Part shown: one piece after another, positions 1 through 64,000 of the stretch
How the letters are laid out: every line of letters begins with the position of its first letter
How positions within the stretch are numbered: the stretch's first letter is position 1
NCBI GenBank assembly: GCA_001303585.1
Contig: LJTT01000018.1
Coordinates: 12,810-76,809 of the forward strand
Origin: Betaproteobacteria bacterium SG8_41
GTDB taxonomy: Bacteria; Pseudomonadota; Gammaproteobacteria; Burkholderiales; SG8-41
Direction of reading: 5' to 3'
Length of the DNA: 64,000 bases
Position numbers and translations under genes: made by a program
Notes under the pieces: generated by a model
Seen by the model: the letters and a program-made list of their open reading frames with translations, nothing else
Databases searched by the model: none
Told to the model about the DNA's origin: nothing

Positions 1-89
1 GTAGCGCTGCGCTACCCCCCAAAACCGCCTGGCGGCCAGACGCGGCAGGGGGCGTGAGGTTCAATCGGGAAAGAGCGGCTCATCTTCAC

Positions 90-124
90 CGCCTCCCCTT
101 CTGCCGCCTGGAGAAGGGGAGGCG
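90..124. repeat. Perfect 13-bp inverted repeat (cgcctccccttct / agaaggggaggcg, 9-nt loop), followed by a REP-like G/C-rich imperfect palindrome to about 165
   Basis: Arms 90-102 and 112-124 are exact reverse complements; the region is intergenic. Confidence 0.7.
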
Positions 125-361
125 ATCGTCACCTCTCCCCCGCGGGGCAAGGAGCAGGGGTGAGGGGCTGGATGCCAATAACGGGATATCGGCTGACGTG
201 CGCGGAGAACCGCGCATCGAATCAAGACCCGCCGATCTTCAGCGCCGATCTGCGGCTAATTTCCTGCGCCCAGCGCTGTCTGACGATTCATGATTTGCGA
301 TTTCCGGTTTACCGATGGCCGTTGCTCGGCTATCGCCCTCCGATCGCAGGCAGCCGTAGCG

Positions 362-1105
362 CTAAGAAAGAGCGCGATAAATGAGAGACGCCCCGATCAG
401 GAGGAGCAGCACGCTCACCAGCCGCAACGTCGCCTCGCGCGAGATGCGGCGCTGAAGGCGGTTTCCGACCCACAGGCCCGCAAGTGCAAACGGCGCAAGC
501 ATGACGAAGCCGATCAGCCGGTCCGCGAGCATCAGGCCGCTTGCAAGAAAAACCAGGGCGCGGATGGAAACCGAGAACAGCACCATGTTCGAGAGCGTGG
601 CCCGATAGGCGCGCAGATCGGTCTTGCGCCGGGAGAGGTAGATCGCATAGGGCGGCGCGCCGATCCCGAATAGCGTGCCGAGCACACCGCCCGCAAGGCC
701 CGAAACGGGCGCCCAACCGCGCCCGACGATGGATACTTTTCCACCCCGGTGGAGGGCGTGAGCGCCGTACGCGATCAGAAAGACACCAAGCGCCACGATC
801 GTTGCCGCCCGCGGCAGGCTGACGAGCAGCGTCACCCCCAGGACGGCGCCGATCAAGCAGGCGGGCACCATCAGCTTCAGCTCCGATTTGTCCGCCTCGC
901 GCGAGAACCGCGTCCCGAGCGCGAGCGCCGCCGAGACGTCAAGCAGCACGGACAGGGGCAGCACGAAGTCGAGGGGAAAGAACTGCGACAACAGGGGCAC
1001 CGTAAAGAGCGCTGCCCCGAAAGCCGTGATGCCGAAGATTATGTAGGCCGCGCCAACACCCGCCGCTGCGATCATGTAGGTCTGCAGGTCGAACGGGACG
1101 GTCAT
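362..1105 (-). CDS. TauE/SafE (DUF81) family sulfite-exporter-like membrane protein
   Basis: Multi-TM, Gly/Ala/Leu-rich protein of about 247 aa with DUF81-like organisation. ATG at 1105 is preferred over the track's TTG at 1117. Confidence 0.75.
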   Translation of the reverse strand: MTVPFDLQTYMIAAAGVGAAYIIFGITAFGAALFTVPLLSQFFPLDFVLPLSVLLDVSAALALGTRFSREADKSELKLMVPACLIGAVLGVTLLVSLPRAATIVALGVFLIAYGAHALHRGGKVSIVGRGWAPVSGLAGGVLGTLFGIGAPPYAIYLSRRKTDLRAYRATLSNMVLFSVSIRALVFLASGLMLADRLIGFVMLAPFALAGLWVGNRLQRRISREATLRLVSVLLLLIGASLIYRALS

Positions 1106-1107
1106 GG

Positions 1108-1140
1108 CGAAAAACAACGCCGGTGTTTTTCACCGGCGTT
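1108..1140 (-). terminator. Rho-independent terminator downstream of pilU
   Basis: 10-bp stem aacgccggtg/caccggcgtt (1116-1125 / 1131-1140), 5-nt loop, then GTTTTT on the minus strand. Confidence 0.55.
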
Positions 1141-1222
1141 TGGCTTCGGAAGATGTCGGCGGAGCAGCGCTCGTTGGGCCGGCCCGGAGCGCCGAACCTG
1201 GCCCGGCGTGCAGCGTCCCGGA

Positions 1223-2359
1223 TCACACGATGTTGAGATGCTCGATCCCGGTCATGATGTCCTTGTCTTTCGCTTCCTTGCCATGGAGCTTGATCATCAG
1301 GCGCAGCTCGTTCACGGAGTCGGCGTTTCTCAAGGCATCCTCATAGCTGATCAGGTCCTGCTCATAGAGCTCGAACAGGTGCTGGTCGAAGGTCTGCATG
1401 CCAAGCTCGCGCGATTTCCCCATGATCTGCTTGATCTCGTGCACCTCGCCCTTGAAGATCAGATCCGCGATCAGCGGGGAGTTCAGCAGCACTTCCACCG
1501 CGGCGATGCGCCCCTTACCGTCTTTTTTCGGAATCAGCCGCTGCGACACGATCGCCCGCACGTTGAGCGAGAGATCCATCAACAGCTGCTGTTTACGCGC
1601 CTCCGGGAAGAAGTTGATGATGCGATCGAGCGCCTGGTTCGCGCTGTTGGCATGCAACGTCGCCATGCACAGATGCCCCGTCTCCGAGAATGCGATCGCA
1701 TAATCCATGGTGTCCATGTCGCGGATCTCACCGATCAGGATGACGTCGGGAGCCTGCCGCAGGGTGTTCTTTAGCGCCGCATGCCAGCTATCGGTGTCCA
1801 CGCCCACCTCACGCTGCGTGATCACGCAATTCCTGTGCTCGTGCACGAACTCGATCGGATCCTCGATGGTGATGATATGGCCGTAGCTGTTCTCGTTACG
1901 ATAGCCGGTCATCGCCGCCAGGGTCGTCGATTTCCCCGAACCGGTGGCACCGACCATGATGATAAGGCCGCGCTTCGTCATGCAAATATCCTTGAGGATG
2001 CCCGGCAGGTTGAGCTCCTCGAAGCCCGGAATGATCGTGGTAATGGGCCGCGCAACTAACCCGATTCGCCCTTGCTGAACGAAAGCGTTCATGCGAAAAC
2101 GGCCGATTTCTGGCGGGTTGATCGCGAAATTGCATTCCTTCGTCGCCTCGAACTCCTGCGCCTGCTTGTCATTCATCAACGCGCGCGCGAGTTCGGCGGT
2201 GTGCTGCGGAGTCAGCGGCTGATTGGCGACGGGTGTCATCCTGCCATCGAGCTTGATGGCGGGCGGGTAGCCCGCCGTGAGGAAGAGGTCGGAGGCGTTC
2301 TTCGCCACCAGCGCCTTCAACAAGTCGTGCATGAACCTTACTGCCTGGTCTCGATCCAT
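1223..2359 (-). CDS. pilU: Type IV pilus retraction ATPase PilU
   Basis: About 378 aa with a Walker A GATGSGKST motif and a PilT/PilU-family sequence throughout. ATG at 2359 follows a GAGGAG RBS; the track's N-terminal extension is rejected. Confidence 0.9.
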   Translation of the reverse strand: MDRDQAVRFMHDLLKALVAKNASDLFLTAGYPPAIKLDGRMTPVANQPLTPQHTAELARALMNDKQAQEFEATKECNFAINPPEIGRFRMNAFVQQGRIGLVARPITTIIPGFEELNLPGILKDICMTKRGLIIMVGATGSGKSTTLAAMTGYRNENSYGHIITIEDPIEFVHEHRNCVITQREVGVDTDSWHAALKNTLRQAPDVILIGEIRDMDTMDYAIAFSETGHLCMATLHANSANQALDRIINFFPEARKQQLLMDLSLNVRAIVSQRLIPKKDGKGRIAAVEVLLNSPLIADLIFKGEVHEIKQIMGKSRELGMQTFDQHLFELYEQDLISYEDALRNADSVNELRLMIKLHGKEAKDKDIMTGIEHLNIV

Positions 2360-2396
2360 GAGCGTCTCCTCGAATTCTCGGTTTCTGCGCTCCCGG

Positions 2397-3437
2397 TTAA
2401 CGGAACATGTCCTTGTTCGCCGCCTTCGCGCGCGCTTCGTCAACCGACACAACGTTGCGCTTGACCAGCTCCTGCAGGTTCTGGTCCAGCGTCTGCATGC
2501 CCAGCTGCTGCCCGGTCTGAATGGCCGAGTACATCTGCGCGACCTTGTTCTCGCGGATCAGGTTGCGGATCGCGGGCGTGCCGACCATGATCTCGTGTGC
2601 GGCCACCCGTCCGGTGCCATCACGCGTCTTGAGCAGCGTCTGTGAAATGACCGCGCGCAGCGACTCGGAAAGCATCGCGCGCACCATGTCCTTTTCCTCC
2701 GCCGGGAAGACGTCGATGATCCGGTCGATCGTTTTCGCTGCCGAACTGGTGTGCAGGGTGCCGAATACCAGGTGGCCGGTCTCTGCCGCCGTCATGGCCA
2801 GACGGATCGTCTCGAGATCGCGCATCTCGCCGACCAGAATGATGTCGGGGTCCTCCCGCAGAGCCGAGCGCAGCGCATTGGCGAAGGACAGGGTGTGCGG
2901 CCCGACCTCGCGCTGATTGACGAGGCATTTCTTCGACTCGTGCACGAATTCGATCGGGTCCTCGACTGTGAGAATATGGCCGTATTCATTTTCGTTGAGA
3001 TAGTCGATCATGGCCGCCAGCGTTGTCGACTTGCCCGAACCCGTCGGTCCCGTCACGAGCACGACCCCGCGCGGCTGGCTGGAAATGTCGACGAACACTT
3101 TCGGGCATTTCAGCTCTTCCAGCGTGAGCACCTTCGAAGGTATCGTCCGGAACACGGCGCCCGCGCCGCGGTGCTGCACGAATGCATTCACCCGGAAACG
3201 CGCGAGGTTCGGGATCGAGAATGAGAAGTCGCATTCCAGGTTTTCCTCGTAGAACTTGCGCTGGCCATCGTTCATGATGTCGTACACCATGGCGTGCACG
3301 TCCTTATGCTCCAGCGCCGGCAGGTTGATGCGCCGCACGTCCCCATGCACGCGGATCATGGGCGGCAGCCCGGCCGAGAGATGCAGGTCCGAGGCCTTGT
3401 TCTTGACGACAAATGCTAGCAGTTCAGAGATGTCCAT
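2397..3437 (-). CDS. pilT: Twitching motility ATPase PilT
   Basis: 346 aa. N-terminus MDISELLAFVVKNKASDLHLSAGLPPMIRVHGDVRRI and GPTGSGKST are canonical PilT features. Confidence 0.95.
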   Translation of the reverse strand: MDISELLAFVVKNKASDLHLSAGLPPMIRVHGDVRRINLPALEHKDVHAMVYDIMNDGQRKFYEENLECDFSFSIPNLARFRVNAFVQHRGAGAVFRTIPSKVLTLEELKCPKVFVDISSQPRGVVLVTGPTGSGKSTTLAAMIDYLNENEYGHILTVEDPIEFVHESKKCLVNQREVGPHTLSFANALRSALREDPDIILVGEMRDLETIRLAMTAAETGHLVFGTLHTSSAAKTIDRIIDVFPAEEKDMVRAMLSESLRAVISQTLLKTRDGTGRVAAHEIMVGTPAIRNLIRENKVAQMYSAIQTGQQLGMQTLDQNLQELVKRNVVSVDEARAKAANKDMFR

Positions 3438-3529
3438 TTATAATGCTCCAAGTTCAAGTTGGGCCTCGGAAACACGCGTTAACGCGCTGATTTTACTTTT
3501 AAACATGAGCCTTCAGCCCGCGGGAGATT

Positions 3530-4324
3530 ATGGCCACAATCGCTGAGAACTTGCAAGCAGTTCGCTCACGAATCGGGCGTGCTGCGCAGGTTGCGGGCCG
3601 GAATGCTGAGGAGATCCTGCTGCTCGCGGTGAGCAAGAACTTTCCCGCCGCGCGCATCATTGAGGCATATGTCGCAGGTCAGCGCGCGTTTGGCGAGAGC
3701 TTTGCGCAAGAGGCTGTGGAAAAAATCACGGAACTCGCCTCGAAGCCGCTCGAGTGGCAGATCGCGCAGGTCTGTTGCAAAAACGATCGCGCTGGGGGCA
3801 AGGCGCCCGCTCCCTCCCCCGGGATGGCGTCTCCGCAGGGGTCCGGGTTACCTGCCCTGGAGTGGCATTTCATCGGCCCGATCCAGAGCAACAAGACTCG
3901 CGCGATCGCCGAACATTTTCAATGGGTGCACAGCATCGAGCGCGAGAAGATTGCGGTGCGTCTCAACAACGCCCGGCCCGCGGGCCTGCCGCCGCTCGAA
4001 GTGTGTATCCAGGTCAACGTCAGCGGCGAGCGCAGCAAGAGCGGCGTTGCGCCGGGCGGAGAAGTGCGGCTCGCGGACGCCATCGCGCAGCTGCCGCGGC
4101 TGAGACTGCGCGGCTTGATGGCGATACCCGAACCGTCGCCCGACGCGGGCGTGCAGCGGCGCCGGTTCGCCTTGCTGCGGGAACTGCGGGACGGGCTCGT
4201 TGCGCGTGGCCACGTCCTGGACACGCTCTCGATGGGCATGTCCGATGACTTCGAAGCCGCAATCATGGAGGGCGCGACAATCGTGCGCGTCGGCACGGCG
4301 ATCTTCGGCCCCCGAAATCGGTGA
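3530..4324 (+). CDS. yggS: YggS-family PLP-binding homeostasis protein carrying a 36-codon in-frame insertion
   Basis: Full-length YggS similarity (LEWHFIGPIQSNKT, GLMAIP, LSMGMSDD). Residues QIAQVCC...GLPALEW are extra compared with E. coli YggS. Confidence 0.9.
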   Translation: MATIAENLQAVRSRIGRAAQVAGRNAEEILLLAVSKNFPAARIIEAYVAGQRAFGESFAQEAVEKITELASKPLEWQIAQVCCKNDRAGGKAPAPSPGMASPQGSGLPALEWHFIGPIQSNKTRAIAEHFQWVHSIEREKIAVRLNNARPAGLPPLEVCIQVNVSGERSKSGVAPGGEVRLADAIAQLPRLRLRGLMAIPEPSPDAGVQRRRFALLRELRDGLVARGHVLDTLSMGMSDDFEAAIMEGATIVRVGTAIFGPRNR

Positions 4325-4411
4325 CCGGTGGCCGGTAATCAACAACTCGAACCGCTGTTAACATAGCCGTTATGCTCGAACGGATCACGGGTCACGGGTC
4401 GCGGGTCACGC
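4321..4411. repeat. Paired heptamer arrays in the yggS>proC spacer: gtgaccg gtggccg gtaatca (4321-4341) and atcacgg gtcacgg gtcgcgg gtcacgc (4384-4411)
   Basis: Tandem 7-bp units read directly. The right array plus one 7-nt unit ends exactly at the proC ATG at 4419. Confidence 0.85.
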
Positions 4412-4418
4412 AGTTATC

Positions 4419-5231
4419 ATGAACATCACGTTCATCGGGGGCGGCAACATGGCGGGCGCCATGATAGGCGGCCTGATCAAGCAGGGCTGGACGCCCGCTT
4501 CCATCACCGTGATCGAGATTGCGGCGGCCGCGCGCGCGCAGCTCGAGTCGCGCCTGAAGGTGAAGACGGCGCCGGCTGTCGACGCCACCGCCCTGGCGGC
4601 CGACTGCATCGTTCTCGCCGTCAAGCCGCAACAGATGCGGGAAGTGGCCCAGGCCCTTTCAGCTTTTTTGCGCGCGCAACTCGTCATCACGATTGCGGCC
4701 GGGATTCGCCTGGTCGATCTTTCGCGCTGGCTCGGGGGACATCCGCGGATTGTGCGCGTCATGCCCAATACGCCGGCCCTGGCGCTGGCCGGGATTTCCG
4801 CGCTCTATGCCGCGCCGGGCGTTGACGCCGAGGACCGGACCGCCGCCGAGCAGATCCTTGGAGCCGTCGGCGCGACGGTGTGGCTGGACCGCGAACAGGA
4901 CCTCGACGCGGTGACGGCCGTGTCAGGCAGCGGCCCGGCTTATGTGTTCTACTTCATCGAGGCGCTGGAGCGGGCGGCGGGCGAGCTCGGCCTGGGACAG
5001 GACGCGGCTCGCAAACTCGCCCTGGAAACGTTCGTCGGCGCGGTCAAGCTCGCGTGCGAGTCCGGCGAATCCCCGGCCACATTGCGTGCCCGCGTCACTT
5101 CCAAGGGAGGCACGACCGAGCGGGCGCTTCTCTCCCTGGAGGCAGACGGCGTTAAGGATGCCATCGCGCGCGCGGTGCGGGCTGCTGCGGAGCGCTCGCG
5201 CGAGCTCGGCGACGAGCTAGGCAAGGATTAG
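4419..5231 (+). CDS. proC: Pyrroline-5-carboxylate reductase
   Basis: 270 aa with N-terminal FIGGGNMAGAMIGGL and C-terminal TSKGGTTE motifs. Confidence 0.95.
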   Translation: MNITFIGGGNMAGAMIGGLIKQGWTPASITVIEIAAAARAQLESRLKVKTAPAVDATALAADCIVLAVKPQQMREVAQALSAFLRAQLVITIAAGIRLVDLSRWLGGHPRIVRVMPNTPALALAGISALYAAPGVDAEDRTAAEQILGAVGATVWLDREQDLDAVTAVSGSGPAYVFYFIEALERAAGELGLGQDAARKLALETFVGAVKLACESGESPATLRARVTSKGGTTERALLSLEADGVKDAIARAVRAAAERSRELGDELGKD

Positions 5232-5235
5232 ACAA

Positions 5236-5306
5236 CGTGAGCCGTGATCCGCAAGAGGCTCGCTGTGGCATGCGTCGTCTGATCGGCTCACGGTTCACGC
5301 ATCACT
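5236..5306. repeat. Paired heptamer arrays in the proC>yggT spacer: cgtgagc cgtgatc (5236-5249) and gctcacg gttcacg catcact (5286-5306)
   Basis: Read directly; GTGA-core units on the left and TCAC-core units on the right. Confidence 0.75.
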
Positions 5307-5325
5307 TTTTTGGATGAAATAACCG

Positions 5326-5901
5326 GTGCTATCGGGCGCGCTGATATTCCTGGCCAACGTCGTGTTCGGCCTGTTTACAGTGGCGCTGCTGCTGCGCTTC
5401 TACCTGCAATGGGCGCGCGCGCCTTACCGCAATCCGCTCTCCGAATTTCTGCACGCCCTCACCGATTTCATGGTGCGGCCGACAAGACGCGTCATACCGG
5501 GTTTGTGGGGCATGGATCTCGCGACATTGATTCTCGCGTGGCTTGCCCAGTGCATCAATCTGTTCCTCGAGTTCCAGCTGCGGGGCTATCAGGCGGGCCC
5601 GCAGGCGGGCCTCGCCTTCGTCGGGCTCATCGCACTGGCCGCGCTGACGCTCCTGAAAATCAGCCTCTATATCGTCATGGTGGCGGTCATCGTGCAAGCC
5701 GTCCTCACGTGGATTGGCCCGTACAGCCCGTTGATGCCCCTGCTCAACACCCTGACACGCCCGTTCCTGCGCGTTTTCCAGCGGCGAATCCCGCCTATCG
5801 GCAACGTCGATCTCTCCCCGATCTTTGTTCTGGTGGTCTGTCAGCTTCTGCTGATGGTGCCGGTAGCCTACCTCGAGGTGTCGGTGGCGAGATTGTTCTA
5901 A
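5326..5901 (+). CDS. yggT: YggT family membrane protein
   Basis: 191-aa four-TM protein in the conserved yggS-proC-yggT-yggU context; GTG start. Confidence 0.85.
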   Translation: MLSGALIFLANVVFGLFTVALLLRFYLQWARAPYRNPLSEFLHALTDFMVRPTRRVIPGLWGMDLATLILAWLAQCINLFLEFQLRGYQAGPQAGLAFVGLIALAALTLLKISLYIVMVAVIVQAVLTWIGPYSPLMPLLNTLTRPFLRVFQRRIPPIGNVDLSPIFVLVVCQLLLMVPVAYLEVSVARLF

Positions 5902-5903
5902 GG

Positions 5904-5978
5904 CGTAAGCAGTGAGCGGATTCTTAAGAAAAGAATGTATTTCCCATGACCTCTGACCGCTTACGGCTTACCGGTTAC
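5904..5978. repeat. Paired heptamer arrays in the yggT>yggU spacer: cgtaagc agtgagc (5904-5917) and ctctgac cgcttac ggcttac cggttac (5951-5978)
   Basis: Read directly. The core here is GTAAG/GTGAG on the left and TTAC/TGAC on the right, so still complementary. Confidence 0.75.
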
Positions 5979-5989
5979 GATTTCGCTCC

Positions 5990-6325
5990 GTGACATCGAG
6001 CTGGCACCGCTACGATTCGGCGCGGCACTGCCTGATCCTGACCGTGCACGTTCAGCCCAACGCGAGAAATAGCCAGTTCGTGGGACTGCACGGCGATGCG
6101 TTGAAGGTGAAAATTGCGGCGCCAGCGGTGGACAACAAGGCAAACGCCGCTCTGATCGAATTCTTGAGCGTAACGCTCGGCGTTCAAAAATCCGTGATGG
6201 CGATTCGCCGCGGCGCGACCGGCCGCCGCAAAGTCGTGGAAATCACCGGCGGCCCCGAACTGGCTGCGCTGCTGGAAAAGCTGCTGGACGAGGAAAATCA
6301 TCAACCGCGGAACGACAAGGGATGA
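5990..6325 (+). CDS. yggU: DUF167 (YggU) family protein
   Basis: 111 aa; the VQPNARN...KVKIAAPAVDNKANAALIEFL motif is typical of DUF167. Confidence 0.85.
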   Translation: MTSSWHRYDSARHCLILTVHVQPNARNSQFVGLHGDALKVKIAAPAVDNKANAALIEFLSVTLGVQKSVMAIRRGATGRRKVVEITGGPELAALLEKLLDEENHQPRNDKG

Positions 6326-6424
6326 CACGGACGCAAACCCGAATCAGAAGGGCGCTGCGGTGGGTCAATGGTTTCTGTGTGGTTCCGCGGCCGCGTTGTC
6401 TGCGAGGTGGCTTCGCATCACGGT

Positions 6425-7885
<1,461 letters not shown>

Positions 7886-7898
7886 AACGGGAGCGCGT

Positions 7899-8519
7899 CT
7901 ACGGTATCGAGACGTTGAAGCGGGCCAGCAGCTCTGCGGTCTCTGCGAGCGGCAGCCCCATGATACCGGAGTAGCTTCCCGCGATGCGCGTGACGAAGGC
8001 GCCCGCGCGCCCCTGAATGGCGTATGCCCCGGCTTTGTCTCTAGGCTCGCCGCTCGCGACGTAGCGCCGGATCTCGGCCTCGTCGAGCTCCCGGAACCAA
8101 ACGCTCGAGACCGAGATCTGGGTTTCGACCTGGTCCCGCAGCGCCAAGGCGATGGCCGTAATCACCTGGTGCTCGCGGCCAGAGAGCGTGCGAAGGATAC
8201 GCACTGCGTGCTCCGTGTCATCCGGCTTGCCGATCAGCTGCTCATCGAAGACGACCGACGTGTCGGCCGCGAGCACCGGCTTAATCGGCAGCCCGCGCTG
8301 GGCGACCTGGCGCATTCCTGTCGTCGCCTTGGCGTTCGCGATACGCAGCGCGTAGACGCCAGGCGATTCATCCGGCAGTGGGGTCTCGTCCACGTCCACG
8401 CCACGCCGCAAATCCTCGCGCAACAGCAACAGCTCGAACGGCACGCCGATCTGCTTGAGCAGTTCGCGCCGCCGCGGGCTGCGCGAGGCGAGGTAGATGC
8501 GTTTGTCGGCAACACTCAT
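7899..8519 (-). CDS. maf: Maf-like nucleoside triphosphate pyrophosphatase
   Basis: 206 aa; LASRSPRRRELL and GAYAIQG motifs. Confidence 0.9.
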   Translation of the reverse strand: MSVADKRIYLASRSPRRRELLKQIGVPFELLLLREDLRRGVDVDETPLPDESPGVYALRIANAKATTGMRQVAQRGLPIKPVLAADTSVVFDEQLIGKPDDTEHAVRILRTLSGREHQVITAIALALRDQVETQISVSSVWFRELDEAEIRRYVASGEPRDKAGAYAIQGRAGAFVTRIAGSYSGIMGLPLAETAELLARFNVSIP

Positions 8520-8616
8520 GTTCTGATAAATGTTTTTGGCAAACCGTCAAAGGCAAAAGCGGCGAACGGCGATTCCCGCCCGATCATACGGCCTCCCGCG
8601 GGGAGGCGGGTGCCGT

Positions 8617-9093
8617 TCACGGCTTACCCTCCCCGCGATGATAAGGGTGATTGTGCAGTATTGATGCGGCGCGATAAAGCTGCTCTGCCAGCAGGACGCG
8701 AGCCAGCCCGTGCGGGAGCGTCAGAGGGGAAAGAGACCAGACTGCGTCCGAGCATTTTTTCACGTTTTCGGACAGCCCGTCGGCCCCGCCGATGAGGAAA
8801 GCGATGTTGCTTCCGCTCTGGCGCCAGCGTGCAAGCCGCCTCGCCAGATCCATCGTCGTGATTGCGGTCCCGCGCTCGTCCAGCGCAGTTATGGCGCACC
8901 CTTCAGGCACGGCGGCGAGAATCCGCTCGCCTTCGCTGTCGATGGCACGCCGCTCGCCACCGCCCCGATGCGCGGGTTTGAGCGCGACGAGTTCGACTCT
9001 CATCTCGCGCGGCATGCGCCCCGCGTAATCGGCAAAACCGGCGTCCACCCAGCCCGGCATGCGGTGTCCAACCGCCACAATGAAAAACTTCAT
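8617..9093 (-). CDS. rlmH: 23S rRNA (pseudouridine1915-N3)-methyltransferase RlmH
   Basis: 158 aa with a SPOUT-family sequence, in rsfS-rlmH context. Confidence 0.95.
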   Translation of the reverse strand: MKFFIVAVGHRMPGWVDAGFADYAGRMPREMRVELVALKPAHRGGGERRAIDSEGERILAAVPEGCAITALDERGTAITTMDLARRLARWRQSGSNIAFLIGGADGLSENVKKCSDAVWSLSPLTLPHGLARVLLAEQLYRAASILHNHPYHRGEGKP

Positions 9094-9108
9094 GGCGGCG
9101 GCTCGCCG

Positions 9109-9443
9109 TCAGGACGGGACAGCGCGGCGCCCGCGGCGCACCTTGCGCACCGGCGGCCCCCAGAGCTCTTCCAGGTCGTAGTACTTCCGGATGGCCGGCT
9201 GCATGATGTGGACGACCACGGGACCGAGATCGACCAGTATCCACTCCCCTTCGCGCTCGCCCTCCACCCCGTAGACGCGTGCCCCCGCGGCCTTGAGCTT
9301 CTCCTGGACATTGCGTGAAAGCGCCTTGCCCTGATGCGATCGAACAGCGCGGTCAGTCGCTTCACATCGAGCACCACGATGTCGCGTCCCTTGATGTCCT
9401 CAAGCGCGGCAACCGTGGTCTTGACCAGCTTATCGAGTCTCAT
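9109..9443 (-). pseudogene. rsfS: Ribosome silencing factor RsfS, disrupted by a short internal deletion plus frameshift
   Basis: The N-terminal part (LVKTTVAALEDIKGRDIVVLDVKRLTALFDRI) is in one frame. The C-terminal part (QGKALSRNVQEKLKAAGARVYGVEGEREGEWILVDLGPVVVHIMQPAIRKYYDLEELWG) is in another. The junction is near 9331-9340, and about 9-10 conserved residues (the IVASG..SNR block) are missing. Confidence 0.7.
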
Positions 9444-9449
9444 CCACAC

Positions 9450-10106
9450 CTATGAGTAAAGGCCGTTCGACCGAATATAGTCGAGAACGGCAGCGGGCAG
9501 CAAATAGCGTGCGCTCTTGCCCGACCGCAGCGTCTCGCGCAGCGCGGTCGCGGAGATGTCGAGCGCGGTAAGAGGTATCACCACGATCCCGCCTGCGGGC
9601 GAGAGGTGGACCGACAGCAACTGCTGCATCAGGCGCGCGGAGTACTCGCGCGCCAGCGGTTGCGGCATCTGATCGGCCCAGCCCTCTATCGGAAATCCGG
9701 GACGGTGAGCGACCGCGATGTGCGCCAGCCCGAACAGCTCCCGCCAGCGGTGCCATGTCGCAAGTTCGAGAAAGGCATCCGCGCCGAGCAGCACAACGAT
9801 CGCCCGCGCGGGCCCGATTTCTGCCCGCAGCGACGCGAGCGTGTCGAACATGTAGCCGGGTCCCGAGCGATGGATTTCGCGCTCGTCCACACGGAATCTC
9901 GGGTTGCCCTGCGCTGCAAGCCGCGTCATTGCCAGCCGGTGCTCGCTGGAGGCCGCCGGCGCGCTGCGATGTGGCGGCGTGCCGCTGGGCAGCAGACGCA
10001 CCTCGTCCAGCCGGAGCGCTTCCCCGAGCTCCTCGCCCAGGCGCAGATGACCGTAATGTATCGGGTCGAACGTCCCGCCAAGCACGCCGATTGGAGCGGT
10101 TGACAT
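9450..10106 (-). CDS. nadD: Nicotinate-nucleotide adenylyltransferase
   Basis: 218 aa; the GGTFDPIHYGH motif is present. Confidence 0.95.
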   Translation of the reverse strand: MSTAPIGVLGGTFDPIHYGHLRLGEELGEALRLDEVRLLPSGTPPHRSAPAASSEHRLAMTRLAAQGNPRFRVDEREIHRSGPGYMFDTLASLRAEIGPARAIVVLLGADAFLELATWHRWRELFGLAHIAVAHRPGFPIEGWADQMPQPLAREYSARLMQQLLSVHLSPAGGIVVIPLTALDISATALRETLRSGKSARYLLPAAVLDYIRSNGLYS

Positions 10107-10120
10107 GGGTCAACCGCTCC
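10093..10120 (-). promoter_or_regulatory. Perfect 12-bp hairpin enclosing the nadD SD-like GGAG and start codon
   Basis: ggagcggttgac (10093-10104) and gtcaaccgctcc (10109-10120) are exact reverse complements with a 4-nt loop. The ATG (10104-10106) lies at the loop/stem junction. Confidence 0.6.
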
Positions 10121-10201
10121 GGTGATGGGTGATGGGCGATGGGTGATACGTCACGTGCACTACGCCGGCCCGGCACGATTCACGATTCACGATTCACGCC
10201 T
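10121..10201. repeat. Paired heptamer arrays in the aceF>nadD spacer: (ggtgatg)x4 at 10121-10148 and (cacgatt)x3 plus cacgcct at 10174-10201
   Basis: Read directly. The arrays are in inverted orientation around a 25-nt centre that contains cacgtg. Confidence 0.9.
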
Positions 10202-10209
10202 CGCCGGGA

Positions 10210-11529
10210 TCAGAGGACGAGACGCCTGATATCGGACAGCACACCGCTGAGAAATGCGATAAAGCGCGCGCCCTGCGCCCCGTCGATCACGCGGTGGTCA
10301 TACGAGATCGACAGCGGCAGCATCAGCCGTGGCGCGAAGTCCTTTCCCGACCACACCGGTTTCATCGTCGACCTGCCGACGCCAAGTATTGCGACTTCGG
10401 GCGCGTTGATGATGGGAGTGAAATGGCTGCCGCCGAGCCCCCCTAGGCTGGATATCGAGAAACACCCGCCCTGGAGATCGTTCGGGGATATCTTGCCTGA
10501 GCGCATGCGCTCGCTTACCTCGCCGAGCTCGCGCGCGAGCTCGAGCAGGCCCTTCTTGTCAACATCGCGGATTACCGGAACGACGAGCCCGTTGGGCGTG
10601 TCCACCGCAACGCCGACGTGGAAGTACTGCTTGAGCACCAGGCTCTCGCCATCCGCCGAGAGCGACGCGTTGAAGTTCGGATATTGCTTGAGCGCCACTA
10701 CCACCGCCTTGAGCAGGAAGCACAGGATGGTGAAGCGAATGCCTTGCTTCTTCGCTTCTTCGACCTGGATCTTGCGGAATTCCTCGAGCTCGGTGATGTC
10801 GGCCTCGTCGTGCTGTGTAACGTGCGGAATCGTGACCCAGTTGCGGTGCAGATTCGCGCCAGAGAGCTTCTTGATGCGGGGAAGCGGCTGCGCAGTAACC
10901 GGGCCGAACTTGGAGAAGTCCACTTGCGGCAGTGGCGGCAGCGCGAGGCCGAAGCCGCCCCCGCCGGCGCCCGGTCGCGCCAGCGCGGCCTTCACGTAGT
11001 TCTGAACATCCTCCTTCAGCACCCGTTCCTTCGCCCCGCTGCCCTTGACGCGCGCGAGGTCGACTCCCAGTTCGCGCGCAAATCGCCGCACGGAAGGGCT
11101 CGCGTGAGAGCGCGCAAAACCGCTCTCGTCGATGCGTGCTTCCACGCCAGCCGGCGCCTGCGCGCCGCGCGTGGGCGGTTGGGGCTCGGGACTCGCCGGC
11201 GCCGGCCTCTCCGCTGCAGGCGGCGCTGGCTTCTCAGCCGCAGGCGGCGCTGGCTTCTCGGCCGCAGGCGGGGCCGCGCGTGCCTCGTCGGCCGTCTCGA
11301 GCATCACGACGAGCGAGCCTTCCGAAACCTTGTCCCCGACCTTGACCTTGAGCTCCTTAACCACGCCGGCGGCTGGCGCGGGCACCTCCATGGTCGCCTT
11401 GTCGGATTCCAGTGTGATCAGTGAATCCTCGGCCTTGACGCTATCGCCCGCCTTGACGAGGACTTCGATCACCGGCACGTCCTTGAACTCGCCGATGTCG
11501 GGAACCTTGACTTCGATGATGTTGCTCAT
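10210..11529 (-). CDS. aceF: Dihydrolipoamide acetyltransferase (E2) of the pyruvate dehydrogenase complex, with a single lipoyl domain
   Basis: 439 aa with a lipoyl domain ([10 protein letters not shown]), a PA-rich linker, a PSBD and a catalytic domain (DHRVIDG); it lies downstream of aceE. Confidence 0.9.
11216..11273. repeat. 24-bp tandem repeat (about 2.4 copies) inside aceF, encoding the AAEKPAPP linker
   Basis: gcaggcggcgctggcttctc(a/g)gcc is repeated at 11216-11239 and 11240-11263, with a partial third copy. Confidence 0.85.
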
Positions 11530-11536
11530 TGCAAAT

Positions 11537-11733
11537 CCGTGACCGGTGACCGGTGATTCGAGGTCACGTCAGGAAAGAACTGAACTACAGCCGCAGATGG
11601 ACGCCGATCAACGCCGATTGAAGCAAGAGATACGGTGTTCCGCGGTTGTTTGTCTGCGTTCATCTGCGTTTATCTGCGGCTAATCTCGTTTTTGGTTTTC
11701 GACACGGGCTCTGCTCACGGGTCAGCGGTAACA
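11537..11733. repeat. Repeat-dense aceE>aceF spacer: heptamers ccgtgac cggtgac cggtgat (11537-11557), decamer arrays (11585-11619, 11648-11687), and heptamers gctcacg ggtcagc ggtaaca (11713-11733)
   Basis: Read directly. The 209-bp intercistronic spacer consists almost entirely of short tandem units. Confidence 0.8.
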
Positions 11734-11738
11734 ACCCA

Positions 11739-14426
<2,688 letters not shown>

Positions 14427-14509
14427 CTAATGCGCATGTCAGGGACTCGCCGGCGGCAGAATCCTCTTCCGGCAATCAAGCACTTACGACACCTCGCGTT
14501 GGGCGCGAC

Positions 14510-14518
14510 ATTATAGCA
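14510..14518 (-). promoter_or_regulatory. Candidate extended -10 element TGcTATAAT upstream of aceE
   Basis: The minus strand reads cgaTGcTATAATg about 85 nt upstream of the aceE ATG. No convincing -35 was seen. Confidence 0.45.
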
Positions 14519-14556
14519 TCGGGCCCATGGCGCACCCGCGGGCGCGCCAGCTCACG

Positions 14557-15342
14557 CTACTTACCGCTGAAATTGGCGCGGCGCTTTTGCAGGAAGGCGG
14601 CCATGCCTTCCTTCTGATCGGCGCTCGCGCAGCAGCGGCCGAACAGTTCTGATTCGAGAGCAAGCCCGGCGGCAAGTTCCATGTCGGCGCCGCGCCGGAC
14701 AGCCTCTTTGCTGCAACGCACCGCGACCGGGCCTTTGCTGGCGACGCTGCGCGCCGCCTCGAGACCCTTTTGCATCAGTTCGTCCGCTGGCACGACCGCA
14801 CTCGCCAATCCGATGCTGAGTGCTTCCTCGGCCTTGACCTGGCGACCCGTCGTCAGCAGCTCGAGCGCCCGGGACGGCCCGATCTTTCTCGGGAGCCGTT
14901 GTGTCGCTCCGAATCCCGCGCACACGCCGAGGGTAACCTCCGGCTGACCGAACACGGCACGGTCCGTCGCAATGATCCAGTCGCACGCGAGCGCAAGCTC
15001 GCAGCCGCCACCCAGGCAGTAGCCGTTGACGAGCGCGATGACCGGCACCGGCACGGCTTCGAGCCGGGCGAAAGCACGTGAGCCGCGCGCGGAAAATGCG
15101 GCGCCCTCTTCTTGCGTGAAGTTCTGCATCTCCGCGATGTCGGCGCCCGCGACGAACGCCTTGTCGCCGGTGCCTGTGACGAGCGCGACCCGTGCTGTGG
15201 AATCCCGCGTGATGAGCTCTGCCGCCGCCCCGATTTCGTCAAGCGTCGCGGAGTTCAGCGCATTGAGCGCCTTCGGGCGATTGACCGTAAGGAGATAGAT
15301 GCCCGCTTCGGGCTGCTCCAGCAATATGTTTTTATAGCTCAT
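14557..15342 (-). CDS. Short-chain enoyl-CoA hydratase (crotonase family)
   Basis: 261 aa with crotonase-fold motifs (FVAGADI, GGGCELA). Confidence 0.9.
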   Translation of the reverse strand: MSYKNILLEQPEAGIYLLTVNRPKALNALNSATLDEIGAAAELITRDSTARVALVTGTGDKAFVAGADIAEMQNFTQEEGAAFSARGSRAFARLEAVPVPVIALVNGYCLGGGCELALACDWIIATDRAVFGQPEVTLGVCAGFGATQRLPRKIGPSRALELLTTGRQVKAEEALSIGLASAVVPADELMQKGLEAARSVASKGPVAVRCSKEAVRRGADMELAAGLALESELFGRCCASADQKEGMAAFLQKRRANFSGK

Positions 15343-15360
15343 GCTGAGCCGGTGCGTACT

Positions 15361-15381
15361 GAATGTTGAATGTTGAACGGC
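15361..15381. repeat. Heptamer array gaatgtt gaatgtt gaacggc upstream of the crotonase start
   Basis: Read directly. Confidence 0.7.
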
Positions 15382-15529
15382 AAAGACGGACCAGCGCGGT
15401 GGTCAAGGGGTCGACCACCGTTCCTTTTATGATTCACCTCGAACAATCGGCGTCCATCGGCGGCTAAATGCCAACAATCACAATTTAATGGTTCTTGTTT
15501 CTCCATATCTGCATTTAGCTGCGGCTATA

Positions 15530-15567
15530 TTCTTCTTCCTCTTCCTCTTCCTCTTCCTCTTCTTCTT
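15530..15567. repeat. 38-nt pure pyrimidine tract with a (ctcttc)4 hexamer core; polypurine (GAGGAA)n on the coding strand right after the hadh stop
   Basis: Read directly as ttcttcttcctcttcctcttcctcttcctcttcttctt; it abuts the stop codon at 15566-15568. Confidence 0.9.
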
Positions 15568-16333
15568 ACTTCGGCGCCATTCGCACCGCGCCATCAAGGC
15601 GGATCACCTCGCCATTGAGCATCGTGTTCGTAACGATGTGCTCCACCAGCGCCGCAAACTCGTCGGGTCGTCCGAGTCGCGACGGAAACGGAATCTGGGA
15701 CGCCAGCGATTGCTGCAGCTCCTCGGTGAAGCCACCCACCATCGGCGTCTCGAAGATTCCGGGCGCGATGGTCATCACGCGGATCCCGAAGCGCGCTAGC
15801 TCGCGCGCCGCTGGTAGCGTCATGCCCACGATACCTGCTTTCGAGGCGCTGTAGGCAGCCTGGCCAATCTGCCCGTCGAAGGCCGCGATCGAGGCCGCGT
15901 TGATGATGACGCCGCGCTCACCCTCCCTGTCCGGCGTGTTCTCCGCCATCGCCTGGGCCGCCAGCCGCAGCACGTTGAACGTGCCAACCAGGTTAATTTC
16001 AATCGCGCGGCGGAAGCTCTCCAGCCGGTGCGGCGCGGCCTTGCCCAGGATACGCTCGCCCGGAGCAATACCGGCACAGCTCACCGCCCCATGCAATGAC
16101 CCAAACTGCGTCCGGGCGGCAACGACGGCTCGGCCGAGCTGGTCTTCGTCCGTCACGTCCGTGGCCACGAAGAACGCAGCACGCCCGATCTCGCGCGCCA
16201 GGCCGGCACCCTGCTCCTCGCTCAAGTCGCAAATGACGATGTTGCCGCCCGCCCGTGCCAGGCGGCGCGCGGTTGCGGCGCCAAGGCCCGAGGCGCCGCC
16301 GCTAACGAGAAAAGTCCTGCCGTTTATTTCCAT
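15566..16333 (-). CDS. HSD17B10-type 3-hydroxyacyl-CoA dehydrogenase (SDR)
   Basis: 255 aa from [18 protein letters not shown]. It closely parallels type II HADH through [34 protein letters not shown]...[14 protein letters not shown]. The track's upstream extension is rejected. Confidence 0.88.
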
Positions 16334-16392
16334 GTCCGAAAAGAGTTCCTGATGAAAGGCAAACGGTGAATGGAAAATCGCGAGTGGCGCGA

Positions 16393-18273
16393 TCAGCGCC
16401 CGCCGCGGCGCGCTGGCCGCGCCTTCTGCCGGCGTTCGTCGGGCGGTGGGGGCGCAGACTCGCTGGCCTGCTTCGAGCCGACGTGGACCTTCACGTACGC
16501 TCCTGGCGCGTCTTCGATCGAATTGAGCTGGCCCGTGCCGGGAACGCGCGCGGGCACCTTCTCGCCGCCGTGACCTGCGATCCACTTGCCCCAATCGGGC
16601 CACCACGACCCCGGATGCTGGCTTGCGCCACTTAGCCAGTCCTCGGGATCCGCCGCCAGTTTTTCGTTCGTCCAGTAGCAATACTTCTTTGCCGACGGGT
16701 GATTGATGATGCCGGCGATGTGACCTGAGCCGCCCAGAACGAAACGCACCGGCCCCTTGAGCAGCTGCGCGCCGGCATATGTTGATCTCCAGGGAGCAAT
16801 ATGATCCTCCAGCGTCGAGATGAAGTAGGCCGGCGTCTTCACCTGCGAGAGGTCGACCGGGAGCCCGTCGAGCTCGATGCCACCCGGCTTGGTCAGCAGA
16901 TTTCGCAGGTACATGTTGCGCAGGTAGAAGCTGTGCATGGTCGCCGGCATGCGCGTCGAATCCGAGTTCCAGTAAAGCAGGTCAAACGGGAACGGGTCGC
17001 GACCGAGAAGATAGTTGTTCACCACAAACGTCCAGATGAGATCGTTTGCGCGCAGCATGTTGAACGTGGTCGCCATCTCGGCGCCCTCGAGATAGCCCCG
17101 CTGCTCCATGCGCTTTTCCAGCGCCTCGAGCTGCTTCTCATCGATAAAGACTTCGAGCTCCCCGGCCTCGGCAAAATCGATCATGGTGACGAAGAAGGTC
17201 GCTGCGCTGATCCGCTGCTCACCCTTGGTCGCGAGGTACGCGAGCGCACAAGCGAGCAGCGTCCCGCCGAGGCAATAGCCGATCACGTTGACCTGGCGCT
17301 CGCCGGTCGCCTTCTCGATGCCATCGAGCGCGGCAAGCGCGCCCTCGAACAGATAGTCCTCGAAGCGCTTGTGCGCGAGACGTTCGTCCGGGTTGACCCA
17401 TGAAATCACGAACACGGTCTGGCCCTGGTCGACGGCCCACTTGATGAATGAGTTGTTCTCGCGCAGATCGAGGATGTAGTACTTATTGATCCACGGCGGA
17501 ATGATGAGCAACGGGCGGCGATAGACATCCGGGGTCGTCGGATCGTACTGAATGAGCTGCATCAGCTCGTTCTGGTAGACCACCTTGCCGGGCGTGGTGG
17601 CGATGTTGAGCCCCAGCTTGAATGCGTTTTCGTCGGTCATCCGCAGCCGGATCTGCTCGCCATTGCCGCGCGAGAGGTCGTCGAGCAGGTTGCTCAGGCC
17701 CTTGACGAGGTTCTTGCCTCCGGTTGCGACCGTTTCGCGCATGACTTCAGGATTCGTCAGCACGAAATTGCTCGGCGACAGCGCATCAATGTACTGGCGC
17801 GTGTAGAAATCCACTTTCTTGGCCGTTTTCTGGTCCAGCCCCTCGACGCCCGCCACCGCCTGGTGCAAGTGCTTGGCGGCAATCAGATAGGATTGCTTGA
17901 TGTAGTCGTAGAGGAAGTTCCGTTCCCAGTCCTCGTGCTTGAACCGGCGGTCGCCTTTGAGGGGTTGCGCCACAGGGGCGGTTTCCTGGCCCATGAATCT
18001 CAGCCACGAGCTTTGCATCAACGACACGTAGTCCTGCCACAATCGCATCTGCACCTCGGCGAGCTTGAACGGGTCTGCCAGCAGCTTTGACCATGCGTCA
18101 AAGAACGCCTGCGCAACGCCCAGCTCATCCGCCATTCCGAGCGAGCCGCCGCCTTTGCGCCGGTCGAGGAACTGCGCGAGCACGTCCATGCTCTTGCGGG
18201 CGACGTCGGCGTAGAGTCCTGCGAGTTCCGCCGGATCAGTGGCCTGCTGCTGCGACGGCTGTTGAGCGCTCAT
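16393..18273 (-). CDS. phaC: Class I poly(3-hydroxyalkanoate) synthase
   Basis: 626 aa with the lipase box GYCLGG and a PhaC N-terminal domain. It has a basic Pro-rich C-terminal tail. Confidence 0.9.
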
Positions 18274-18827
18274 GTCGAGTCCTCTCGGTGTTGGTCACGC
18301 AGCGCGCACAAAGTGGCAAGCGTCATCCTGTGACGCGCGCCGCGTCCTTCGTTTGTCAGACTGTGCCTGTGGGCAATCGTCTCGCCCGCAGGAAACGGAA
18401 GCCGAAAAATCCGGGAGGGCGGGCCGAACATCTTCGGCCGCCATTCTGCCGCAGTGAGCGGCGCCCGACAAACCTCGCGCACACGTCCGACGCTGGCCTT
18501 GCGGTCGGCGACACCTTTGATAACGCATGGGCGGCACGACGTGCCGCTGGAAATCAATCGCATCACTCGGCCGCAACGCAGATCAGCGGCTTCGGAAGGC
18601 GACCTGCCACCAAAAGTCCCTCGCCCCGCGAAGTGGACGGCGTCGAGCATCTCGCCGCTCTCGAACCGTTGGGCCGCTAGCGGCCGATACAGCGCACGCT
18701 TCAGGTCAACCGCACCGGCACAGATGCGCGCTGCGCGCTCTCGCTTTATCAGCGATTCCGGGTGTTCAGTGGTGGGGAAATCCACGAGCGAGTCCCGCAC
18801 GGCCGCAACCATCAAAACCTGAGTCAT
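18270..18827 (-). CDS. Hypothetical 185-aa ORF whose stop overlaps the phaC start (ATGA); coding status is doubtful
   Basis: This is the only long ORF in a 555-bp unassigned region. Its TGA overlaps the phaC ATG. It is Arg-rich, has no recognisable domain, has no SD, and its ATG abuts the LiuR-type operator. Confidence 0.25.
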   Translation of the reverse strand: MTQVLMVAAVRDSLVDFPTTEHPESLIKRERAARICAGAVDLKRALYRPLAAQRFESGEMLDAVHFAGRGTFGGRSPSEAADLRCGRVMRLISSGTSCRPCVIKGVADRKASVGRVREVCRAPLTAAEWRPKMFGPPSRIFRLPFPAGETIAHRHSLTNEGRGARHRMTLATLCALRDQHREDST

Positions 18828-18828
18828 T

Positions 18829-18846
18829 CTTGACGTTAACGTAAAG
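18829..18846. promoter_or_regulatory. 18-bp near-palindromic operator CTTGACGTTAACGTAAAG (LiuR/MerR-type candidate)
   Basis: 16/18 self-complementary. It lies between the divergent phaC-side region and the MerR gene, and a near-identical copy occurs at 19341. Confidence 0.55.
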
Positions 18847-18897
18847 GTTATATACGCTTGCCAAACCTAATCCTACTCTCGATTGTTGCGACGCACA

Positions 18898-19302
18898 ATG
18901 GCTAAGACCTACTCGATCTCTGAGCTGGCTCGCGATTTTGACATCACCACCCGGACCATTCGCTTCTACGAGGACCAGGGCTTGCTTAGCCCCCAGAGAA
19001 ACGGTCTGAATCGCGTTTTCAGCGCGCGCGACCGTGCCCGGCTTCAACTCGCGCTGCGCGGGAAGCGGCTTGGGTTCAGCCTCAGCGAAGTCCGCGAGCT
19101 TTTTGAGCTCTACGACGTTTCGCAGGGCGAGCCGCGTCAGATGGAGGTTTTTCTCGCAAAGCTCGAGCGCCGACGCACGATACTCGAGCAGCAGCGCAAG
19201 GATGTCGAGATCATGCTGAACGAGATTAATTTTTTTGCAGGTCAATGCCGGCGCAGGCTCAAGGAACACGTTGATGGCGGAGCTGGCGAAGCGGCAGCCT
19301 GA
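18898..19302 (+). CDS. MerR-family transcriptional regulator, LiuR-like
   Basis: YSISELARDFDITTRTIRFYEDQGLL is a MerR HTH. ATG at 18898 is preferred over the track's TTG at 18883. Confidence 0.85.
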   Translation: MAKTYSISELARDFDITTRTIRFYEDQGLLSPQRNGLNRVFSARDRARLQLALRGKRLGFSLSEVRELFELYDVSQGEPRQMEVFLAKLERRRTILEQQRKDVEIMLNEINFFAGQCRRRLKEHVDGGAGEAAA

Positions 19303-19340
19303 CGGCAAGCTTCCCAACAAGAATTCAGAAAAGTTATTAC

Positions 19341-19358
19341 CTTGACGTAAACGTAAAG
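19341..19358. promoter_or_regulatory. Second copy of the operator, CTTGACGTAAACGTAAAG
   Basis: Identical to the 18829 site at 17 of 18 positions; lies upstream of the DsbA-like isomerase gene. Confidence 0.5.
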
Positions 19359-19563
19359 CTGAAACAGCGCAAGTTCTGGCGACCCGCCTGCCATTTCGCG
19401 TTACGTGAATGACGTTTGCTCCGATATGGCCAGCGCCCGCCATGTAAGGGCCACCCCCACGTGTTTTTTTGCCGCGCAACGGTCAAGGTGGCCAGCTCGT
19501 GACCCGCCATTGCCCCCTCCACGCAGCGGTCAGCGCGCGGCATATACTCGCACCCATAAGTCC

Positions 19564-20166
19564 ATGGCCAATCCGATCGACTTCTACTTCGATTTTTCTT
19601 CCCCCTACGGCTACCTTGCGAGCACGCAGATCGACGAGATCGCCGCGAGGCACGGACGGGGCGTGACCTGGCGCCCCATCCTGCTGGGTGCCATGTTCAA
19701 GGTGACCGGCGGGCAACCGCTGCCCACGATTCCGCTCAAGGGCAGCTACGCGGTCCACGACATGACGCGAACGGCACGTATGCTGAAGGTGCCGTTCAAG
19801 CTGCCCTCGAAGTTTCCAGTCGCCGCGACGGCGCCCAGTCGCGCCTTCTACTGGGTCAACGACCGGGATCCCGCACTCAGCAAGACCCTCGCCCAGGCGC
19901 TGTTCCATGCCTACTTTGCCGAAGACCGGGACATCTCAAAACCCGAGGTCACCGGCAACGTCGCGGCCAAGCTCAACTTGAACAAGGAGGCGCTTCTGCG
20001 AGCGCTTGAGGAGCCAGCGGTGAAGGAACGCCTGCGGAGCGAAGTCGACGCCGCGATCGAGCGAGGGGTTTTTGGCGCTCCCTATATCGTGATCGACGGC
20101 GAGCCGTTCTGGGGCGCGGACCGTCTTGGGCAGGTGGACAAGTGGCTCGAGACGGGCGGCTGGTAA
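19564..20166 (+). CDS. 2-hydroxychromene-2-carboxylate isomerase family (DsbA-like) protein
   Basis: 200 aa from MANPIDFYFDFSSPYGYLAS, a typical HCCA isomerase/DsbA-fold N-terminus. Confidence 0.85.
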   Translation: MANPIDFYFDFSSPYGYLASTQIDEIAARHGRGVTWRPILLGAMFKVTGGQPLPTIPLKGSYAVHDMTRTARMLKVPFKLPSKFPVAATAPSRAFYWVNDRDPALSKTLAQALFHAYFAEDRDISKPEVTGNVAAKLNLNKEALLRALEEPAVKERLRSEVDAAIERGVFGAPYIVIDGEPFWGADRLGQVDKWLETGGW

Positions 20167-20173
20167 AAACGGC

Positions 20174-20307
20174 CCGTTCAAGTTTCCGGTTCACGCAAAA
20201 TTGGATGGCAGCGGTTTACGAAGTTCCCCACTTTGAACTTTGAACTCGGAACATTGAACCGGGAACATGGAACACGGAGCATGGAACCCGGGACTTGGAA
20301 CACGAGC
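20174..20307. repeat. Heptamer arrays: ccgttca agtttcc ggttcac (20174-20194) and 11 consecutive units with consensus CNYGGAA (20231-20307)
   Basis: Read directly as ctttgaa ctttgaa ctcggaa cattgaa ccgggaa catggaa cacggag catggaa cccggga cttggaa cacgagc. Confidence 0.9.
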
Positions 20308-20313
20308 GAGCCA

Positions 20314-20826
20314 ATGCGAACGAGACTAGAAGCCCGGCAGGTAGACATCGTCACGCTGGATGTGGATGCGATCGTCAACGCCGCGAATACGACGCTGCTC
20401 GGTGGCGGCGGGGTAGACGGCGCCATCCACCGCGCCGCCGGCCCCGAGCTCCTTGCCGAATGCCGCGCGCTGGGCGGCTGCCCGACCGGCAGCGCCAAGA
20501 TCACCAAGGGCTACAAGTTGCCTGCCCGGTACGTTATACACACGGTCGGTCCGGTGTGGAACGGCGGAAAACGTGGCGAGTCCGAGCTCCTGGCCTCGTG
20601 TTATCGCGAAAGCCTCAAGCTTGCCGCCGCCCATGCGCTGCGCACCGTTGCGTTCCCTGCCATCAGCTGCGGTGCATACGGCTACCCGCTGCACGAGGCG
20701 GTCAAGGTAGCGGTAGGTGAGTGCGCAAGCTTCGCCGGCACCCACGCGTTACCTGAAAAGGTCATCTTTGCCTGTTTCGACCACGCTACACGCCTCGCGT
20801 ACGAGGCAGAGATCGCGAAGCTCTAA
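20314..20826 (+). CDS. Macro-domain protein (O-acetyl-ADP-ribose deacetylase, YmdB-like)
   Basis: [29 protein letters not shown] and [12 protein letters not shown] motifs. ATG at 20314 is chosen because homology starts there. Confidence 0.9.
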
Positions 20827-20977
20827 CAATGAACAGGCCGCGCCCGCGCCGCGCGCCAACAGCGGCCGGATGCGCGAATCCTTCGTCACAAGCATGACAT
20901 CGCCGTTATGCGATTAGCGCCGCAATCCCGCGGCGAAGCCTGCAGAGCACCGATCGTCGCAGGTTATGAGCCGCGGC

Positions 20978-20983
20978 TATAAT
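20978..20983 (+). promoter_or_regulatory. Candidate -10 box TATAAT upstream of the liuC-like gene
   Basis: ggcTATAATgg lies 34 nt before the ATG at 21017. Confidence 0.35.
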
Positions 20984-21016
20984 GGTGGCGCCCGGAATGC
21001 TGCGCCACTACCTGTC

Positions 21017-21868
21017 ATGACCACCAAGGTTCTCGCCCAGGTTGACGCTGACGGCAACGCGACCGTCGTTCTCAACCGCCCTGAAGTACACAACGCCTTC
21101 GACCCGGAAATGGTCGATGCATTGACCGCGACCCTGCGGCAGCTCGAATCGCGCGCCGAGGTGCGGGCAATCGTTGTCACCGGGGCAGGCAGGAATTTCT
21201 GCGCGGGTGCCGACATCGAACAGATGAAGCGCAGCGCCAACTATACGCGCGAGCAGAATTTCGAGCTGGCGCGCGCTACGGCGCTCATGCTGCAGACGCT
21301 CTACTCGCTGGAGAAGCCGACTATCGCCTGCGTCCGCGGTGCCGCGCGCGGCGGCGGGGTGGGATTGATCTCGGCCTGCGATATCGCACTCGCCGAGCGT
21401 GGTGCGACATTCCGGCTCTCGGAGGTCAAACTGGGAATCATCCCGGCGATGATCAGCCCTTACGTGATCGCCGCCATGGGCGAGCGCATGGCCCACCGCT
21501 ACATGCTGTCGGGCGAGGAGTTCGACGCGGCCGAGGCCTATCGCATCGGGCTCCTGCACGACATTTGCGAGGAGCCGGAGCTGAATGGGCTCGTCGGCCG
21601 CATGCTGGCGCAGCTCCACTCGAGCGGTCCGCGCGCGGTAGTCGCGATCAAGAAACTGATTCCGGAGATTGCGGCCGCTGCCATCGATGACGCGGTGTCC
21701 GAGAAGACCGCCCAGCGCATCGCCGACCTGCGGGTGACGCCCGAAGCGCAGGAGGGATTGGGCGCATTCCTGGAAAAACGCAAGCCCTCCTGGGTCACCG
21801 CAGCCCCGGAGAAACCGCAAAAGGAATCAAACCGCGAAGACGAAAGGAAGAGCAAGGGCGAAAACTGA
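21017..21868 (+). CDS. Enoyl-CoA hydratase family protein, methylglutaconyl-CoA hydratase (LiuC)-like
   Basis: Crotonase fold (FCAGADI, GGGVGL), adjacent to HMG-CoA lyase, with an unusual charged C-terminal tail. Confidence 0.8.
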   Translation: MTTKVLAQVDADGNATVVLNRPEVHNAFDPEMVDALTATLRQLESRAEVRAIVVTGAGRNFCAGADIEQMKRSANYTREQNFELARATALMLQTLYSLEKPTIACVRGAARGGGVGLISACDIALAERGATFRLSEVKLGIIPAMISPYVIAAMGERMAHRYMLSGEEFDAAEAYRIGLLHDICEEPELNGLVGRMLAQLHSSGPRAVVAIKKLIPEIAAAAIDDAVSEKTAQRIADLRVTPEAQEGLGAFLEKRKPSWVTAAPEKPQKESNREDERKSKGEN

Positions 21869-22007
21869 AACGCCAAGGCGCCATGAGAGACAAGACCAAC
21901 GAATGGAGTTGGCTGCCAGGAACAAACCGTTTTTGTGAAAATCAAGCCTGACGCGTTATAGTTTCATTCTTCGGTTCGATCCTTCGGAATTTCGGTGCTG
22001 ATTTTCA

Positions 22008-22033
22008 TGGCGTCTTGGCGTCTTGGCGGTTCG
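22008..22033. repeat. Octamer-based repeat tggcgtcttggcgtcttggcggttcg, with a second copy at 37021
   Basis: 24/26 identical to 37021-37046; a partial third copy, ctcttggcggttca, lies at 22058-22071. Confidence 0.85.
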
Positions 22034-22072
22034 TTTTAGGTTTTCGTATTTTTTGCCCTCTTGGCGGTTCAG

Positions 22073-22984
22073 ATGACGTTGCCGAAACGAGTAAAGCTGG
22101 TCGAAGTGGGGCCGCGCGACGGGCTGCAGAACGAGCCCGTGCCGGTGCCGACCGCGGTTAAGGTCGAGCTCATACACCGCCTGCAGGATGCGGGCCTCAC
22201 CTACATCGAGGCTACCGCTTTTGTCTCGCCCAAGTGGGTCCCGCAGATGGCGGACAATGCGCAGGTGATGGCGGGGATTAGCCGCAAACCCGGCGTCTGC
22301 TACCCAGTGCTGGTGCCCAATCGCAAGGGCCTCGAAGCAGCGCGCGCCGCCGGCTGCGAGGAAGTCGTGGTATTCGCCGCGGCAACGGAAGCGTTTTCAC
22401 AGAAAAACACCAACTGCTCCATTGCCGAGGGCCTCGCCCGCTTTACCGAGGTGGCGCGCGAGGCGCGCGCGCATGGCCTCCGGGTTCGCGGCGACATCTC
22501 GGTCGGCCTTGGCTGCCCTTACGAAGGCGAAGTCCGCCCCGAGGCCGTTGTCAGCATCGCGCGGGCGCTGGACGAAATGGGCTGCTACGAAATCACGATT
22601 GCCGACACGATTGGAGCTGGCACGGCCGGCAAGACGCGCGCCGTGTTCGAAGCGGTGATGAGGCATTTACCGGTAAAGCGTCTCGCCGGGCACTTCCACG
22701 ACACTTACGGACAGGCCATTGCCAACACCTATGCCGCGCTCGAGTGCGGGGTCGGCGTATTCGACTCCTCGGTGGCCGGTCTCGGCGGCTGCCCGTACGC
22801 CAAAGGCGCGACGGGAAACGTGGCAACGGAGGACGTGCTCTACCTTCTCGACGGGCTTGGCATCGAGACCGGCGTGGACATGGCCAAGCTCATCGCCGCC
22901 GGCGACTACATTTGTGGTGTGCTTGGCCGTCCGACTTCTTCCAGGGCCGCGCGGGCGTTCGCTGCAAAACGCCAGGCCGCCTGA
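22073..22984 (+). CDS. Hydroxymethylglutaryl-CoA lyase
   Basis: VKLVEVGPRDGLQNE and the C-terminal GGCPYA motif; ATG at 22073. Confidence 0.9.
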   Translation: MTLPKRVKLVEVGPRDGLQNEPVPVPTAVKVELIHRLQDAGLTYIEATAFVSPKWVPQMADNAQVMAGISRKPGVCYPVLVPNRKGLEAARAAGCEEVVVFAAATEAFSQKNTNCSIAEGLARFTEVAREARAHGLRVRGDISVGLGCPYEGEVRPEAVVSIARALDEMGCYEITIADTIGAGTAGKTRAVFEAVMRHLPVKRLAGHFHDTYGQAIANTYAALECGVGVFDSSVAGLGGCPYAKGATGNVATEDVLYLLDGLGIETGVDMAKLIAAGDYICGVLGRPTSSRAARAFAAKRQAA

Positions 22985-22998
22985 TATCGGAGTCGCCC

Positions 22999-23559
22999 AT
23001 GCCGTTGAGCCACCCCGCCGCGCGCAAGTTACGGCACACGCGAACCATCGAATGCAAGGGCTACGAGCGCGAGGACGGCTTGTGGGACATCGAAGCGAAT
23101 CTCGTCGACACCAAGACCTACGTTCACACCCGTCGCATGGGGGGGCGCGAGCGACAGCCCGGCGAGCCCGTGCACAACATGTGGATTCGGGTGACGATTG
23201 ATCTCGACATGAAGATCCACGAGGTCGAGGCGAAAACCGACGACGGTCCCTATCCCGTCTGCGGCGACATCGTGCGCAACTTCAAGGCGCTGGCGGGCGT
23301 CACGATCGGCCCCGGTTGGCGCAGGGCGATCGCCGAACGCGTTGGTGGCATCAAGGGCTGCACCCATTTGGTCGAGTTGCTCGGACCGTTGGGCACCACC
23401 GCATTCCAGGCCACGGGTCGCGCGCGCGAGGCCCGCAACGCCGGCAAGCCGGTCACGAAAAAGCCCTACCAGCTCAACTCCTGTCACGTCTACAAGGACG
23501 ACGCACCCGCCGTCCTCGAGCGCTGGCCGCAGTTCTACACCGGACCCCGGCCGCGCTGA
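22999..23559 (+). CDS. DUF2889 domain protein
   Basis: 186 aa from MPLSHPAARKL with the GIKGCTHLVELLGP motif typical of DUF2889. Confidence 0.7.
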   Translation: MPLSHPAARKLRHTRTIECKGYEREDGLWDIEANLVDTKTYVHTRRMGGRERQPGEPVHNMWIRVTIDLDMKIHEVEAKTDDGPYPVCGDIVRNFKALAGVTIGPGWRRAIAERVGGIKGCTHLVELLGPLGTTAFQATGRAREARNAGKPVTKKPYQLNSCHVYKDDAPAVLERWPQFYTGPRPR

Positions 23560-23741
23560 TTCGGCGCACCGTACTTGAGCAAGGGGGGCCCGACAGCCCC
23601 CGCGTTTCGTCGCATCCATTCCGGTGTCATAATGTGCGCCATCGTTACGCACCGGCCCCATATCGAGCAGTCCTTGTCCTCCCGCGCCGGCATCCGCCGC
23701 GCGCCGTCGGGCGGTGTTTTTCTCCACGGTAACCTTGCCCT

Positions 23742-24821
23742 GTGACGGCTACCCGCGTCGACGAGCACCGCAAAGCAGCCACGCGCGCCGGTCTGCGCTA
23801 TGTCACGGACGGGGCACCGGGAATTCGCCGCCGGCGCTTCGGCACGGGCTGGGCGTTCTATACGCCGGGGGGGGCCCGCATCACTGACCGCGCCGTGCGT
23901 AACCGCATCCAATCGCTCGCCATCCCCCCGGCGTGGACCGATGTCTGGATCTGCCCGGAACCCGACGGCCACATCCAGGCAACAGCACGCGATGCCCGCG
24001 GGCGCAAGCAGTATCGATACCATCCCGCCTACCGCGCAGCGCGGGACCAGTCGAAGTTCCGCCGCGTGCTCGAATTCAGCGAAATCCTGCCCGCGGTCCG
24101 CGAGCAGGTCGAGCGCGACCTGCGCGCGCCCGATCTCACCCGTCGGCAGATCCTCGCCACCGTCGTGCGCCTGCTCGACAAAACGCTGATCCGCGTGGGC
24201 AATGACGAGTACGCGCGCGAGAACCGTTCCTACGGCCTCACCACCCTGAGGGGGCGCCATGTCGAGGTCCGGGGAACGAAGTTGCGCTTCAGCTTCCGCG
24301 GCAAGAGCGGGGTCAACCACAGCGTCGCCATCAGCGATCGCCGGCTTGCCCGCATCGTGCAGCGCTGCCAGGACCTGCCGGGCCAGGAGCTGTTTCAATA
24401 CATCGACGCCAACGATAAACGCCAGACCATTTCATCCGATGACGTCAATGCTTACCTGCGCGAGGTCACCGGCCGCGACATCACGGCCAAGGATTTCCGG
24501 ACGTGGGCCGGCACCATGCTTGCCGCACGGGAGCTGCGCGAGATCGGTCCTGCGCCAAGCCAGCGCCAGGCCCAACGCAACATCCTGCAGGCGGTGGATA
24601 TCGTCGCGGAGCGCCTCGGAAACACGCGCGCCGTCTGCCGCAAGTACTACATTCATCCCGCGCTGCAGGAAGCTTATCTCCAGGGCATTACCGCCCGGCT
24701 TCCCGAGCCGACTCGCCGTATGCGAAGGCGGCGCGCGCCTGCCGCCTTGCGCCGCGATGAGGTCGCAGTACTGCAAATTCTCGCAGAACAGGAAAAGAAA
24801 AGGGCAAGGCTGCCGTCCTGA
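23742..24821 (+). CDS. Bacterial type IB DNA topoisomerase (poxvirus-like)
   Basis: 359 aa; IPPAWTDVWI, RGRKQYRYHP, and a catalytic-Tyr region CRKYYIHP; GTG start. Confidence 0.85.
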   Translation: MTATRVDEHRKAATRAGLRYVTDGAPGIRRRRFGTGWAFYTPGGARITDRAVRNRIQSLAIPPAWTDVWICPEPDGHIQATARDARGRKQYRYHPAYRAARDQSKFRRVLEFSEILPAVREQVERDLRAPDLTRRQILATVVRLLDKTLIRVGNDEYARENRSYGLTTLRGRHVEVRGTKLRFSFRGKSGVNHSVAISDRRLARIVQRCQDLPGQELFQYIDANDKRQTISSDDVNAYLREVTGRDITAKDFRTWAGTMLAARELREIGPAPSQRQAQRNILQAVDIVAERLGNTRAVCRKYYIHPALQEAYLQGITARLPEPTRRMRRRRAPAALRRDEVAVLQILAEQEKKRARLPS

Positions 24822-24848
24822 AGGCAGCAAATTCATGCGGAGGTGACG

Positions 24849-25241
24849 ATGAAGCTCGAGTTGGTCTACCTGGTGCTGGTGACGACGCTGACTGCAGTGA
24901 TGTGGATACCGTACGTTCTCAACATGATCCTGGTGCGCGGAATTGCTGACGCGGTGGGCTATCCGGACAACCCCAAACCGCTTGCGCCCTGGGCGGCAAG
25001 GATGAAAGCGGCTCATGCAAACGCCGTCGAAAACCTCGTTCTATTCGCGGCGCTGATTCTGTCCGCCCATGCCCTGGACGTCGGCAACAGCGCGACGGCC
25101 ACAGCTTGCATGGTCTACTTCTGGGCTCGTTTCGTGCATTGGCTTGCCTACTCGCTTGCGGTGCCCTGGGTGCGCACAATCGCGTTCGTCACCGGCTTCG
25201 GCTGCCAGATCACGCTCGCCTGGCAGATTCTGGCGAGGTAG
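24849..25241 (+). CDS. MAPEG family membrane protein
   Basis: About 130 aa with 3-4 TM helices and a MAPEG-like pattern; GGAGG lies 5 nt upstream of the ATG at 24849. Confidence 0.8.
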   Translation: MKLELVYLVLVTTLTAVMWIPYVLNMILVRGIADAVGYPDNPKPLAPWAARMKAAHANAVENLVLFAALILSAHALDVGNSATATACMVYFWARFVHWLAYSLAVPWVRTIAFVTGFGCQITLAWQILAR

Positions 25242-25264
25242 GCGAAGCATCGCGGGCGAGCGCA

Positions 25265-25612
25265 CTACGCGATCGTCCACTCATTGCCGCACTTCCGGCA
25301 CCGCACTCGCGTCGGCGAAATCGCCAGATCGTCATTACCCTGGCCAGATGGTGCGCCGGATCCGGTGGCTTCGAGCAGTCCGTACGTCTTGCACGTCCCG
25401 CACACCGACCGGTCGGCAGCGTGCTGCGCCACGACCAGCATACGGATGTAGCGCAGGAACGACCACCCGCCGACCGCGCCGCCCGCCAGTATCACGGCGA
25501 GCCCTCCAAAGAGCTCGATTGAGACTTCGCGTGGACGGAAACCTTCCAGAGCCGCGAGGACGGCAACAAGACACAGCAGCGCGCTCGCAAGATAGAGATG
25601 GCTTTGAAGCAA
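25265..25612 (-). CDS. Hypothetical small membrane protein with a C-terminal zinc-ribbon (CGTC...CRKC)
   Basis: Two hydrophobic helices followed by CxxC-N31-CxxC. TTG start with no clear SD. Confidence 0.45.
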   Translation of the reverse strand: MLQSHLYLASALLCLVAVLAALEGFRPREVSIELFGGLAVILAGGAVGGWSFLRYIRMLVVAQHAADRSVCGTCKTYGLLEATGSGAPSGQGNDDLAISPTRVRCRKCGNEWTIA

Positions 25613-25645
25613 CTGGCGCTCGTGCCAGCGGCGGAAGCCGATCGA

Positions 25646-25753
25646 GTGACTAAGTGACCAAGCGGCTGGATCGCCCCGTTATAACAAATAAACCCTAGCG
25701 AACGAATTCACGCATAGTCGCTTAGTCGCTTAGTCACCTAGTTACCTGGTCAC
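25646..25753. repeat. Inverted octamer arrays: gtgactaa gtgaccaa (25646-25661) versus atagtcgc ttagtcgc ttagtcac ctagttac ctggtcac (25714-25753)
   Basis: Read directly. The arms are about 16/18 complementary with a loop of about 56 nt. Confidence 0.8.
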
Positions 25754-25767
25754 CTGCATTCTCCCCA

Positions 25768-26997
25768 TCACTCCTGGCGCAGTCTACGCCTGCGGTAGAG
25801 CCAGCGCGCAACCGGGGAAAGGGCGCCAAATATGCCGATGCTTGCGAACGCCAGGCCCCAGCCGATGAGGTTCCGGTTGCCGCCGGCAAGATCCAGCACG
25901 ACGCCGAAGACGAGGGGGGCGAAAAAAGCGGAGCTAAAGCCAACAAAGGAGTAGACGGCCATGGTGGCGCCACGCTGGTCGGGATGAGCGGAGGCAATCG
26001 CCCCGGCGGTGAGCGCTGCCGAGTCGCCCAGCATCAGGCCATAGTGCACCCCCATCAGCACGAACACGAAGATCCACGGCAGCGCCGCCGTGTAGCCCAA
26101 CACGCACGCCAGCAGCCCCGAAGCGCCCATGAAGCTGAAGATCACTCGCGTGCGGCCGAAACGCAGCGCGAGCTCATTGCCGCTGATGCTCATGACCGGT
26201 CCGAGCATGTTGATCATCGCCGCAAGCGTTGCCGCGCTCAACAGCATCGGCGCATCCGCGGGTTGCAGGGAGGCCGTGAACACAAGGAACGCAACCATCC
26301 AGCTGCGCTGGCCAAAGAGTTCGTAGTTGTGCGCGGAATAGCCGGCAACGTAGACGAGGGTTGTCCGGTTCCTCAGCACCGGCCGGAAGTCGAGCAGCGC
26401 CTGCCGGGGGTGATCGGCGGAGCGCGTGCGCCCGCGTGGCATGAAAACGTTCACGAGCAACCCCGCCATGACCGGGCCCGCCGCGCCGAACGCGAACGCC
26501 GAGTGCCAGCCGAAAGCACCCCCGATCAACCCGCACAGGTAGATCGATGCGCTCGAGCCGATGCCGAAGGTCGCTGTGTAGAACGCGACGCCGCGTGACT
26601 GCACCGCGCCGTCGAGCTGGTCGGTGAGCATCTTCAGTCCGGGCATGTAGCTGCCCCCGAGCCCGGCACCGATCAGGAACTGGAAGAACAACGCCGGGAT
26701 CAGCCCATCTGCCAGGAACGCGAACCCCGCGGCGCCGAAAAAGGACAGCAGGCACGCAAACAGGTAGATGCGCCGCGCATCTACATGGTCCGTGAGGCTG
26801 GTTAGGACCGGCGTGACCACGACGTAGCCGGCGAAAAAGATGCCGCTGATGAGCCCTGCTTCCGAATTGGAAAGCGCCCACTGGCGCTGCAACACCGGCA
26901 GCAGCGTCGTGTAGGCCGCGAAGCCCGCCATGCTCAGCACCTCGGCCGCACACATCAGGACGATGAGGCGGACTGCGGGTCGCGATGTGTCGCTCAT
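25768..26997 (-). CDS. MFS transporter
   Basis: About 410 aa with 12 predicted TM helices. Start at MSDTSRPAVRL avoids overlap with the upstream esterase gene. Confidence 0.85.
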   Translation of the reverse strand: MSDTSRPAVRLIVLMCAAEVLSMAGFAAYTTLLPVLQRQWALSNSEAGLISGIFFAGYVVVTPVLTSLTDHVDARRIYLFACLLSFFGAAGFAFLADGLIPALFFQFLIGAGLGGSYMPGLKMLTDQLDGAVQSRGVAFYTATFGIGSSASIYLCGLIGGAFGWHSAFAFGAAGPVMAGLLVNVFMPRGRTRSADHPRQALLDFRPVLRNRTTLVYVAGYSAHNYELFGQRSWMVAFLVFTASLQPADAPMLLSAATLAAMINMLGPVMSISGNELALRFGRTRVIFSFMGASGLLACVLGYTAALPWIFVFVLMGVHYGLMLGDSAALTAGAIASAHPDQRGATMAVYSFVGFSSAFFAPLVFGVVLDLAGGNRNLIGWGLAFASIGIFGALSPVARWLYRRRRLRQE

Positions 26998-27133
26998 CAG
27001 GACGAGAGCGACTAAAGCCGCAAATGAACACCAGCCCCTGGGCGAGGCCGGCATGCGCAAAGACTCGCGGATCTCTTTACGGACTGCCCCGTTGCCGAGG
27101 CACCGCTCCCGTATCGCGGTTCGGGGTCCGCGG

Positions 27134-27757
27134 TCAAAGCGCCCCCGCTTCGCGCAGCAGCTGCGCGAGCGCCTCGGCCATCTTGCGGTAACCCCTCGCA
27201 TTGGGATGGATCGGATCGGCCTTCATATCGGCCGCACGGAGTACGCTGGTAACGATCTCGGACTCGTAGGGAACACCGAATTCGCGCGCCAGCTCGGCAT
27301 AGAACCCGGGCGCGCTCATCACGAGCGACGGTTTCGGCACGCCGACCAGCACCGCGGCAATTCCGCTCTGGCTCAACATCTTCAGCATGTCGCGCAGGTT
27401 CCGTTTGATCTCCCTCTCGCCGATCTTGCGCAACATATCGTTGCCGCCCAGGCATACGATTACGAGCCGCGGCCGGTGCTCATCGATGACTGAAGGCAGC
27501 CGGCGCAACCCCTGTGCCGTCATCTCCCCCGGTACTCCCGCGCGAACGACGGGTCGACCGATCAGCTGGGCAAGCACGGCCGGGTAGCTCTCGCGCTCCT
27601 CGGCGCCGGTGCCATAGGTCAGGCTGTCGCCGAACGCCACGATGACGTCGTTTGATCCCAGCGGCGGTAGTTGCGGAACACGGTCACCGCAGCCGGCGGG
27701 CAGCGTCAACGACAGTGCAAGCAGCAGGACGCGCAGACCGCGGGCGCCCCAGTTCAT
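27134..27757 (-). CDS. SGNH/GDSL esterase (TesA/arylesterase-like), lipoprotein signal
   Basis: FGDSLTYG block, GGNDML block, and lipobox LPAGC. Confidence 0.85.
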   Translation of the reverse strand: MNWGARGLRVLLLALSLTLPAGCGDRVPQLPPLGSNDVIVAFGDSLTYGTGAEERESYPAVLAQLIGRPVVRAGVPGEMTAQGLRRLPSVIDEHRPRLVIVCLGGNDMLRKIGEREIKRNLRDMLKMLSQSGIAAVLVGVPKPSLVMSAPGFYAELAREFGVPYESEIVTSVLRAADMKADPIHPNARGYRKMAEALAQLLREAGAL

Positions 27758-27760
27758 CCC

Positions 27761-29392
27761 TCACGCCTTTCCGCGGCGTTTGCCATTCACCCTGCCCCAA
27801 CGGAAATCGCGAATGATTTCCCGCGCAGCATTGTGTCCCGGGATGCCGCTCACGCCTCCCCCGGGGTGAGCGCCCGCGCCGCACATATAAAGCGCACGCA
27901 CCGGCGCGCGGTAGTTGGCGTGGCCCAGCACCGGGCGCGCGCTCCAGAGCTGGTCGAGCGTCAGTGCGCCGTGGAAAATATCTCCGCCAACAAGACCAAA
28001 GTCGCGCTCCAGATCGCGCGGCGAAAGGATCTTGCGCCCGATCACCGCGCCCTTGAAGTTGGGGGCGTACTTGGTCACGGTATCGATGACGAAGTCCGCA
28101 GCCTCCTCCCGCACCTGATCCCACTGCAGGTTGCCCGGCAGGTCACGAGAAAAATGCTGGCAGAAAAGGCTTGCGACATGCCGGCCGGGCGGCGCAAGCG
28201 TCTCATCCAGCGTGGAAGGAACGAGCATCTCCACGATCGGCGCTCGGGAACAGCCGTAAGTGCGCGCGTCGAAGTAGGCCTGCTCCATGTACGCGAGTGA
28301 GGGCGCGATGATGATGCCGGCCTGATGATGCTCATGCACCCCGGCGCCCGGCAAACAGGTGAATTCGGGCAGCTCGGCGAGCGCCACGTTCATGCGGAAT
28401 GTCGCAGACGCGCATTTATACGCGCGGATCCGTTCCTGAAAGTCGGCGTCCAGTACGGCTGGATCCAGCAGCTTCTGGAAAAGAAGCTTCGGATTCACGT
28501 TGGCCACCACGCAGCGCGCTTCCATGACGCGGCCATCGGGAAGCTGCACGCCCTGCGCGCCACGCTCGTCGACGACGATTCTCGCGACCTCGCTTTCCGT
28601 CGTGATCTCCACCCCGCGTCTTTCCGCTTCCCCGGCCATCGCCTGCGTAATGGCCCCCATCCCGCCCACGGCGTGACCCCAGGCTCCACGCTTGCCGTTG
28701 ACTTCACCGACGACATGATGCAGCAGCACGTAGCCCGTTCCCGGCGCATAAGGGGTTGCGTAGTTGCCGACGATCGCGTCGAAGCCGAAGGCTGCCTTGA
28801 TGGCGGGCGTCTCGAACCAGCCGTCGAGCAAATCTCCCGCGCTCTTCGTCAGAAAGTCCAGGAGATCCCGCCGGGTGCGCATGTCGAGGTGGCGCAGGCA
28901 GTTGCCCGCGCGCAACGCGGCAAACAGGTCGCGCGCGCCGCCCCCAACATTGGGCGGCGTCTGGAGCATCAGCTCGCGCAGCGCGCCGCCGCTGCGTTCG
29001 AGCAGCTCGTAATACGCCGGAAGCCGTTCGGCGTCTCGCACCGAGAAGCGCCGGAACTCAGCCTGCGTCGCGGCAAGCGATGCGCCGACCTTCAGGTGTT
29101 CGCGTTCGGACAACGGCAGGAAGTTGGCGATGGGCCGCTCGACGATTCTGAGGCCGTGTTCGGCAAGCCGCAGCTCTCGCAGCACCTTGGGGTGGAGCAA
29201 GCTTACGGTGTAGGCCGCCGCCGAATTTCGAAATCCAGGGAAGAACTCCTCGGTGATCGCCGCCCCGCCGATGACGGCCCGGCGCTCCAGCACCCTGACC
29301 TTGAGACCTGCGCCGGCAAGATAGCAGGCGCACGTGAGGCCATTGTGACCGCCGCCAACGATGATTGCGTCGTACGGTTTGCTGTTTGGCAT
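27761..29392 (-). CDS. Phytoene-desaturase-family NAD(P)/FAD-dependent oxidoreductase
   Basis: YDAIIVGGGHNGL dinucleotide fold with CrtI-like length; ATG at 29392. Confidence 0.85.
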   Translation of the reverse strand: MPNSKPYDAIIVGGGHNGLTCACYLAGAGLKVRVLERRAVIGGAAITEEFFPGFRNSAAAYTVSLLHPKVLRELRLAEHGLRIVERPIANFLPLSEREHLKVGASLAATQAEFRRFSVRDAERLPAYYELLERSGGALRELMLQTPPNVGGGARDLFAALRAGNCLRHLDMRTRRDLLDFLTKSAGDLLDGWFETPAIKAAFGFDAIVGNYATPYAPGTGYVLLHHVVGEVNGKRGAWGHAVGGMGAITQAMAGEAERRGVEITTESEVARIVVDERGAQGVQLPDGRVMEARCVVANVNPKLLFQKLLDPAVLDADFQERIRAYKCASATFRMNVALAELPEFTCLPGAGVHEHHQAGIIIAPSLAYMEQAYFDARTYGCSRAPIVEMLVPSTLDETLAPPGRHVASLFCQHFSRDLPGNLQWDQVREEAADFVIDTVTKYAPNFKGAVIGRKILSPRDLERDFGLVGGDIFHGALTLDQLWSARPVLGHANYRAPVRALYMCGAGAHPGGGVSGIPGHNAAREIIRDFRWGRVNGKRRGKA

Positions 29393-29401
29393 GCGCAATA
29401 A

Positions 29402-29477
29402 TGGCGCGCCCGGCGGGATTCGAACCCACGACCTTTGGCTTCGGAGGCCAACACTCTATCCACTGAGCTACGGGCGC
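29402..29477 (-). tRNA. tRNA-Arg (anticodon CCG)
   Basis: GCGCCCGTAGCTCAGTGGATAGAGTGTTGGCCTCCGAAGCCAAAGGTCGTGGGTTCGAATCCCGCCGGGCGCGCCA folds as a cloverleaf; the CCA end is encoded. Confidence 0.9.
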
Positions 29478-29593
29478 GTACGGGGCGGATTCTAACACAG
29501 CGTTCATGCGCTAACGCCCCGAAATTCAAGGTTTTATCGGGTGGAGCCTTCCGTTATAATGGGCGCCTTTCGTGCCCACCCCAGAGACTTTCC

Positions 29594-30415
29594 ATGTCCG
29601 AGATCCACGTCGAAGAACACTCCTCCCCGATCAAGACGCCCCGGCAGCTGATCGTCGTCATGGTGCTCGCGTTTGCCCTACCCGTGCTACTGATCTCGCT
29701 GCTCGCGTCGCTCATATCGGGCGGCGGCGACTACAGCAAGGACAGCCCCAGAATGTCGGACGAGGCGATCGCCAAACGCCTTCAGCCGGTGGGCACCGTC
29801 GTGGTATCCGCGCCCGGCGCATCCGGCGCCGAGAAAGGCGGCAAGGAAGTCTACGAGACCGTGTGCGCCGCCTGTCACGCGACCGGCGTGCTCAATGCGC
29901 CGAAGTTCGGCGACAAGGCCGCTTGGGCAAAGCTGATAGCCGAAGGTCAGGAAAAGCTCACGGCAGACGCCATGAAAGGCGTGCGCCAGATGCCTCCCCG
30001 CGGAGGCAATCCTGATCTGAGCGACACCGAGTTTGCGCGCGCTGTCGCCTTCATGGCCAACGCCGCCGGGGCCGACTGGACGGTGCCGGAATCCAAGGCC
30101 GCATCGACCACGCCGCCACCCGCTGCAGCTGCAGCGCCCGCGCCAGCTCCAGCCGCAACGACGCAGACCGACTCGGCCAACGGCAAAGCGGTCTATGACA
30201 AGGCTTGTATGGTGTGCCACGCCGCCGGGGTTGCTGGCGCGCCCAAGGCTGGCGACAAGGCCGCGTGGGCCCCGCGACTCAAGGCCGGAATGGACACGCT
30301 CTATGCTTCCGCGATCAAAGGCAAGGGTGCCATGCCGCCCAAGGGAGGCAACACCGCATTGCCCGACGGCGATGTGAAAGCAGCCGTGGATTACATGGTG
30401 GACCTCGTCAAATAA
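29594..30415 (+). CDS. Membrane-anchored dihaem c-type cytochrome (cytochrome c5-like domains)
   Basis: Two CxxCH motifs (CAACH, CMVCH), each followed by a GxMPP(R/K)GG segment; one N-terminal TM helix and a PA-rich linker. Confidence 0.85.
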   Translation: MSEIHVEEHSSPIKTPRQLIVVMVLAFALPVLLISLLASLISGGGDYSKDSPRMSDEAIAKRLQPVGTVVVSAPGASGAEKGGKEVYETVCAACHATGVLNAPKFGDKAAWAKLIAEGQEKLTADAMKGVRQMPPRGGNPDLSDTEFARAVAFMANAAGADWTVPESKAASTTPPPAAAAAPAPAPAATTQTDSANGKAVYDKACMVCHAAGVAGAPKAGDKAAWAPRLKAGMDTLYASAIKGKGAMPPKGGNTALPDGDVKAAVDYMVDLVK

Positions 30416-30416
30416 T

Positions 30417-30529
30417 CCGTGAACCGTAAGTCGTGATTGGTGAACGCAAAGGCGCAGCCGAAGCTGCGCCTTTTTTGCTTGCAGCCAAGCTGCCCAGCGC
30501 GGGTCACCGGTCACCGGTCACCGATCACG
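30417..30529. repeat. Paired heptamer arrays in the cytochrome>apaH spacer: ccgtgaa ccgtaag tcgtgat tggtgaa (30417-30444) and ggtcacc x3 plus gatcacg (30502-30529)
   Basis: Read directly. The arrays flank the intrinsic terminator. Confidence 0.9.
30451..30476 (+). terminator. Rho-independent terminator after the cytochrome c gene
   Basis: ggcgcagc-cgaa-gctgcgcc stem-loop followed by TTTTTT. Confidence 0.85.
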
Positions 30530-30539
30530 CCCTCGAGTA

Positions 30540-31367
30540 ATGGCGACTTACGCAATCGGCGACGTCCAAGGCTGCTACGACCAGCTGATGCGGCTGCTCG
30601 AGCGCTGCGGCTATGACGGGCACCGCGACCGCCTCTGGTTCGTCGGCGACCTGGTGAACCGCGGGCCGCAATCGCTTGCAACCGTGCGGTTCGTGAAAGG
30701 CCTGGGCGAGCGCGCGGTCACGGTGCTCGGCAACCACGATCTGTCCCTGCTGGTCGTCGCAGAGGGAGCGCACAAGGGCCACGCGAGCGACACGTTCAGC
30801 GACATACTCGGCGCGCCCGATCGCGACGAACTGCTCGACTGGTTGCGCCGGCAGAAGATGATGCACGCGGAGAACGGCTACGCGATGGTGCACGCGGGCT
30901 TGCTTCCCCAGTGGAGCGTCGCTCGCGCGCTCGAGCTCGCCGGCGAGGCGGAAGTCGCGCTGCGCGGCCCGGCATGGGCCGAATTCCTTCGCGTCCTTTA
31001 CGGCAACCGGCCGGCGCGCTGGGGCGAAGAGTTAAAGGGCTACGACCGGCTGCGCATCATCGTCAACGCGATGACACGAATGCGTCTGGTCGCACCCGAC
31101 GGAACGATGGAGTTCAGCCACAAGCTCGGGCTTGCGAGCGCGCCGGCGGGCTACGTGCCATGGTACGACGCGCCGGCTCGCGCCAGCCGCGGCGCCGCGA
31201 TTGTCTTCGGGCACTGGGCGGCGCTCGGCCTGCTCGTACGAGACGATATCGTGTGCCTCGACAGCGGATGCGTGTGGGGCAGGCAGCTCAGCGCGCTGCG
31301 GCTGGAGGATCGCCAGTTGATCCAGTGCGATTGCGCCGAGATGAAAGGAAAGGCGAGCGAGGATTAG
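30540..31367 (+). CDS. apaH: Bis(5'-nucleosyl)-tetraphosphatase (symmetrical)
   Basis: MATYAIGDVQGCYDQL and GDLVNRGP metallophosphatase motifs. Confidence 0.9.
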   Translation: MATYAIGDVQGCYDQLMRLLERCGYDGHRDRLWFVGDLVNRGPQSLATVRFVKGLGERAVTVLGNHDLSLLVVAEGAHKGHASDTFSDILGAPDRDELLDWLRRQKMMHAENGYAMVHAGLLPQWSVARALELAGEAEVALRGPAWAEFLRVLYGNRPARWGEELKGYDRLRIIVNAMTRMRLVAPDGTMEFSHKLGLASAPAGYVPWYDAPARASRGAAIVFGHWAALGLLVRDDIVCLDSGCVWGRQLSALRLEDRQLIQCDCAEMKGKASED

Positions 31368-31488
31368 GCGGCGACCGCAGGGCGATAAGCAAAGCGATGC
31401 TGCCGCGCTCGGCTCGAGCCTTTTGCGTTCTCGACGGACGCAGTGATATGGCTTTCCTGGCAATCAACGCACTCGCACCTGGCGTCCG

Positions 31489-32424
31489 TCACCAGGGCCT
31501 GCTCCCAAACTGCTCCTTGTAGCGTTGGCCGATTTCGTCTCGCGAGAAATGGTGATTCTGGCCGCCGCGTTTGGCGATCTTGATGGCGCCGAGCAAGGAG
31601 GCGAGCCGCCCGGTAGTCGGCCAGTCAAAACCATTAACGATCCCGTAGAGCAACCCCGCCCGATACGCGTCGCCGCAACCCGTCGGATCCACTACCGCAT
31701 TCGCCTTGACGCCCGGAATCTCGAGCCGTTGCCCGTCGGTCAGAATGAGCGAGCCGCGGGCGCCGAGCGTCACGATCAGCGCCCGCACCCGCTGAGCAAG
31801 CTCTTCGAGCTTTTTGCCGGTGCGCTCCTGAAGCAGCTGGCCCTCGTAGTCGTTGACGGCCACGAAGCTCGCCATGCTCACGAACTCGTTGAGCTCGTCG
31901 GGAGTGAACATCGGCAGTCCCTGACCGGGATCGAACACGAAGGGAATGCCGGCCGCGTGAAACTCGGCGGCGTGCTGCAGCATGCCCTCGCGCCCGTCTG
32001 GCGCGATGATACCGAGCTTGACGCCGTTCGCCTCGTGCACGTGGTTATCGTGGGAGCGGTCCATCGCCCCGGGATGAAATGCGGTGATCTGGTTGTCGTC
32101 GAGATCGGTGGTAATGAACGCCTGCGCGGTGAACGTATCCGGAACCCTGCGCACGTGCTCCTGCGACAGCTCCAGCTTCTGCAAGCGATAAGAGTACGGC
32201 TCGCAATCGTCTCCAACGGTAGCCATGATGAGCGGGTCGCCGCCCAGCAGTTTGAGCGTGTAGGCAATGTTGCCCGCGCAGCCGCCGAACTCGCGCCGCA
32301 TGTCCGGCACCAGAAACGCCACATTCAGAATATGCAGCTGGTCCGGCAGGATGTGGTTCTGGAAGCGATCGCGAAACACCATGATGGTGTCGTAGGCGAT
32401 CGAACCGCAAATCAGGGTGCGCAT
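31489..32424 (-). CDS. PfkB-family carbohydrate/nucleoside kinase (adenosine-kinase-like)
   Basis: 311 aa from [12 protein letters not shown] with the DPTGCGDAY motif. The track's 477-aa extension is rejected. Confidence 0.85.
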
Positions 32425-32448
32425 GTTTTTTCTCGAGTACGGCGCCGG

Positions 32449-32457
32449 ATTATAGCA
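32449..32457 (-). promoter_or_regulatory. Candidate extended -10 element TGcTATAAT upstream of the PfkB kinase gene
   Basis: The minus strand reads cgaTGcTATAATcc. The 12-mer CGATGCTATAAT is identical to the aceE site. Confidence 0.45.
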
Positions 32458-32574
32458 TCGCGATGGTGCCTGCTTCCGATCCCGCGCTGGAAGCCAGCAC
32501 GATCTTCGCGCATAATCCCGACCGCGACTGGGCGCAACGGAGCCCTCGTGACCAACCAAGAAGGAGCCCAAATC

Positions 32575-32997
32575 ATGTTCAAGGAATTCAGGGAATTCGC
32601 AATGCGGGGTAATGTCGTCGATATGGCAGTCGGCATCATCATCGGCGCGGCGTTCGGGAAAATCGTCGATTCCCTGGTGAGGGACGTCATCATGCCGCCG
32701 ATCGGTCTGCTGCTCGGCAAAGTCGATTTCTCCAACCTGTTCCTGGTGCTGAAGGAGGGGAAGACTGCGGGTCCGTACCTCAGCGTCGAGGTCGCGCAGA
32801 AGGCCGGCGCGGTCACCTTCAATTACGGCGCGTTCATCAACACCGTGATCACGTTTGTCATCGTTGCCTTCGCGGTGTTTCTCTTGATTCGCGCCATAAA
32901 CAATCTCAAACGCAAGGAACAAGAGAAACCGGCGGCACCTGCGACACCCGAGGACGTGCTGCTTCTGAGGGAGATTCGCGACGCGCTCAAGAAGTAG
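32575..32997 (+). CDS. mscL: Large-conductance mechanosensitive channel
   Basis: [31 protein letters not shown] is canonical MscL; AAGGAG RBS. Confidence 0.95.
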
Positions 32998-33043
32998 AGC
33001 TTGACTCGCGGCGGGCGGCGCGCGAGTGACAAACGCGGTCGGT

Positions 33044-33412
33044 TCAGGCGAAGAGCACGAGAAGCCAGACGACAGGAACGTTTATTAGCGAGAGCATCAC
33101 CGCCGCGCTACCCATGTCCTTTGCGCGCTTGGCGAGGACGTGGTCCTCGAGCGAGATCCGGTCGGTCACAGACTCGATCGCGGAATTGAGCAGCTCGACG
33201 ATCAGCACCAACAGCACGCTCGCCACCATCACCGCCTTTTCCGTGCCCGATGCGGGCACAGCGAGTGCAATGGGAACGAGAATGAGCGCAAGCAGGACTT
33301 CCTGGCGAAAGGCGTTCTCGTGACGGAACGCGGCGGCAAAGCCGTCGAGCGAATAGAGCAACGCGTTCCAGATGCGGGTAAGGCCCGTCTTGCCCTTGTG
33401 CCGATTTTGCAT
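33044..33412 (-). CDS. dgkA: Diacylglycerol kinase
   Basis: 122 aa with three TM helices and a DgkA-like N-terminus. Confidence 0.9.
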   Translation of the reverse strand: MQNRHKGKTGLTRIWNALLYSLDGFAAAFRHENAFRQEVLLALILVPIALAVPASGTEKAVMVASVLLVLIVELLNSAIESVTDRISLEDHVLAKRAKDMGSAAVMLSLINVPVVWLLVLFA

Positions 33413-33484
33413 GGGTTTGATCGCTATCCAGCGGGTAGAGGGCGATGCGGCGGACCGCTCCGCTCACGGCTCAAGGTTTGCGGG

Positions 33485-34881
33485 TCACAATTTGCCGCTC
33501 GCCCGGGGCGTCCAGGCGAGATCGAGCAGGCGCGCTGCCTTGGTGTCGTCGAGGCGGCGCACCGGGGTGGCATGAGGCGCCGTCTTCAGCAGTTGGGGAT
33601 CGCCCCGCGCTTCCACGAGGATCTCGCTCATGGCCGCAGCAGCGGAAAGTAGACGGTGGGGGCATGGAAACCTTTGTCGAGAAGGCGCTTGGCCACGTCC
33701 AGCGCGGTGACGCCGGTTTCCTCCTTCAACCGGCGCAAAGTAACAATGAATTCGTGGCTTGCCCGTCTCTGCGGAAACGCAATCTCGAATCCCGCTTTTG
33801 CCAGCTCCACCATCAGGTAGTTGGCGTTGAGGGTCGAAAACTCCGCGACCCGACGCATTCCCTCCGCGCCAAGCATACGGGCGTAAACATAGGCGCGCAG
33901 CAGCACGCCCGCGTTGCCGAGCTGCGCGCCGAGCCGCCCGATCGACAGCGGCCGGTCGGTCTCCCCCAGCAGGCGATAGCCGCCTTTGCGCTGCGCCACC
34001 AGCGGAAGCGGCAGGAACGGCGCCAGCCGGCTATTTACGCCAACCGGCCCCGCACCAGGGCCACCTCCGCCATGCGGCGTGGAGAACGTCTTGTGCAGGT
34101 TGATGTGAATCGCGTCGAAGCCCATGTCGGCAGGTTTGGCCTCACCGAGAATCGCATTCAGGTTGGCGCCATCGTAATAGAGCAGCCCGCCCGCCTCATG
34201 CACGGTCCGCTCCATCTCGAGAATGTGCTGCTCGAACACCCCCAGCGTTGAGGGATTGGTGAGCATGAGTCCCGCCGTCCGCGGCCCTACTGCGGCCTTC
34301 AGCGCCGCCAGGTCGACGTTGCCCTGCGCGTCGGTTGCGATCTCGCGCACCATGTAACCGCACATCACCGCCGAGGCCGGATTCGTTCCGTGCGCGGCGT
34401 CCGGAACGAGGATCTCGCGCCGATCCGCGTCGCCGCGTGCGTCGTGGTAGGCGCGGATCATCGCCACGCCAGTGAACTCACCTTGCGCCCCGGCCAGCGG
34501 CGCAAGGCTTACTTCCGCCATGCCCGTGACGCTCTTCAGGATTTCCTGCAGATCGTAGAGGCACGCAAGAAAGCCCTGCCCCGTATCGTCCGGCGCTGCG
34601 GGGTGGCGCCCGAGAAACGCAGGCAGCATCGCCAGCGCGTTGCACGCCCGCGGGTTGTACTTCATCGTGCACGAGCCGAGCGGATAGAAATGCGTGTCGA
34701 TGGAGAAATTGTTCTGCGACAGGCGCGTGTAGTGGCGCACGACATCGAGCTCGGAGCATTCCGGCAGGAGCGGGGGCTTCGTTCTGAGATACCGCCCCGG
34801 GATCTCGCCTGCGCCAGGCGTCGCGGCGGGCGCTTGCGCCGCGCTCTTGCGCCCCGACCTCGATCGTTCAAAGATCAGCAT
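33485..34881 (-). pseudogene. gcvPB: Glycine dehydrogenase (decarboxylating) subunit 2, disrupted by an internal deletion plus frameshift
   Basis: The main frame ends at ...[12 protein letters not shown] (33628). The conserved C-terminus [42 protein letters not shown] continues in another frame to 33485. About 22-26 residues (the EPTETES block) are absent. Confidence 0.8.
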
Positions 34882-35000
34882 CGCAGGCCGATGTCCTTAA
34901 GGTCGTTGCCCGCAAGGCTGAATTCGGGTGCGGCATACCCCTTCCTCATTGGGTCGCCTCTTACGGTTACGGCATTGCCGCCCGATGTTACCTTCGCCAT
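34875..35000 (-). pseudogene. 41-codon remnant resembling the N-terminus of thiol peroxidase Tpx
   Basis: [39 protein letters not shown] parallels Tpx N-termini (GNPVTV...AP.F.LV..DL.DV.L). Its stop overlaps the gcvPB ATG. Confidence 0.4.
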
Positions 35001-35020
35001 TGAAGCGGTCTCCATCTCGT

Positions 35021-36424
35021 TCAGTTGCCGCTTTTGCGATTTAGCGCTCGCGACTTTCGGCGTCCAGTTCGGCCGATGATGCGCTCGAACTGCTCGGCAA
35101 AGCGCGCGAGGTCGTCTCCATTCTTGGTCTCGGTCGCGCAGACGAGCAGCGCATGCCCGATCTCCGGATGCGTTGGCTTCAGATCGAGGCCGCCCAAAAT
35201 GCCCTGCGCCTTGAGCCCCCGCAGTACCGTCGCCGCGGGCGCGGGCAGCGTCAAGACCGCTTCGTGGAAGAACGCCCCGCTGAATGCGCGTCTCACGCCG
35301 CTGACCGCCGTGAGCCTCGATGCAAGCGCGAGCGTGTTCGCATGACAAGCGCGCGCCACACGCGCGAGCCCCTCGGGCCCGAGCAGCGCCATGTGTACCG
35401 CCGCGGCCGCCACCATTAGTCCCTGATTGGTACAAATATTGGAGGTCGCCTTCGAACGGCGGATGTGCTGTTCGCGTGCCTGGAGGGTCAGCACGAAGCC
35501 CCGCCGGCCCTCGACATCAGTGGTCGCCCCAACGAGACGTCCGGGCATCTGTCTCAGCAGATCCTTGCCGCAGGCCATGAAACCGAAGTACGGGCCGCCG
35601 CCCGCGAGCGGCGAGCCGAGTGGCTGACCGTCGCCCACGGCAATGTCAGCGCCCTTGCTGCCCCACTCGCCTGGCGGCCTGAGCAGCGCGAGCGAAATCG
35701 GGTTTACCACAGCGATCGCGAGCGCGCCGCGTGAGTGCGCCCAATCGGTCAGTTCATCTACCGGCTCCAGCACACCAAAGAAGTTGGGTTGCGGCACGAC
35801 GACCGCGGCGAGGTCATCTTTTTGTGCGGCCGCCTCCAATGCCGCCGGCGCCGTATGGCCCGCCTCCCTGTCGTAAGGCACCTCGATTAGCTCGATGCCC
35901 TGGTTGCGCACGATCGTGCGGGCCACCCTGCGCCAGACCGGATGCACCGAGGCCGGCATCAGTACGCGCCTCGATGTCCTGTGGGCACGCACCGCCATCA
36001 GCACCGCTTCGGCGAGCGCGGAAGCGCCGTCGTAAAGGCTCGCGTTCGTGACGTCGAGTCCCGTGAGCGAAGCCATCATCGTTTGGTATTCGTAGAGCAG
36101 CTGCAGCGTGCCCTGGCTCGCCTCTGCTTGATACGGCGTATAGGCCGAGTAGAACTCCCCGCGGGTGATGATCTGCCAGACCGCCGCAGGAATATGGTGC
36201 TCGTAGGCGCCAGCGCCGATGAAGTTGAGCCACGTTCCGTCGCGCTCGGCGCGCTCGCGCATCAACCGCGTGACCTGCATCTCATTGAGCGCCGCGGGTA
36301 CGCCCGCGGGGGGGCCCGCACGCAGCCCCGCCGGGATCTCGCTGAAAAGTTCGTCGACCGAACCGACGCCGATCGCGGCAAGCATTTCGCGAACGTCCTG
36401 CTCGGTGTGAGGGATGAACGGCAT
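35021..36424 (-). CDS. gcvPA: Glycine dehydrogenase (decarboxylating) subunit 1
   Basis: 467 aa with a [15 protein letters not shown] start and full-length GcvPA similarity. Confidence 0.9.
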
Positions 36425-36436
36425 TTTTCAGAGGCC

Positions 36437-36518
36437 CGTGAGCAGTGATCGGTAGTGGGTGATCAAAGATGACGGACCAAGGGTAAAGTCTTTTAATCGT
36501 CGCCGATCACTCATCGCG
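36437..36518. repeat. Paired heptamer arrays in the gcvH>gcvPA spacer: cgtgagc agtgatc ggtagtg ggtgatc (36437-36464, plus one degenerate unit) and cgtcgcc gatcact catcgcg (36498-36518)
   Basis: Read directly. Confidence 0.75.
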
Positions 36519-36529
36519 CGGCATTAATG

Positions 36530-36919
36530 TTAGTGCTTGTCCTCTGCGGCGATCTTCTCGTAGCCGTTTGCGTCAAGCAGCGCCTCGAGCTCGCCGGGCG
36601 CGCTGGGCTTCAAACGGAACATCCACGCCGCGTACGGATCCTGGTTCACCCGTTCCGGCTGGTCCGCGACCTCCTGGTTCACGGCCACCACCTCGCCTGA
36701 GACCGGCGCGTAGATGTCGGCGGCCGCCTTGACCGATTCGATGACGGCACACTCCTCGCCTTGCTTAAGGGTGCGGCCAACCTCAGGGCTCTGGACGAAC
36801 ACGACGTCCCCCAGCTGCTCCTGCGCGTGGAACGTAATGCCAACCATCACGGTGCCATCGGGTTCGGCCTTCACCCATTCGTGGTTCTTCGTGTACTTCA
36901 GATCTTTTGGTGTCGTCAT
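36530..36919 (-). CDS. gcvH: Glycine cleavage system H protein
   Basis: 129 aa with the lipoyl-lysine motif ESVKAA. Confidence 0.95.
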
Positions 36920-37020
36920 GATCGCTCCAAAATATAGTCATACCGCAAAGACGCGAAGGTGCAAGCTTTCCATAAAATGAATCTGCTCTTTTTGAGAACA
37001 GGCTCTTCTTTGCGAGTTTT

Positions 37021-37046
37021 TGGCGTCTTGGCGTCTTCGCGGTTCA
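37021..37046. repeat. Octamer-based repeat tggcgtcttggcgtcttcgcggttca (copy of 22008-22033)
   Basis: 24/26 identical to the liuC-liuE spacer copy. Its last 3 nt are the gcvT stop codon. Confidence 0.85.
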
Positions 37047-38135
37047 AATCCTTGCCAAGATTTTTCCGTGGCGCACGAACGGAGGTTTGACCACCCGTGC
37101 GCGCAACCAGTTTCCACGCACCTCCACTTCGACCTCGTCATCGGGCGCGACCGCTCGCGGCACTCGCACGAGCGCGATGGAACGGTTCAACGTCGGGGAA
37201 AATCCGCCACTGGTGACCTCCCCCTCCCCCGCGGCGCAGCGCACTTTCTGATGGCCGCGCATGATCCCCTTGTCGATCAGCACGAGGCCAAGCAACCGCC
37301 GTGTTGGGGTCCTCGCTTCCAGCGCCCGCCGGCCGACGAACTCGCGCGCCTCTTTAAGCGCAACCGTCCACGCCAGCCCCGATTCCTCGGGCGTAACCGT
37401 CTCGTCCATGTCCTGGCCGTAGAGGTTCATTCCGGCTTCAAGCCGCAGCGTGTCGCGCGCGCCCAGTCCCGCGGGCGCAACACCCTCGGCGAGCAGCGCG
37501 CCCCACACGGCGGCCGCGTCATCCCGCGGCAGCACGATCTCGAACCCGTCTTCGCCGGTATAACCCGTGCGGCCGATGAACATCGCGCCGACTTCGGCGG
37601 CCTGAAATTGGGCAAGCTGCGCGGTTGCCGCTCGGATGGCGGGAATCGCGCCCCACGTCTTCTCTCGCGCGTGCGGCCCTTGTACCGCGAGAATCGCGAG
37701 ATCGCGGCGCGGCTCGATCCGCAAAGGTGCCGCTTCGAGATGCGATTCAAGCCACGCGCAGTCCCGTTCTGCAGTGCCCGCGTTCAACACCAGCCGGAAA
37801 TGCTCATCGCCCCGCCAGTAGGTAATCAGGTCGTCGAGAACGCCCCCCGCCTCGTTCAGCAGGCATGAGTAGAGTGCCTGGCCCGGCGTTTTGAGCTTCG
37901 CGACGTCATTCGCGAGCATCCGCCCGAGGTATGCGCGCGCGCTGTCGCCGGTGATGTCGACCGCCAGCATGTGCGAGACGTCGAACACGCCGGCGGCGCG
38001 TCGCACGGCGCGATGCTCCTCGATCTGCGAGCCGTAGTGCAGCGGCATTTCCCAGCCCGCGAAATCCACCATCCTCGCGCCCAGCGCGCGATGCGCGGCG
38101 GCAAGGGGTGTGTGAAGAAGCGCGGCTGCAGTCAT
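37044..38135 (-). CDS. gcvT: Glycine cleavage system aminomethyltransferase T
   Basis: 363 aa from [11 protein letters not shown] with GcvT motifs ([19 protein letters not shown]). Confidence 0.95.
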
Positions 38136-38149
38136 CGGGTCCCAGACAT

Positions 38150-38184
38150 AAAAAAAGGGCGAGGCCGGCATTCCGGCATCACCC
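38150..38184 (-). terminator. Intrinsic terminator forming the riboswitch expression platform
   Basis: GGGUGAUGCCGG-AAUG-CCGGCCUCGCCC stem with one mismatch, followed by U7. It overlaps the 3' strand of aptamer 2. Confidence 0.7.
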
Positions 38185-38392
38185 CTCTGTCCTCGGGAAT
38201 CCCCTGATGGATTCCGACCTGAGAGATTGCGGCGGCGATCGCCGCGTGCCCCTTCGGTGGAGGAGTCGCGCCCCTCGCTCTCCAGAGTTGCCGCGCTGCA
38301 GCGGTATTCAGGAGCCGTTGGCTCCACGCCTGAGCGTTTACGGGTCGTTGCGCCTTCGGTGGCGCGATGCCCAGCACCGCGCGCTCTCCCGT
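38185..38392 (-). promoter_or_regulatory. Tandem glycine riboswitch (two aptamers) in the gcvT leader
   Basis: The minus strand reads GGGAGAGCG...CACCGAAGGCGCAA...CUCAGGCG, then CUCUGGAGAGCG...CCACCGAAGGGGCA...CUCUCAGGUC...GGACAGAGGGG, matching the glycine aptamer consensus twice. Confidence 0.88.
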
Positions 38393-38456
38393 TGCAGCTT
38401 GCTGGCCGGGTCACTATAGCGCGGCATCCGCACGCGTGGCAAGGCGCCCACCGCGA

Positions 38457-39272
38457 TCAGGGAGCCGCAAGGAGGTTGAGACGGTAACCCGCGGGATTGA
38501 GGCTGCCGGTATCGAGATCCAGCTGCACGGTGATCTCGGCATTGGCCGGAACCCCGCTCGCCGGGTCAGGTCCCGACTCGAGATATTCCAGGGGCAGAAA
38601 GATGCGCCGCGCGAGCGTGTGCTCCAGATTATTCGTCAGCACCAGATCGAGCGCCGGATAGCCGACGTCGTAGCCCGCGTGGTTGCGCAGCGTGGCCGTG
38701 AGCCGGATCAGTGATGGCTGCTTGGCATCGACGAACTGCAGATCCGACGCTTCAATCCCCAGTAATTTGGGCCGCTGCGGCGGCATCACCGTGCAATTCA
38801 ACAGCTCGCACAGGCGCAGCAGATGAGGCTTCAAGCCTGGAACCCGGGTTGCAAGCTCGCTGCGGTAAACATACGTTGCCTGTCCGCCCAGCGCAAAGAA
38901 AAGCAGCATCGCGCCCACCGCCCACCAGCGGGCCGAACGGCTGCGCGCGCGCGCTTCCTCGAGCAAAACCTGGTCATCGAACGAGAGCTGCTCCGGCGGC
39001 GGACCGTAATCCCGCTCTTCCGGGATTGTCTCGGCCACGCTCGCAGCCTCGGGTGCCATGGCGCCGGGATCGACGGGCTCGAGACGAAACGTCGGCGCTT
39101 CGTTCGCGGTTGCAGGCCGTGGGGTCGGTTCGGTCGCTGCTTGAAGCGGCTCGCGCCCGTCAAATATCGTCATGCAAAGGCCGCAACGCACCTTTCCCTG
39201 CCGCGCCTCGAGCTGCTCCAGCGTGACGCGAAACCGCGTGCCGCAAGACGGGCACTGCGTCACCATGCTCAC
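38457..39272 (-). CDS. Zinc-ribbon / DUF3426 domain protein
   Basis: The N-terminal CPSCGTRFRV...VRCGLC MJ0042-type zinc finger, one TM helix and the C-terminal domain are typical of DUF3426 proteins found next to prmA. Confidence 0.8.
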   Translation of the reverse strand: MSMVTQCPSCGTRFRVTLEQLEARQGKVRCGLCMTIFDGREPLQAATEPTPRPATANEAPTFRLEPVDPGAMAPEAASVAETIPEERDYGPPPEQLSFDDQVLLEEARARSRSARWWAVGAMLLFFALGGQATYVYRSELATRVPGLKPHLLRLCELLNCTVMPPQRPKLLGIEASDLQFVDAKQPSLIRLTATLRNHAGYDVGYPALDLVLTNNLEHTLARRIFLPLEYLESGPDPASGVPANAEITVQLDLDTGSLNPAGYRLNLLAAP

Positions 39273-39350
39273 GTTCTGTCCTTCGCTAACCGGCGCATTG
39301 GTGCCTGCTGAATTCGAGGCGCTGCGGCCCGTCTTGCGCAGCAGACATAT

Positions 39351-40253
39351 TCATGCTGGTTCACTCTTCCCTCTGATTCCGCTGAGCAGCGTCCAGCCTT
39401 CGTCCTCTTCTTCGATGCCAATATCGAACCATGTGTGATAGGCGGCGCACACTTCCTCGGCCTGCGGCGGAAGCAGTCCCGCGAGCGCCAGCCGCCCGCC
39501 CGGGCGCGTGAGCCGCGCGAGCACCGGCGCGAGCACAATGAGCGGATGGGCAAGGATGTTGGCAACCACGATCTGCGCCGACTCGCCGGTTTCCTCGGCA
39601 GCGCCGTGGAAGCCCGCGTCGACCTGATTTTGCATAGCATTGCGGCGCGCTGCAAGAAGCGCCTGCTCGTCGATATCGACGCCCGTCGCACGCGCCGCCC
39701 CGAGCTTGAGCGCCGCGATCGCGAGCACACCGGAACCGCAGCCGTAATCGATCACGGATTCGCCGCCGCGCACCGTGCGCTCCAGCCAGCGCAGGCATAG
39801 ACGGGTCGTCGGGTGGCCGCCGGTTCCGAAGGCAAGGCCCGGATCGAGAACGATGTTGATTGCAGCGGAGTCGGGCGGACGGTGCCAGCTGGGAACAATC
39901 CACAGCCGCTGCGACACCCGGATCGGCGCAAATTGTTCCTGGGTCGCGCGTACCCAGTCCTGCTCGGGTACGCGCTCGACTTTGTGCGGCGGCGCGGGGA
40001 TTCCAACATGGGCGCACGCCGCTCCGAGCACCGCCGCAGGGTCTGCCTCGGGGTCGAGCAGCACACGTATCCGGCTGCGCTGCCAGCCCGCTGGCGGCGC
40101 AGCCCCGGGCTCTCCGAACAGCGGCCGCTCGCCCGGCAAGCCCGCCTCGGCATCCGCGACATCGACGCTGAGCGCGCCCGCCGCGAGCAACGCCTCGCTC
40201 ACCGGCTCAACGAAGCGCTCTTCGAGCTCGAAGTGGATGGAGAGCCAGGACAT
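39351..40253 (-). CDS. prmA: Ribosomal protein L11 methyltransferase
   Basis: SAM-binding DYGCGSGVLAIAA motif and accC-prmA synteny. ATG at 40253 is preferred over the track's GTG at 40262. Confidence 0.9.
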   Translation of the reverse strand: MSWLSIHFELEERFVEPVSEALLAAGALSVDVADAEAGLPGERPLFGEPGAAPPAGWQRSRIRVLLDPEADPAAVLGAACAHVGIPAPPHKVERVPEQDWVRATQEQFAPIRVSQRLWIVPSWHRPPDSAAINIVLDPGLAFGTGGHPTTRLCLRWLERTVRGGESVIDYGCGSGVLAIAALKLGAARATGVDIDEQALLAARRNAMQNQVDAGFHGAAEETGESAQIVVANILAHPLIVLAPVLARLTRPGGRLALAGLLPPQAEEVCAAYHTWFDIGIEEEDEGWTLLSGIRGKSEPA

Positions 40254-40273
40254 CCAACTCACGAAACACTAAA

Positions 40274-40378
40274 CGGTGAATGGTGAACAGAATGACACCG
40301 CGTCGCGGACGTGCCGTCTTCCGGCCAAATGTTACGGTTCAGCGGCCGCTGGTCACCATTCACCATTCATCATTCACC
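40274..40378. repeat. Paired heptamer arrays in the accC>prmA spacer: cggtgaa tggtgaa cagaatg (40274-40294) and ggtcacc attcacc attcatc attcacc (40351-40378)
   Basis: Read directly. Confidence 0.85.
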
Positions 40379-40389
40379 GGCGCTGGCGC

Positions 40390-41745
40390 TCACGGCTCGC
40401 GCGCCTTTTTCGCGAGCATCTCCTCCAGGTAATGAATGCTCGCGCCGCCTCGCAGAAAGGCCGCGTCCCGCAACAGCTCCTGGTGCAGGGGAATATTCGT
40501 CTTGATGCCCTCTATGACGGTCTCGGAAAGCGCGGTATTGAGTCGCGCAATCGCCTGCTCTCGCGTGTCGCCGTAGGCGATGATCTTGCCGATCAGCGAA
40601 TCGTAGTTTGGCGGCACGAAATAGCCATTGTAAGCGTGGGAGTCGACGCGGATGCCGGGCCCGCCGGGGACGTGGAACGAGGTGATGCGGCCGGGCGAAG
40701 GTGTGAAGAGGTGCGGGTCCTCGGCGTTGATGCGGCATTCGATCGCGTGTCCGCGGAACTGCACGTCGCGCTGCTTGATCCCGAGCTTTTCGCCAGCTGC
40801 GATACGAAGCTGGAGCTTGACGATGTCGAGCCCGGTGATCATCTCGGTCACCGGATGCTCGACCTGCAGTCGGGTGTTTATCTCGATGAAATAGAACTCG
40901 CCGCCGGTGTAAAGGAATTCGAAGGTCCCCGCTCCCTCGTAACCGATCTTGCGGCAAGCCTCGGCGCAGCGCTCGGCGATGCGCAGGATGGTGCGCGCGC
41001 TGATATGCAGCGCGGGGGCCTCCTCGATCACTTTCTGGTGCCGCCGCTGCATCGAGCAATCGCGTTCCCCGAGGTGAATCGCGTTGCGGAACTTGTCTGC
41101 CAGCACCTGGAATTCGATATGACGCGGGTTCTCCAGGTACTTCTCCATGTAGATCAGAGGATTGCCGAAGGCAGCCTGCGCCTCGGTGCGCGTCACTTGC
41201 ACCGCGGGCAAGAGGGCGGCTTCAGTGTGGGCAACGCGCATGCCGCGGCCACCCCCGCCACCCACCGCCTTGATGATCACGGGAAAGCCGATCGAACGCG
41301 CGACCTTAACGACTTGATCCGGCTCCTCGGGCAGCGGCTCGTCCACGCCGGGCACGACCGGAAGTCCGGCCTTGTTCATCGCGTTCTTCGCGCTCACCTT
41401 GTCACCAAGAAGCCGGATGGTTTCCGCCTTCGGCCCGATGAACACGAATCCGCTCTGCTCGACGCGCTCGGCAAAGTCAGCGTTCTCGGAGAGAAAACCC
41501 CAGCCGGGGTGAATCGCCTCGGCGTCCGTCACCTCGGCAGCGCTGATGATTGCGGGAATATTGAGATAGCTCTGCGCGGACGGCGGGGGCCCGATGCACA
41601 CCGATTCATCTGCGAGCTTGACGTACTTGGCATCGCGGTCGACCTCCGAGTGAACCACGACGGTCTTGATGCCCAATTCCCGGCAAGCGCGCTGGATGCG
41701 CAACGCCACCTCACCACGATTGGCGATTAGTATTTTTTCAAACAT
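40390..41745 (-). CDS. accC: Acetyl-CoA carboxylase biotin carboxylase subunit
   Basis: 451 aa; [29 protein letters not shown] is canonical AccC. Confidence 0.97.
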
Positions 41746-41756
41746 TTCTGGAGCGG

Positions 41757-41857
41757 CGTGGGTCGTGAACGGTGGGTGGCAAGTGAACTAGAACACAAGA
41801 AAGGGTCCGAAAACGGTCAGGGGCTCGACTCACCAATCACAACTCGCCACTCACGCC
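41757..41857. repeat. Paired heptamer arrays in the accB>accC spacer: cgtgggt cgtgaac ggtgggt ggcaagt gaactag (41757-41791) and tcaccaa tcacaac tcgccac tcacgcc (41830-41857)
   Basis: Read directly. Confidence 0.8.
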
Positions 41858-41860
41858 TTT

Positions 41861-42298
41861 TCACTCAAGGGTGAAAAGCGGCTCGCCGTATTCCACCGGC
41901 TGGCCGTTCTCGGCGAGCACCGCCTTGACCACGCCATCGCGGTCGGCCTCGATCTCGTTCAACAGCTTCATCGCCTCGATGATGCACAATGTCTGGCCCG
42001 ACTTCACCTCCTGGCCCACCTCCACGAACGGCTTTGCGCCGGGCGCCGAGGCGCGATAGAACGTCCCCACCATGGGCGAGCGGATGACGTGACCCTCGGG
42101 CTCCGCTTCCGCTCCGGCGGGCGGTGCGGCTGCGGCTGGCGCAGGCGTGACCGCCTGTGCGGGCGCGCCGGCCTGCAGCGCAACCGTGGGTACGCCGCGG
42201 CTGATGCGCACCCGCTCTTCTCCCTCGGTAATCTCGAGCTCCGAAATCCCGGACTGCTGCACCAGGTCAATCAGCGTCTTGAGCTTGCGCAGATCCAC
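41861..42298 (-). CDS. accB: Biotin carboxyl carrier protein of acetyl-CoA carboxylase
   Basis: The biotinyl motif EAMKLLNEI is present. GTG at 42298 gives an [14 protein letters not shown]-terminus like E. coli AccB. Confidence 0.9.
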
Positions 42299-42302
42299 CA
42301 CG

Positions 42303-42755
42303 TTATTCCTTCCCCCTGCTCCCCAAGGCAAAGTCCAGGGCCAGTTCGTATCCCCTTGCCCCCAGGCCGCTCAACACCCCGACCGCCAGATCCGAAAAAT
42401 ACGATTCGCGCCGGAACGGCTCCCGCGAAAAGATGTTGGAGAGGTGCACTTCGACAAACGGGATCCCCACGGCTGCCAAGGCGTCTCGAATGGCCACGCT
42501 GGTATGCGTGTACGCCGCCGGGTTGATAATGATGTAATCAACGCCGTCACGCCGCGCCTGCTGGATGCGCTCGATCAGCTCCGCCTCGGCGTTGCTTTGG
42601 AAGCTCGCGAGTTGCGCCCCGGCATCTTTGGCTCGCTTCTCCAGCCGGGCGTTGATGGCCTCGAGCGTATCAGTGCCGTAGAACTCCGCCTGCCGGGCGC
42701 CCAGCAGATTGAGGTTCGGGCCGTTTATGACCAGGATGTTCTTTGCGCCAGCCAT
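42303..42755 (-). CDS. aroQ: Type II 3-dehydroquinate dehydratase
   Basis: 150 aa; [13 protein letters not shown] and [12 protein letters not shown] motifs. Confidence 0.95.
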
Positions 42756-42764
42756 CTAAAAAGC

Positions 42765-42780
42765 TGTGAATTTGTTCACA
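42765..42780. promoter_or_regulatory. Perfect CRP/Vfr-type consensus half-sites, TGTGA-N6-TCACA
   Basis: tgtgaatttgttcaca lies 10-25 nt upstream of the aroQ ATG. Confidence 0.4.
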
Positions 42781-43080
42781 TTCTGCCCAAAGCAGAGGCC
42801 CGGCACAACGTCCGGTGCCATGTTGGCTACAAGTTACCGTAAGTTAGCCGGCGTTGTCCAGAAATTAGCAGGAGTTAGAACCTGTACACAGAACAAATCT
42901 ACCTGCGAGGCCGCCGGTCGGAGGGCTCCAGCCTGAGGAGACGTCAATATCAACTCCCGCTGGACGTCCGCCCATCGGGCGGCCTCGAAACCAGCAGCTG
43001 CTGGCCGGGTATTCCAGCGCTAGTTCCCCCATTTTAAGCGAAGTTAGCCTAAATAAGTCAGGAGTTAGGCAAAATTAGCC

Positions 43081-43620
43081 TCAAAGAAGAGGAGCCAAAA
43101 GGGCTTCCAGTCGGTCTTCTTTGAGCCCCCCGAGGGTCTGACTCGCGAGCCGGCCAGCCCGGTCGATTACCAACGTATAGGGCAGGACCCCGGATCGGTT
43201 ACCGGTCGATCGCATGAGCTCCATCGTTTCGAGGCCGCCCAGCAGGACCGGATAGTTCATGCCGAATTCGCGCTGAAAAGCGGAGACAGGCTCACGCCGA
43301 TCGATGGCGATGCCCACGAACTGGAGGCCCCGCGCGCCGTAGCGATTTTGCATTCGTATGAAAACAGGGATCTCTTCCCGGCAAGGCGCGCACCACGTCG
43401 CCCAGAAGTTGACCACCACAACGCGCCCGCGCCACTGCTCAAGGGTCTCCGTGCTCCCTGAGAGATTCACAAAGCGGGCGGCGAACACCGCGTCCGCCCG
43501 GCCGCGCGCGTTGCTCTGGTCAGCATCCGCCGAGACCCACAATCGCCGCACCGCGTAGCCGCCGGCCGCCGAGGCGGCCGCCACCAGCGCGACAAGCCCG
43601 ATAACGCCGCGGCGGGTCAC
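43081..43620 (-). CDS. TlpA-family thiol:disulfide oxidoreductase (thioredoxin fold)
   Basis: WATWCAPC active site, an N-terminal membrane anchor, and overlap with the dsbD stop. Confidence 0.85.
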   Translation of the reverse strand: MTRRGVIGLVALVAAASAAGGYAVRRLWVSADADQSNARGRADAVFAARFVNLSGSTETLEQWRGRVVVVNFWATWCAPCREEIPVFIRMQNRYGARGLQFVGIAIDRREPVSAFQREFGMNYPVLLGGLETMELMRSTGNRSGVLPYTLVIDRAGRLASQTLGGLKEDRLEALLAPLL

Positions 43621-45389
43621 CGGAAGGCGAGCACCTGGTCAAGCACCGCGGCGAATTCCTTCGCCGGCTGGAACCCGATTACCCGCAGCCCCTCGATTTC
43701 GCGCCCGCTCCGATCAAAGAAGATGATCCCGGGCGGGCCGAAGAGACGAAAGCGTTTTAGCAGCGCGAGGTGCTCTGGCGTGCCGACAGTGACATCCGCC
43801 TGCAGGAGAAGCATCTGGTCCATTCGCGCCTGCACACCTGCGTCGCTGAAGGTGTATCGCTCCATTTCCTTGCATGACACGCACCAGTCTGCATAGAAAT
43901 CGAGCATCACCGGCCGGCCGCCGGCGGCCTGGATGCGGCCGTCCAGCTCGGAGACGCTACCGACGCGCTCGAAGCTCGGCGCAGCCGCCTCGCTCGCCCC
44001 CACTCGCAGTCCGGACAGCGGCTGAAGCACGTCGCGGCCGCCCGAGAGCGCGCCAATCAGGAACGCGATGCCCGCCACCAATGCGATGATGCCGACGCCC
44101 TTGCTGAACTTCTGGAAACCGTGCGCGTGGACCGGAAGAGGATCGATCGCGCGCAGGTAGATCGCCGTCACGATCAGCAGAACACCCCATGCGAGAAGAT
44201 GCACTGCTGCAGGAATAAATGGGGAGACAAGGAAGATCGCGACACCGAGTAGCAGCACGCCAAAGAAGCGCTTCACGGTCTCCATCCAGGGTCCCGCCTT
44301 GGGCAGCAATGCGCCCGCGGATGCGCCGACCGCCAGCAGCGGCACCCCCATCCCGAGCGCCATCGCGAACAGCGCGGAACCGCCCAGCACGACATCGTGG
44401 CTCTGGCTTATGTAGAGCAGCGCTCCCGCCAGGGGCGCCGCCACACATGGGCCGACAATGAGCGCCGAGAACACACCGATCAGGAACACCCCTGCGGCAT
44501 GCCCGCCCTTGATGCGCCCGCTCGCCTCGGCGAGCTTTGATTGCAGGGCAACCGGCAACTGCAGCTCGTAGAGCCCGAACATCGCCAGCGCGAGCGCCAC
44601 GAATACGGCGGCAAAGCCGCCCACGACCCATGGATTCTGCAGCACCGCCGAGAGCATTGCGCCTGACAATCCGGCCGCCACGCCTGCAATGGCATAGGTC
44701 ACGGCCATCCCGAGCACATAGGCCGAGGCCAGCAGGAATCCGCGCATCTTTGTGATGTGGGCACCGCCGCCCACGATGACGCCGGAAAGAATCGGCACCA
44801 TCGGCAGCACACAGGGCGTGAACGACAACAGCAAGCCGAAGCCGAAGAAGCTCGCGACGACCAACCAAAAACCGCTGGCAAAAAGCGTCGCGACTGTCGC
44901 ATCGCTTACCGGCGGCTGCGCACCAAAAAGCTGCGCCGTTGCGCCACCTTGAGGCGGGACAGCGGCGAGCGATGCCAGCATGAGCTCCGCTTTCTGATCC
45001 TGCGGGACGTAGCACACGCCCACGTCGGCACAGCCCTGCGATGTTGCCGTAAGCGTCAGCGCGGTAAGGCCCGTGCCCTCCACCTCGAAAGGCACGATGA
45101 TCGTGAGATCGCCTCGGTGGGTCTCTACCTCGCCGAAAAACTCGTCGCGCTTGCGCTTTCCGGGCGGAATCTGGGCCGCCCCGAGCTTGACTTCGGCGGG
45201 CACCGCGGAGAAGCGAAACTTGTCGTGATAGAGGTAGTAGCCCGGCGCGATCCGGTAGGTCACCTCGATGGTGCGAGGGTCCTGCAGGCGAGCCGAGAAC
45301 CGGAACGCCTTCTCGGGCTCGAGCAGCTCGGGCTCCGCCGCATGGCCAAAGGAGCTGACCGCCAGGAGAAGAACCAGAAGGAGGCGCAT
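43617..45389 (-). CDS. dsbD: Thiol:disulfide interchange protein DsbD
   Basis: N-terminal periplasmic domain, a central multi-TM domain, and a C-terminal thioredoxin domain (WCVSC). ATG at 45389 with GGAG 9 nt upstream. Confidence 0.9.
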   Translation of the reverse strand: MRLLLVLLLAVSSFGHAAEPELLEPEKAFRFSARLQDPRTIEVTYRIAPGYYLYHDKFRFSAVPAEVKLGAAQIPPGKRKRDEFFGEVETHRGDLTIIVPFEVEGTGLTALTLTATSQGCADVGVCYVPQDQKAELMLASLAAVPPQGGATAQLFGAQPPVSDATVATLFASGFWLVVASFFGFGLLLSFTPCVLPMVPILSGVIVGGGAHITKMRGFLLASAYVLGMAVTYAIAGVAAGLSGAMLSAVLQNPWVVGGFAAVFVALALAMFGLYELQLPVALQSKLAEASGRIKGGHAAGVFLIGVFSALIVGPCVAAPLAGALLYISQSHDVVLGGSALFAMALGMGVPLLAVGASAGALLPKAGPWMETVKRFFGVLLLGVAIFLVSPFIPAAVHLLAWGVLLIVTAIYLRAIDPLPVHAHGFQKFSKGVGIIALVAGIAFLIGALSGGRDVLQPLSGLRVGASEAAAPSFERVGSVSELDGRIQAAGGRPVMLDFYADWCVSCKEMERYTFSDAGVQARMDQMLLLQADVTVGTPEHLALLKRFRLFGPPGIIFFDRSGREIEGLRVIGFQPAKEFAAVLDQVLAFR

Positions 45390-45408
45390 CGCAGTCAACT
45401 CCATGGTC

Positions 45409-45738
45409 TCAGCCAATGGAAATGGTCGTTTCCGCGCCCACCCAGTCGAGATAGTCGGCAAGCCCGCAACCGACTGGGACAGCGATGATTTCCGGAAGTT
45501 CGTAGGGGTGAAGCTCGCTGATGGCGGCTTCGACCTCGGGATAAAGCGCGGCGCGCGTCTTGATCAGCACAGGGACCTCGGTCGCATTCTCGACCTTACC
45601 TTCCCAGCGGTAGACCGAGGTGCACTCCGCAAGCACGTTCACGCACGCCGCAAGGCGGCGTGCGAGCAGCTCCTCGGCGAGCTGCAGCGCGGCCGCGCGG
45701 TCCGGAAGAGTCGTGAGTACAACGAGTGCCTCAGGCAT
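45409..45738 (-). CDS. cutA: Divalent-cation tolerance protein CutA
   Basis: The ACVNVL..YRWEGKVE..E motif and cutA-dsbD synteny. Start at MPEALVV, just after the upstream stop. Confidence 0.9.
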   Translation of the reverse strand: MPEALVVLTTLPDRAAALQLAEELLARRLAACVNVLAECTSVYRWEGKVENATEVPVLIKTRAALYPEVEAAISELHPYELPEIIAVPVGCGLADYLDWVGAETTISIG

Positions 45739-45742
45739 GGGG

Positions 45743-46630
45743 TCAACCGCGCGACGGCCGATCCGCGCGCGCTGCCGCAATGCCGTGGCGCACGGTGGGA
45801 TATCGCAGCTTCATGCGCAGTTCGTTCTTGAGCCGGCGGTTGGTGAGGCGCCGTGACTCGTTCATGAACGAAAGCAGCCGCGCGGACAGCACGCTCTCCG
45901 CCTCCGCGCGTGTCACGCGGGGTGGGTGCGGCAGGCCGAAGTGCTCGGCGACGAGGTCGAAGTAGTCGCCCATCCGGATCGGCGCGTCGTCCGACGCGTT
46001 GTACATGCGGCCGCCCCCGCCGCGGTAGAGGGCCGCCATGACGATGCGCGCCAGGTCGTCCGCATGCACATGGTTGACGAAAGCGTCCTCCGCGGGCGCC
46101 AGCGCGGGTGTTCCGCGCTCGATTCGCGCCACTGGCAGCCGGTCCGCCGCGTAAATGCCGGGAACGCGAAGGATCACGACACGCACGCCGCTGCGCCTGC
46201 CCCACTCGCGCAGCTGCCCTTCCGCGTCCGCGCGGCGGCGCGCCCGTTCGGTGCCAGGACGCGGCGTTCGTGTTTCGGCGACCAGCTCCCCGCGGCAGTC
46301 GCCGTACACCCCGCTCGTGCTAATGTAGACGAACTGCTGTGGTAGACTCGAGCCCTTTGCAAGTGCCGCGATCAGATGAGCCGTGCGTGTATCGCGCGCG
46401 CCACGGTCCGGCGGCGGCGCGAGGTGCACCACGTCGTGGGCGAGGCCGGCGAGCGCTCCGAGCGTGTCAGGCACATCGAGATCTCCCCGGACAGCCGTCA
46501 CACCGAGCGAGCGCAGCGGAGCCAGGTGCTGCGGCGTCCGCGACAGGGCATAAATGCGGTAGCGCCCCTGCAGCAGCGGTATCAGCCGCCTCGCAATATC
46601 GCCACAACCGACAATGAGCAGGCGTTTCAT
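45743..46630 (-). CDS. NAD(P)-dependent epimerase/dehydratase-family (extended SDR) protein
   Basis: N-terminal LIVGCGDIARRL Rossmann motif; 295 aa. Confidence 0.8.
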   Translation of the reverse strand: MKRLLIVGCGDIARRLIPLLQGRYRIYALSRTPQHLAPLRSLGVTAVRGDLDVPDTLGALAGLAHDVVHLAPPPDRGARDTRTAHLIAALAKGSSLPQQFVYISTSGVYGDCRGELVAETRTPRPGTERARRRADAEGQLREWGRRSGVRVVILRVPGIYAADRLPVARIERGTPALAPAEDAFVNHVHADDLARIVMAALYRGGGGRMYNASDDAPIRMGDYFDLVAEHFGLPHPPRVTRAEAESVLSARLLSFMNESRRLTNRRLKNELRMKLRYPTVRHGIAAARADRPSRG

Positions 46631-46693
46631 AGCGGAATTTTAGCCGAAAGCCGGGCCGCCCGTTCCGGGCCGAAACCGGCACACCCGTCGAGC

Positions 46694-47719
46694 ATGCCAC
46701 ATCAGGTCACGATAAAACCCAGCGACCACGTTTTTAGCGTCAATGATGGCGAAACCGTGCTGGATGCGGCGCTACGCGGCGGCTTGATCATCTCCTACGG
46801 CTGCCGCAACGGCGCCTGCGGGTCGTGCAAGGGCAAGCTTCTGGAAGGCACGATCGACTACGGCCATTACCAGGAGCACGCCCTGCCCGATACCGAAAAG
46901 CAGGCTGGCCTGGCGCTTTTCTGCCAGGCGCGCCCGCTGACCGATCTCGTGATCTTGACGCGGGAAGTGGCAGGCGTGACGGGCATCGAGATCCGGAAAC
47001 TGCCGGCGCGCGTGCACAAAATGGAGCGCCTCGCGCCAGACGTCATGGGGCTGCACCTCAGGCTGCCGGCGAACGACCGTCTCCAGTTTCTTGCCGGCCA
47101 ATACATCGATCTTCTGCTGCCGGGCAACACGCGCCGCAGCTTCTCGATGGCAAACGCACCGCATGACGATGCCTTCCTGCAGCTGCACGTGAGAAACTAC
47201 GGCGGCTCGTTCAGCGGGCATGTCTTCAGCAAGATGAAGGAACGGGACATTCTGCGCTTCGAGGGGCCCTTCGGCACCTTCTTCCTGCGCGAGGACAGCG
47301 ACAAACCCATCATACTTCTCGCGAGCGGGACGGGGTTTGCGCCGATAAAAGCCATGGTGGAGCACGCGCTGCACAAGCGGCTGCAGCGGCCAATCACACT
47401 GTACTGGGGCTGCCGCGCCCGCGCCGATCTCTATCTCCACGAGCTGGCAGAGCGCTGGCAGCGGGAGCACGGCATCCGCTATGTTCCAGTGCTCTCCGAA
47501 GCGCAACCCGGAGACCATTGGACCGGCCGGGGCGGCCTAGTCCATCACGCGGTGATGGAAGATTTCCCGGATTTGTCGGGGTTCCAGGTCTATGCCTGCG
47601 GTTCTCCGGTGATGGTAGAAGCCGCGCACCGGGACCTGACGACGACGTGCGGGCTGCCCGAGGACGAGTTCTATTCGGATTCGTTCACGCCCTCCGCGCC
47701 GGAAGCCGGCCCGGCCTGA
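46694..47719 (+). CDS. 2Fe-2S ferredoxin-type FAD/NAD(P)H oxidoreductase (AscD/Fre-like)
   Basis: The CRNGACGSC...C plant-type ferredoxin motif, then RSFS FAD-binding and GTGFAP NAD-binding motifs. ATG at 46694. Confidence 0.85.
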   Translation: MPHQVTIKPSDHVFSVNDGETVLDAALRGGLIISYGCRNGACGSCKGKLLEGTIDYGHYQEHALPDTEKQAGLALFCQARPLTDLVILTREVAGVTGIEIRKLPARVHKMERLAPDVMGLHLRLPANDRLQFLAGQYIDLLLPGNTRRSFSMANAPHDDAFLQLHVRNYGGSFSGHVFSKMKERDILRFEGPFGTFFLREDSDKPIILLASGTGFAPIKAMVEHALHKRLQRPITLYWGCRARADLYLHELAERWQREHGIRYVPVLSEAQPGDHWTGRGGLVHHAVMEDFPDLSGFQVYACGSPVMVEAAHRDLTTTCGLPEDEFYSDSFTPSAPEAGPA

Positions 47720-47793
47720 CCCTTCGGGCGCGAGCAGAGCAAACCACAAACATCAGGCCACTGAGTCATTCCACTCGCCGTCCGCCGCTTTCG

Positions 47794-47828
47794 GGTTACG
47801 GGTCACCGGTCACCGGTCACCGGTGACC
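47794..47828. repeat. Heptamer array ggttacg ggtcacc x3 ggtgacc in a convergent spacer
   Basis: Read directly. It ends 4 nt before the hemY stop codon. Confidence 0.9.
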
Positions 47829-47832
47829 GATT

Positions 47833-49041
47833 TTAGAGCGGTATACGGCGGTGCCCGCCGGTGACCGCCTTGAGCTGAGAGAGCGCAAGGTCAAGGCTCT
47901 TGCGTTGATGGTTCCGCGCGACCTCCGTGTTGCCAAGCGTCTCATGCAGGCGGGCCAGCGCGAGATGAGCCGAGTAGGTTGGATCAACCGCAATGCTCGC
48001 CTCGAGATAGCTCTGTGCCTTCCCCCACAGTTGCTGCGTGCCGCACAGCCTGCCCAATGTCAGCAGCAGCGCAGCGTCGCGTGGGTAAGACTTGAGCCAG
48101 CCCTCCGCCCGCTCGATGCGCCGTAATGTGTCACCGCCGTCGCACTCGGCGTAGAGCGCAACAAGGTCGCTGTCCCAGTTCGACTCAAGCGCCTCCTCGA
48201 TGATGCGGTGTGCCTGCACGCACCCGCCGAGCGCGATGAAGCAGTGCGCGGCCGCGGCCGCGACCTCTTTGTCGGCGCGCTCTTTCGCCGGCATCTTGTG
48301 CCAGGCTTCTTCCAGCGCCGCAATGTCGAGTGCCTTGCGCCTTAGATTCTCAATCAGCGCAACGCGGCGGATCTGCGCCGCCTGATCTGCGTCGAACACC
48401 TTGCGCCGCTGCAGCTCGTTCACCAGCACGAGCATCTGATCCCAGTTGCGCAGCGCCTCTTGTGCTTTCAACTCGAGCCGGAGTGCCGCCGTATGCGGGC
48501 GCGCCAGTCGCCGCAGCGCCTCGAGCGCCTCCTCGAAGCGGTGCTGCCCGAGCAGCAGCTCGGCCAGCGTGACCACCCGCATCGGTTCGTCCGCGCCCGC
48601 GGCGGCCGCACGCGCAAGGTAGTCATCGCGCCGGTCGTAGGCGCGCAGACCATGGGCCGCGCGTGCGGCAACGACTGCGCTGAGACCCGGCTGCTCCCCC
48701 ATTTCGAGGGCGCGCTGCGCCGCTTTCTCGGCGCGCGCATAGCGACCTGCCAGATACTCTTGCAGCGCGCTGGCGAATATCGCGCGCGCCTTCCGGCGCC
48801 GGCGCGCTGCCCGATACTCGCGGACCTGGCGCGGCAAGTGCAACGTGGCGGCGACCATACGTACGACGAAATAAAAACCGAGGAACGATGCGGCAAGCAA
48901 TAGCAGAAGGAGGTTGAGCGAGAGCTCGATGCGATACGGCGGGGAAACAAACAGGACATAGCCGGCACTATGGCGCGCGAGCAGCGTCAGGCCGACCGCG
49001 ATGGCAACGATCGTCACGATCCAGATCAGTGCCCGCAGCAC
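47833..49041 (-). CDS. hemY: HemY-like TPR membrane protein
   Basis: HemY_N-type N-terminus with 2 TM helices, TPR repeats, and hemCDXY synteny. Confidence 0.85.
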   Translation of the reverse strand: MLRALIWIVTIVAIAVGLTLLARHSAGYVLFVSPPYRIELSLNLLLLLLAASFLGFYFVVRMVAATLHLPRQVREYRAARRRRKARAIFASALQEYLAGRYARAEKAAQRALEMGEQPGLSAVVAARAAHGLRAYDRRDDYLARAAAAGADEPMRVVTLAELLLGQHRFEEALEALRRLARPHTAALRLELKAQEALRNWDQMLVLVNELQRRKVFDADQAAQIRRVALIENLRRKALDIAALEEAWHKMPAKERADKEVAAAAAHCFIALGGCVQAHRIIEEALESNWDSDLVALYAECDGGDTLRRIERAEGWLKSYPRDAALLLTLGRLCGTQQLWGKAQSYLEASIAVDPTYSAHLALARLHETLGNTEVARNHQRKSLDLALSQLKAVTGGHRRIPL

Positions 49042-49166
49042 GAGTCTGCCTCCGGATTTTGAAGAACGACCCCTGGCTGCCCGGTCACACGACTGAACAC
49101 CGGCCGCGATGCATCAGCGAGCCGCACACAGCGGGTAGGCGGGTAGCAGGCGCCAATGGTTTGTCC

Positions 49167-49194
49167 GATCACGGTCTGCCGGTCACTGATTACG
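49167..49194. repeat. Heptamer array gatcacg gtctgcc ggtcact gattacg overlapping the hemX stop
   Basis: Read directly. Confidence 0.65.
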
Positions 49195-50314
49195 GCTTCT
49201 CGGCGGTGCTCGCCTGCCCGCGGCCATAGCTGCGGATCGCCTCAAGCGAGGCCGAAATGTCCGCGACCTCAGCGCTGAGTTCCGCCGCGTGCAGGCTCGA
49301 CAGCGTTTCGACGGCGCGAGCAACCGCGGCGTTGCGCACATCGTAGTATCGTTGCATCCAGTCGCGCGCTGCTCCGATGTCGGCCTTATAGGCCTGCGTG
49401 TTGCGCGAGAGCAGCGCAAGCCGCGCCGCGAGAAGGCGCAGCTTGAGATTCTCGCGCAGGAAAAACGCCTGCGAAGGCGCCAGTAAAGGTGTTTCGGGAC
49501 GGTCCATGCGCTGGACCCGCACGAGCTGCTTCAACTCTTGCCAGGTCTCGCGCAACAGCCGCTTCCACAGCGGCTGCTCTGCGCCCCCGAGGTCGGACCG
49601 CGCCCCGGGCTGCGGCCGCACGTCCATGGCGAGGGGCAGCTTGTCCACGCCGGCGAGCAGTTCATCGATCTGCACGGTTAGTCCGGCGGTGTCCACCGCG
49701 GCGAGCCCTCGCAGCCGGGCGCGGTCGGCGCTGATCGCCTTGCGCACGTCGTTCAACTGCGGCCGCGCCAAGCGGCCGAGCTTTTCGTCCGCTGTCCTCA
49801 GCGCGGTAAGCGCCGCCGTGGCATTGCCTGTGAGTTGCAGCTGCTGGTTCGCGATGACGAGTGACTGCTCGATTTCTGCGATCGCCACGTCGCCGCGGTT
49901 TCGGGAGATATCCTGGAGCAAGGTTTCCAGCGCAGCGAGCCGAGCCTGGATCTGCACGAGCTGGCCTTCTAGCGCGCCCACCCTGCCCTGGACCGCGGAT
50001 ACCGCTGCGCGTGCCTGTTCCGCAACGCGGCGGTCCTCGAGCACCTTCGCATCCGCGTCAGCCAGTTTCTGCGCCAGCTCCTTGCGCATGGCACTGGTTT
50101 CGATGCGGCCCTGATACCAGTACCAGCCGACCAAGCCTGCGCCGACAGCGATAAACAGCAACGCCAGCCCTGCGCCGCGCCACCAGGGCGTGCGTGCAGG
50201 CGTGGCGGCCGGCTCTGCCGCGGCCTCGTCTGATACGGCCTCAGCAGCTTCCTGCTCGGGCACCGGCACAGGCCCTGCTTCCGGCTGCGTTTTCTCCTGC
50301 GGGGATTCGCTCAT
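49190..50314 (-). CDS. hemX: HemX-like membrane protein (often annotated as uroporphyrinogen-III C-methyltransferase)
   Basis: A single TM helix, then coiled-coil A/Q/L-rich repeats; position lies between hemD and hemY. Confidence 0.8.
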   Translation of the reverse strand: MSESPQEKTQPEAGPVPVPEQEAAEAVSDEAAAEPAATPARTPWWRGAGLALLFIAVGAGLVGWYWYQGRIETSAMRKELAQKLADADAKVLEDRRVAEQARAAVSAVQGRVGALEGQLVQIQARLAALETLLQDISRNRGDVAIAEIEQSLVIANQQLQLTGNATAALTALRTADEKLGRLARPQLNDVRKAISADRARLRGLAAVDTAGLTVQIDELLAGVDKLPLAMDVRPQPGARSDLGGAEQPLWKRLLRETWQELKQLVRVQRMDRPETPLLAPSQAFFLRENLKLRLLAARLALLSRNTQAYKADIGAARDWMQRYYDVRNAAVARAVETLSSLHAAELSAEVADISASLEAIRSYGRGQASTAEKP

Positions 50315-50462
50315 GCGACGTGATGGGCTGGCTCAGCCGATAGTATGGAGGGTCGTTCGCGGCGCCGCAACACTCGAAACCGCGTTGGCTGACCCGAGAC
50401 CATTACCCGGTACTACCGAGCGGGGGCCGAAACCCTCGGGCGAACGGGACATCGCAGGCACA

Positions 50463-51260
50463 TCAGCCCGATCGCTTGCCTCGGGGGCTCGCGGTGGCGA
50501 AGTGTTCTATCAGCGCGCTCAGCAAGCCCTCGTCGGCCGGCGCCGTGACGATCACGCGCGTGAGCCCCAGCTCGTGCGCGACCTCGGCGATGCGCGGATG
50601 CGGCACGAACACCGCTGTCTTGCGCAACCATTGACGCCCGAGGACGCCGATCATCTCATAGAGGTTGCGCAGCCCTTCGCTGCTGGTCACCGTGATCGCG
50701 TCGAGCTCGTTGCGCGCCCACGCTTTTAGCAATGGCGCCGCGTCCAGATTGGGCATGCCGCGGCGATAGCATTCCGCGTATTCCACGGTTGCGCCGCGCA
50801 GCTTCAACGTATCGCCGAGCAGCTCGCGCCCGCCATCGCCCCGAAAGATCACGACACGCTTGCCTCTCATCTCCTGGAGCTCGGGCAGCTCAAGCAGCGC
50901 CTCGCTATCAAAGCGCGGCGATGGCGCGATTGCGTTGGTCACCCCGAAGCGCGCAAGCTCCTTCACGCCGCCACGGCCAATCGCGGCGCAAATCAGCGCG
51001 GGAGGCAGCGTGCCGTGCGCTGTAATCAAGTTCATCGCCTTGTTTACGGCGTTCGGGCTAATGAATATGGCGAGGTCGAATTCGTCCAGGCGCACGATGA
51101 TGTCCCGCAGCGGCTTGAGATCTTCCACGTCGCGGATTTCCAGCACCGGAAACAGCGTTGCGGCGCCTCCCGCAGCTCGGATCATCTCGGCCAACTCCCG
51201 GGCCTGGTGCGCCGGACGAGTGACCACGATGTTTTTCCCCGTGAGCGGGCGATCCTTCAT
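50463..51260 (-). CDS. hemD: Uroporphyrinogen-III synthase
   Basis: 265 aa; overlaps the hemC stop; HemD-like sequence. Confidence 0.85.
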
Positions 51261-52228
51261 GGGCGTTCATCGCCAGCTTGCTTTTCCAGCTCGGCGAGGA
51301 TGGCGCCGGCGCCACGGGATCTGAGCTCGTCGGCAAGTGCAGTTCCGAGCGCCTCCGCATCCTCCGCGCCCGCGGCACGCTCTCCGGCGATCAACCGGCT
51401 TCCATCCGGGGCCCCGACGAATGCGCGCAGGCGCAACTGCGGGCCGCTGAGTTGGGCATAGGCTCCAAGCGGCACGTTGCAGCTGCCTGAAAGCGCGCGT
51501 GACAGCGCCCGCTCCGCTGTCACGCATAGCATCGTGTCGCGGTGGCTCAGGGGCTCCAGCAGCTTGAGGAGATCAGTTCGCTCCGCGCGGCATTCGAGGC
51601 CGAGCGCGCCCTGCCCCGGCGCAGGCAGACTCTCCTCGGGTTCGAGCAAGGCGGTTACCCGCTGCTCGAGACCGAGGCGCCGGAGTCCCGCTGCGGCAAG
51701 CAGGATCGCATCGAAGGCGCCTTCGTCCAGCTTGCGCAGGCGGGTGCTCACGTTGCCGCGCAACGGCTTCACGGCAAGACCGGGGTGGGAGGCGCGCACC
51801 TGGCATTCGCGGCGCAGGCTGGATGTGCCGACCCGCGCGCCCGCGGGCAGCGCGGCAAGCCCCGTGTAGCGGCCAGACACGAAAGCATCACGGGGGTCCT
51901 CGCGTTCCATGACCGCGGCCAGCGCGAAGCCCGGGGGCAATTGCATCGGGACGTCCTTCATGGAGTGCACGGCGAGGTCGGCCCGACCGCTCGCGAGCGC
52001 GTCCTCCAGCTCCTTGATGAACAGGCCCTTGCCCCCAATCTTGGCGAGCGAGACATCGAGCCGGCGGTCACCCTCCGTTGTCAGGCCAAGCACCGTAATT
52101 TCAGTGCGCGGGTATAATCCGGCCAGCAGCGACTGGACATGACGCGCCTGCCACATTGCAAGCGCGCTTTCGCGCGACGCGATGACGAGGCGCCGCGGCG
52201 CTGCCCCGGCGACATTACTGCTCAACAC
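51257..52228 (-). CDS. hemC: Hydroxymethylbilane synthase (porphobilinogen deaminase)
   Basis: [24 protein letters not shown], and the cofactor Cys region; GTG start. Confidence 0.95.
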
Positions 52229-52240
52229 CTACCTCGCTGA

Positions 52241-52765
52241 ATGCTTTCAAACCGTTCCCTGCGACGCCTGCTGGTCGCGGCGATTCTAGCATGCGCGGCA
52301 ACCGCCTTCTCGGCGCAAAGCACGGGGCATTTGCCGCGGGCCGACGATTTCGAGATGCTGGCCAAGGAAGCACGAGCGCGGCGCGTGCCGGTCATGATCG
52401 CCTTCGTTCGGGAATCCTGCCCCTATTGCGCGATCGCCAAGCGCGATTTTCTCGTTCCAATGCACCGCGACGCCAAGCTGCAAGACCGCGTCATCATCCG
52501 CGAAGTGGACATCGACCGGCACGCCGAATTGCGCGACTTCAGCGGCAAGGCAATTTCTCCGGTGGAGTTCTCGCGGCATTATCGCGTCAAGCGCGTTCCC
52601 ACGATCGTCGTGGTGGGCTACCGCGGCGAACAGCTGGCGCCGCCCGTCGTCGGGCTTCTAGTGGAGGATTTCTACGGCTTCTACCTAGAGCAAGCCGTTG
52701 AGACAGGGCTGAAAAAGCTGCGTGCAGCGCCGGATCAGCGGCGCTCGGGCGCCGCCTCGCGTTGA
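52241..52765 (+). CDS. Secreted thioredoxin-fold protein (CPYC motif)
   Basis: Signal peptide, then a CxxC thioredoxin-like fold (SCPYC ... VPTIVV). Confidence 0.7.
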   Translation: MLSNRSLRRLLVAAILACAATAFSAQSTGHLPRADDFEMLAKEARARRVPVMIAFVRESCPYCAIAKRDFLVPMHRDAKLQDRVIIREVDIDRHAELRDFSGKAISPVEFSRHYRVKRVPTIVVVGYRGEQLAPPVVGLLVEDFYGFYLEQAVETGLKKLRAAPDQRRSGAASR

Positions 52766-53352
52766 CGTCGCTCCACCGCTTTCCGGTAGCCCGCCAGCTC
52801 AAAGGACACGAACAAAAGACTCTCGCCGCTGTACGCAGCAATTGTAGAATCGGCGTTGCGCCAATGGTAAGACGCAAAGGCGCCAGTCGTCGCCGCCCTG
52901 GTCTCCCTCGGCGCGCCGTGTTCCTGGCGCAGCGCCGCCATAACCGATTCGATCTCCGCGATGTCCGCGGTAATCGAGAACTGTTGCAGGACCCCGTCAA
53001 GGAATTGCAGGCGGATCTCGCGAGTTGGCGTGTCGCCCACCTTCTCGTCGTGCGACACGCAGGCGACCTCGGCATAAGGGTCTTCGCGCCGCATGCAGCC
53101 ATAGCCGCGCCGGCCGAGATCGGGCCTGGCCGCCTTCGCTGCAAGCTGCCGGTCCAGCGCGGCGTGAATGTCACGGAAGTCGAGCGCGCGCGCGAGCTCG
53201 TCGAACGATGCGCCAAGATGGATGTTTCCGAAGCCATACGGGTCCGCCGCTGCCACCGCCGAAACCCCGAATGCCAGAGCGATTGCGGCGCCGAGCCGGC
53301 GCAGCTTCCGGTGCGTCGTGATTTGTGGTTCGTGATGGGACTTCAGGTGCAC
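52735..53352 (-). CDS. Hypothetical secreted protein downstream of algR
   Basis: Signal peptide RRLGAAIALAFGVSAVAAA, balanced composition, and no recognisable domain; GTG start. Confidence 0.5.
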   Translation of the reverse strand: MHLKSHHEPQITTHRKLRRLGAAIALAFGVSAVAAADPYGFGNIHLGASFDELARALDFRDIHAALDRQLAAKAARPDLGRRGYGCMRREDPYAEVACVSHDEKVGDTPTREIRLQFLDGVLQQFSITADIAEIESVMAALRQEHGAPRETRAATTGAFASYHWRNADSTIAAYSGESLLFVSFELAGYRKAVERRQREAAPERR

Positions 53353-53375
53353 TTCCGGTGCGTCCGCGCGGGTCC

Positions 53376-53403
53376 GGTCACGGGCAGCGGTCGCGGGTCA
53401 CGA
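53376..53403. repeat. Heptamer array ggtcacg ggcagcg gtcgcgg gtcacga
   Basis: Read directly; lies between the algR stop and the downstream ORF. Confidence 0.65.
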
Positions 53404-53414
53404 CCCTCATCCAC

Positions 53415-54176
53415 TCAGCGGAAGAACTCCCGCATCACATGCTGCTGGCGCCGGCTCACCGGGAGTTTTTCCTCGATGCCATTTAGCACCACCACCCAGC
53501 GCGCTTCGCCGTTCTCGGCCGCGCGCTCAAAGCCGCGAATGGCACCGCGCGCAACAAGGCAGTTGCGATGCACTCGCACGAATCGTTCCCCGTACTCCTC
53601 CTCGAGCCTGCTCAGTGATTCCTCGATCAGGTGCTCGCCCCTGGCGGTGCGCACAGTCACGTACTTCAGCTCGGCCTTCAGGTACACAATGTCCCCGATC
53701 GGGATGAGCTCGATTTTGCCCCGCTCCTGCGCGCTCAGGTGCGCGCGCGGCGCGCGCTGCAGCTCGCGGAGCGCCTCCGGCCGTAGCGGGCGAGCGGTTC
53801 GTACCCGGGCCAGCGCCTCCTTTAGGCGCGCCGCGCGAATCGGCTTGAGCAGGTAGTCGACCGCGTTCACCTCGAATGCCTTCAGCGCATACGCATCGTA
53901 GGCGGTGGCAAAAATCACCGCTGGAGGCCGGTCCAGCTTCAGCAGGTGCTGTGCAAGTTCGATGCCGTCCATCTCAGGCATGCGCACATCCAGCAGAACG
54001 ACGTCGCAGGGCACTCGCTCCAGCAGTTCGAGCGCGGCGCGCCCGCTTGCCGCTTCGCCGGCGATCTCGAGCGGGAACTCTTGCGCGCAATCAGCGAGCA
54101 CATCGTGCATGCGGGAGCGTGCCGGCGCCTCGTCGTCCACAATCAGCACGCATAGCGGTTTGGGAGCGTCACTCAT
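53415..54176 (-). CDS. algR: LytTR-family response regulator (AlgR-like)
   Basis: REC domain (VLIVDDE) plus a LytTR DNA-binding domain. The argH-algZ-algR-hemC synteny matches Pseudomonas. Confidence 0.85.
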   Translation of the reverse strand: MSDAPKPLCVLIVDDEAPARSRMHDVLADCAQEFPLEIAGEAASGRAALELLERVPCDVVLLDVRMPEMDGIELAQHLLKLDRPPAVIFATAYDAYALKAFEVNAVDYLLKPIRAARLKEALARVRTARPLRPEALRELQRAPRAHLSAQERGKIELIPIGDIVYLKAELKYVTVRTARGEHLIEESLSRLEEEYGERFVRVHRNCLVARGAIRGFERAAENGEARWVVVLNGIEEKLPVSRRQQHVMREFFR

Positions 54177-54193
54177 GGCTCACGACTCACTCA

Positions 54194-55213
54194 TCACGAA
54201 TCACCACCTTTGACGTAGGGCATGGCAATGTGCACCTGATAGGTATCATCGCCGACGCGTGTATCGAGTGTCGCCTCGGCGTCGAAGTGCAGCTGCAGGC
54301 GCTCGCGGATATTGGCAAGCGCCATTTTGTTGCCGGCGTGATGCCCGCCATCGTGGCGATACGGGTTGCGCAGAACCGCGTGCACCTGCCCGCGGGCGCC
54401 ATAGATGTCAATGCTGACCACACCGGGCTCGACCCGCGGCTCGATGCCGTGGTAGACGGCGTTCTCCAGCAGCGGCTGGAGCACCAGCGGGGGCACCAGC
54501 GCATCGGCCGGCATTTTATCGATATGCCACTCGATCTGGAGCCGCTCGCCCAGGCGCAACTGCTCGAGCTCGAGGTATTGCCGGCACAGGTCCACCTCGC
54601 GAGCCAGCGGCGACAGGCTGCGATTGTCGGCCATCAGCACGCGGAAGAGGTCGGCCATGTCCTCGAGCGCAGCCTCGGCCCGCTTCGGGTTCTGGCGAAT
54701 GAGCGAAAGCACCGCGTTGATGCTGTTGAACAGAAAGTGCGGCCGGATGCGCGCCTGCAGCGCCTGAAGCCGCGCCTCGGTGAAGGCCGGCGACAGGGCA
54801 CGCCCCCGCAGGTCGAAATACACCAGAAGCGCGCCCGTCGCCAATGCGACCAGCGCCCAGTAACGCATCAGCGGCGCAGGCTTGTCCGCGAGCAGGGGCT
54901 GGCCAAAAGTGTAGAGCAGCGTGGTCAGCACGAGCTCGATGGCAAGTACCGCGAGCACGCCAAGGTAATAGGGCAGACGCTTCAACAAGTCATTCAGCGC
55001 GACAAGCGCAACCACGCTGAGGATCAGCAGTGGCTGCACGACCGCAGAAAGCTCCAGCAGGACGTTCCAGAGCTGGCGCAGGTCGCTCGTCTGCACGATC
55101 GCCGCAGCCAGCGCCATCACGTTGACGATGACGACGATACGCAGGGCGATACCGAGATTGCGGAAGTTCGGCAAGGCGCCTGAGTAGGCGTTTTGATTTA
55201 TACTTCTCGCCAT
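54194..55213 (-). CDS. algZ: LytS/AlgZ(FimS)-type sensor histidine kinase
   Basis: N-terminal 4 TM helices, then a His_kinase (LytS-type) domain (RPHFLFNSIN) and an ATPase domain. Confidence 0.8.
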   Translation of the reverse strand: MARSINQNAYSGALPNFRNLGIALRIVVIVNVMALAAAIVQTSDLRQLWNVLLELSAVVQPLLILSVVALVALNDLLKRLPYYLGVLAVLAIELVLTTLLYTFGQPLLADKPAPLMRYWALVALATGALLVYFDLRGRALSPAFTEARLQALQARIRPHFLFNSINAVLSLIRQNPKRAEAALEDMADLFRVLMADNRSLSPLAREVDLCRQYLELEQLRLGERLQIEWHIDKMPADALVPPLVLQPLLENAVYHGIEPRVEPGVVSIDIYGARGQVHAVLRNPYRHDGGHHAGNKMALANIRERLQLHFDAEATLDTRVGDDTYQVHIAMPYVKGGDS

Positions 55214-55360
55214 GCGCTATCTGAACGATGACACCTTGAGCGTTTCCCTGCCGCCATCAGTGCGCCCTGTCCGTATTTGAAAGGCCTGTTGCGCTGCCGC
55301 GCAGCGCGCGCTTGAAGCCCATCGAGACTCCCCAGAACGCTGTAGATTCTAACAGCCAGC

Positions 55361-56755
55361 ATGTCCGCAAACGACAAACCCCACAACAAGCCGTGGTCGG
55401 GCCGGTTCTCCGAGCCGGCGACCGAGCTCGTGCAGCGTTTCACAGCTTCCGTTTCCTTTGACCAGCGGCTTGCCGAGTATGACATCGAGGGCTCGCTCGC
55501 CCACGCGCGGATGCTGAGGGCAGTTGGCGTGATCGGCAAGGACGATCTTGCCGAAATCGAGAAGGGGCTCGCGCAGATCCGCACGGAGATCCAGTCCGGC
55601 GCGTTCCCCTGGTCCGAGGCGCACGAGGACGTCCACTTCAATATCGAGCGTCGGCTGATCGAGCTCGCCGGCGAGCCGGGCAAGCGGCTTCACACCGCCC
55701 GCTCGCGCAACGACCAGGTGGCTACCGACGTGCGGCTTTTTGTGCGCGCGGCGATCGACGATTCGCTCGGGCTCATCAAAGGCCTGCAGCGCGCGCTGCT
55801 CGACCTGGCCGATGCGCACACCGAGACGGTGATGCCGGGGTTCACCCACATGCAGGTGGCGCAGCCTGTTTCGTTTGCGCATCACCTCATGGCCTATTTC
55901 GAGATGTTCTCGCGGGACGCGCAGCGGCTCAGCGACTGCCGCAAGCGCGTGAACCGCCTGCCGCTCGGGGCCGCCGCGCTGGCCGGCAGCTCGTTCCCCA
56001 TCGATCGCCAGGCCGTCGCAAAAGAGCTGGGTTTCGATGGCGTCTGCGAGAACTCGATCGATGCCGTCTCCGATCGCGATTTTGCGATCGAGTTCTGCGC
56101 CAGTGCGGCGCTTATCGCTATGCACCTTTCGCGCTTTTGCGAGGAACTCATTCTGTGGACGAATCCCCGTTTTGGTTTCGTCGAGCTTGCCGATCGCTTC
56201 TGCACCGGCTCTTCCATCATGCCGCAAAAAAAGAATCCCGACGTGGCCGAGTTGATCCGCGGCAAGACGGGGCGCGTAAACGGCCACCTCGTCGCGCTGC
56301 TGACGCTCATGAAGGCACAGCCGCTCGCCTACAATCGCGACAACCAGGAGGACAAGGAGCCGCTCTTCGATGCGGTCGACACCTTGACCATGTGCCTCGC
56401 GGTCTTCTCGCAGCTGCTGTCGGGCATCGAGGTGAATCGCGAGGCGATGGCAAATGCCGCGCGTCAGGGGCACGCGACTGCCACCGATCTCGCAGAGTAC
56501 CTGGTTCGCAAGGGGATGCCGTTCCGCGAGGCACACGAGGCGGTTTCACAGGCAGTGCGCTTCGCGGAAGGCCGTGGCTGCGAGCTCGCAGAACTGAAAC
56601 TCGCCGAGCTGCAAAAATTCGCGCCGGCCGCCGGCAAGGACGTTTTTGCGGCGTTGACCCTCGAGGGCTCGCTCAAATCGCGCACCCACATCGGCGGGAC
56701 GGCGCCCGCTCGCGTCAAAGCAGCGATCGTGAAAGCGCGCAAAACGCTTGGCTAG
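55361..56755 (+). CDS. argH: Argininosuccinate lyase
   Basis: 464 aa with [20 protein letters not shown] signatures. Confidence 0.97.
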
Positions 56756-56876
56756 AATATAGCCGTTGATGAACGCCGATAGGAATCTGCCCTAGATTCG
56801 ATTTAGAAACCGTTTCGGTTCGGATCTTCGGTTGTACATCGGCGTGCATCGGCGGTTTCATTCAGGCTCTTGACCC

Positions 56877-57758
56877 ATGGATCCCTGGCGCGACATCGAG
56901 GCGGCGATCCGCGAGGCATCGGGCGAACCCTTCGCGATCGAATCCCGTGACGGTGTGGGGGGCGGCTGCATCAATGAGAGCTACGTCGTCCGCGGCCAGG
57001 GGCTTGCCTTCTTCGTCAAGCTGAACGCCTCGGACCGGCTATCGATGTTCGAGGCCGAAGCGGACGGTCTCAATGAGATCGCGCGCTCGAACACCGTGCG
57101 CGTCCCGCGCCCGCTTTGCCACGGCACCGGCGCGGGCGCCAGCTGGCTCGTGCTCGAGCATATCGAGCTGGGTTGTCCCAGCAGCCGCGGCATGGAGGAG
57201 CTTGGCCGCAGGCTCGCCGCGATGCACCGCGTCACGGCGGCGCGCGCCGGCTGGCACCGCGACAACACGATCGGCGCCACACCCCAGATCAACACACCAA
57301 GCGCAGACTGGATCGCGTTCTGGCGCGAGCACCGGCTGGGCTTTCAGCTGCGGCTCGCCCGCGAGAACGGCCACCGCGGCCGCCTGCTGGCGCAAGGTGA
57401 GCAGCTGCTCGAGCGGCTGCCGGCCTTCTTTTCCGGCCATGCGCCGCCCCCGTCATTGCTGCACGGCGACCTGTGGTCGGGTAATGCCGCTTTCATGCAG
57501 GATGGCCCGCCGGTCATCTTCGATCCTGCGGTTTATTACGGGGACCGCGAGGCCGACATTGCGATGACCGAGCTATTCGGGGGCTTTTCAACGGATTTCT
57601 ACCGCGCGTACGACGAGGCCAATGCACTGGACGCGGGCTACGCGACGCGCAGGCAGCTCTACAATCTATATCACGTGCTCAACCACCTCAATCTGTTCGG
57701 TGGCGGCTATCGCGCTCAGGCCGAGCGCATGATCGACGAGTTGCTCGCCGAGACGTAA
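56877..57758 (+). CDS. Fructosamine/ketosamine-3-kinase family protein
   Basis: 293 aa; GGGCINESY and HGDLWSGN motifs. Confidence 0.9.
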   Translation: MDPWRDIEAAIREASGEPFAIESRDGVGGGCINESYVVRGQGLAFFVKLNASDRLSMFEAEADGLNEIARSNTVRVPRPLCHGTGAGASWLVLEHIELGCPSSRGMEELGRRLAAMHRVTAARAGWHRDNTIGATPQINTPSADWIAFWREHRLGFQLRLARENGHRGRLLAQGEQLLERLPAFFSGHAPPPSLLHGDLWSGNAAFMQDGPPVIFDPAVYYGDREADIAMTELFGGFSTDFYRAYDEANALDAGYATRRQLYNLYHVLNHLNLFGGGYRAQAERMIDELLAET

Positions 57759-57781
57759 GAAGCAGCACGCAGTGCTCCCCT

Positions 57782-57851
57782 CGCCTCTCGCGTCTCGCGT
57801 CTCCTCACTCATCATTCATCATTCAAAATTCGTAACCGGCCGCCGGTCACG
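57782..57851. repeat. About 10 consecutive 7-bp units (cgcctct cgcgtct cgcgtct cctcact catcatt catcatt caaaatt cgtaacc ggccgcc ggtcacg) filling a convergent spacer
   Basis: Read directly. The last unit contains the LacI-family gene stop codon. Confidence 0.8.
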
Positions 57852-58878
57852 ACTTCGGGGGCGGCGCGCTCGAGCCACGCACGACCAGCTCGACCGGCAG
57901 CTCCACGCACGGCTCGAACGGCTCACCCGCAAGCCGCGCGATGAGATGCTGCGCCGCATAGGCCCCCAGTTCCGCTGTCGGAAAATGCACCGTGGTCAGT
58001 CCCGGCGTAATGGCCGCCGCAATCTCCATGTCGTCGAAACCGGTGAGGGAGAGGTCACCCGGCACAGCCAGACCGAGTGCGTGGCATTCGGCGAGCGCCC
58101 CGATGGCCAGGACGTCGTTGCCGCAAATCACGGCGGTTGGCCGTGGCGCTGCCTCCAGCAGCTCGCGCATGCCCTCGCGCCCGCCGCTTAGCGTATAGGG
58201 TTTCTCGACGAAGCGGCCCGGCCCCAGACGCAGGCCGTGAGCCGCAAGCGCTTCCCGCACCCCTTCGACCCGATCGCGCGCGCGCTCGTTGCCCGCCATG
58301 ATCCCGGAGACCATGGCGAATTCATGGTGGCCGAGTTCGAGCAGGTGGCGCGCCATGCGGATGGCCGCTGCGCGGCTGTCGAATCCGATGCATGGATGCC
58401 GCCCGCTGGCATCGAGCGCCCACGTGAGCACGTAGGGAACCTGGTGGGTATGGATCATGCGGAACACGCTGGGGTGATGAGAGGTGCCGAGCAGCACCAG
58501 CCCGTCGACACCGCGTTCGATTAGCGCCTGCGTGACACGGGCCTCCACCTCGGCATCAAATTCGTGGCTTGCGACGAGCAGCGTGTAGCCCGCGTCATCG
58601 AGTGTCTTCTGCAGTGCATGCGTAGTGTTGGCGAAGATCGCGTTGTCGAGCGTCGGGATCACCGCCCCGATCGTGCGCGTTCTCCGCGAGGCCAGCGCGC
58701 GCGCCGCGCCGTGAGCGACATATCCGAGCTCCTGCACGGCCTGGCGAATCCGCGCGGCAGTGGCGGGTTTCACCTTGTCGGGCCGCGTCAGGGCGCGCGA
58801 GACCGTGGCCGTCGAGACCCTGGCAAGCCGCGCCACGTCGGCAAGCTTGGCGGCTTTGTGCTGCGAACTCGATTTCAA
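57847..58878 (-). CDS. LacI-family transcriptional regulator
   Basis: N-terminal HTH KLADVARLARVSTATVSRAL plus a periplasmic-binding-protein-like core; TTG start. Confidence 0.9.
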   Translation of the reverse strand: MKSSSQHKAAKLADVARLARVSTATVSRALTRPDKVKPATAARIRQAVQELGYVAHGAARALASRRTRTIGAVIPTLDNAIFANTTHALQKTLDDAGYTLLVASHEFDAEVEARVTQALIERGVDGLVLLGTSHHPSVFRMIHTHQVPYVLTWALDASGRHPCIGFDSRAAAIRMARHLLELGHHEFAMVSGIMAGNERARDRVEGVREALAAHGLRLGPGRFVEKPYTLSGGREGMRELLEAAPRPTAVICGNDVLAIGALAECHALGLAVPGDLSLTGFDDMEIAAAITPGLTTVHFPTAELGAYAAQHLIARLAGEPFEPCVELPVELVVRGSSAPPPKS

Positions 58879-58929
58879 ACGGATAGCCTCTTGGGAAGCC
58901 GCAAAAGCCTAGCAACTTGATTGCCGCCG

Positions 58930-58943
58930 TGCAAGCGCTTTCA
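58930..58943. promoter_or_regulatory. LacI-type operator TGCAAGCGCTTTCA
   Basis: 12/14 palindromic and fits the TGnAAnCGnTTnCA pattern. It lies between the divergent LacI gene and the 1012-aa gene. A 16-nt identical copy lies at 63924. Confidence 0.55.
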
Positions 58944-58972
58944 TTCCAGCGAGGATTTCCGCTGATCAACCG

Positions 58973-61900
58973 TTGAACTGCTACACTCGGGCGGCGGTCG
59001 CCGCGGCGCCCGCGCCAGCAACCGACACGACGCCCACCTTGACCACACCGCGCGCGATTCCTCAGCCCTGGGCGCTCGGTCTCCTCTTTGCGGTTTTCAC
59101 GCTCTCGGGATTTGCCGGGCTCATCTACGAATCCATCTGGAGCCACTACCTCAAGCTCTTCCTCGGTCACGCCGGCTATGCGCAGACGCTGGTGCTCGCG
59201 ATCTTCATGGGCGGGATGGCTGGCGGCGCCGGGCTTGCGGGTCGCTACTCGCGCAACTGGCGAAATCTGCTGCTCGGCTACGCCCTGGTCGAGGCAGTGG
59301 TCGGGATTTTCGCCCTCGCGTTCCATCCCGTCTTCATCGCCGCAACCACCGCAGCATTCGAACGCTTTCTTCCGGCGCTCGGAACGCCGGCGGCGGCAGC
59401 GCTGGTGAAGTGGCTGCTGGGAGCGGCACTCATCCTGCCGCAGTCGGTTCTGCTTGGGATGACGTTCCCCCTGATGAGCGCGGGCCTCATCCGGCGTTAT
59501 CCTGGCGCGCCGGGGTTTGCGCTCTCGATGCTGTATTTCACCAACAGCCTCGGTGCCAGTGTGGGCGTGCTCGTGGCCGGTTTCGTCCTGATCGATCGCT
59601 TCGGACTGCCGGGCACGGTCCAGTTCGCCGGCATGATGAATCTGGCGCTCGCCGCGGCGATGGTCCTGCTCGCGCGGGGCGCGGCACCGGAAGCCGCGCC
59701 CATTCGCCCGGCGCCCACGGCCCGACGAGAGCCGGCGTATTTTTATCTTCTGCTCGCGGTGGCTGCGCTGACCGGGGCCGCCTCGTTCATCTACGAGATC
59801 GCCTGGATCCGCATGCTCACGCTCGTGCTGGGCAGTGCCACGCACTCGTTCGAGCTCATGCTGTCAGCCTTCATATTGGGGCTCGCCTGCGGCGGGCTGT
59901 GGATCCGCCGTCGCATCGACCGCCTCTCCGAGCCGCGGCGTTTCCTCGGCTACGTGCAGGTGACGATGGGGCTCGCCGCGATCGCGACGCTGCCTCTTTA
60001 CGGCCAGACATTCGGGCTCATGCAGTGGACGCTCAAGGCAGTGGAGCGCAGCGACAGCGGCTACGCTCTGTTCCACGTCGTGAGCCACGCGCTGTCTCTC
60101 GCCGTCATGTTCCCAGCAGCGTTCTGCGCCGGCATGACGCTGCCGCTCATCACCTACGCGCTGCTCAGACGCGGCCATGGCGAGCGCGCCATCGGTGCGG
60201 TCTATGCCGCCAATACCTTCGGGGCCATTGTCGGCGTCACGCTCGCGGCGCATGCCGGGCTTCCTTGGCTCGGGCTCAAGGGCACGGTACTGGCGGGCGC
60301 CGCCATCGACATCGGGCTGGGTCTCGCGCTGCTGTGGACGGCGGCAGCCGAGCCGCGCCGCTTCGCGGTGGCGGCGAGCGCCGCCACCGCGGTCTTCGTG
60401 CTGGCGCTCGGCGCTTTGCGCCTCGATGCCTACAAGATGATGTCGGGAGTCTACCGATACGGCGAGATCTACAGCGCCGGTGACTCGAGCATCCTGTATT
60501 ACAAGGACGGCCGTACCGCCTCGGTCAGCCTCGTGGATTTCTCCGAGGGCCGCTCGATCCGCACCAACGGCAAGTCCGACGGCGGCGTCAATATGCTCGG
60601 GGGGCGGCTGATCGACGAGACCACCATGACGCTCACGGGTGCGCTGCCGCTCTCGATCAAGCCTGAGGCACGCCATGTTGCGGTAATCGGCATCGGCACC
60701 GGCATCACCACGCACACGCTACTGGGCAGCCTGAGGATCGAGTCCGTGGACACGATCGAAATCGAGCCCGCGATGGTCGAGGCCTCGAGGGGGTTCGCGC
60801 CGCGCAATGCCGCTGCGTTCAATGATTCGCGCAGCCGCATCCACATCGACGACGCGAAAACATTCTTCAGCACACATAACCGCCGCTATGACGTGATCGT
60901 CTCGGAGCCCTCGAACCCCTGGGTCAGCGGCGTCTCGAGTCTCTTTTCCGTCGAGTTCTATCGCGTGGCGCGGCGCCATCTCGCCCCCGACGGCGTCATC
61001 GTCCAATGGCTGCAGCTCTACGAGTTCGACCTCCCTCTGCTCGCCTCGGTCATGCGCGCGCTGGGCGAAGTCTTCCCCGACTACGTCATCTATGCGGCGG
61101 ACGACAACGATCTGCTGGTGGTCGCCGGGCCACCGCGGGTGCTGGCGCGGCCGCTTGCTGACGTCTTTAGCGAGGAAGGCGTCCGGCGCGAGCTGAACGC
61201 AGTCGAGGTGCGTTCGATCGGCGATCTCGAGCTGCGCCGGATTGGCGGCCGGCGTCTATTGCATCCGCTGTTCCTTTCCTACGCCGTGCCCGCGAACTCC
61301 GACTACCGCCCGTACCTCGACCTCAACGCCGCGCGCGCGCGTTTTCTGGAAAGCGAGGCGACGGAAGTTCTGGACCTCGGTGGCATACACGCGCCGCTGC
61401 TGGCGTTAATCGATCCGCAACCAGCGGCGCGCCCCAGCACGCTTCCGGGCGCCAGCTACTACACGAAGGTGGAACGAATGCGCCGGGCGCGCTATGCGCG
61501 GGATTTTCTCCTCGGGGCAGTGCCCGAGCCGGTCAACATCCCCTATTCGTTGCAGAAAGACCTTGAGCTCGTGCAGCTGAGGGTTCTCCGATGCGAGCGC
61601 CCGGAACAATTCGACAGCTGGGTCCATGGGCTCTACCAGATCGGGATGGCAACGATTCCGTACCTGCCGCCGGCAGATGCACGGGCGCTGTGGGACAGGC
61701 TCGCCACGACCGCGTGTCGCGATGCATTGCCCGAGGGTCAAGCGCGGTGGCTCACGCTATTACGCGCTTTGGCGGACCGTGATGCCATAGCGCTGACGAA
61801 CGGCGCCAAGGACCTGCTGGAGAACCCATCACCATCCCTGGAGTCGCGCAAGAGTCGCGATTACCTGATCGCCGTGGCCCTGAGCGGTTATCTGGCACAA

Positions 61901-62011
61901 GGAAAGCGCGCTGAGGCGCGCGCTTTCTGGACGCGTTATGGCCCCCCACTATCAGACAGTGTCAGCCTGGAGTTGCGGCTGTTGCACGCCCACGCGCACC
62001 TCCCCCAGTAA
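58973..62011 (+). CDS. Large fused protein: N-terminal polytopic membrane domain, spermidine-synthase-like methyltransferase fold, and a C-terminal domain of about 330 aa with unknown function
   Basis: The N-terminal LSGFAGLIYESIWSHYL-type multi-TM region is followed by VAVIGIGTGITT...YDVIVSEPSNPWVSG (spermine/spermidine synthase motifs). TTG start; the exact start is uncertain. Confidence 0.8.
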   Translation: MNCYTRAAVAAAPAPATDTTPTLTTPRAIPQPWALGLLFAVFTLSGFAGLIYESIWSHYLKLFLGHAGYAQTLVLAIFMGGMAGGAGLAGRYSRNWRNLLLGYALVEAVVGIFALAFHPVFIAATTAAFERFLPALGTPAAAALVKWLLGAALILPQSVLLGMTFPLMSAGLIRRYPGAPGFALSMLYFTNSLGASVGVLVAGFVLIDRFGLPGTVQFAGMMNLALAAAMVLLARGAAPEAAPIRPAPTARREPAYFYLLLAVAALTGAASFIYEIAWIRMLTLVLGSATHSFELMLSAFILGLACGGLWIRRRIDRLSEPRRFLGYVQVTMGLAAIATLPLYGQTFGLMQWTLKAVERSDSGYALFHVVSHALSLAVMFPAAFCAGMTLPLITYALLRRGHGERAIGAVYAANTFGAIVGVTLAAHAGLPWLGLKGTVLAGAAIDIGLGLALLWTAAAEPRRFAVAASAATAVFVLALGALRLDAYKMMSGVYRYGEIYSAGDSSILYYKDGRTASVSLVDFSEGRSIRTNGKSDGGVNMLGGRLIDETTMTLTGALPLSIKPEARHVAVIGIGTGITTHTLLGSLRIESVDTIEIEPAMVEASRGFAPRNAAAFNDSRSRIHIDDAKTFFSTHNRRYDVIVSEPSNPWVSGVSSLFSVEFYRVARRHLAPDGVIVQWLQLYEFDLPLLASVMRALGEVFPDYVIYAADDNDLLVVAGPPRVLARPLADVFSEEGVRRELNAVEVRSIGDLELRRIGGRRLLHPLFLSYAVPANSDYRPYLDLNAARARFLESEATEVLDLGGIHAPLLALIDPQPAARPSTLPGASYYTKVERMRRARYARDFLLGAVPEPVNIPYSLQKDLELVQLRVLRCERPEQFDSWVHGLYQIGMATIPYLPPADARALWDRLATTACRDALPEGQARWLTLLRALADRDAIALTNGAKDLLENPSPSLESRKSRDYLIAVALSGYLAQGKRAEARAFWTRYGPPLSDSVSLELRLLHAHAHLPQ

Positions 62012-62021
62012 GCGCCCACTA

Positions 62022-62051
62022 ACAGGCGTTTTCCCCCTGGAAAACGCCTGT
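62022..62051. terminator. Perfect 13-bp stem hairpin between convergent genes (candidate bidirectional terminator)
   Basis: acaggcgttttcc-ccct-ggaaaacgcctgt; the arms are exact reverse complements. Confidence 0.6.
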
Positions 62052-62062
62052 GGCTCAGATGG

Positions 62063-63844
62063 TTACCGATACTGTTTGGCGTTGTATTTCCGGTACTTCG
62101 GGAGCAGGCGGCGCGGCGGCCGGAAGGCATCCCGGCGGAAGGGCTCGCCCAGCTCCTGGGTCAGCATGACCTCCACCACCGAGGGCTTGCCGGACTTGAG
62201 CGCCGCCTTGAGCGCGTCGCTCACTTCGTCCTCGTGCTCGACGCGGTAACCTTCCGCTCCCATCACCCGCGCGACCTCAGAGAAATCCGGGTTCGCGAGA
62301 TTGGTTCCGACGAAGCGGTTGTCAAAGTAGTCGACCTGGTTCTTCTTCTCCGCGCCCCATTGGCCATTGTTGAAGACGACGGCGACCGCCGGGATCTTCT
62401 CTTTCACCGCAGTCATCACCTCGGCCAGGCTCATGCCCCAGGCGCCGTCGCCGACGTAGGCAATCGCTGCCCGGTCGGGCCGCGCAACCTTGGCGCCAAG
62501 TGCGGTGGGGTAGGCGTAGCCGCAGTTGCCCCAGCTCATTGCCGCGAGAAACGACAGCGGCTGCTCGAACTTGAGGTAGCTGTTCGCGACCGAACACACG
62601 TTACCAATGTCCGTCGAGACCATCGCGTTGCGGGGCAGAGCTTTCGCGAGCTGCGCCAGCGCACGGCGCGGTCCGATGTGGCCTTTCTTGTTCGGCGAAG
62701 GCCAGTTGGCCAGCTCGGCCGCCCAGGCCGCTTTTTCGATCTGCACCTGGGTGAGCCGCGCCTTGTCGGGTTTGCGCGCCCCGCGTGCCTTGATCCGCTT
62801 CAGCAGTTCCGCCGCCGCCAGCCGTGCATCGCCTTCGATGGCGAGTGAAGCCTTTTTCACCAAGCCCAGCGTGCGATGATCGGCGTCGATCTGGATGATC
62901 TTCGCGTTCTTCGGCCAGTAATCGAGACCATGCTGCGGCAACGTTCCGAACGGTCCGAGGCGCGAGCCCAGCGCGAGCACGACATCAGCGCGGGCGATGA
63001 TGTTCATCGCCGCCTTCGAGCCCTGATACCCGAGCGGCCCGCAGGCGAGTGGATGGCTTGCCGGAAACGAATCATTGTGCAAATAGGAATTCACCACCGG
63101 CGCGGTGAGGTGTTCGGCAAGCGCCTTCACTTCGCCAACGCCGTCGGACATGACGACCCCGCCGCCCGACAGGATGACCGGGAACTTCGCATCCGCGAGC
63201 ATCTTCGCAGCCTTGTCGAGGGCGGTGGACCCGCCGGCCGCGCGCTCGATGACGAGCGGCGGCAGGATCTCGTAGTCGCTCTCGCCATAGAAGTAGTCGC
63301 GCGGAATGTTGACCTGCACCGGCCCCCGTTCGTGGAGCGCAATGGTGAAAGCGCGATGCATGAGCTCTGCCATGCGCAGGGGGGAATTCACGTGCACTTG
63401 CCATTTCGTGATCTTGGAGAAGATCGGCATCTGCTCGGTTTCCTGGAAACCGCCATGCCCCGCAGTGAGACTGCCGGCTTCCGGTGTCACCACGACCATC
63501 GGCGTATGCGCCCAATATGCCGCAGCCACCGCGGTGACGAAATTGGTGATCCCGGGGCCATTCTGCGCGATGCATACGGTGGGCCAGTTGGTGACGCGGC
63601 CGTAGCCGTCCGCCATGTGCGCGGCATTCTGCTCGTGCGCAACGCTATAGAGGCGGATCCCCGCGCCCGGAAACAGGTCGAGTGCGTCCATGTAGGCCGA
63701 GCCGACGATACCGAACACGTCCTTGACCTTGTGCGCCACCAGTGTCTCGACAAACGCCTCGGATGGCGTCATCCGAACTTTGCCGGCGGGTAATTTGGCG
63801 GCATTGCTACCAGCGAGATTTTTCGCTTCGGTCATGTAATTCAT
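62063..63844 (-). CDS. xsc: ThDP-dependent enzyme of the acetolactate-synthase superfamily; best guess is sulfoacetaldehyde acetyltransferase (Xsc)-like
   Basis: 593 aa. The N-terminal Pyr domain (GIVGSAYMDALD, AHEQNAAHMADGYGR, NGPGITN, GGFQE), the ThDP motif GDGAWGMS, and the C-terminal QELGEPFRRDA resemble Xsc as I recall it. Confidence 0.6.
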   Translation of the reverse strand: MNYMTEAKNLAGSNAAKLPAGKVRMTPSEAFVETLVAHKVKDVFGIVGSAYMDALDLFPGAGIRLYSVAHEQNAAHMADGYGRVTNWPTVCIAQNGPGITNFVTAVAAAYWAHTPMVVVTPEAGSLTAGHGGFQETEQMPIFSKITKWQVHVNSPLRMAELMHRAFTIALHERGPVQVNIPRDYFYGESDYEILPPLVIERAAGGSTALDKAAKMLADAKFPVILSGGGVVMSDGVGEVKALAEHLTAPVVNSYLHNDSFPASHPLACGPLGYQGSKAAMNIIARADVVLALGSRLGPFGTLPQHGLDYWPKNAKIIQIDADHRTLGLVKKASLAIEGDARLAAAELLKRIKARGARKPDKARLTQVQIEKAAWAAELANWPSPNKKGHIGPRRALAQLAKALPRNAMVSTDIGNVCSVANSYLKFEQPLSFLAAMSWGNCGYAYPTALGAKVARPDRAAIAYVGDGAWGMSLAEVMTAVKEKIPAVAVVFNNGQWGAEKKNQVDYFDNRFVGTNLANPDFSEVARVMGAEGYRVEHEDEVSDALKAALKSGKPSVVEVMLTQELGEPFRRDAFRPPRRLLPKYRKYNAKQYR

Positions 63845-63923
63845 TGACTAGACTCCTCTCGAGGACGACGCGGCCGCCCGCAGGCGGCCGCGCCAGCCCG
63901 ATTATATATCATGACTCTCGCGA

Positions 63924-63937
63924 TGCAAGCGCTTTCA
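63924..63937. promoter_or_regulatory. Second LacI-type operator TGCAAGCGCTTTCA, upstream of the xsc-like gene
   Basis: The 16-nt tgcaagcgctttcatt is identical to 58930-58945. It lies 18-36 nt upstream of a TATAAT/TATATA -10 (63901-63908, minus strand). Confidence 0.55.
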
Positions 63938-64000
63938 TTTGGTCATGTCGCAGACTTTTAGTAGAGATCTTTTACATCCGGGCGCTCAAGCACACGCCGC

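Follow-up and report, generated by a model that had tools for sequence, protein, structure and literature searches.

The window analysed here is a 64,000-nt stretch of contig LJTT01000018.1 from the uncultured Betaproteobacteria bacterium SG8_41. Among its genes are yggS, proC, yggT and yggU, aceE, aceF and nadD, a cytochrome c gene with apaH, gcvT, gcvH, gcvPA and gcvPB, and accB, accC and prmA. Many of the intergenic gaps are flanked by two short tandem-repeat runs that are mutually complementary and mostly built of 7-base units (Table 1). The initial annotation had listed nine such pairs; all nine were found at their coordinates, between genes whose names were each confirmed by NCBIfam. The list was nevertheless incomplete: additional pairs lie at 25640-25755, 36943-37042, 21869-22031 and 33455-33487, and some of these have periods of 8 and 10. 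The single arrays that it had reported in convergent spacers are also present.

Table 1. Repeat arms, single arrays and associated features in the window (repeat units separated by spaces).
Feature	Coordinates	Strand	Units and remarks
yggS>proC 5' arm	4322..4340	+	TGACCGG TGGCCGG TAATC; yggS stop codon as first unit; base-paired with 4382-4410 in the lowest-energy fold
yggS>proC 3' arm	4382..4410	+	GGATCAC GGGTCAC GGGTCGC GGGTCAC; ends 8 nt upstream of the proC ATG
proC>yggT 5' arm	5236..5251	+	CGTGAGC CGTGATC; lowest-energy fold has a 12-bp stem, z -2.4
proC>yggT 3' arm	5285..5305	+	GGCTCAC GGTTCAC GCATCAC, then a six-T run
yggT>yggU 5' arm	5899..5919	+	TAAGGCG TAAGCAG TGAGCGG; phased with the TAA stop codon
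yggT>yggU 3' arm	5957..5979	+	CCGCTTA CGGCTTA CCGGTTA (GTAAG/CTTAC core)
aceF>nadD 5' arm	10174..10200	-	(GTGAATC) x3
aceF>nadD 3' arm	10121..10149	-	(CATCACC) x4; weakly complementary to 5' arm
aceE>aceF 5' arm	11713..11732	-	GTTACCG CTGACCC GTGAGC
aceE>aceF 3' arm	11537..11558	-	AATCACC GGTCACC GGTCACG; 3 units here, 6 in same-species contig L161
Pre-start heptamer array	15359..15378	-	GTTCAAC ATTCAAC ATTCAG; without complementary partner
GAAGAG hexamer array	15530-15565		After the stop of the gene upstream of array 15359..15378
Reversed-orientation pair, 5' arm	20176..20195	+	GTTCAAG TTTCCGG TTCACG
Reversed-orientation pair, 3' arm	20230..20304	+	~11 units of TTGAAC/GGAAC type; precedes the macro-domain deacetylase gene; departs from the GTGA-first tendency
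8-mer-family 5' arm	21869..21886	+	AACGCCAAGGCGCCATGA
8-mer-family 3' arm	22005..22031	+	CATGGCGT CTTGGCGT CTTGGCGG
Period-8 5' arm	25706..25755	-	AGGTGACC AGGTAACT AGGTGACT AAGCGACT AAGCGACT
Period-8 3' arm	25640..25661	-	TTGGTCAC TTAGTCAC; shares period and unit with 25706..25755
Cytochrome c>apaH 5' arm	30413..30446	+	TAATCCG TGAACCG TAAGTCG TGATTGG TGAACG; all units in stop-codon register; z -4.5
Strong intrinsic-terminator-like hairpin with T run	30448..30473	+	Within the loop separating the cytochrome c>apaH arms
Cytochrome c>apaH 3' arm	30501..30529	+	(GGTCACC) x4; one unit fewer in strains L166 and L168
gcvPB post-stop 5' arm	33455..33487	-	TGACCCG ... TGAGCCG TGAGCGG
gcvH>gcvPA 5' arm	36495..36516	-	GATGAGT GATCGG; one additional GATGAGT unit in strains L168-L171
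gcvH>gcvPA 3' arm	36436..36464	-	GATCACC CACTACC GATCACT GCTCACG
gcvT>gcvH 5' arm, 8-mer family	37016..37042	-	GAAGACGC CAAGACGC C; one unit fewer in strain L172
gcvT>gcvH 3' arm	36943..36959	-	CCTTCGCGTCTTTGCGG; 13-bp stem, z -3.5
accC>prmA 5' arm	40351..40379	-	GGTGAAT GATGAAT GGTGAAT GGTGACC
accC>prmA 3' arm	40267..40288	-	GTTCACC ATTCACC GTTTAGT
accB>accC 5' arm	41826..41857	-	GGCGTGA GTGGCGA GTTGTGA TTGGTGA
accB>accC 3' arm	41755..41788	-	TCAC/CCAC units, degenerate
Single post-stop array, convergent spacer	47792..47830	-	(GGTGACC) x4; begins 1 nt past the minus-strand gene's stop; units one and two make a palindrome
Post-stop array	49165..49192	-	TAATCAG TGACCGG CAGACCG TGATCGG; in stop-codon register
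Post-stop arrays, convergent spacer	57779..57825	-	TGAATGA, GAGACGC; downstream of a terminator-like hairpin (57830-57852)

Tandem Repeats Finder detected period-7 arrays at 4380-4410, 10121-10147, 10174-10198, 11539-11556, 15360-15377, 20230-20304, 30502-30528, 40353-40378, 47801-47829, 57780-57803 and 57805-57825. A lag-7 self-match scan (threshold, at least 12 of 14) returned 10 arrays, 9 of which were scored as intergenic; the tenth (20230-20252) precedes the macro-domain gene once the start of that gene is corrected. Lag-7 identity of intergenic DNA was 0.316 versus 0.261 in shuffled DNA (z 9.3), and self-similarity was also raised at lag 14 (z 6.1). With the same autocorrelation, coding DNA showed a 3-nt periodicity only, without a lag-7 signal. 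The observation is thus confirmed as real and well above chance. Of 125 spacers between co-directional or convergent genes, 35 held arrays, as against none of the 19 divergent (promoter-only) spacers examined (p=0.007). Spacers with arrays measure 85-130 nt, whereas at array-free orthologous junctions the genes overlap (TGATG) or lie 0-25 nt apart, which indicates that the arrays are extra DNA.

The two arms differ in their position relative to the flanking genes. The 5' arm begins at or beside the stop codon, often in its register, and is rich in purines and stop triplets, while the 3' arm stops ~5-30 nt short of the next start codon and contains few ATG/GTG triplets. Per 35 nt, the 5' end carries 1.83 stop triplets in sense versus 0.72 in antisense (p=5e-10), with 44 in the register of the real stop codon versus ~21 in each other register; ATG/GTG occur 1.56 times per 35 nt at the 5' end versus 0.46 at the 3' end. 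The layout originally described, with GTGA-type units after the stop and TCAC-type units before the start, is a strong tendency but not a rule; the opposite order occurs at 20176-20304 and in L084, L096 and L057. Because each pair is an inverted repeat, the GTGA-first layout is identical when read on either strand, and hence the pairs are uninformative on the direction of transcription. A register between array and ATG, claimed earlier for proC and aceF as exact to 7 nt, was not seen across 127 spacers. Shine-Dalgarno matches, reported as not visible for those two genes, are indeed weak, with a good match in 1 of 13 array-preceded genes versus 28% of the others, but this difference is not significant (p=0.27).

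In the window spacers, the duplex energy of arms from the same pair was -27.0 kcal/mol versus -22.4 kcal/mol for cross-pairs (p=5e-5). For 29 two-array spacers taken from many genomes, the values were -31.5 and -19.8 kcal/mol, respectively (p<=5e-5). These results support the view that arm complementarity is specific to the own spacer, and agree with the complementary cores described initially. Nine of 10 spacers folded better than shuffled controls (z -1.8 to -4.5), with the arms pairing as the main stem of the minimum-energy structure and the start codon unpaired. The exception was aceF>nadD (z +0.4), the pair already singled out as weakly matched.

Calling these spacers operon-internal, as was done initially, is not established. 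The loop between the cytochrome c>apaH arms holds a strong terminator (30448-30473), and that of yggS>proC contains a conserved -10-like box (GCTGTTAACATA or CCGTATAATG), so that at these two junctions the arms may often sit on separate RNAs. A test of strand asymmetry (G.U versus A.C) gave 101:59 in a first small set. In 93 spacers of certain orientation, G.U pairs were distributed 259:283 between sense and antisense, and the duplex energies were equal. Hence nothing shows that the pairing is read in RNA rather than DNA; the earlier proposal of an RNA stem or DNA cruciform is supported as to pairing being the conserved property.

The same junctions in related genomes carry other units, and even other periods (7, 8 or 10), with co-varying arms. 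At yggS>proC the arm units change in concert around a conserved loop core, GCTGTTAACATA: TGACCGG / CGGGTCA in the window, TGGCTGG / CCAGCCA in L086, TGACTCG / CGAGTCA in L102 and TTTCTCG / CGAGTAA in L084. The aceF>nadD cores are ATGA/TCAT in L007 and L011 and GAGAGGA/CTCCTTT in L002, and in the accB>accC 5' arm of strain L170 two T>C changes convert U.G pairs into C-G pairs. Compensatory changes in orthologous spacers, which had been suggested as a check, are therefore present, and the core word, said to differ between spacers, differs even between orthologous ones, as does the period. As both arms of a spacer have the same period and unit and vary in concert from species to species, what is conserved is complementarity and not a word. 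Together with the spacer-specific complementarity, this partly supports the original suggestion: it speaks for pairing as the conserved property and against one protein-binding word. Between strains 97.7-99.9% identical, all tallied intergenic indels of at least 2 nt were whole units inside arrays (+21, -7, +7, -8). These whole-unit length differences are each confined to a single arm, the hallmark of replication slippage. All other strains possess a 3' arm (CTCACCG TTTACCG) that matches the gcvPB post-stop arm; in the window this 3' arm is deleted. Arrays are wholly missing from many relatives, and are thus dispensable.

None of the identities REP/BIME, CRISPR, MITE or plain terminator fits the arrays; the first reading had already set aside all of these except MITE. 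The cyanobacterial STRR repeats it named as nearest precedent are much more distant than the GGGAATC heptamer arrays of Xanthomonas. These form 70-75 convergent (inverted) pairs, in which arrays lying no more than 50 bp past a stop are G-rich on the coding strand and those in the 50 bp preceding a start are C-rich (PMC4692102). As summarised in PMC4679880, Mrazek (2007) found heptanucleotide long simple-sequence repeats to be the commonest class in many bacteria, including Burkholderia, and proposed polymerase slippage as the cause of the heptamer excess. The arrays of the window belong to this hypervariable class, with a unit mostly of 7 nt, sometimes 8 or 10, arranged as inverted pairs bracketing the spacer that follows a gene. 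The kind of element is therefore already published. In Xanthomonas, inverted pairs also bracket the spacer, but with the one word GGGAATC; new here are: i) a word of its own for each spacer, ii) words unable to form a G-quadruplex, iii) compensatory arm changes, and iv) a 5' arm phased with the stop codon.

The account that we tentatively prefer, with slightly less than even confidence, is that repeat arms made by slippage are kept complementary and form a stem-loop spanning the spacer, most likely an intercistronic or 3'-end RNA structure with a putative function. Unpartnered single arrays (at 15359-15378, in convergent spacers and in L004) argue against it, as does the loss of the gcvPB-spacer 3' arm from the window without obvious consequence. 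The null result of the strand test, the terminator and -10-like box in loops, the aceF>nadD fold and the array-free relatives were also counted against it. Several of these observations would fit a non-adaptive by-product at the DNA level, a somewhat unlikely but substantial alternative. On this reading heptamers would slip readily in the lineage and arrays could persist only where harmless (just past a stop, or in the stretch from a stop to the following ribosome-binding site). The arms would be kept complementary by intrastrand template switching, a quasipalindrome correction in single-stranded-DNA hairpins during replication, with no RNA function. Whole-unit variation between strains in a single arm each time, the patchy occurrence of dispensable arrays, the deleted arm, the single arrays, the absence of asymmetry in the 93 spacers and the slippage proposal as summarised for Mrazek (2007) all point this way, and stop-phased first units are consistent with seeding by duplication of a heptamer holding the stop codon. 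It requires, however, an efficient arm-to-arm conversion, which has yet to be demonstrated over distances of 30-200 nt between arms. Nor does it, taken alone, account for the clustering of array-bearing spacers at 85-130 nt, or for the survival of complementarity where the unit word has been wholly replaced between genera.

A translation device is unlikely. The 5' arm would be a three-frame stop array, as a period of 7 or 8 places TGA/TAA in all three frames, and the hairpin would pass the terminating ribosome to the next start across the stem base, by coupling or shunt-like re-initiation; if true, translational coupling would be preserved for genes without their own Shine-Dalgarno. In its favour, stop triplets are over-represented and keep the phase of the real stop codon, relatives have tight or overlapping versions of array-bearing junctions (proC>yggT, yggT>yggU, aceE>aceF), and the folds place the stop codon at the stem base with an unpaired start 5-25 nt beyond; the scarcity of good Shine-Dalgarno matches also fits, although without statistical significance. 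Yet all three frames are closed within 30 nt in only 16 of 127 spacers, some families lack stop triplets (CAAGACGC, GAGAGGA, GAAGAG), some spacers are reversed, and in convergent spacers arrays follow the last gene, where there is nothing to couple. Quite improbable is a functional element acting on DNA, such as a supercoiling-sensitive switch or insulator, in which the inverted arrays would form an extruded cruciform or a protein-binding site and thereby modulate a promoter or terminator in the loop. The signals in the yggS>proC and cytochrome c>apaH loops, the equivalence of the layout on both strands and the lack of strand asymmetry favour it, but most loops have no recognisable signal, cruciform extrusion would be slow with loops of 25-155 nt, and a sequence-specific protein is unlikely because the unit word varies from spacer to spacer. 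Non-autonomous mobile elements of REPIN or MITE type, mobilised by a transposase (RAYT/IS200-like or other), are very improbable and already disfavoured. Their uniform size (~85-130 nt), their appearance in formerly tight junctions and the recurrence of 8-mer (CAAGACGC) and 10-mer (GATGAACGCA) arm families across loci and genomes are as expected of them. Against this, the loops are mutually unrelated (mean z -0.15), heptamer spacers have no arm word in common, no target-site duplications or conserved ends were seen, and the yggS>proC element, with a conserved loop and drifting arms, is inherited vertically.

Under the preferred explanation, the spacer-spanning RNA stem, a read-through or polycistronic transcript would let the arms anneal into a 15-30-bp stem. 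The content of the mid-spacer, be it terminator, promoter box or junk, would be looped out, and the stem base would bring the upstream stop codon together with the sequence immediately 5' of the next start. Orientation may be fixed by coding constraints: the stop-rich, GTG-containing arm would be harmless beside the stop codon, and the pyrimidine arm, free of start codons, would be the harmless one beside the ribosome-binding site. By analogy with REP/BIME stem-loops, the stem may shield the upstream message and damp read-through, and by holding stop and start physically near it would allow an insertion of 85-130 nt to be tolerated in a formerly tight junction.

The tandem arrays are real and statistically strong. 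Tandem Repeats Finder recovered the period-7 arrays reported by the initial annotation, with 2.6-7.9 copies each, and a lag-7 self-match scan of the window detected 10 arrays, 9 of which were scored as intergenic; the remaining array falls upstream of a macro-domain gene once the start of that gene is corrected. The arrays are thus intergenic in 9 to 10 of 10 cases, although 85-90% of the window is coding. Lag-7 identity in intergenic DNA (5.7 kb) was 0.316, compared with 0.261 in shuffled sequences (z = 9.3), and an excess was also observed at lag 14 (z = 6.1), whereas the coding DNA of the window showed 3-nt codon periodicity only, without a lag-7 signal. The intergenic periodicity therefore exceeds both the shuffled and the coding background, the two against which the initial annotation had proposed to measure it.

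In mRNA sense, 2-5 units of the type nnGTGAn (or with a GTAA or ATGA core) directly follow a stop codon (the 5′ arm), and 2-5 complementary units, nnTCACn, lie ∼5-30 nt before the next start codon (the 3′ arm), the DNA between them being termed the loop. The window has at least 13 such pairs, more than had been listed before, and some of them have other periods. The unit word varies by spacer (GTGACCG, GTGAGCC, GTAAGC, GTGAATC, GTGAATG and others), and no G3 runs were found in the window units. The 8-mer family CAAGACGC/TTGGCGTC contains no stop triplets and recurs at other junctions in the compared loci of relatives (L001, L002, L004, L017, L025, L081, L083, L085 and L094). Elements with period-10 arms constitute a second kind of hairpin; their arms are similar at all three sites in the window and their loops are unrelated, and the family was also found in loci L081 (between aceE and aceF, denoted aceE>aceF) and L082 (proC>yggT). 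Period 6 is otherwise restricted to coding DNA in the window, the exception being one purine-rich array.

Positions in the window of arrays with other periods, of one further arm and of the RNA features matched by Rfam
Feature	Positions	Strand	Remarks
Period-8 pair	25640-25755		
8-mer arm family CAAGACGC/TTGGCGTC	36943-37042		
8-mer arm family CAAGACGC/TTGGCGTC	21869-22031		
gcvPB post-stop arm	33455-33487		
Hairpin with period-10 tandem arms	11585-11682		GATGAACGCA / CGCCGAT types
Hairpin with period-10 tandem arms	15444-15528		GATGAACGCA / CGCCGAT types
Hairpin with period-10 tandem arms	56759-56861		GATGAACGCA / CGCCGAT types
(GAAGAG)n purine-rich hexamer array	15530-15565	minus	directly post-stop, no complementary partner
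Glycine riboswitch aptamer	38177-38295	minus	upstream of gcvT; Rfam
tRNA gene	29405-29477	minus	Rfam

The complementarity of the two arms was analyzed by calculating RNAduplex energies between the first and the last 40-45 nt of each spacer. For 30 co-directional spacers of the window, the two ends of the same spacer paired with −27.0 kcal/mol, versus −22.4 kcal/mol when ends of different spacers were combined (permutation p = 5e-5). With 29 spacers from many genomes that have array-like ends on both sides, the values were −31.5 and −19.8 kcal/mol, respectively (p ≤ 5e-5), and the own partner ranked best of 29 in 8 spacers and among the top 3 in 16. When whole spacers were folded, 9/10 were more stable than shuffled controls (z −1.8 to −4.5), and in these the main stem is formed by the arms, with the stop codon at the stem base and the start codon unpaired. 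The weak match suspected earlier in aceF>nadD was borne out, since this spacer folded no better than its shuffles (z +0.4).

Arrays were present in 35/125 co-directional or convergent spacers, but in 0/19 divergent ones (Fisher p = 0.007). The stop-proximal arrays start between −12 and +15 nt relative to the stop codon. In 127 spacers of certain orientation, 44 stop triplets were found at stop+7k, compared with ∼21 in each other register, which indicates that the stop codon itself often serves as the first unit. The 5′ end of these spacers is rich in stop triplets on the sense strand (1.83 per 35 nt, versus 0.72 antisense; p = 5e-10), and ATG/GTG triplets number 1.56 per 35 nt in the 5′ end versus 0.46 in the 3′ end. 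A register of the arrays with the ATG, which the initial annotation had noted for proC and aceF, was not found when the 3′ arm was tested. Shine-Dalgarno matches before array-preceded genes are indeed weak (1/13, versus 28% of the other genes), but the difference is not significant. The GTGA-first layout in mRNA sense was observed, with exceptions (20176-20304 in the window, and loci L084, L096 and L057), but for pairs it is automatic: because the pair is an inverted repeat, it reads identically on both strands. The orientation of a pair is therefore uninformative on transcription, and was rejected as evidence for an RNA-level role. The facts that are informative on orientation are the sense of the single arrays, the absence of arrays from divergent spacers, and the exceptions; in convergent spacers, the single post-stop arrays are oriented like the gene closest to them.

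The window (64% G+C) derives from an uncultured member of the Betaproteobacteria, whose RNase G shares no more than 86% identity with any counterpart from species representatives, the closest being from the Burkholderiales MAG Hainich-H32-bin046 and Betaproteobacteria bacterium RIFCSPLOWO2_12_FULL_62_13. Other assemblies of the same species, including a complete 3.32-Mb chromosome (CP070703.1), show 97.7-100% nucleotide identity to the window. NCBIfam agreed with the gene names in use for yggS, proC, yggU (DUF167), rng, maf, nadD, aceF, aceE, cytochrome c, apaH, gcvT/H/PA, prmA, accC and accB; yggT had no NCBIfam match, but the identical product in the same-species contig L161 carries Pfam PF02325, YggT. 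In CP070703.1 (398795-419184) gcvH is preceded by genes for pilins and TPR proteins, unlike in the window, which points to a rearrangement or an island upstream of gcvH there. Relative to L161, which is 99.5% identical across 11.9 kb in common, the window lacks 28 bp in rsfS (minus strand, 9320-9340); the reading frame is thereby broken, either by a genuine frameshift or by an assembly error. All 8 related strains have ∼68 nt extra at ∼33636 and a gcvPB of 487 aa, versus a 417-aa ORF in the window, where the gene looks truncated or frameshifted; the apparent 215-nt spacer at 33413-33627 is mostly the gcvPB 3′ end. Within aceF, an internal repeat of 24-nt period (11197-11271; 3.1 copies, 90% matches) presumably encodes an Ala/Pro-rich inter-domain linker.

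Among strains 97.7-99.9% identical, every tallied intergenic indel of ≥2 nt consisted of whole units within an array: the 3′ arm of aceE>aceF differed by +21 nt (3 vs 6 units), that of apaH by −7 nt, the 5′ arm of gcvH by +7 nt, and the 8-mer arm that follows gcvT by −8 nt. An additional +7 nt, in the 3′ arm of gcvPB>dgk, sets L171 and L172 apart from the remaining strains; the window is wholly devoid of this arm through a 27-nt deletion. The arms changed one at a time, and the array-free spacers showed no length change between strains. In strain L170, the 5′ arm of accB>accC has two T>C substitutions, by which U.G pairs in the predicted stem become C-G pairs.

To place the arrays in a wider context, 80 loci around rng from species representatives and 80 metagenome loci around proC were scanned. 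Gene calling based on GC3 was poor in the lower-GC loci, where only 73% of the sequence was called coding; arrays of L033 and L076 labelled as coding are probably intergenic and were left out of the statistics. Many, but not all, Betaproteobacteria have heptamer arrays of this kind: the arrays are present in Burkholderiales-type MAGs, Sulfuricella, Thiobacillus and Hydrogenophilales MAGs, and missing from most Gallionellaceae, Sideroxydans, Nitrosospira and Sulfuriferula loci. The left/right complementarity claimed for the window was reproduced in these relatives, since orthologous junctions differ in unit, and even in period, yet their arms match. At yggS>proC the 5′ and 3′ units are CCAAGACG and TTGGCGTC in L001, AATGTGA and TTCACCA in L016, and TAAGCGG and CCGCTTA in L010; at aceF>nadD they are GATGAGT and CTCATCG in L007 and L011, and GAGAGGA and CTCCTTT in L002.

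The yggS>proC spacer allows both arms to be followed in a single element. Its loop core, GCTGTTAACATA, is conserved in the window (4352-4366) and in L081, L086, L090, L102, L084 and L096, and by this core the element is demonstrably homologous across genera. Around the shared core the arms read TGACCGG/CGGGTCA in the window, TGGCTGG/CCAGCCA in L086, TGACTCG/CGAGTCA in L102, and TTTCTCG/CGAGTAA in L084 and L096, in which the purine-rich arm is shifted to the 3′ side. In a sister clade, CCGTATAATG immediately follows the yggS stop. The core looks like an extended −10 box, which suggests a putative proC promoter within the hairpin loop. Junctions without arrays measure 0-25 nt or overlap (TGATG), whereas those with arrays measure 85-130 nt; arrays and loops are thus extra DNA in formerly tight junctions.

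The arrays share their architecture with the GGGAATC arrays of Xanthomonas (Rehm et al. 2015, PLoS One, PMC4692102). In the excerpted account, these are tandem 7-nt units, 89-93% intergenic, with 70-75 convergent, that is, inverted and stem-loop-capable, array pairs. The G-rich strand is the coding strand within 50 bp after a stop, sometimes overlapping it, the C-rich strand is the coding strand within 50 bp before a start, and few arrays lie between divergent genes; lengths vary by species while pair or single status is kept. No function is assigned there, and G-quadruplexes are proposed. In the window, likewise, two nearby arrays lie in convergent orientation, the purine/G-rich strand is post-stop on the coding strand with its complement pre-start, and arrays are rare between divergent genes. 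The initial annotation had named the STRR repeats of cyanobacteria as the nearest precedent, but the Xanthomonas pairs are closer and the STRR comparison is more distant. Compensation between arms and phasing on the stop codon are documented here and do not appear in the excerpted Xanthomonas account (PMC4692102). In Xanthomonas a single word, with the potential to form G-quadruplexes, is used throughout the genome, whereas in the window each spacer has its own word, built on a GTGA-, GTAA- or ATGA-type core and including 8- and 10-nt units, with which G4 formation is impossible.

The STRRs consist of a few fixed words genome-wide (CCCCAGT, TTGGTCA, CAACAGT). In the window the word changes between spacers, and also between orthologous spacers, and STRRs have not been described as two complementary arrays on either side of a spacer. 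Those of Calothrix/Anabaena are cited as intergenic tandem heptanucleotides with no assigned function, and paired repeats are given as few in Nostoc (PMC4692102, in excerpt). The LSSR survey (Mrazek, Guo & Shah 2007, as summarised in PMC4679880 and PMC4692102) covers 5-11-nt tandem units, 7 nt being the commonest, that are over-represented in intergenic DNA; the first of these summaries lists Burkholderia (Betaproteobacteria), Xanthomonas, cyanobacteria and actinobacteria as enriched, and polymerase slippage as the cause proposed in 2007. The window arrays have head-to-tail 5-11-nt units of above-chance length, those units with a length not divisible by 3 are restricted to intergenic DNA, and copy number varies between strains, as with slippage; the survey, as summarised, deals with single arrays and describes no complementary pairing or stop/start placement. 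The TAACTGA direct repeats of marine Beggiatoaceae (MacGregor 2015, PMC4679880) are intergenic heptamer arrays of 2-6 copies, whose unit has stop triplets in all frames and adjoins starts without a Shine-Dalgarno sequence. They differ in having a single word, in lacking pairs almost entirely (1 indirect repeat in 169 sets), and in carrying the stop-containing strand forward just upstream of starts, opposite to the tendency in the window (PMC4679880). In Geobacter metallireducens (Aklujkar 2009, PMC2700814), 4 or 5 tandem heptamers (GGACCGG; MTYCTGA), present at tens of sites, were in some cases drawn as two-stranded, loop-back alignments, but these are fixed words in BLAST-found multicopy families, also inside genes, and were interpreted as binding sites of global regulators. 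New with respect to this literature are the per-spacer unit word, the explicit compensatory evolution of both arms of a homologous element, the stop-codon phasing of the 5′ arm, the whole-unit polymorphism between strains, and the spread over a clade of uncultured Betaproteobacteria.

REP/BIME elements of enterobacteria and pseudomonads are also intergenic, lie downstream of stops in operons or between convergent genes, and form mRNA stem-loops that stabilise upstream messages. REPs are 20-40-nt imperfect palindromes, near-identical in hundreds of copies and tied to a RAYT transposase, and REPINs are inverted doublets of ∼100 nt. The window arms, in contrast, are tandem repeats of a locus-specific word around unrelated loops (mean z −0.15). 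Such loops and variable arm words rule out a REP/REPIN- or MITE-like family, in agreement with the initial annotation, and no interior homology between elements or duplicated flanks in the spacer sequences was seen in a MITE test. A mobile element, which would account for extra DNA in tight junctions, was rejected for its unrelated loops and missing conserved interior, and we regard it as the least probable reading, highly unlikely. The earlier exclusion of CRISPR and of ordinary terminators also stands: units of 7-10 nt abut directly, versus 23-50-nt repeats with unique spacers, and a terminator scan picked up no array stem, its matches at 30448-30473 and 57830-57852 being separate hairpins; only proC>yggT has a run of six T after the pair. 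At the Rfam gathering score no family matched the arrays, the sole matches in the window being the tRNA and the glycine riboswitch, both elsewhere. A DNA cruciform or protein-binding element is very unlikely. The per-spacer word excludes both quadruplexes and a single protein-binding word as explanations. CRP-like half-sites (TGTGA/TCACA), GNRA tetraloops (GUGA/GUAA), Rho rut sites and invertible promoters are resemblances only, at odds with the variable words. Shine-Dalgarno/anti-Shine-Dalgarno mimicry (GGUGA/UCACC) was discarded, as G is not favoured at the base preceding GTGA and many units are unmatched. A translation-coupling or three-frame-stop device, which the stop-phased 5′ arms bring to mind, is rather improbable: all three frames are closed within 30 nt in only 16/127 spacers and several unit families have no stop triplets, so that a dedicated three-frame-stop function is not general.

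The data show arms that are generated by slippage and maintained in their complementarity; in the reading that we prefer, we infer from this that, in read-through RNA, the arms would zip the spacer into a stem, which may act like a REP-type intercistronic or 3′-end structure and let a tight junction tolerate a ∼100-nt insertion. Taken as a whole, it is quite possible, if short of probable. Its main rival, unlikely but to be taken seriously, is that the arrays are a functionless DNA-level by-product of slippage and hairpin-templated correction. In a first set, G.U pairs were 101:59 (sense:antisense), but on 93 spacers of certain orientation the ratio was 259:283, with equal duplex energies, and strand asymmetry (G.U vs A.C) was dropped as evidence for RNA. 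Furthermore, the cytochrome c>apaH loop contains a strong terminator (30448-30473), which together with the −10-like box in yggS>proC indicates that in some spacers the arms may often sit on different transcripts. A bolder reading, speculative and in our view improbable, would be a self-renewing intercistronic "zipper" throughout one whole clade of Betaproteobacteria, and convergently in Xanthomonas. A terminating ribosome would re-initiate across the base of a slippage-tunable, stop-phased stem, the stem would insulate or buffer a promoter or terminator sited in its loop, and operon polarity would be heritably adjusted throughout the genome, as by a rheostat, through changes in unit number. 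If true, a function would be at hand for the heptanucleotide repeats, which have lacked an explanation since 2007.

In many bacterial genomes no long simple-sequence repeat is commoner than the heptanucleotide tandem repeat; the sole detailed study, in Xanthomonas, offered G-quadruplex formation by one fixed word as explanation. Locus-specific words unable to form quadruplexes, co-varying arms and whole-unit resizing move the candidate explanation away from a sequence motif and towards pairing and slippage. The same-species complete genome CP070703.1 and dozens of strain-level assemblies make this a tractable test system. If the stems are not functional, the arrays cleanly illustrate how intergenic DNA is shaped by mutation bias and coding constraints; if they are, they would add to operon organisation a layer that is widespread and can be tuned rapidly.
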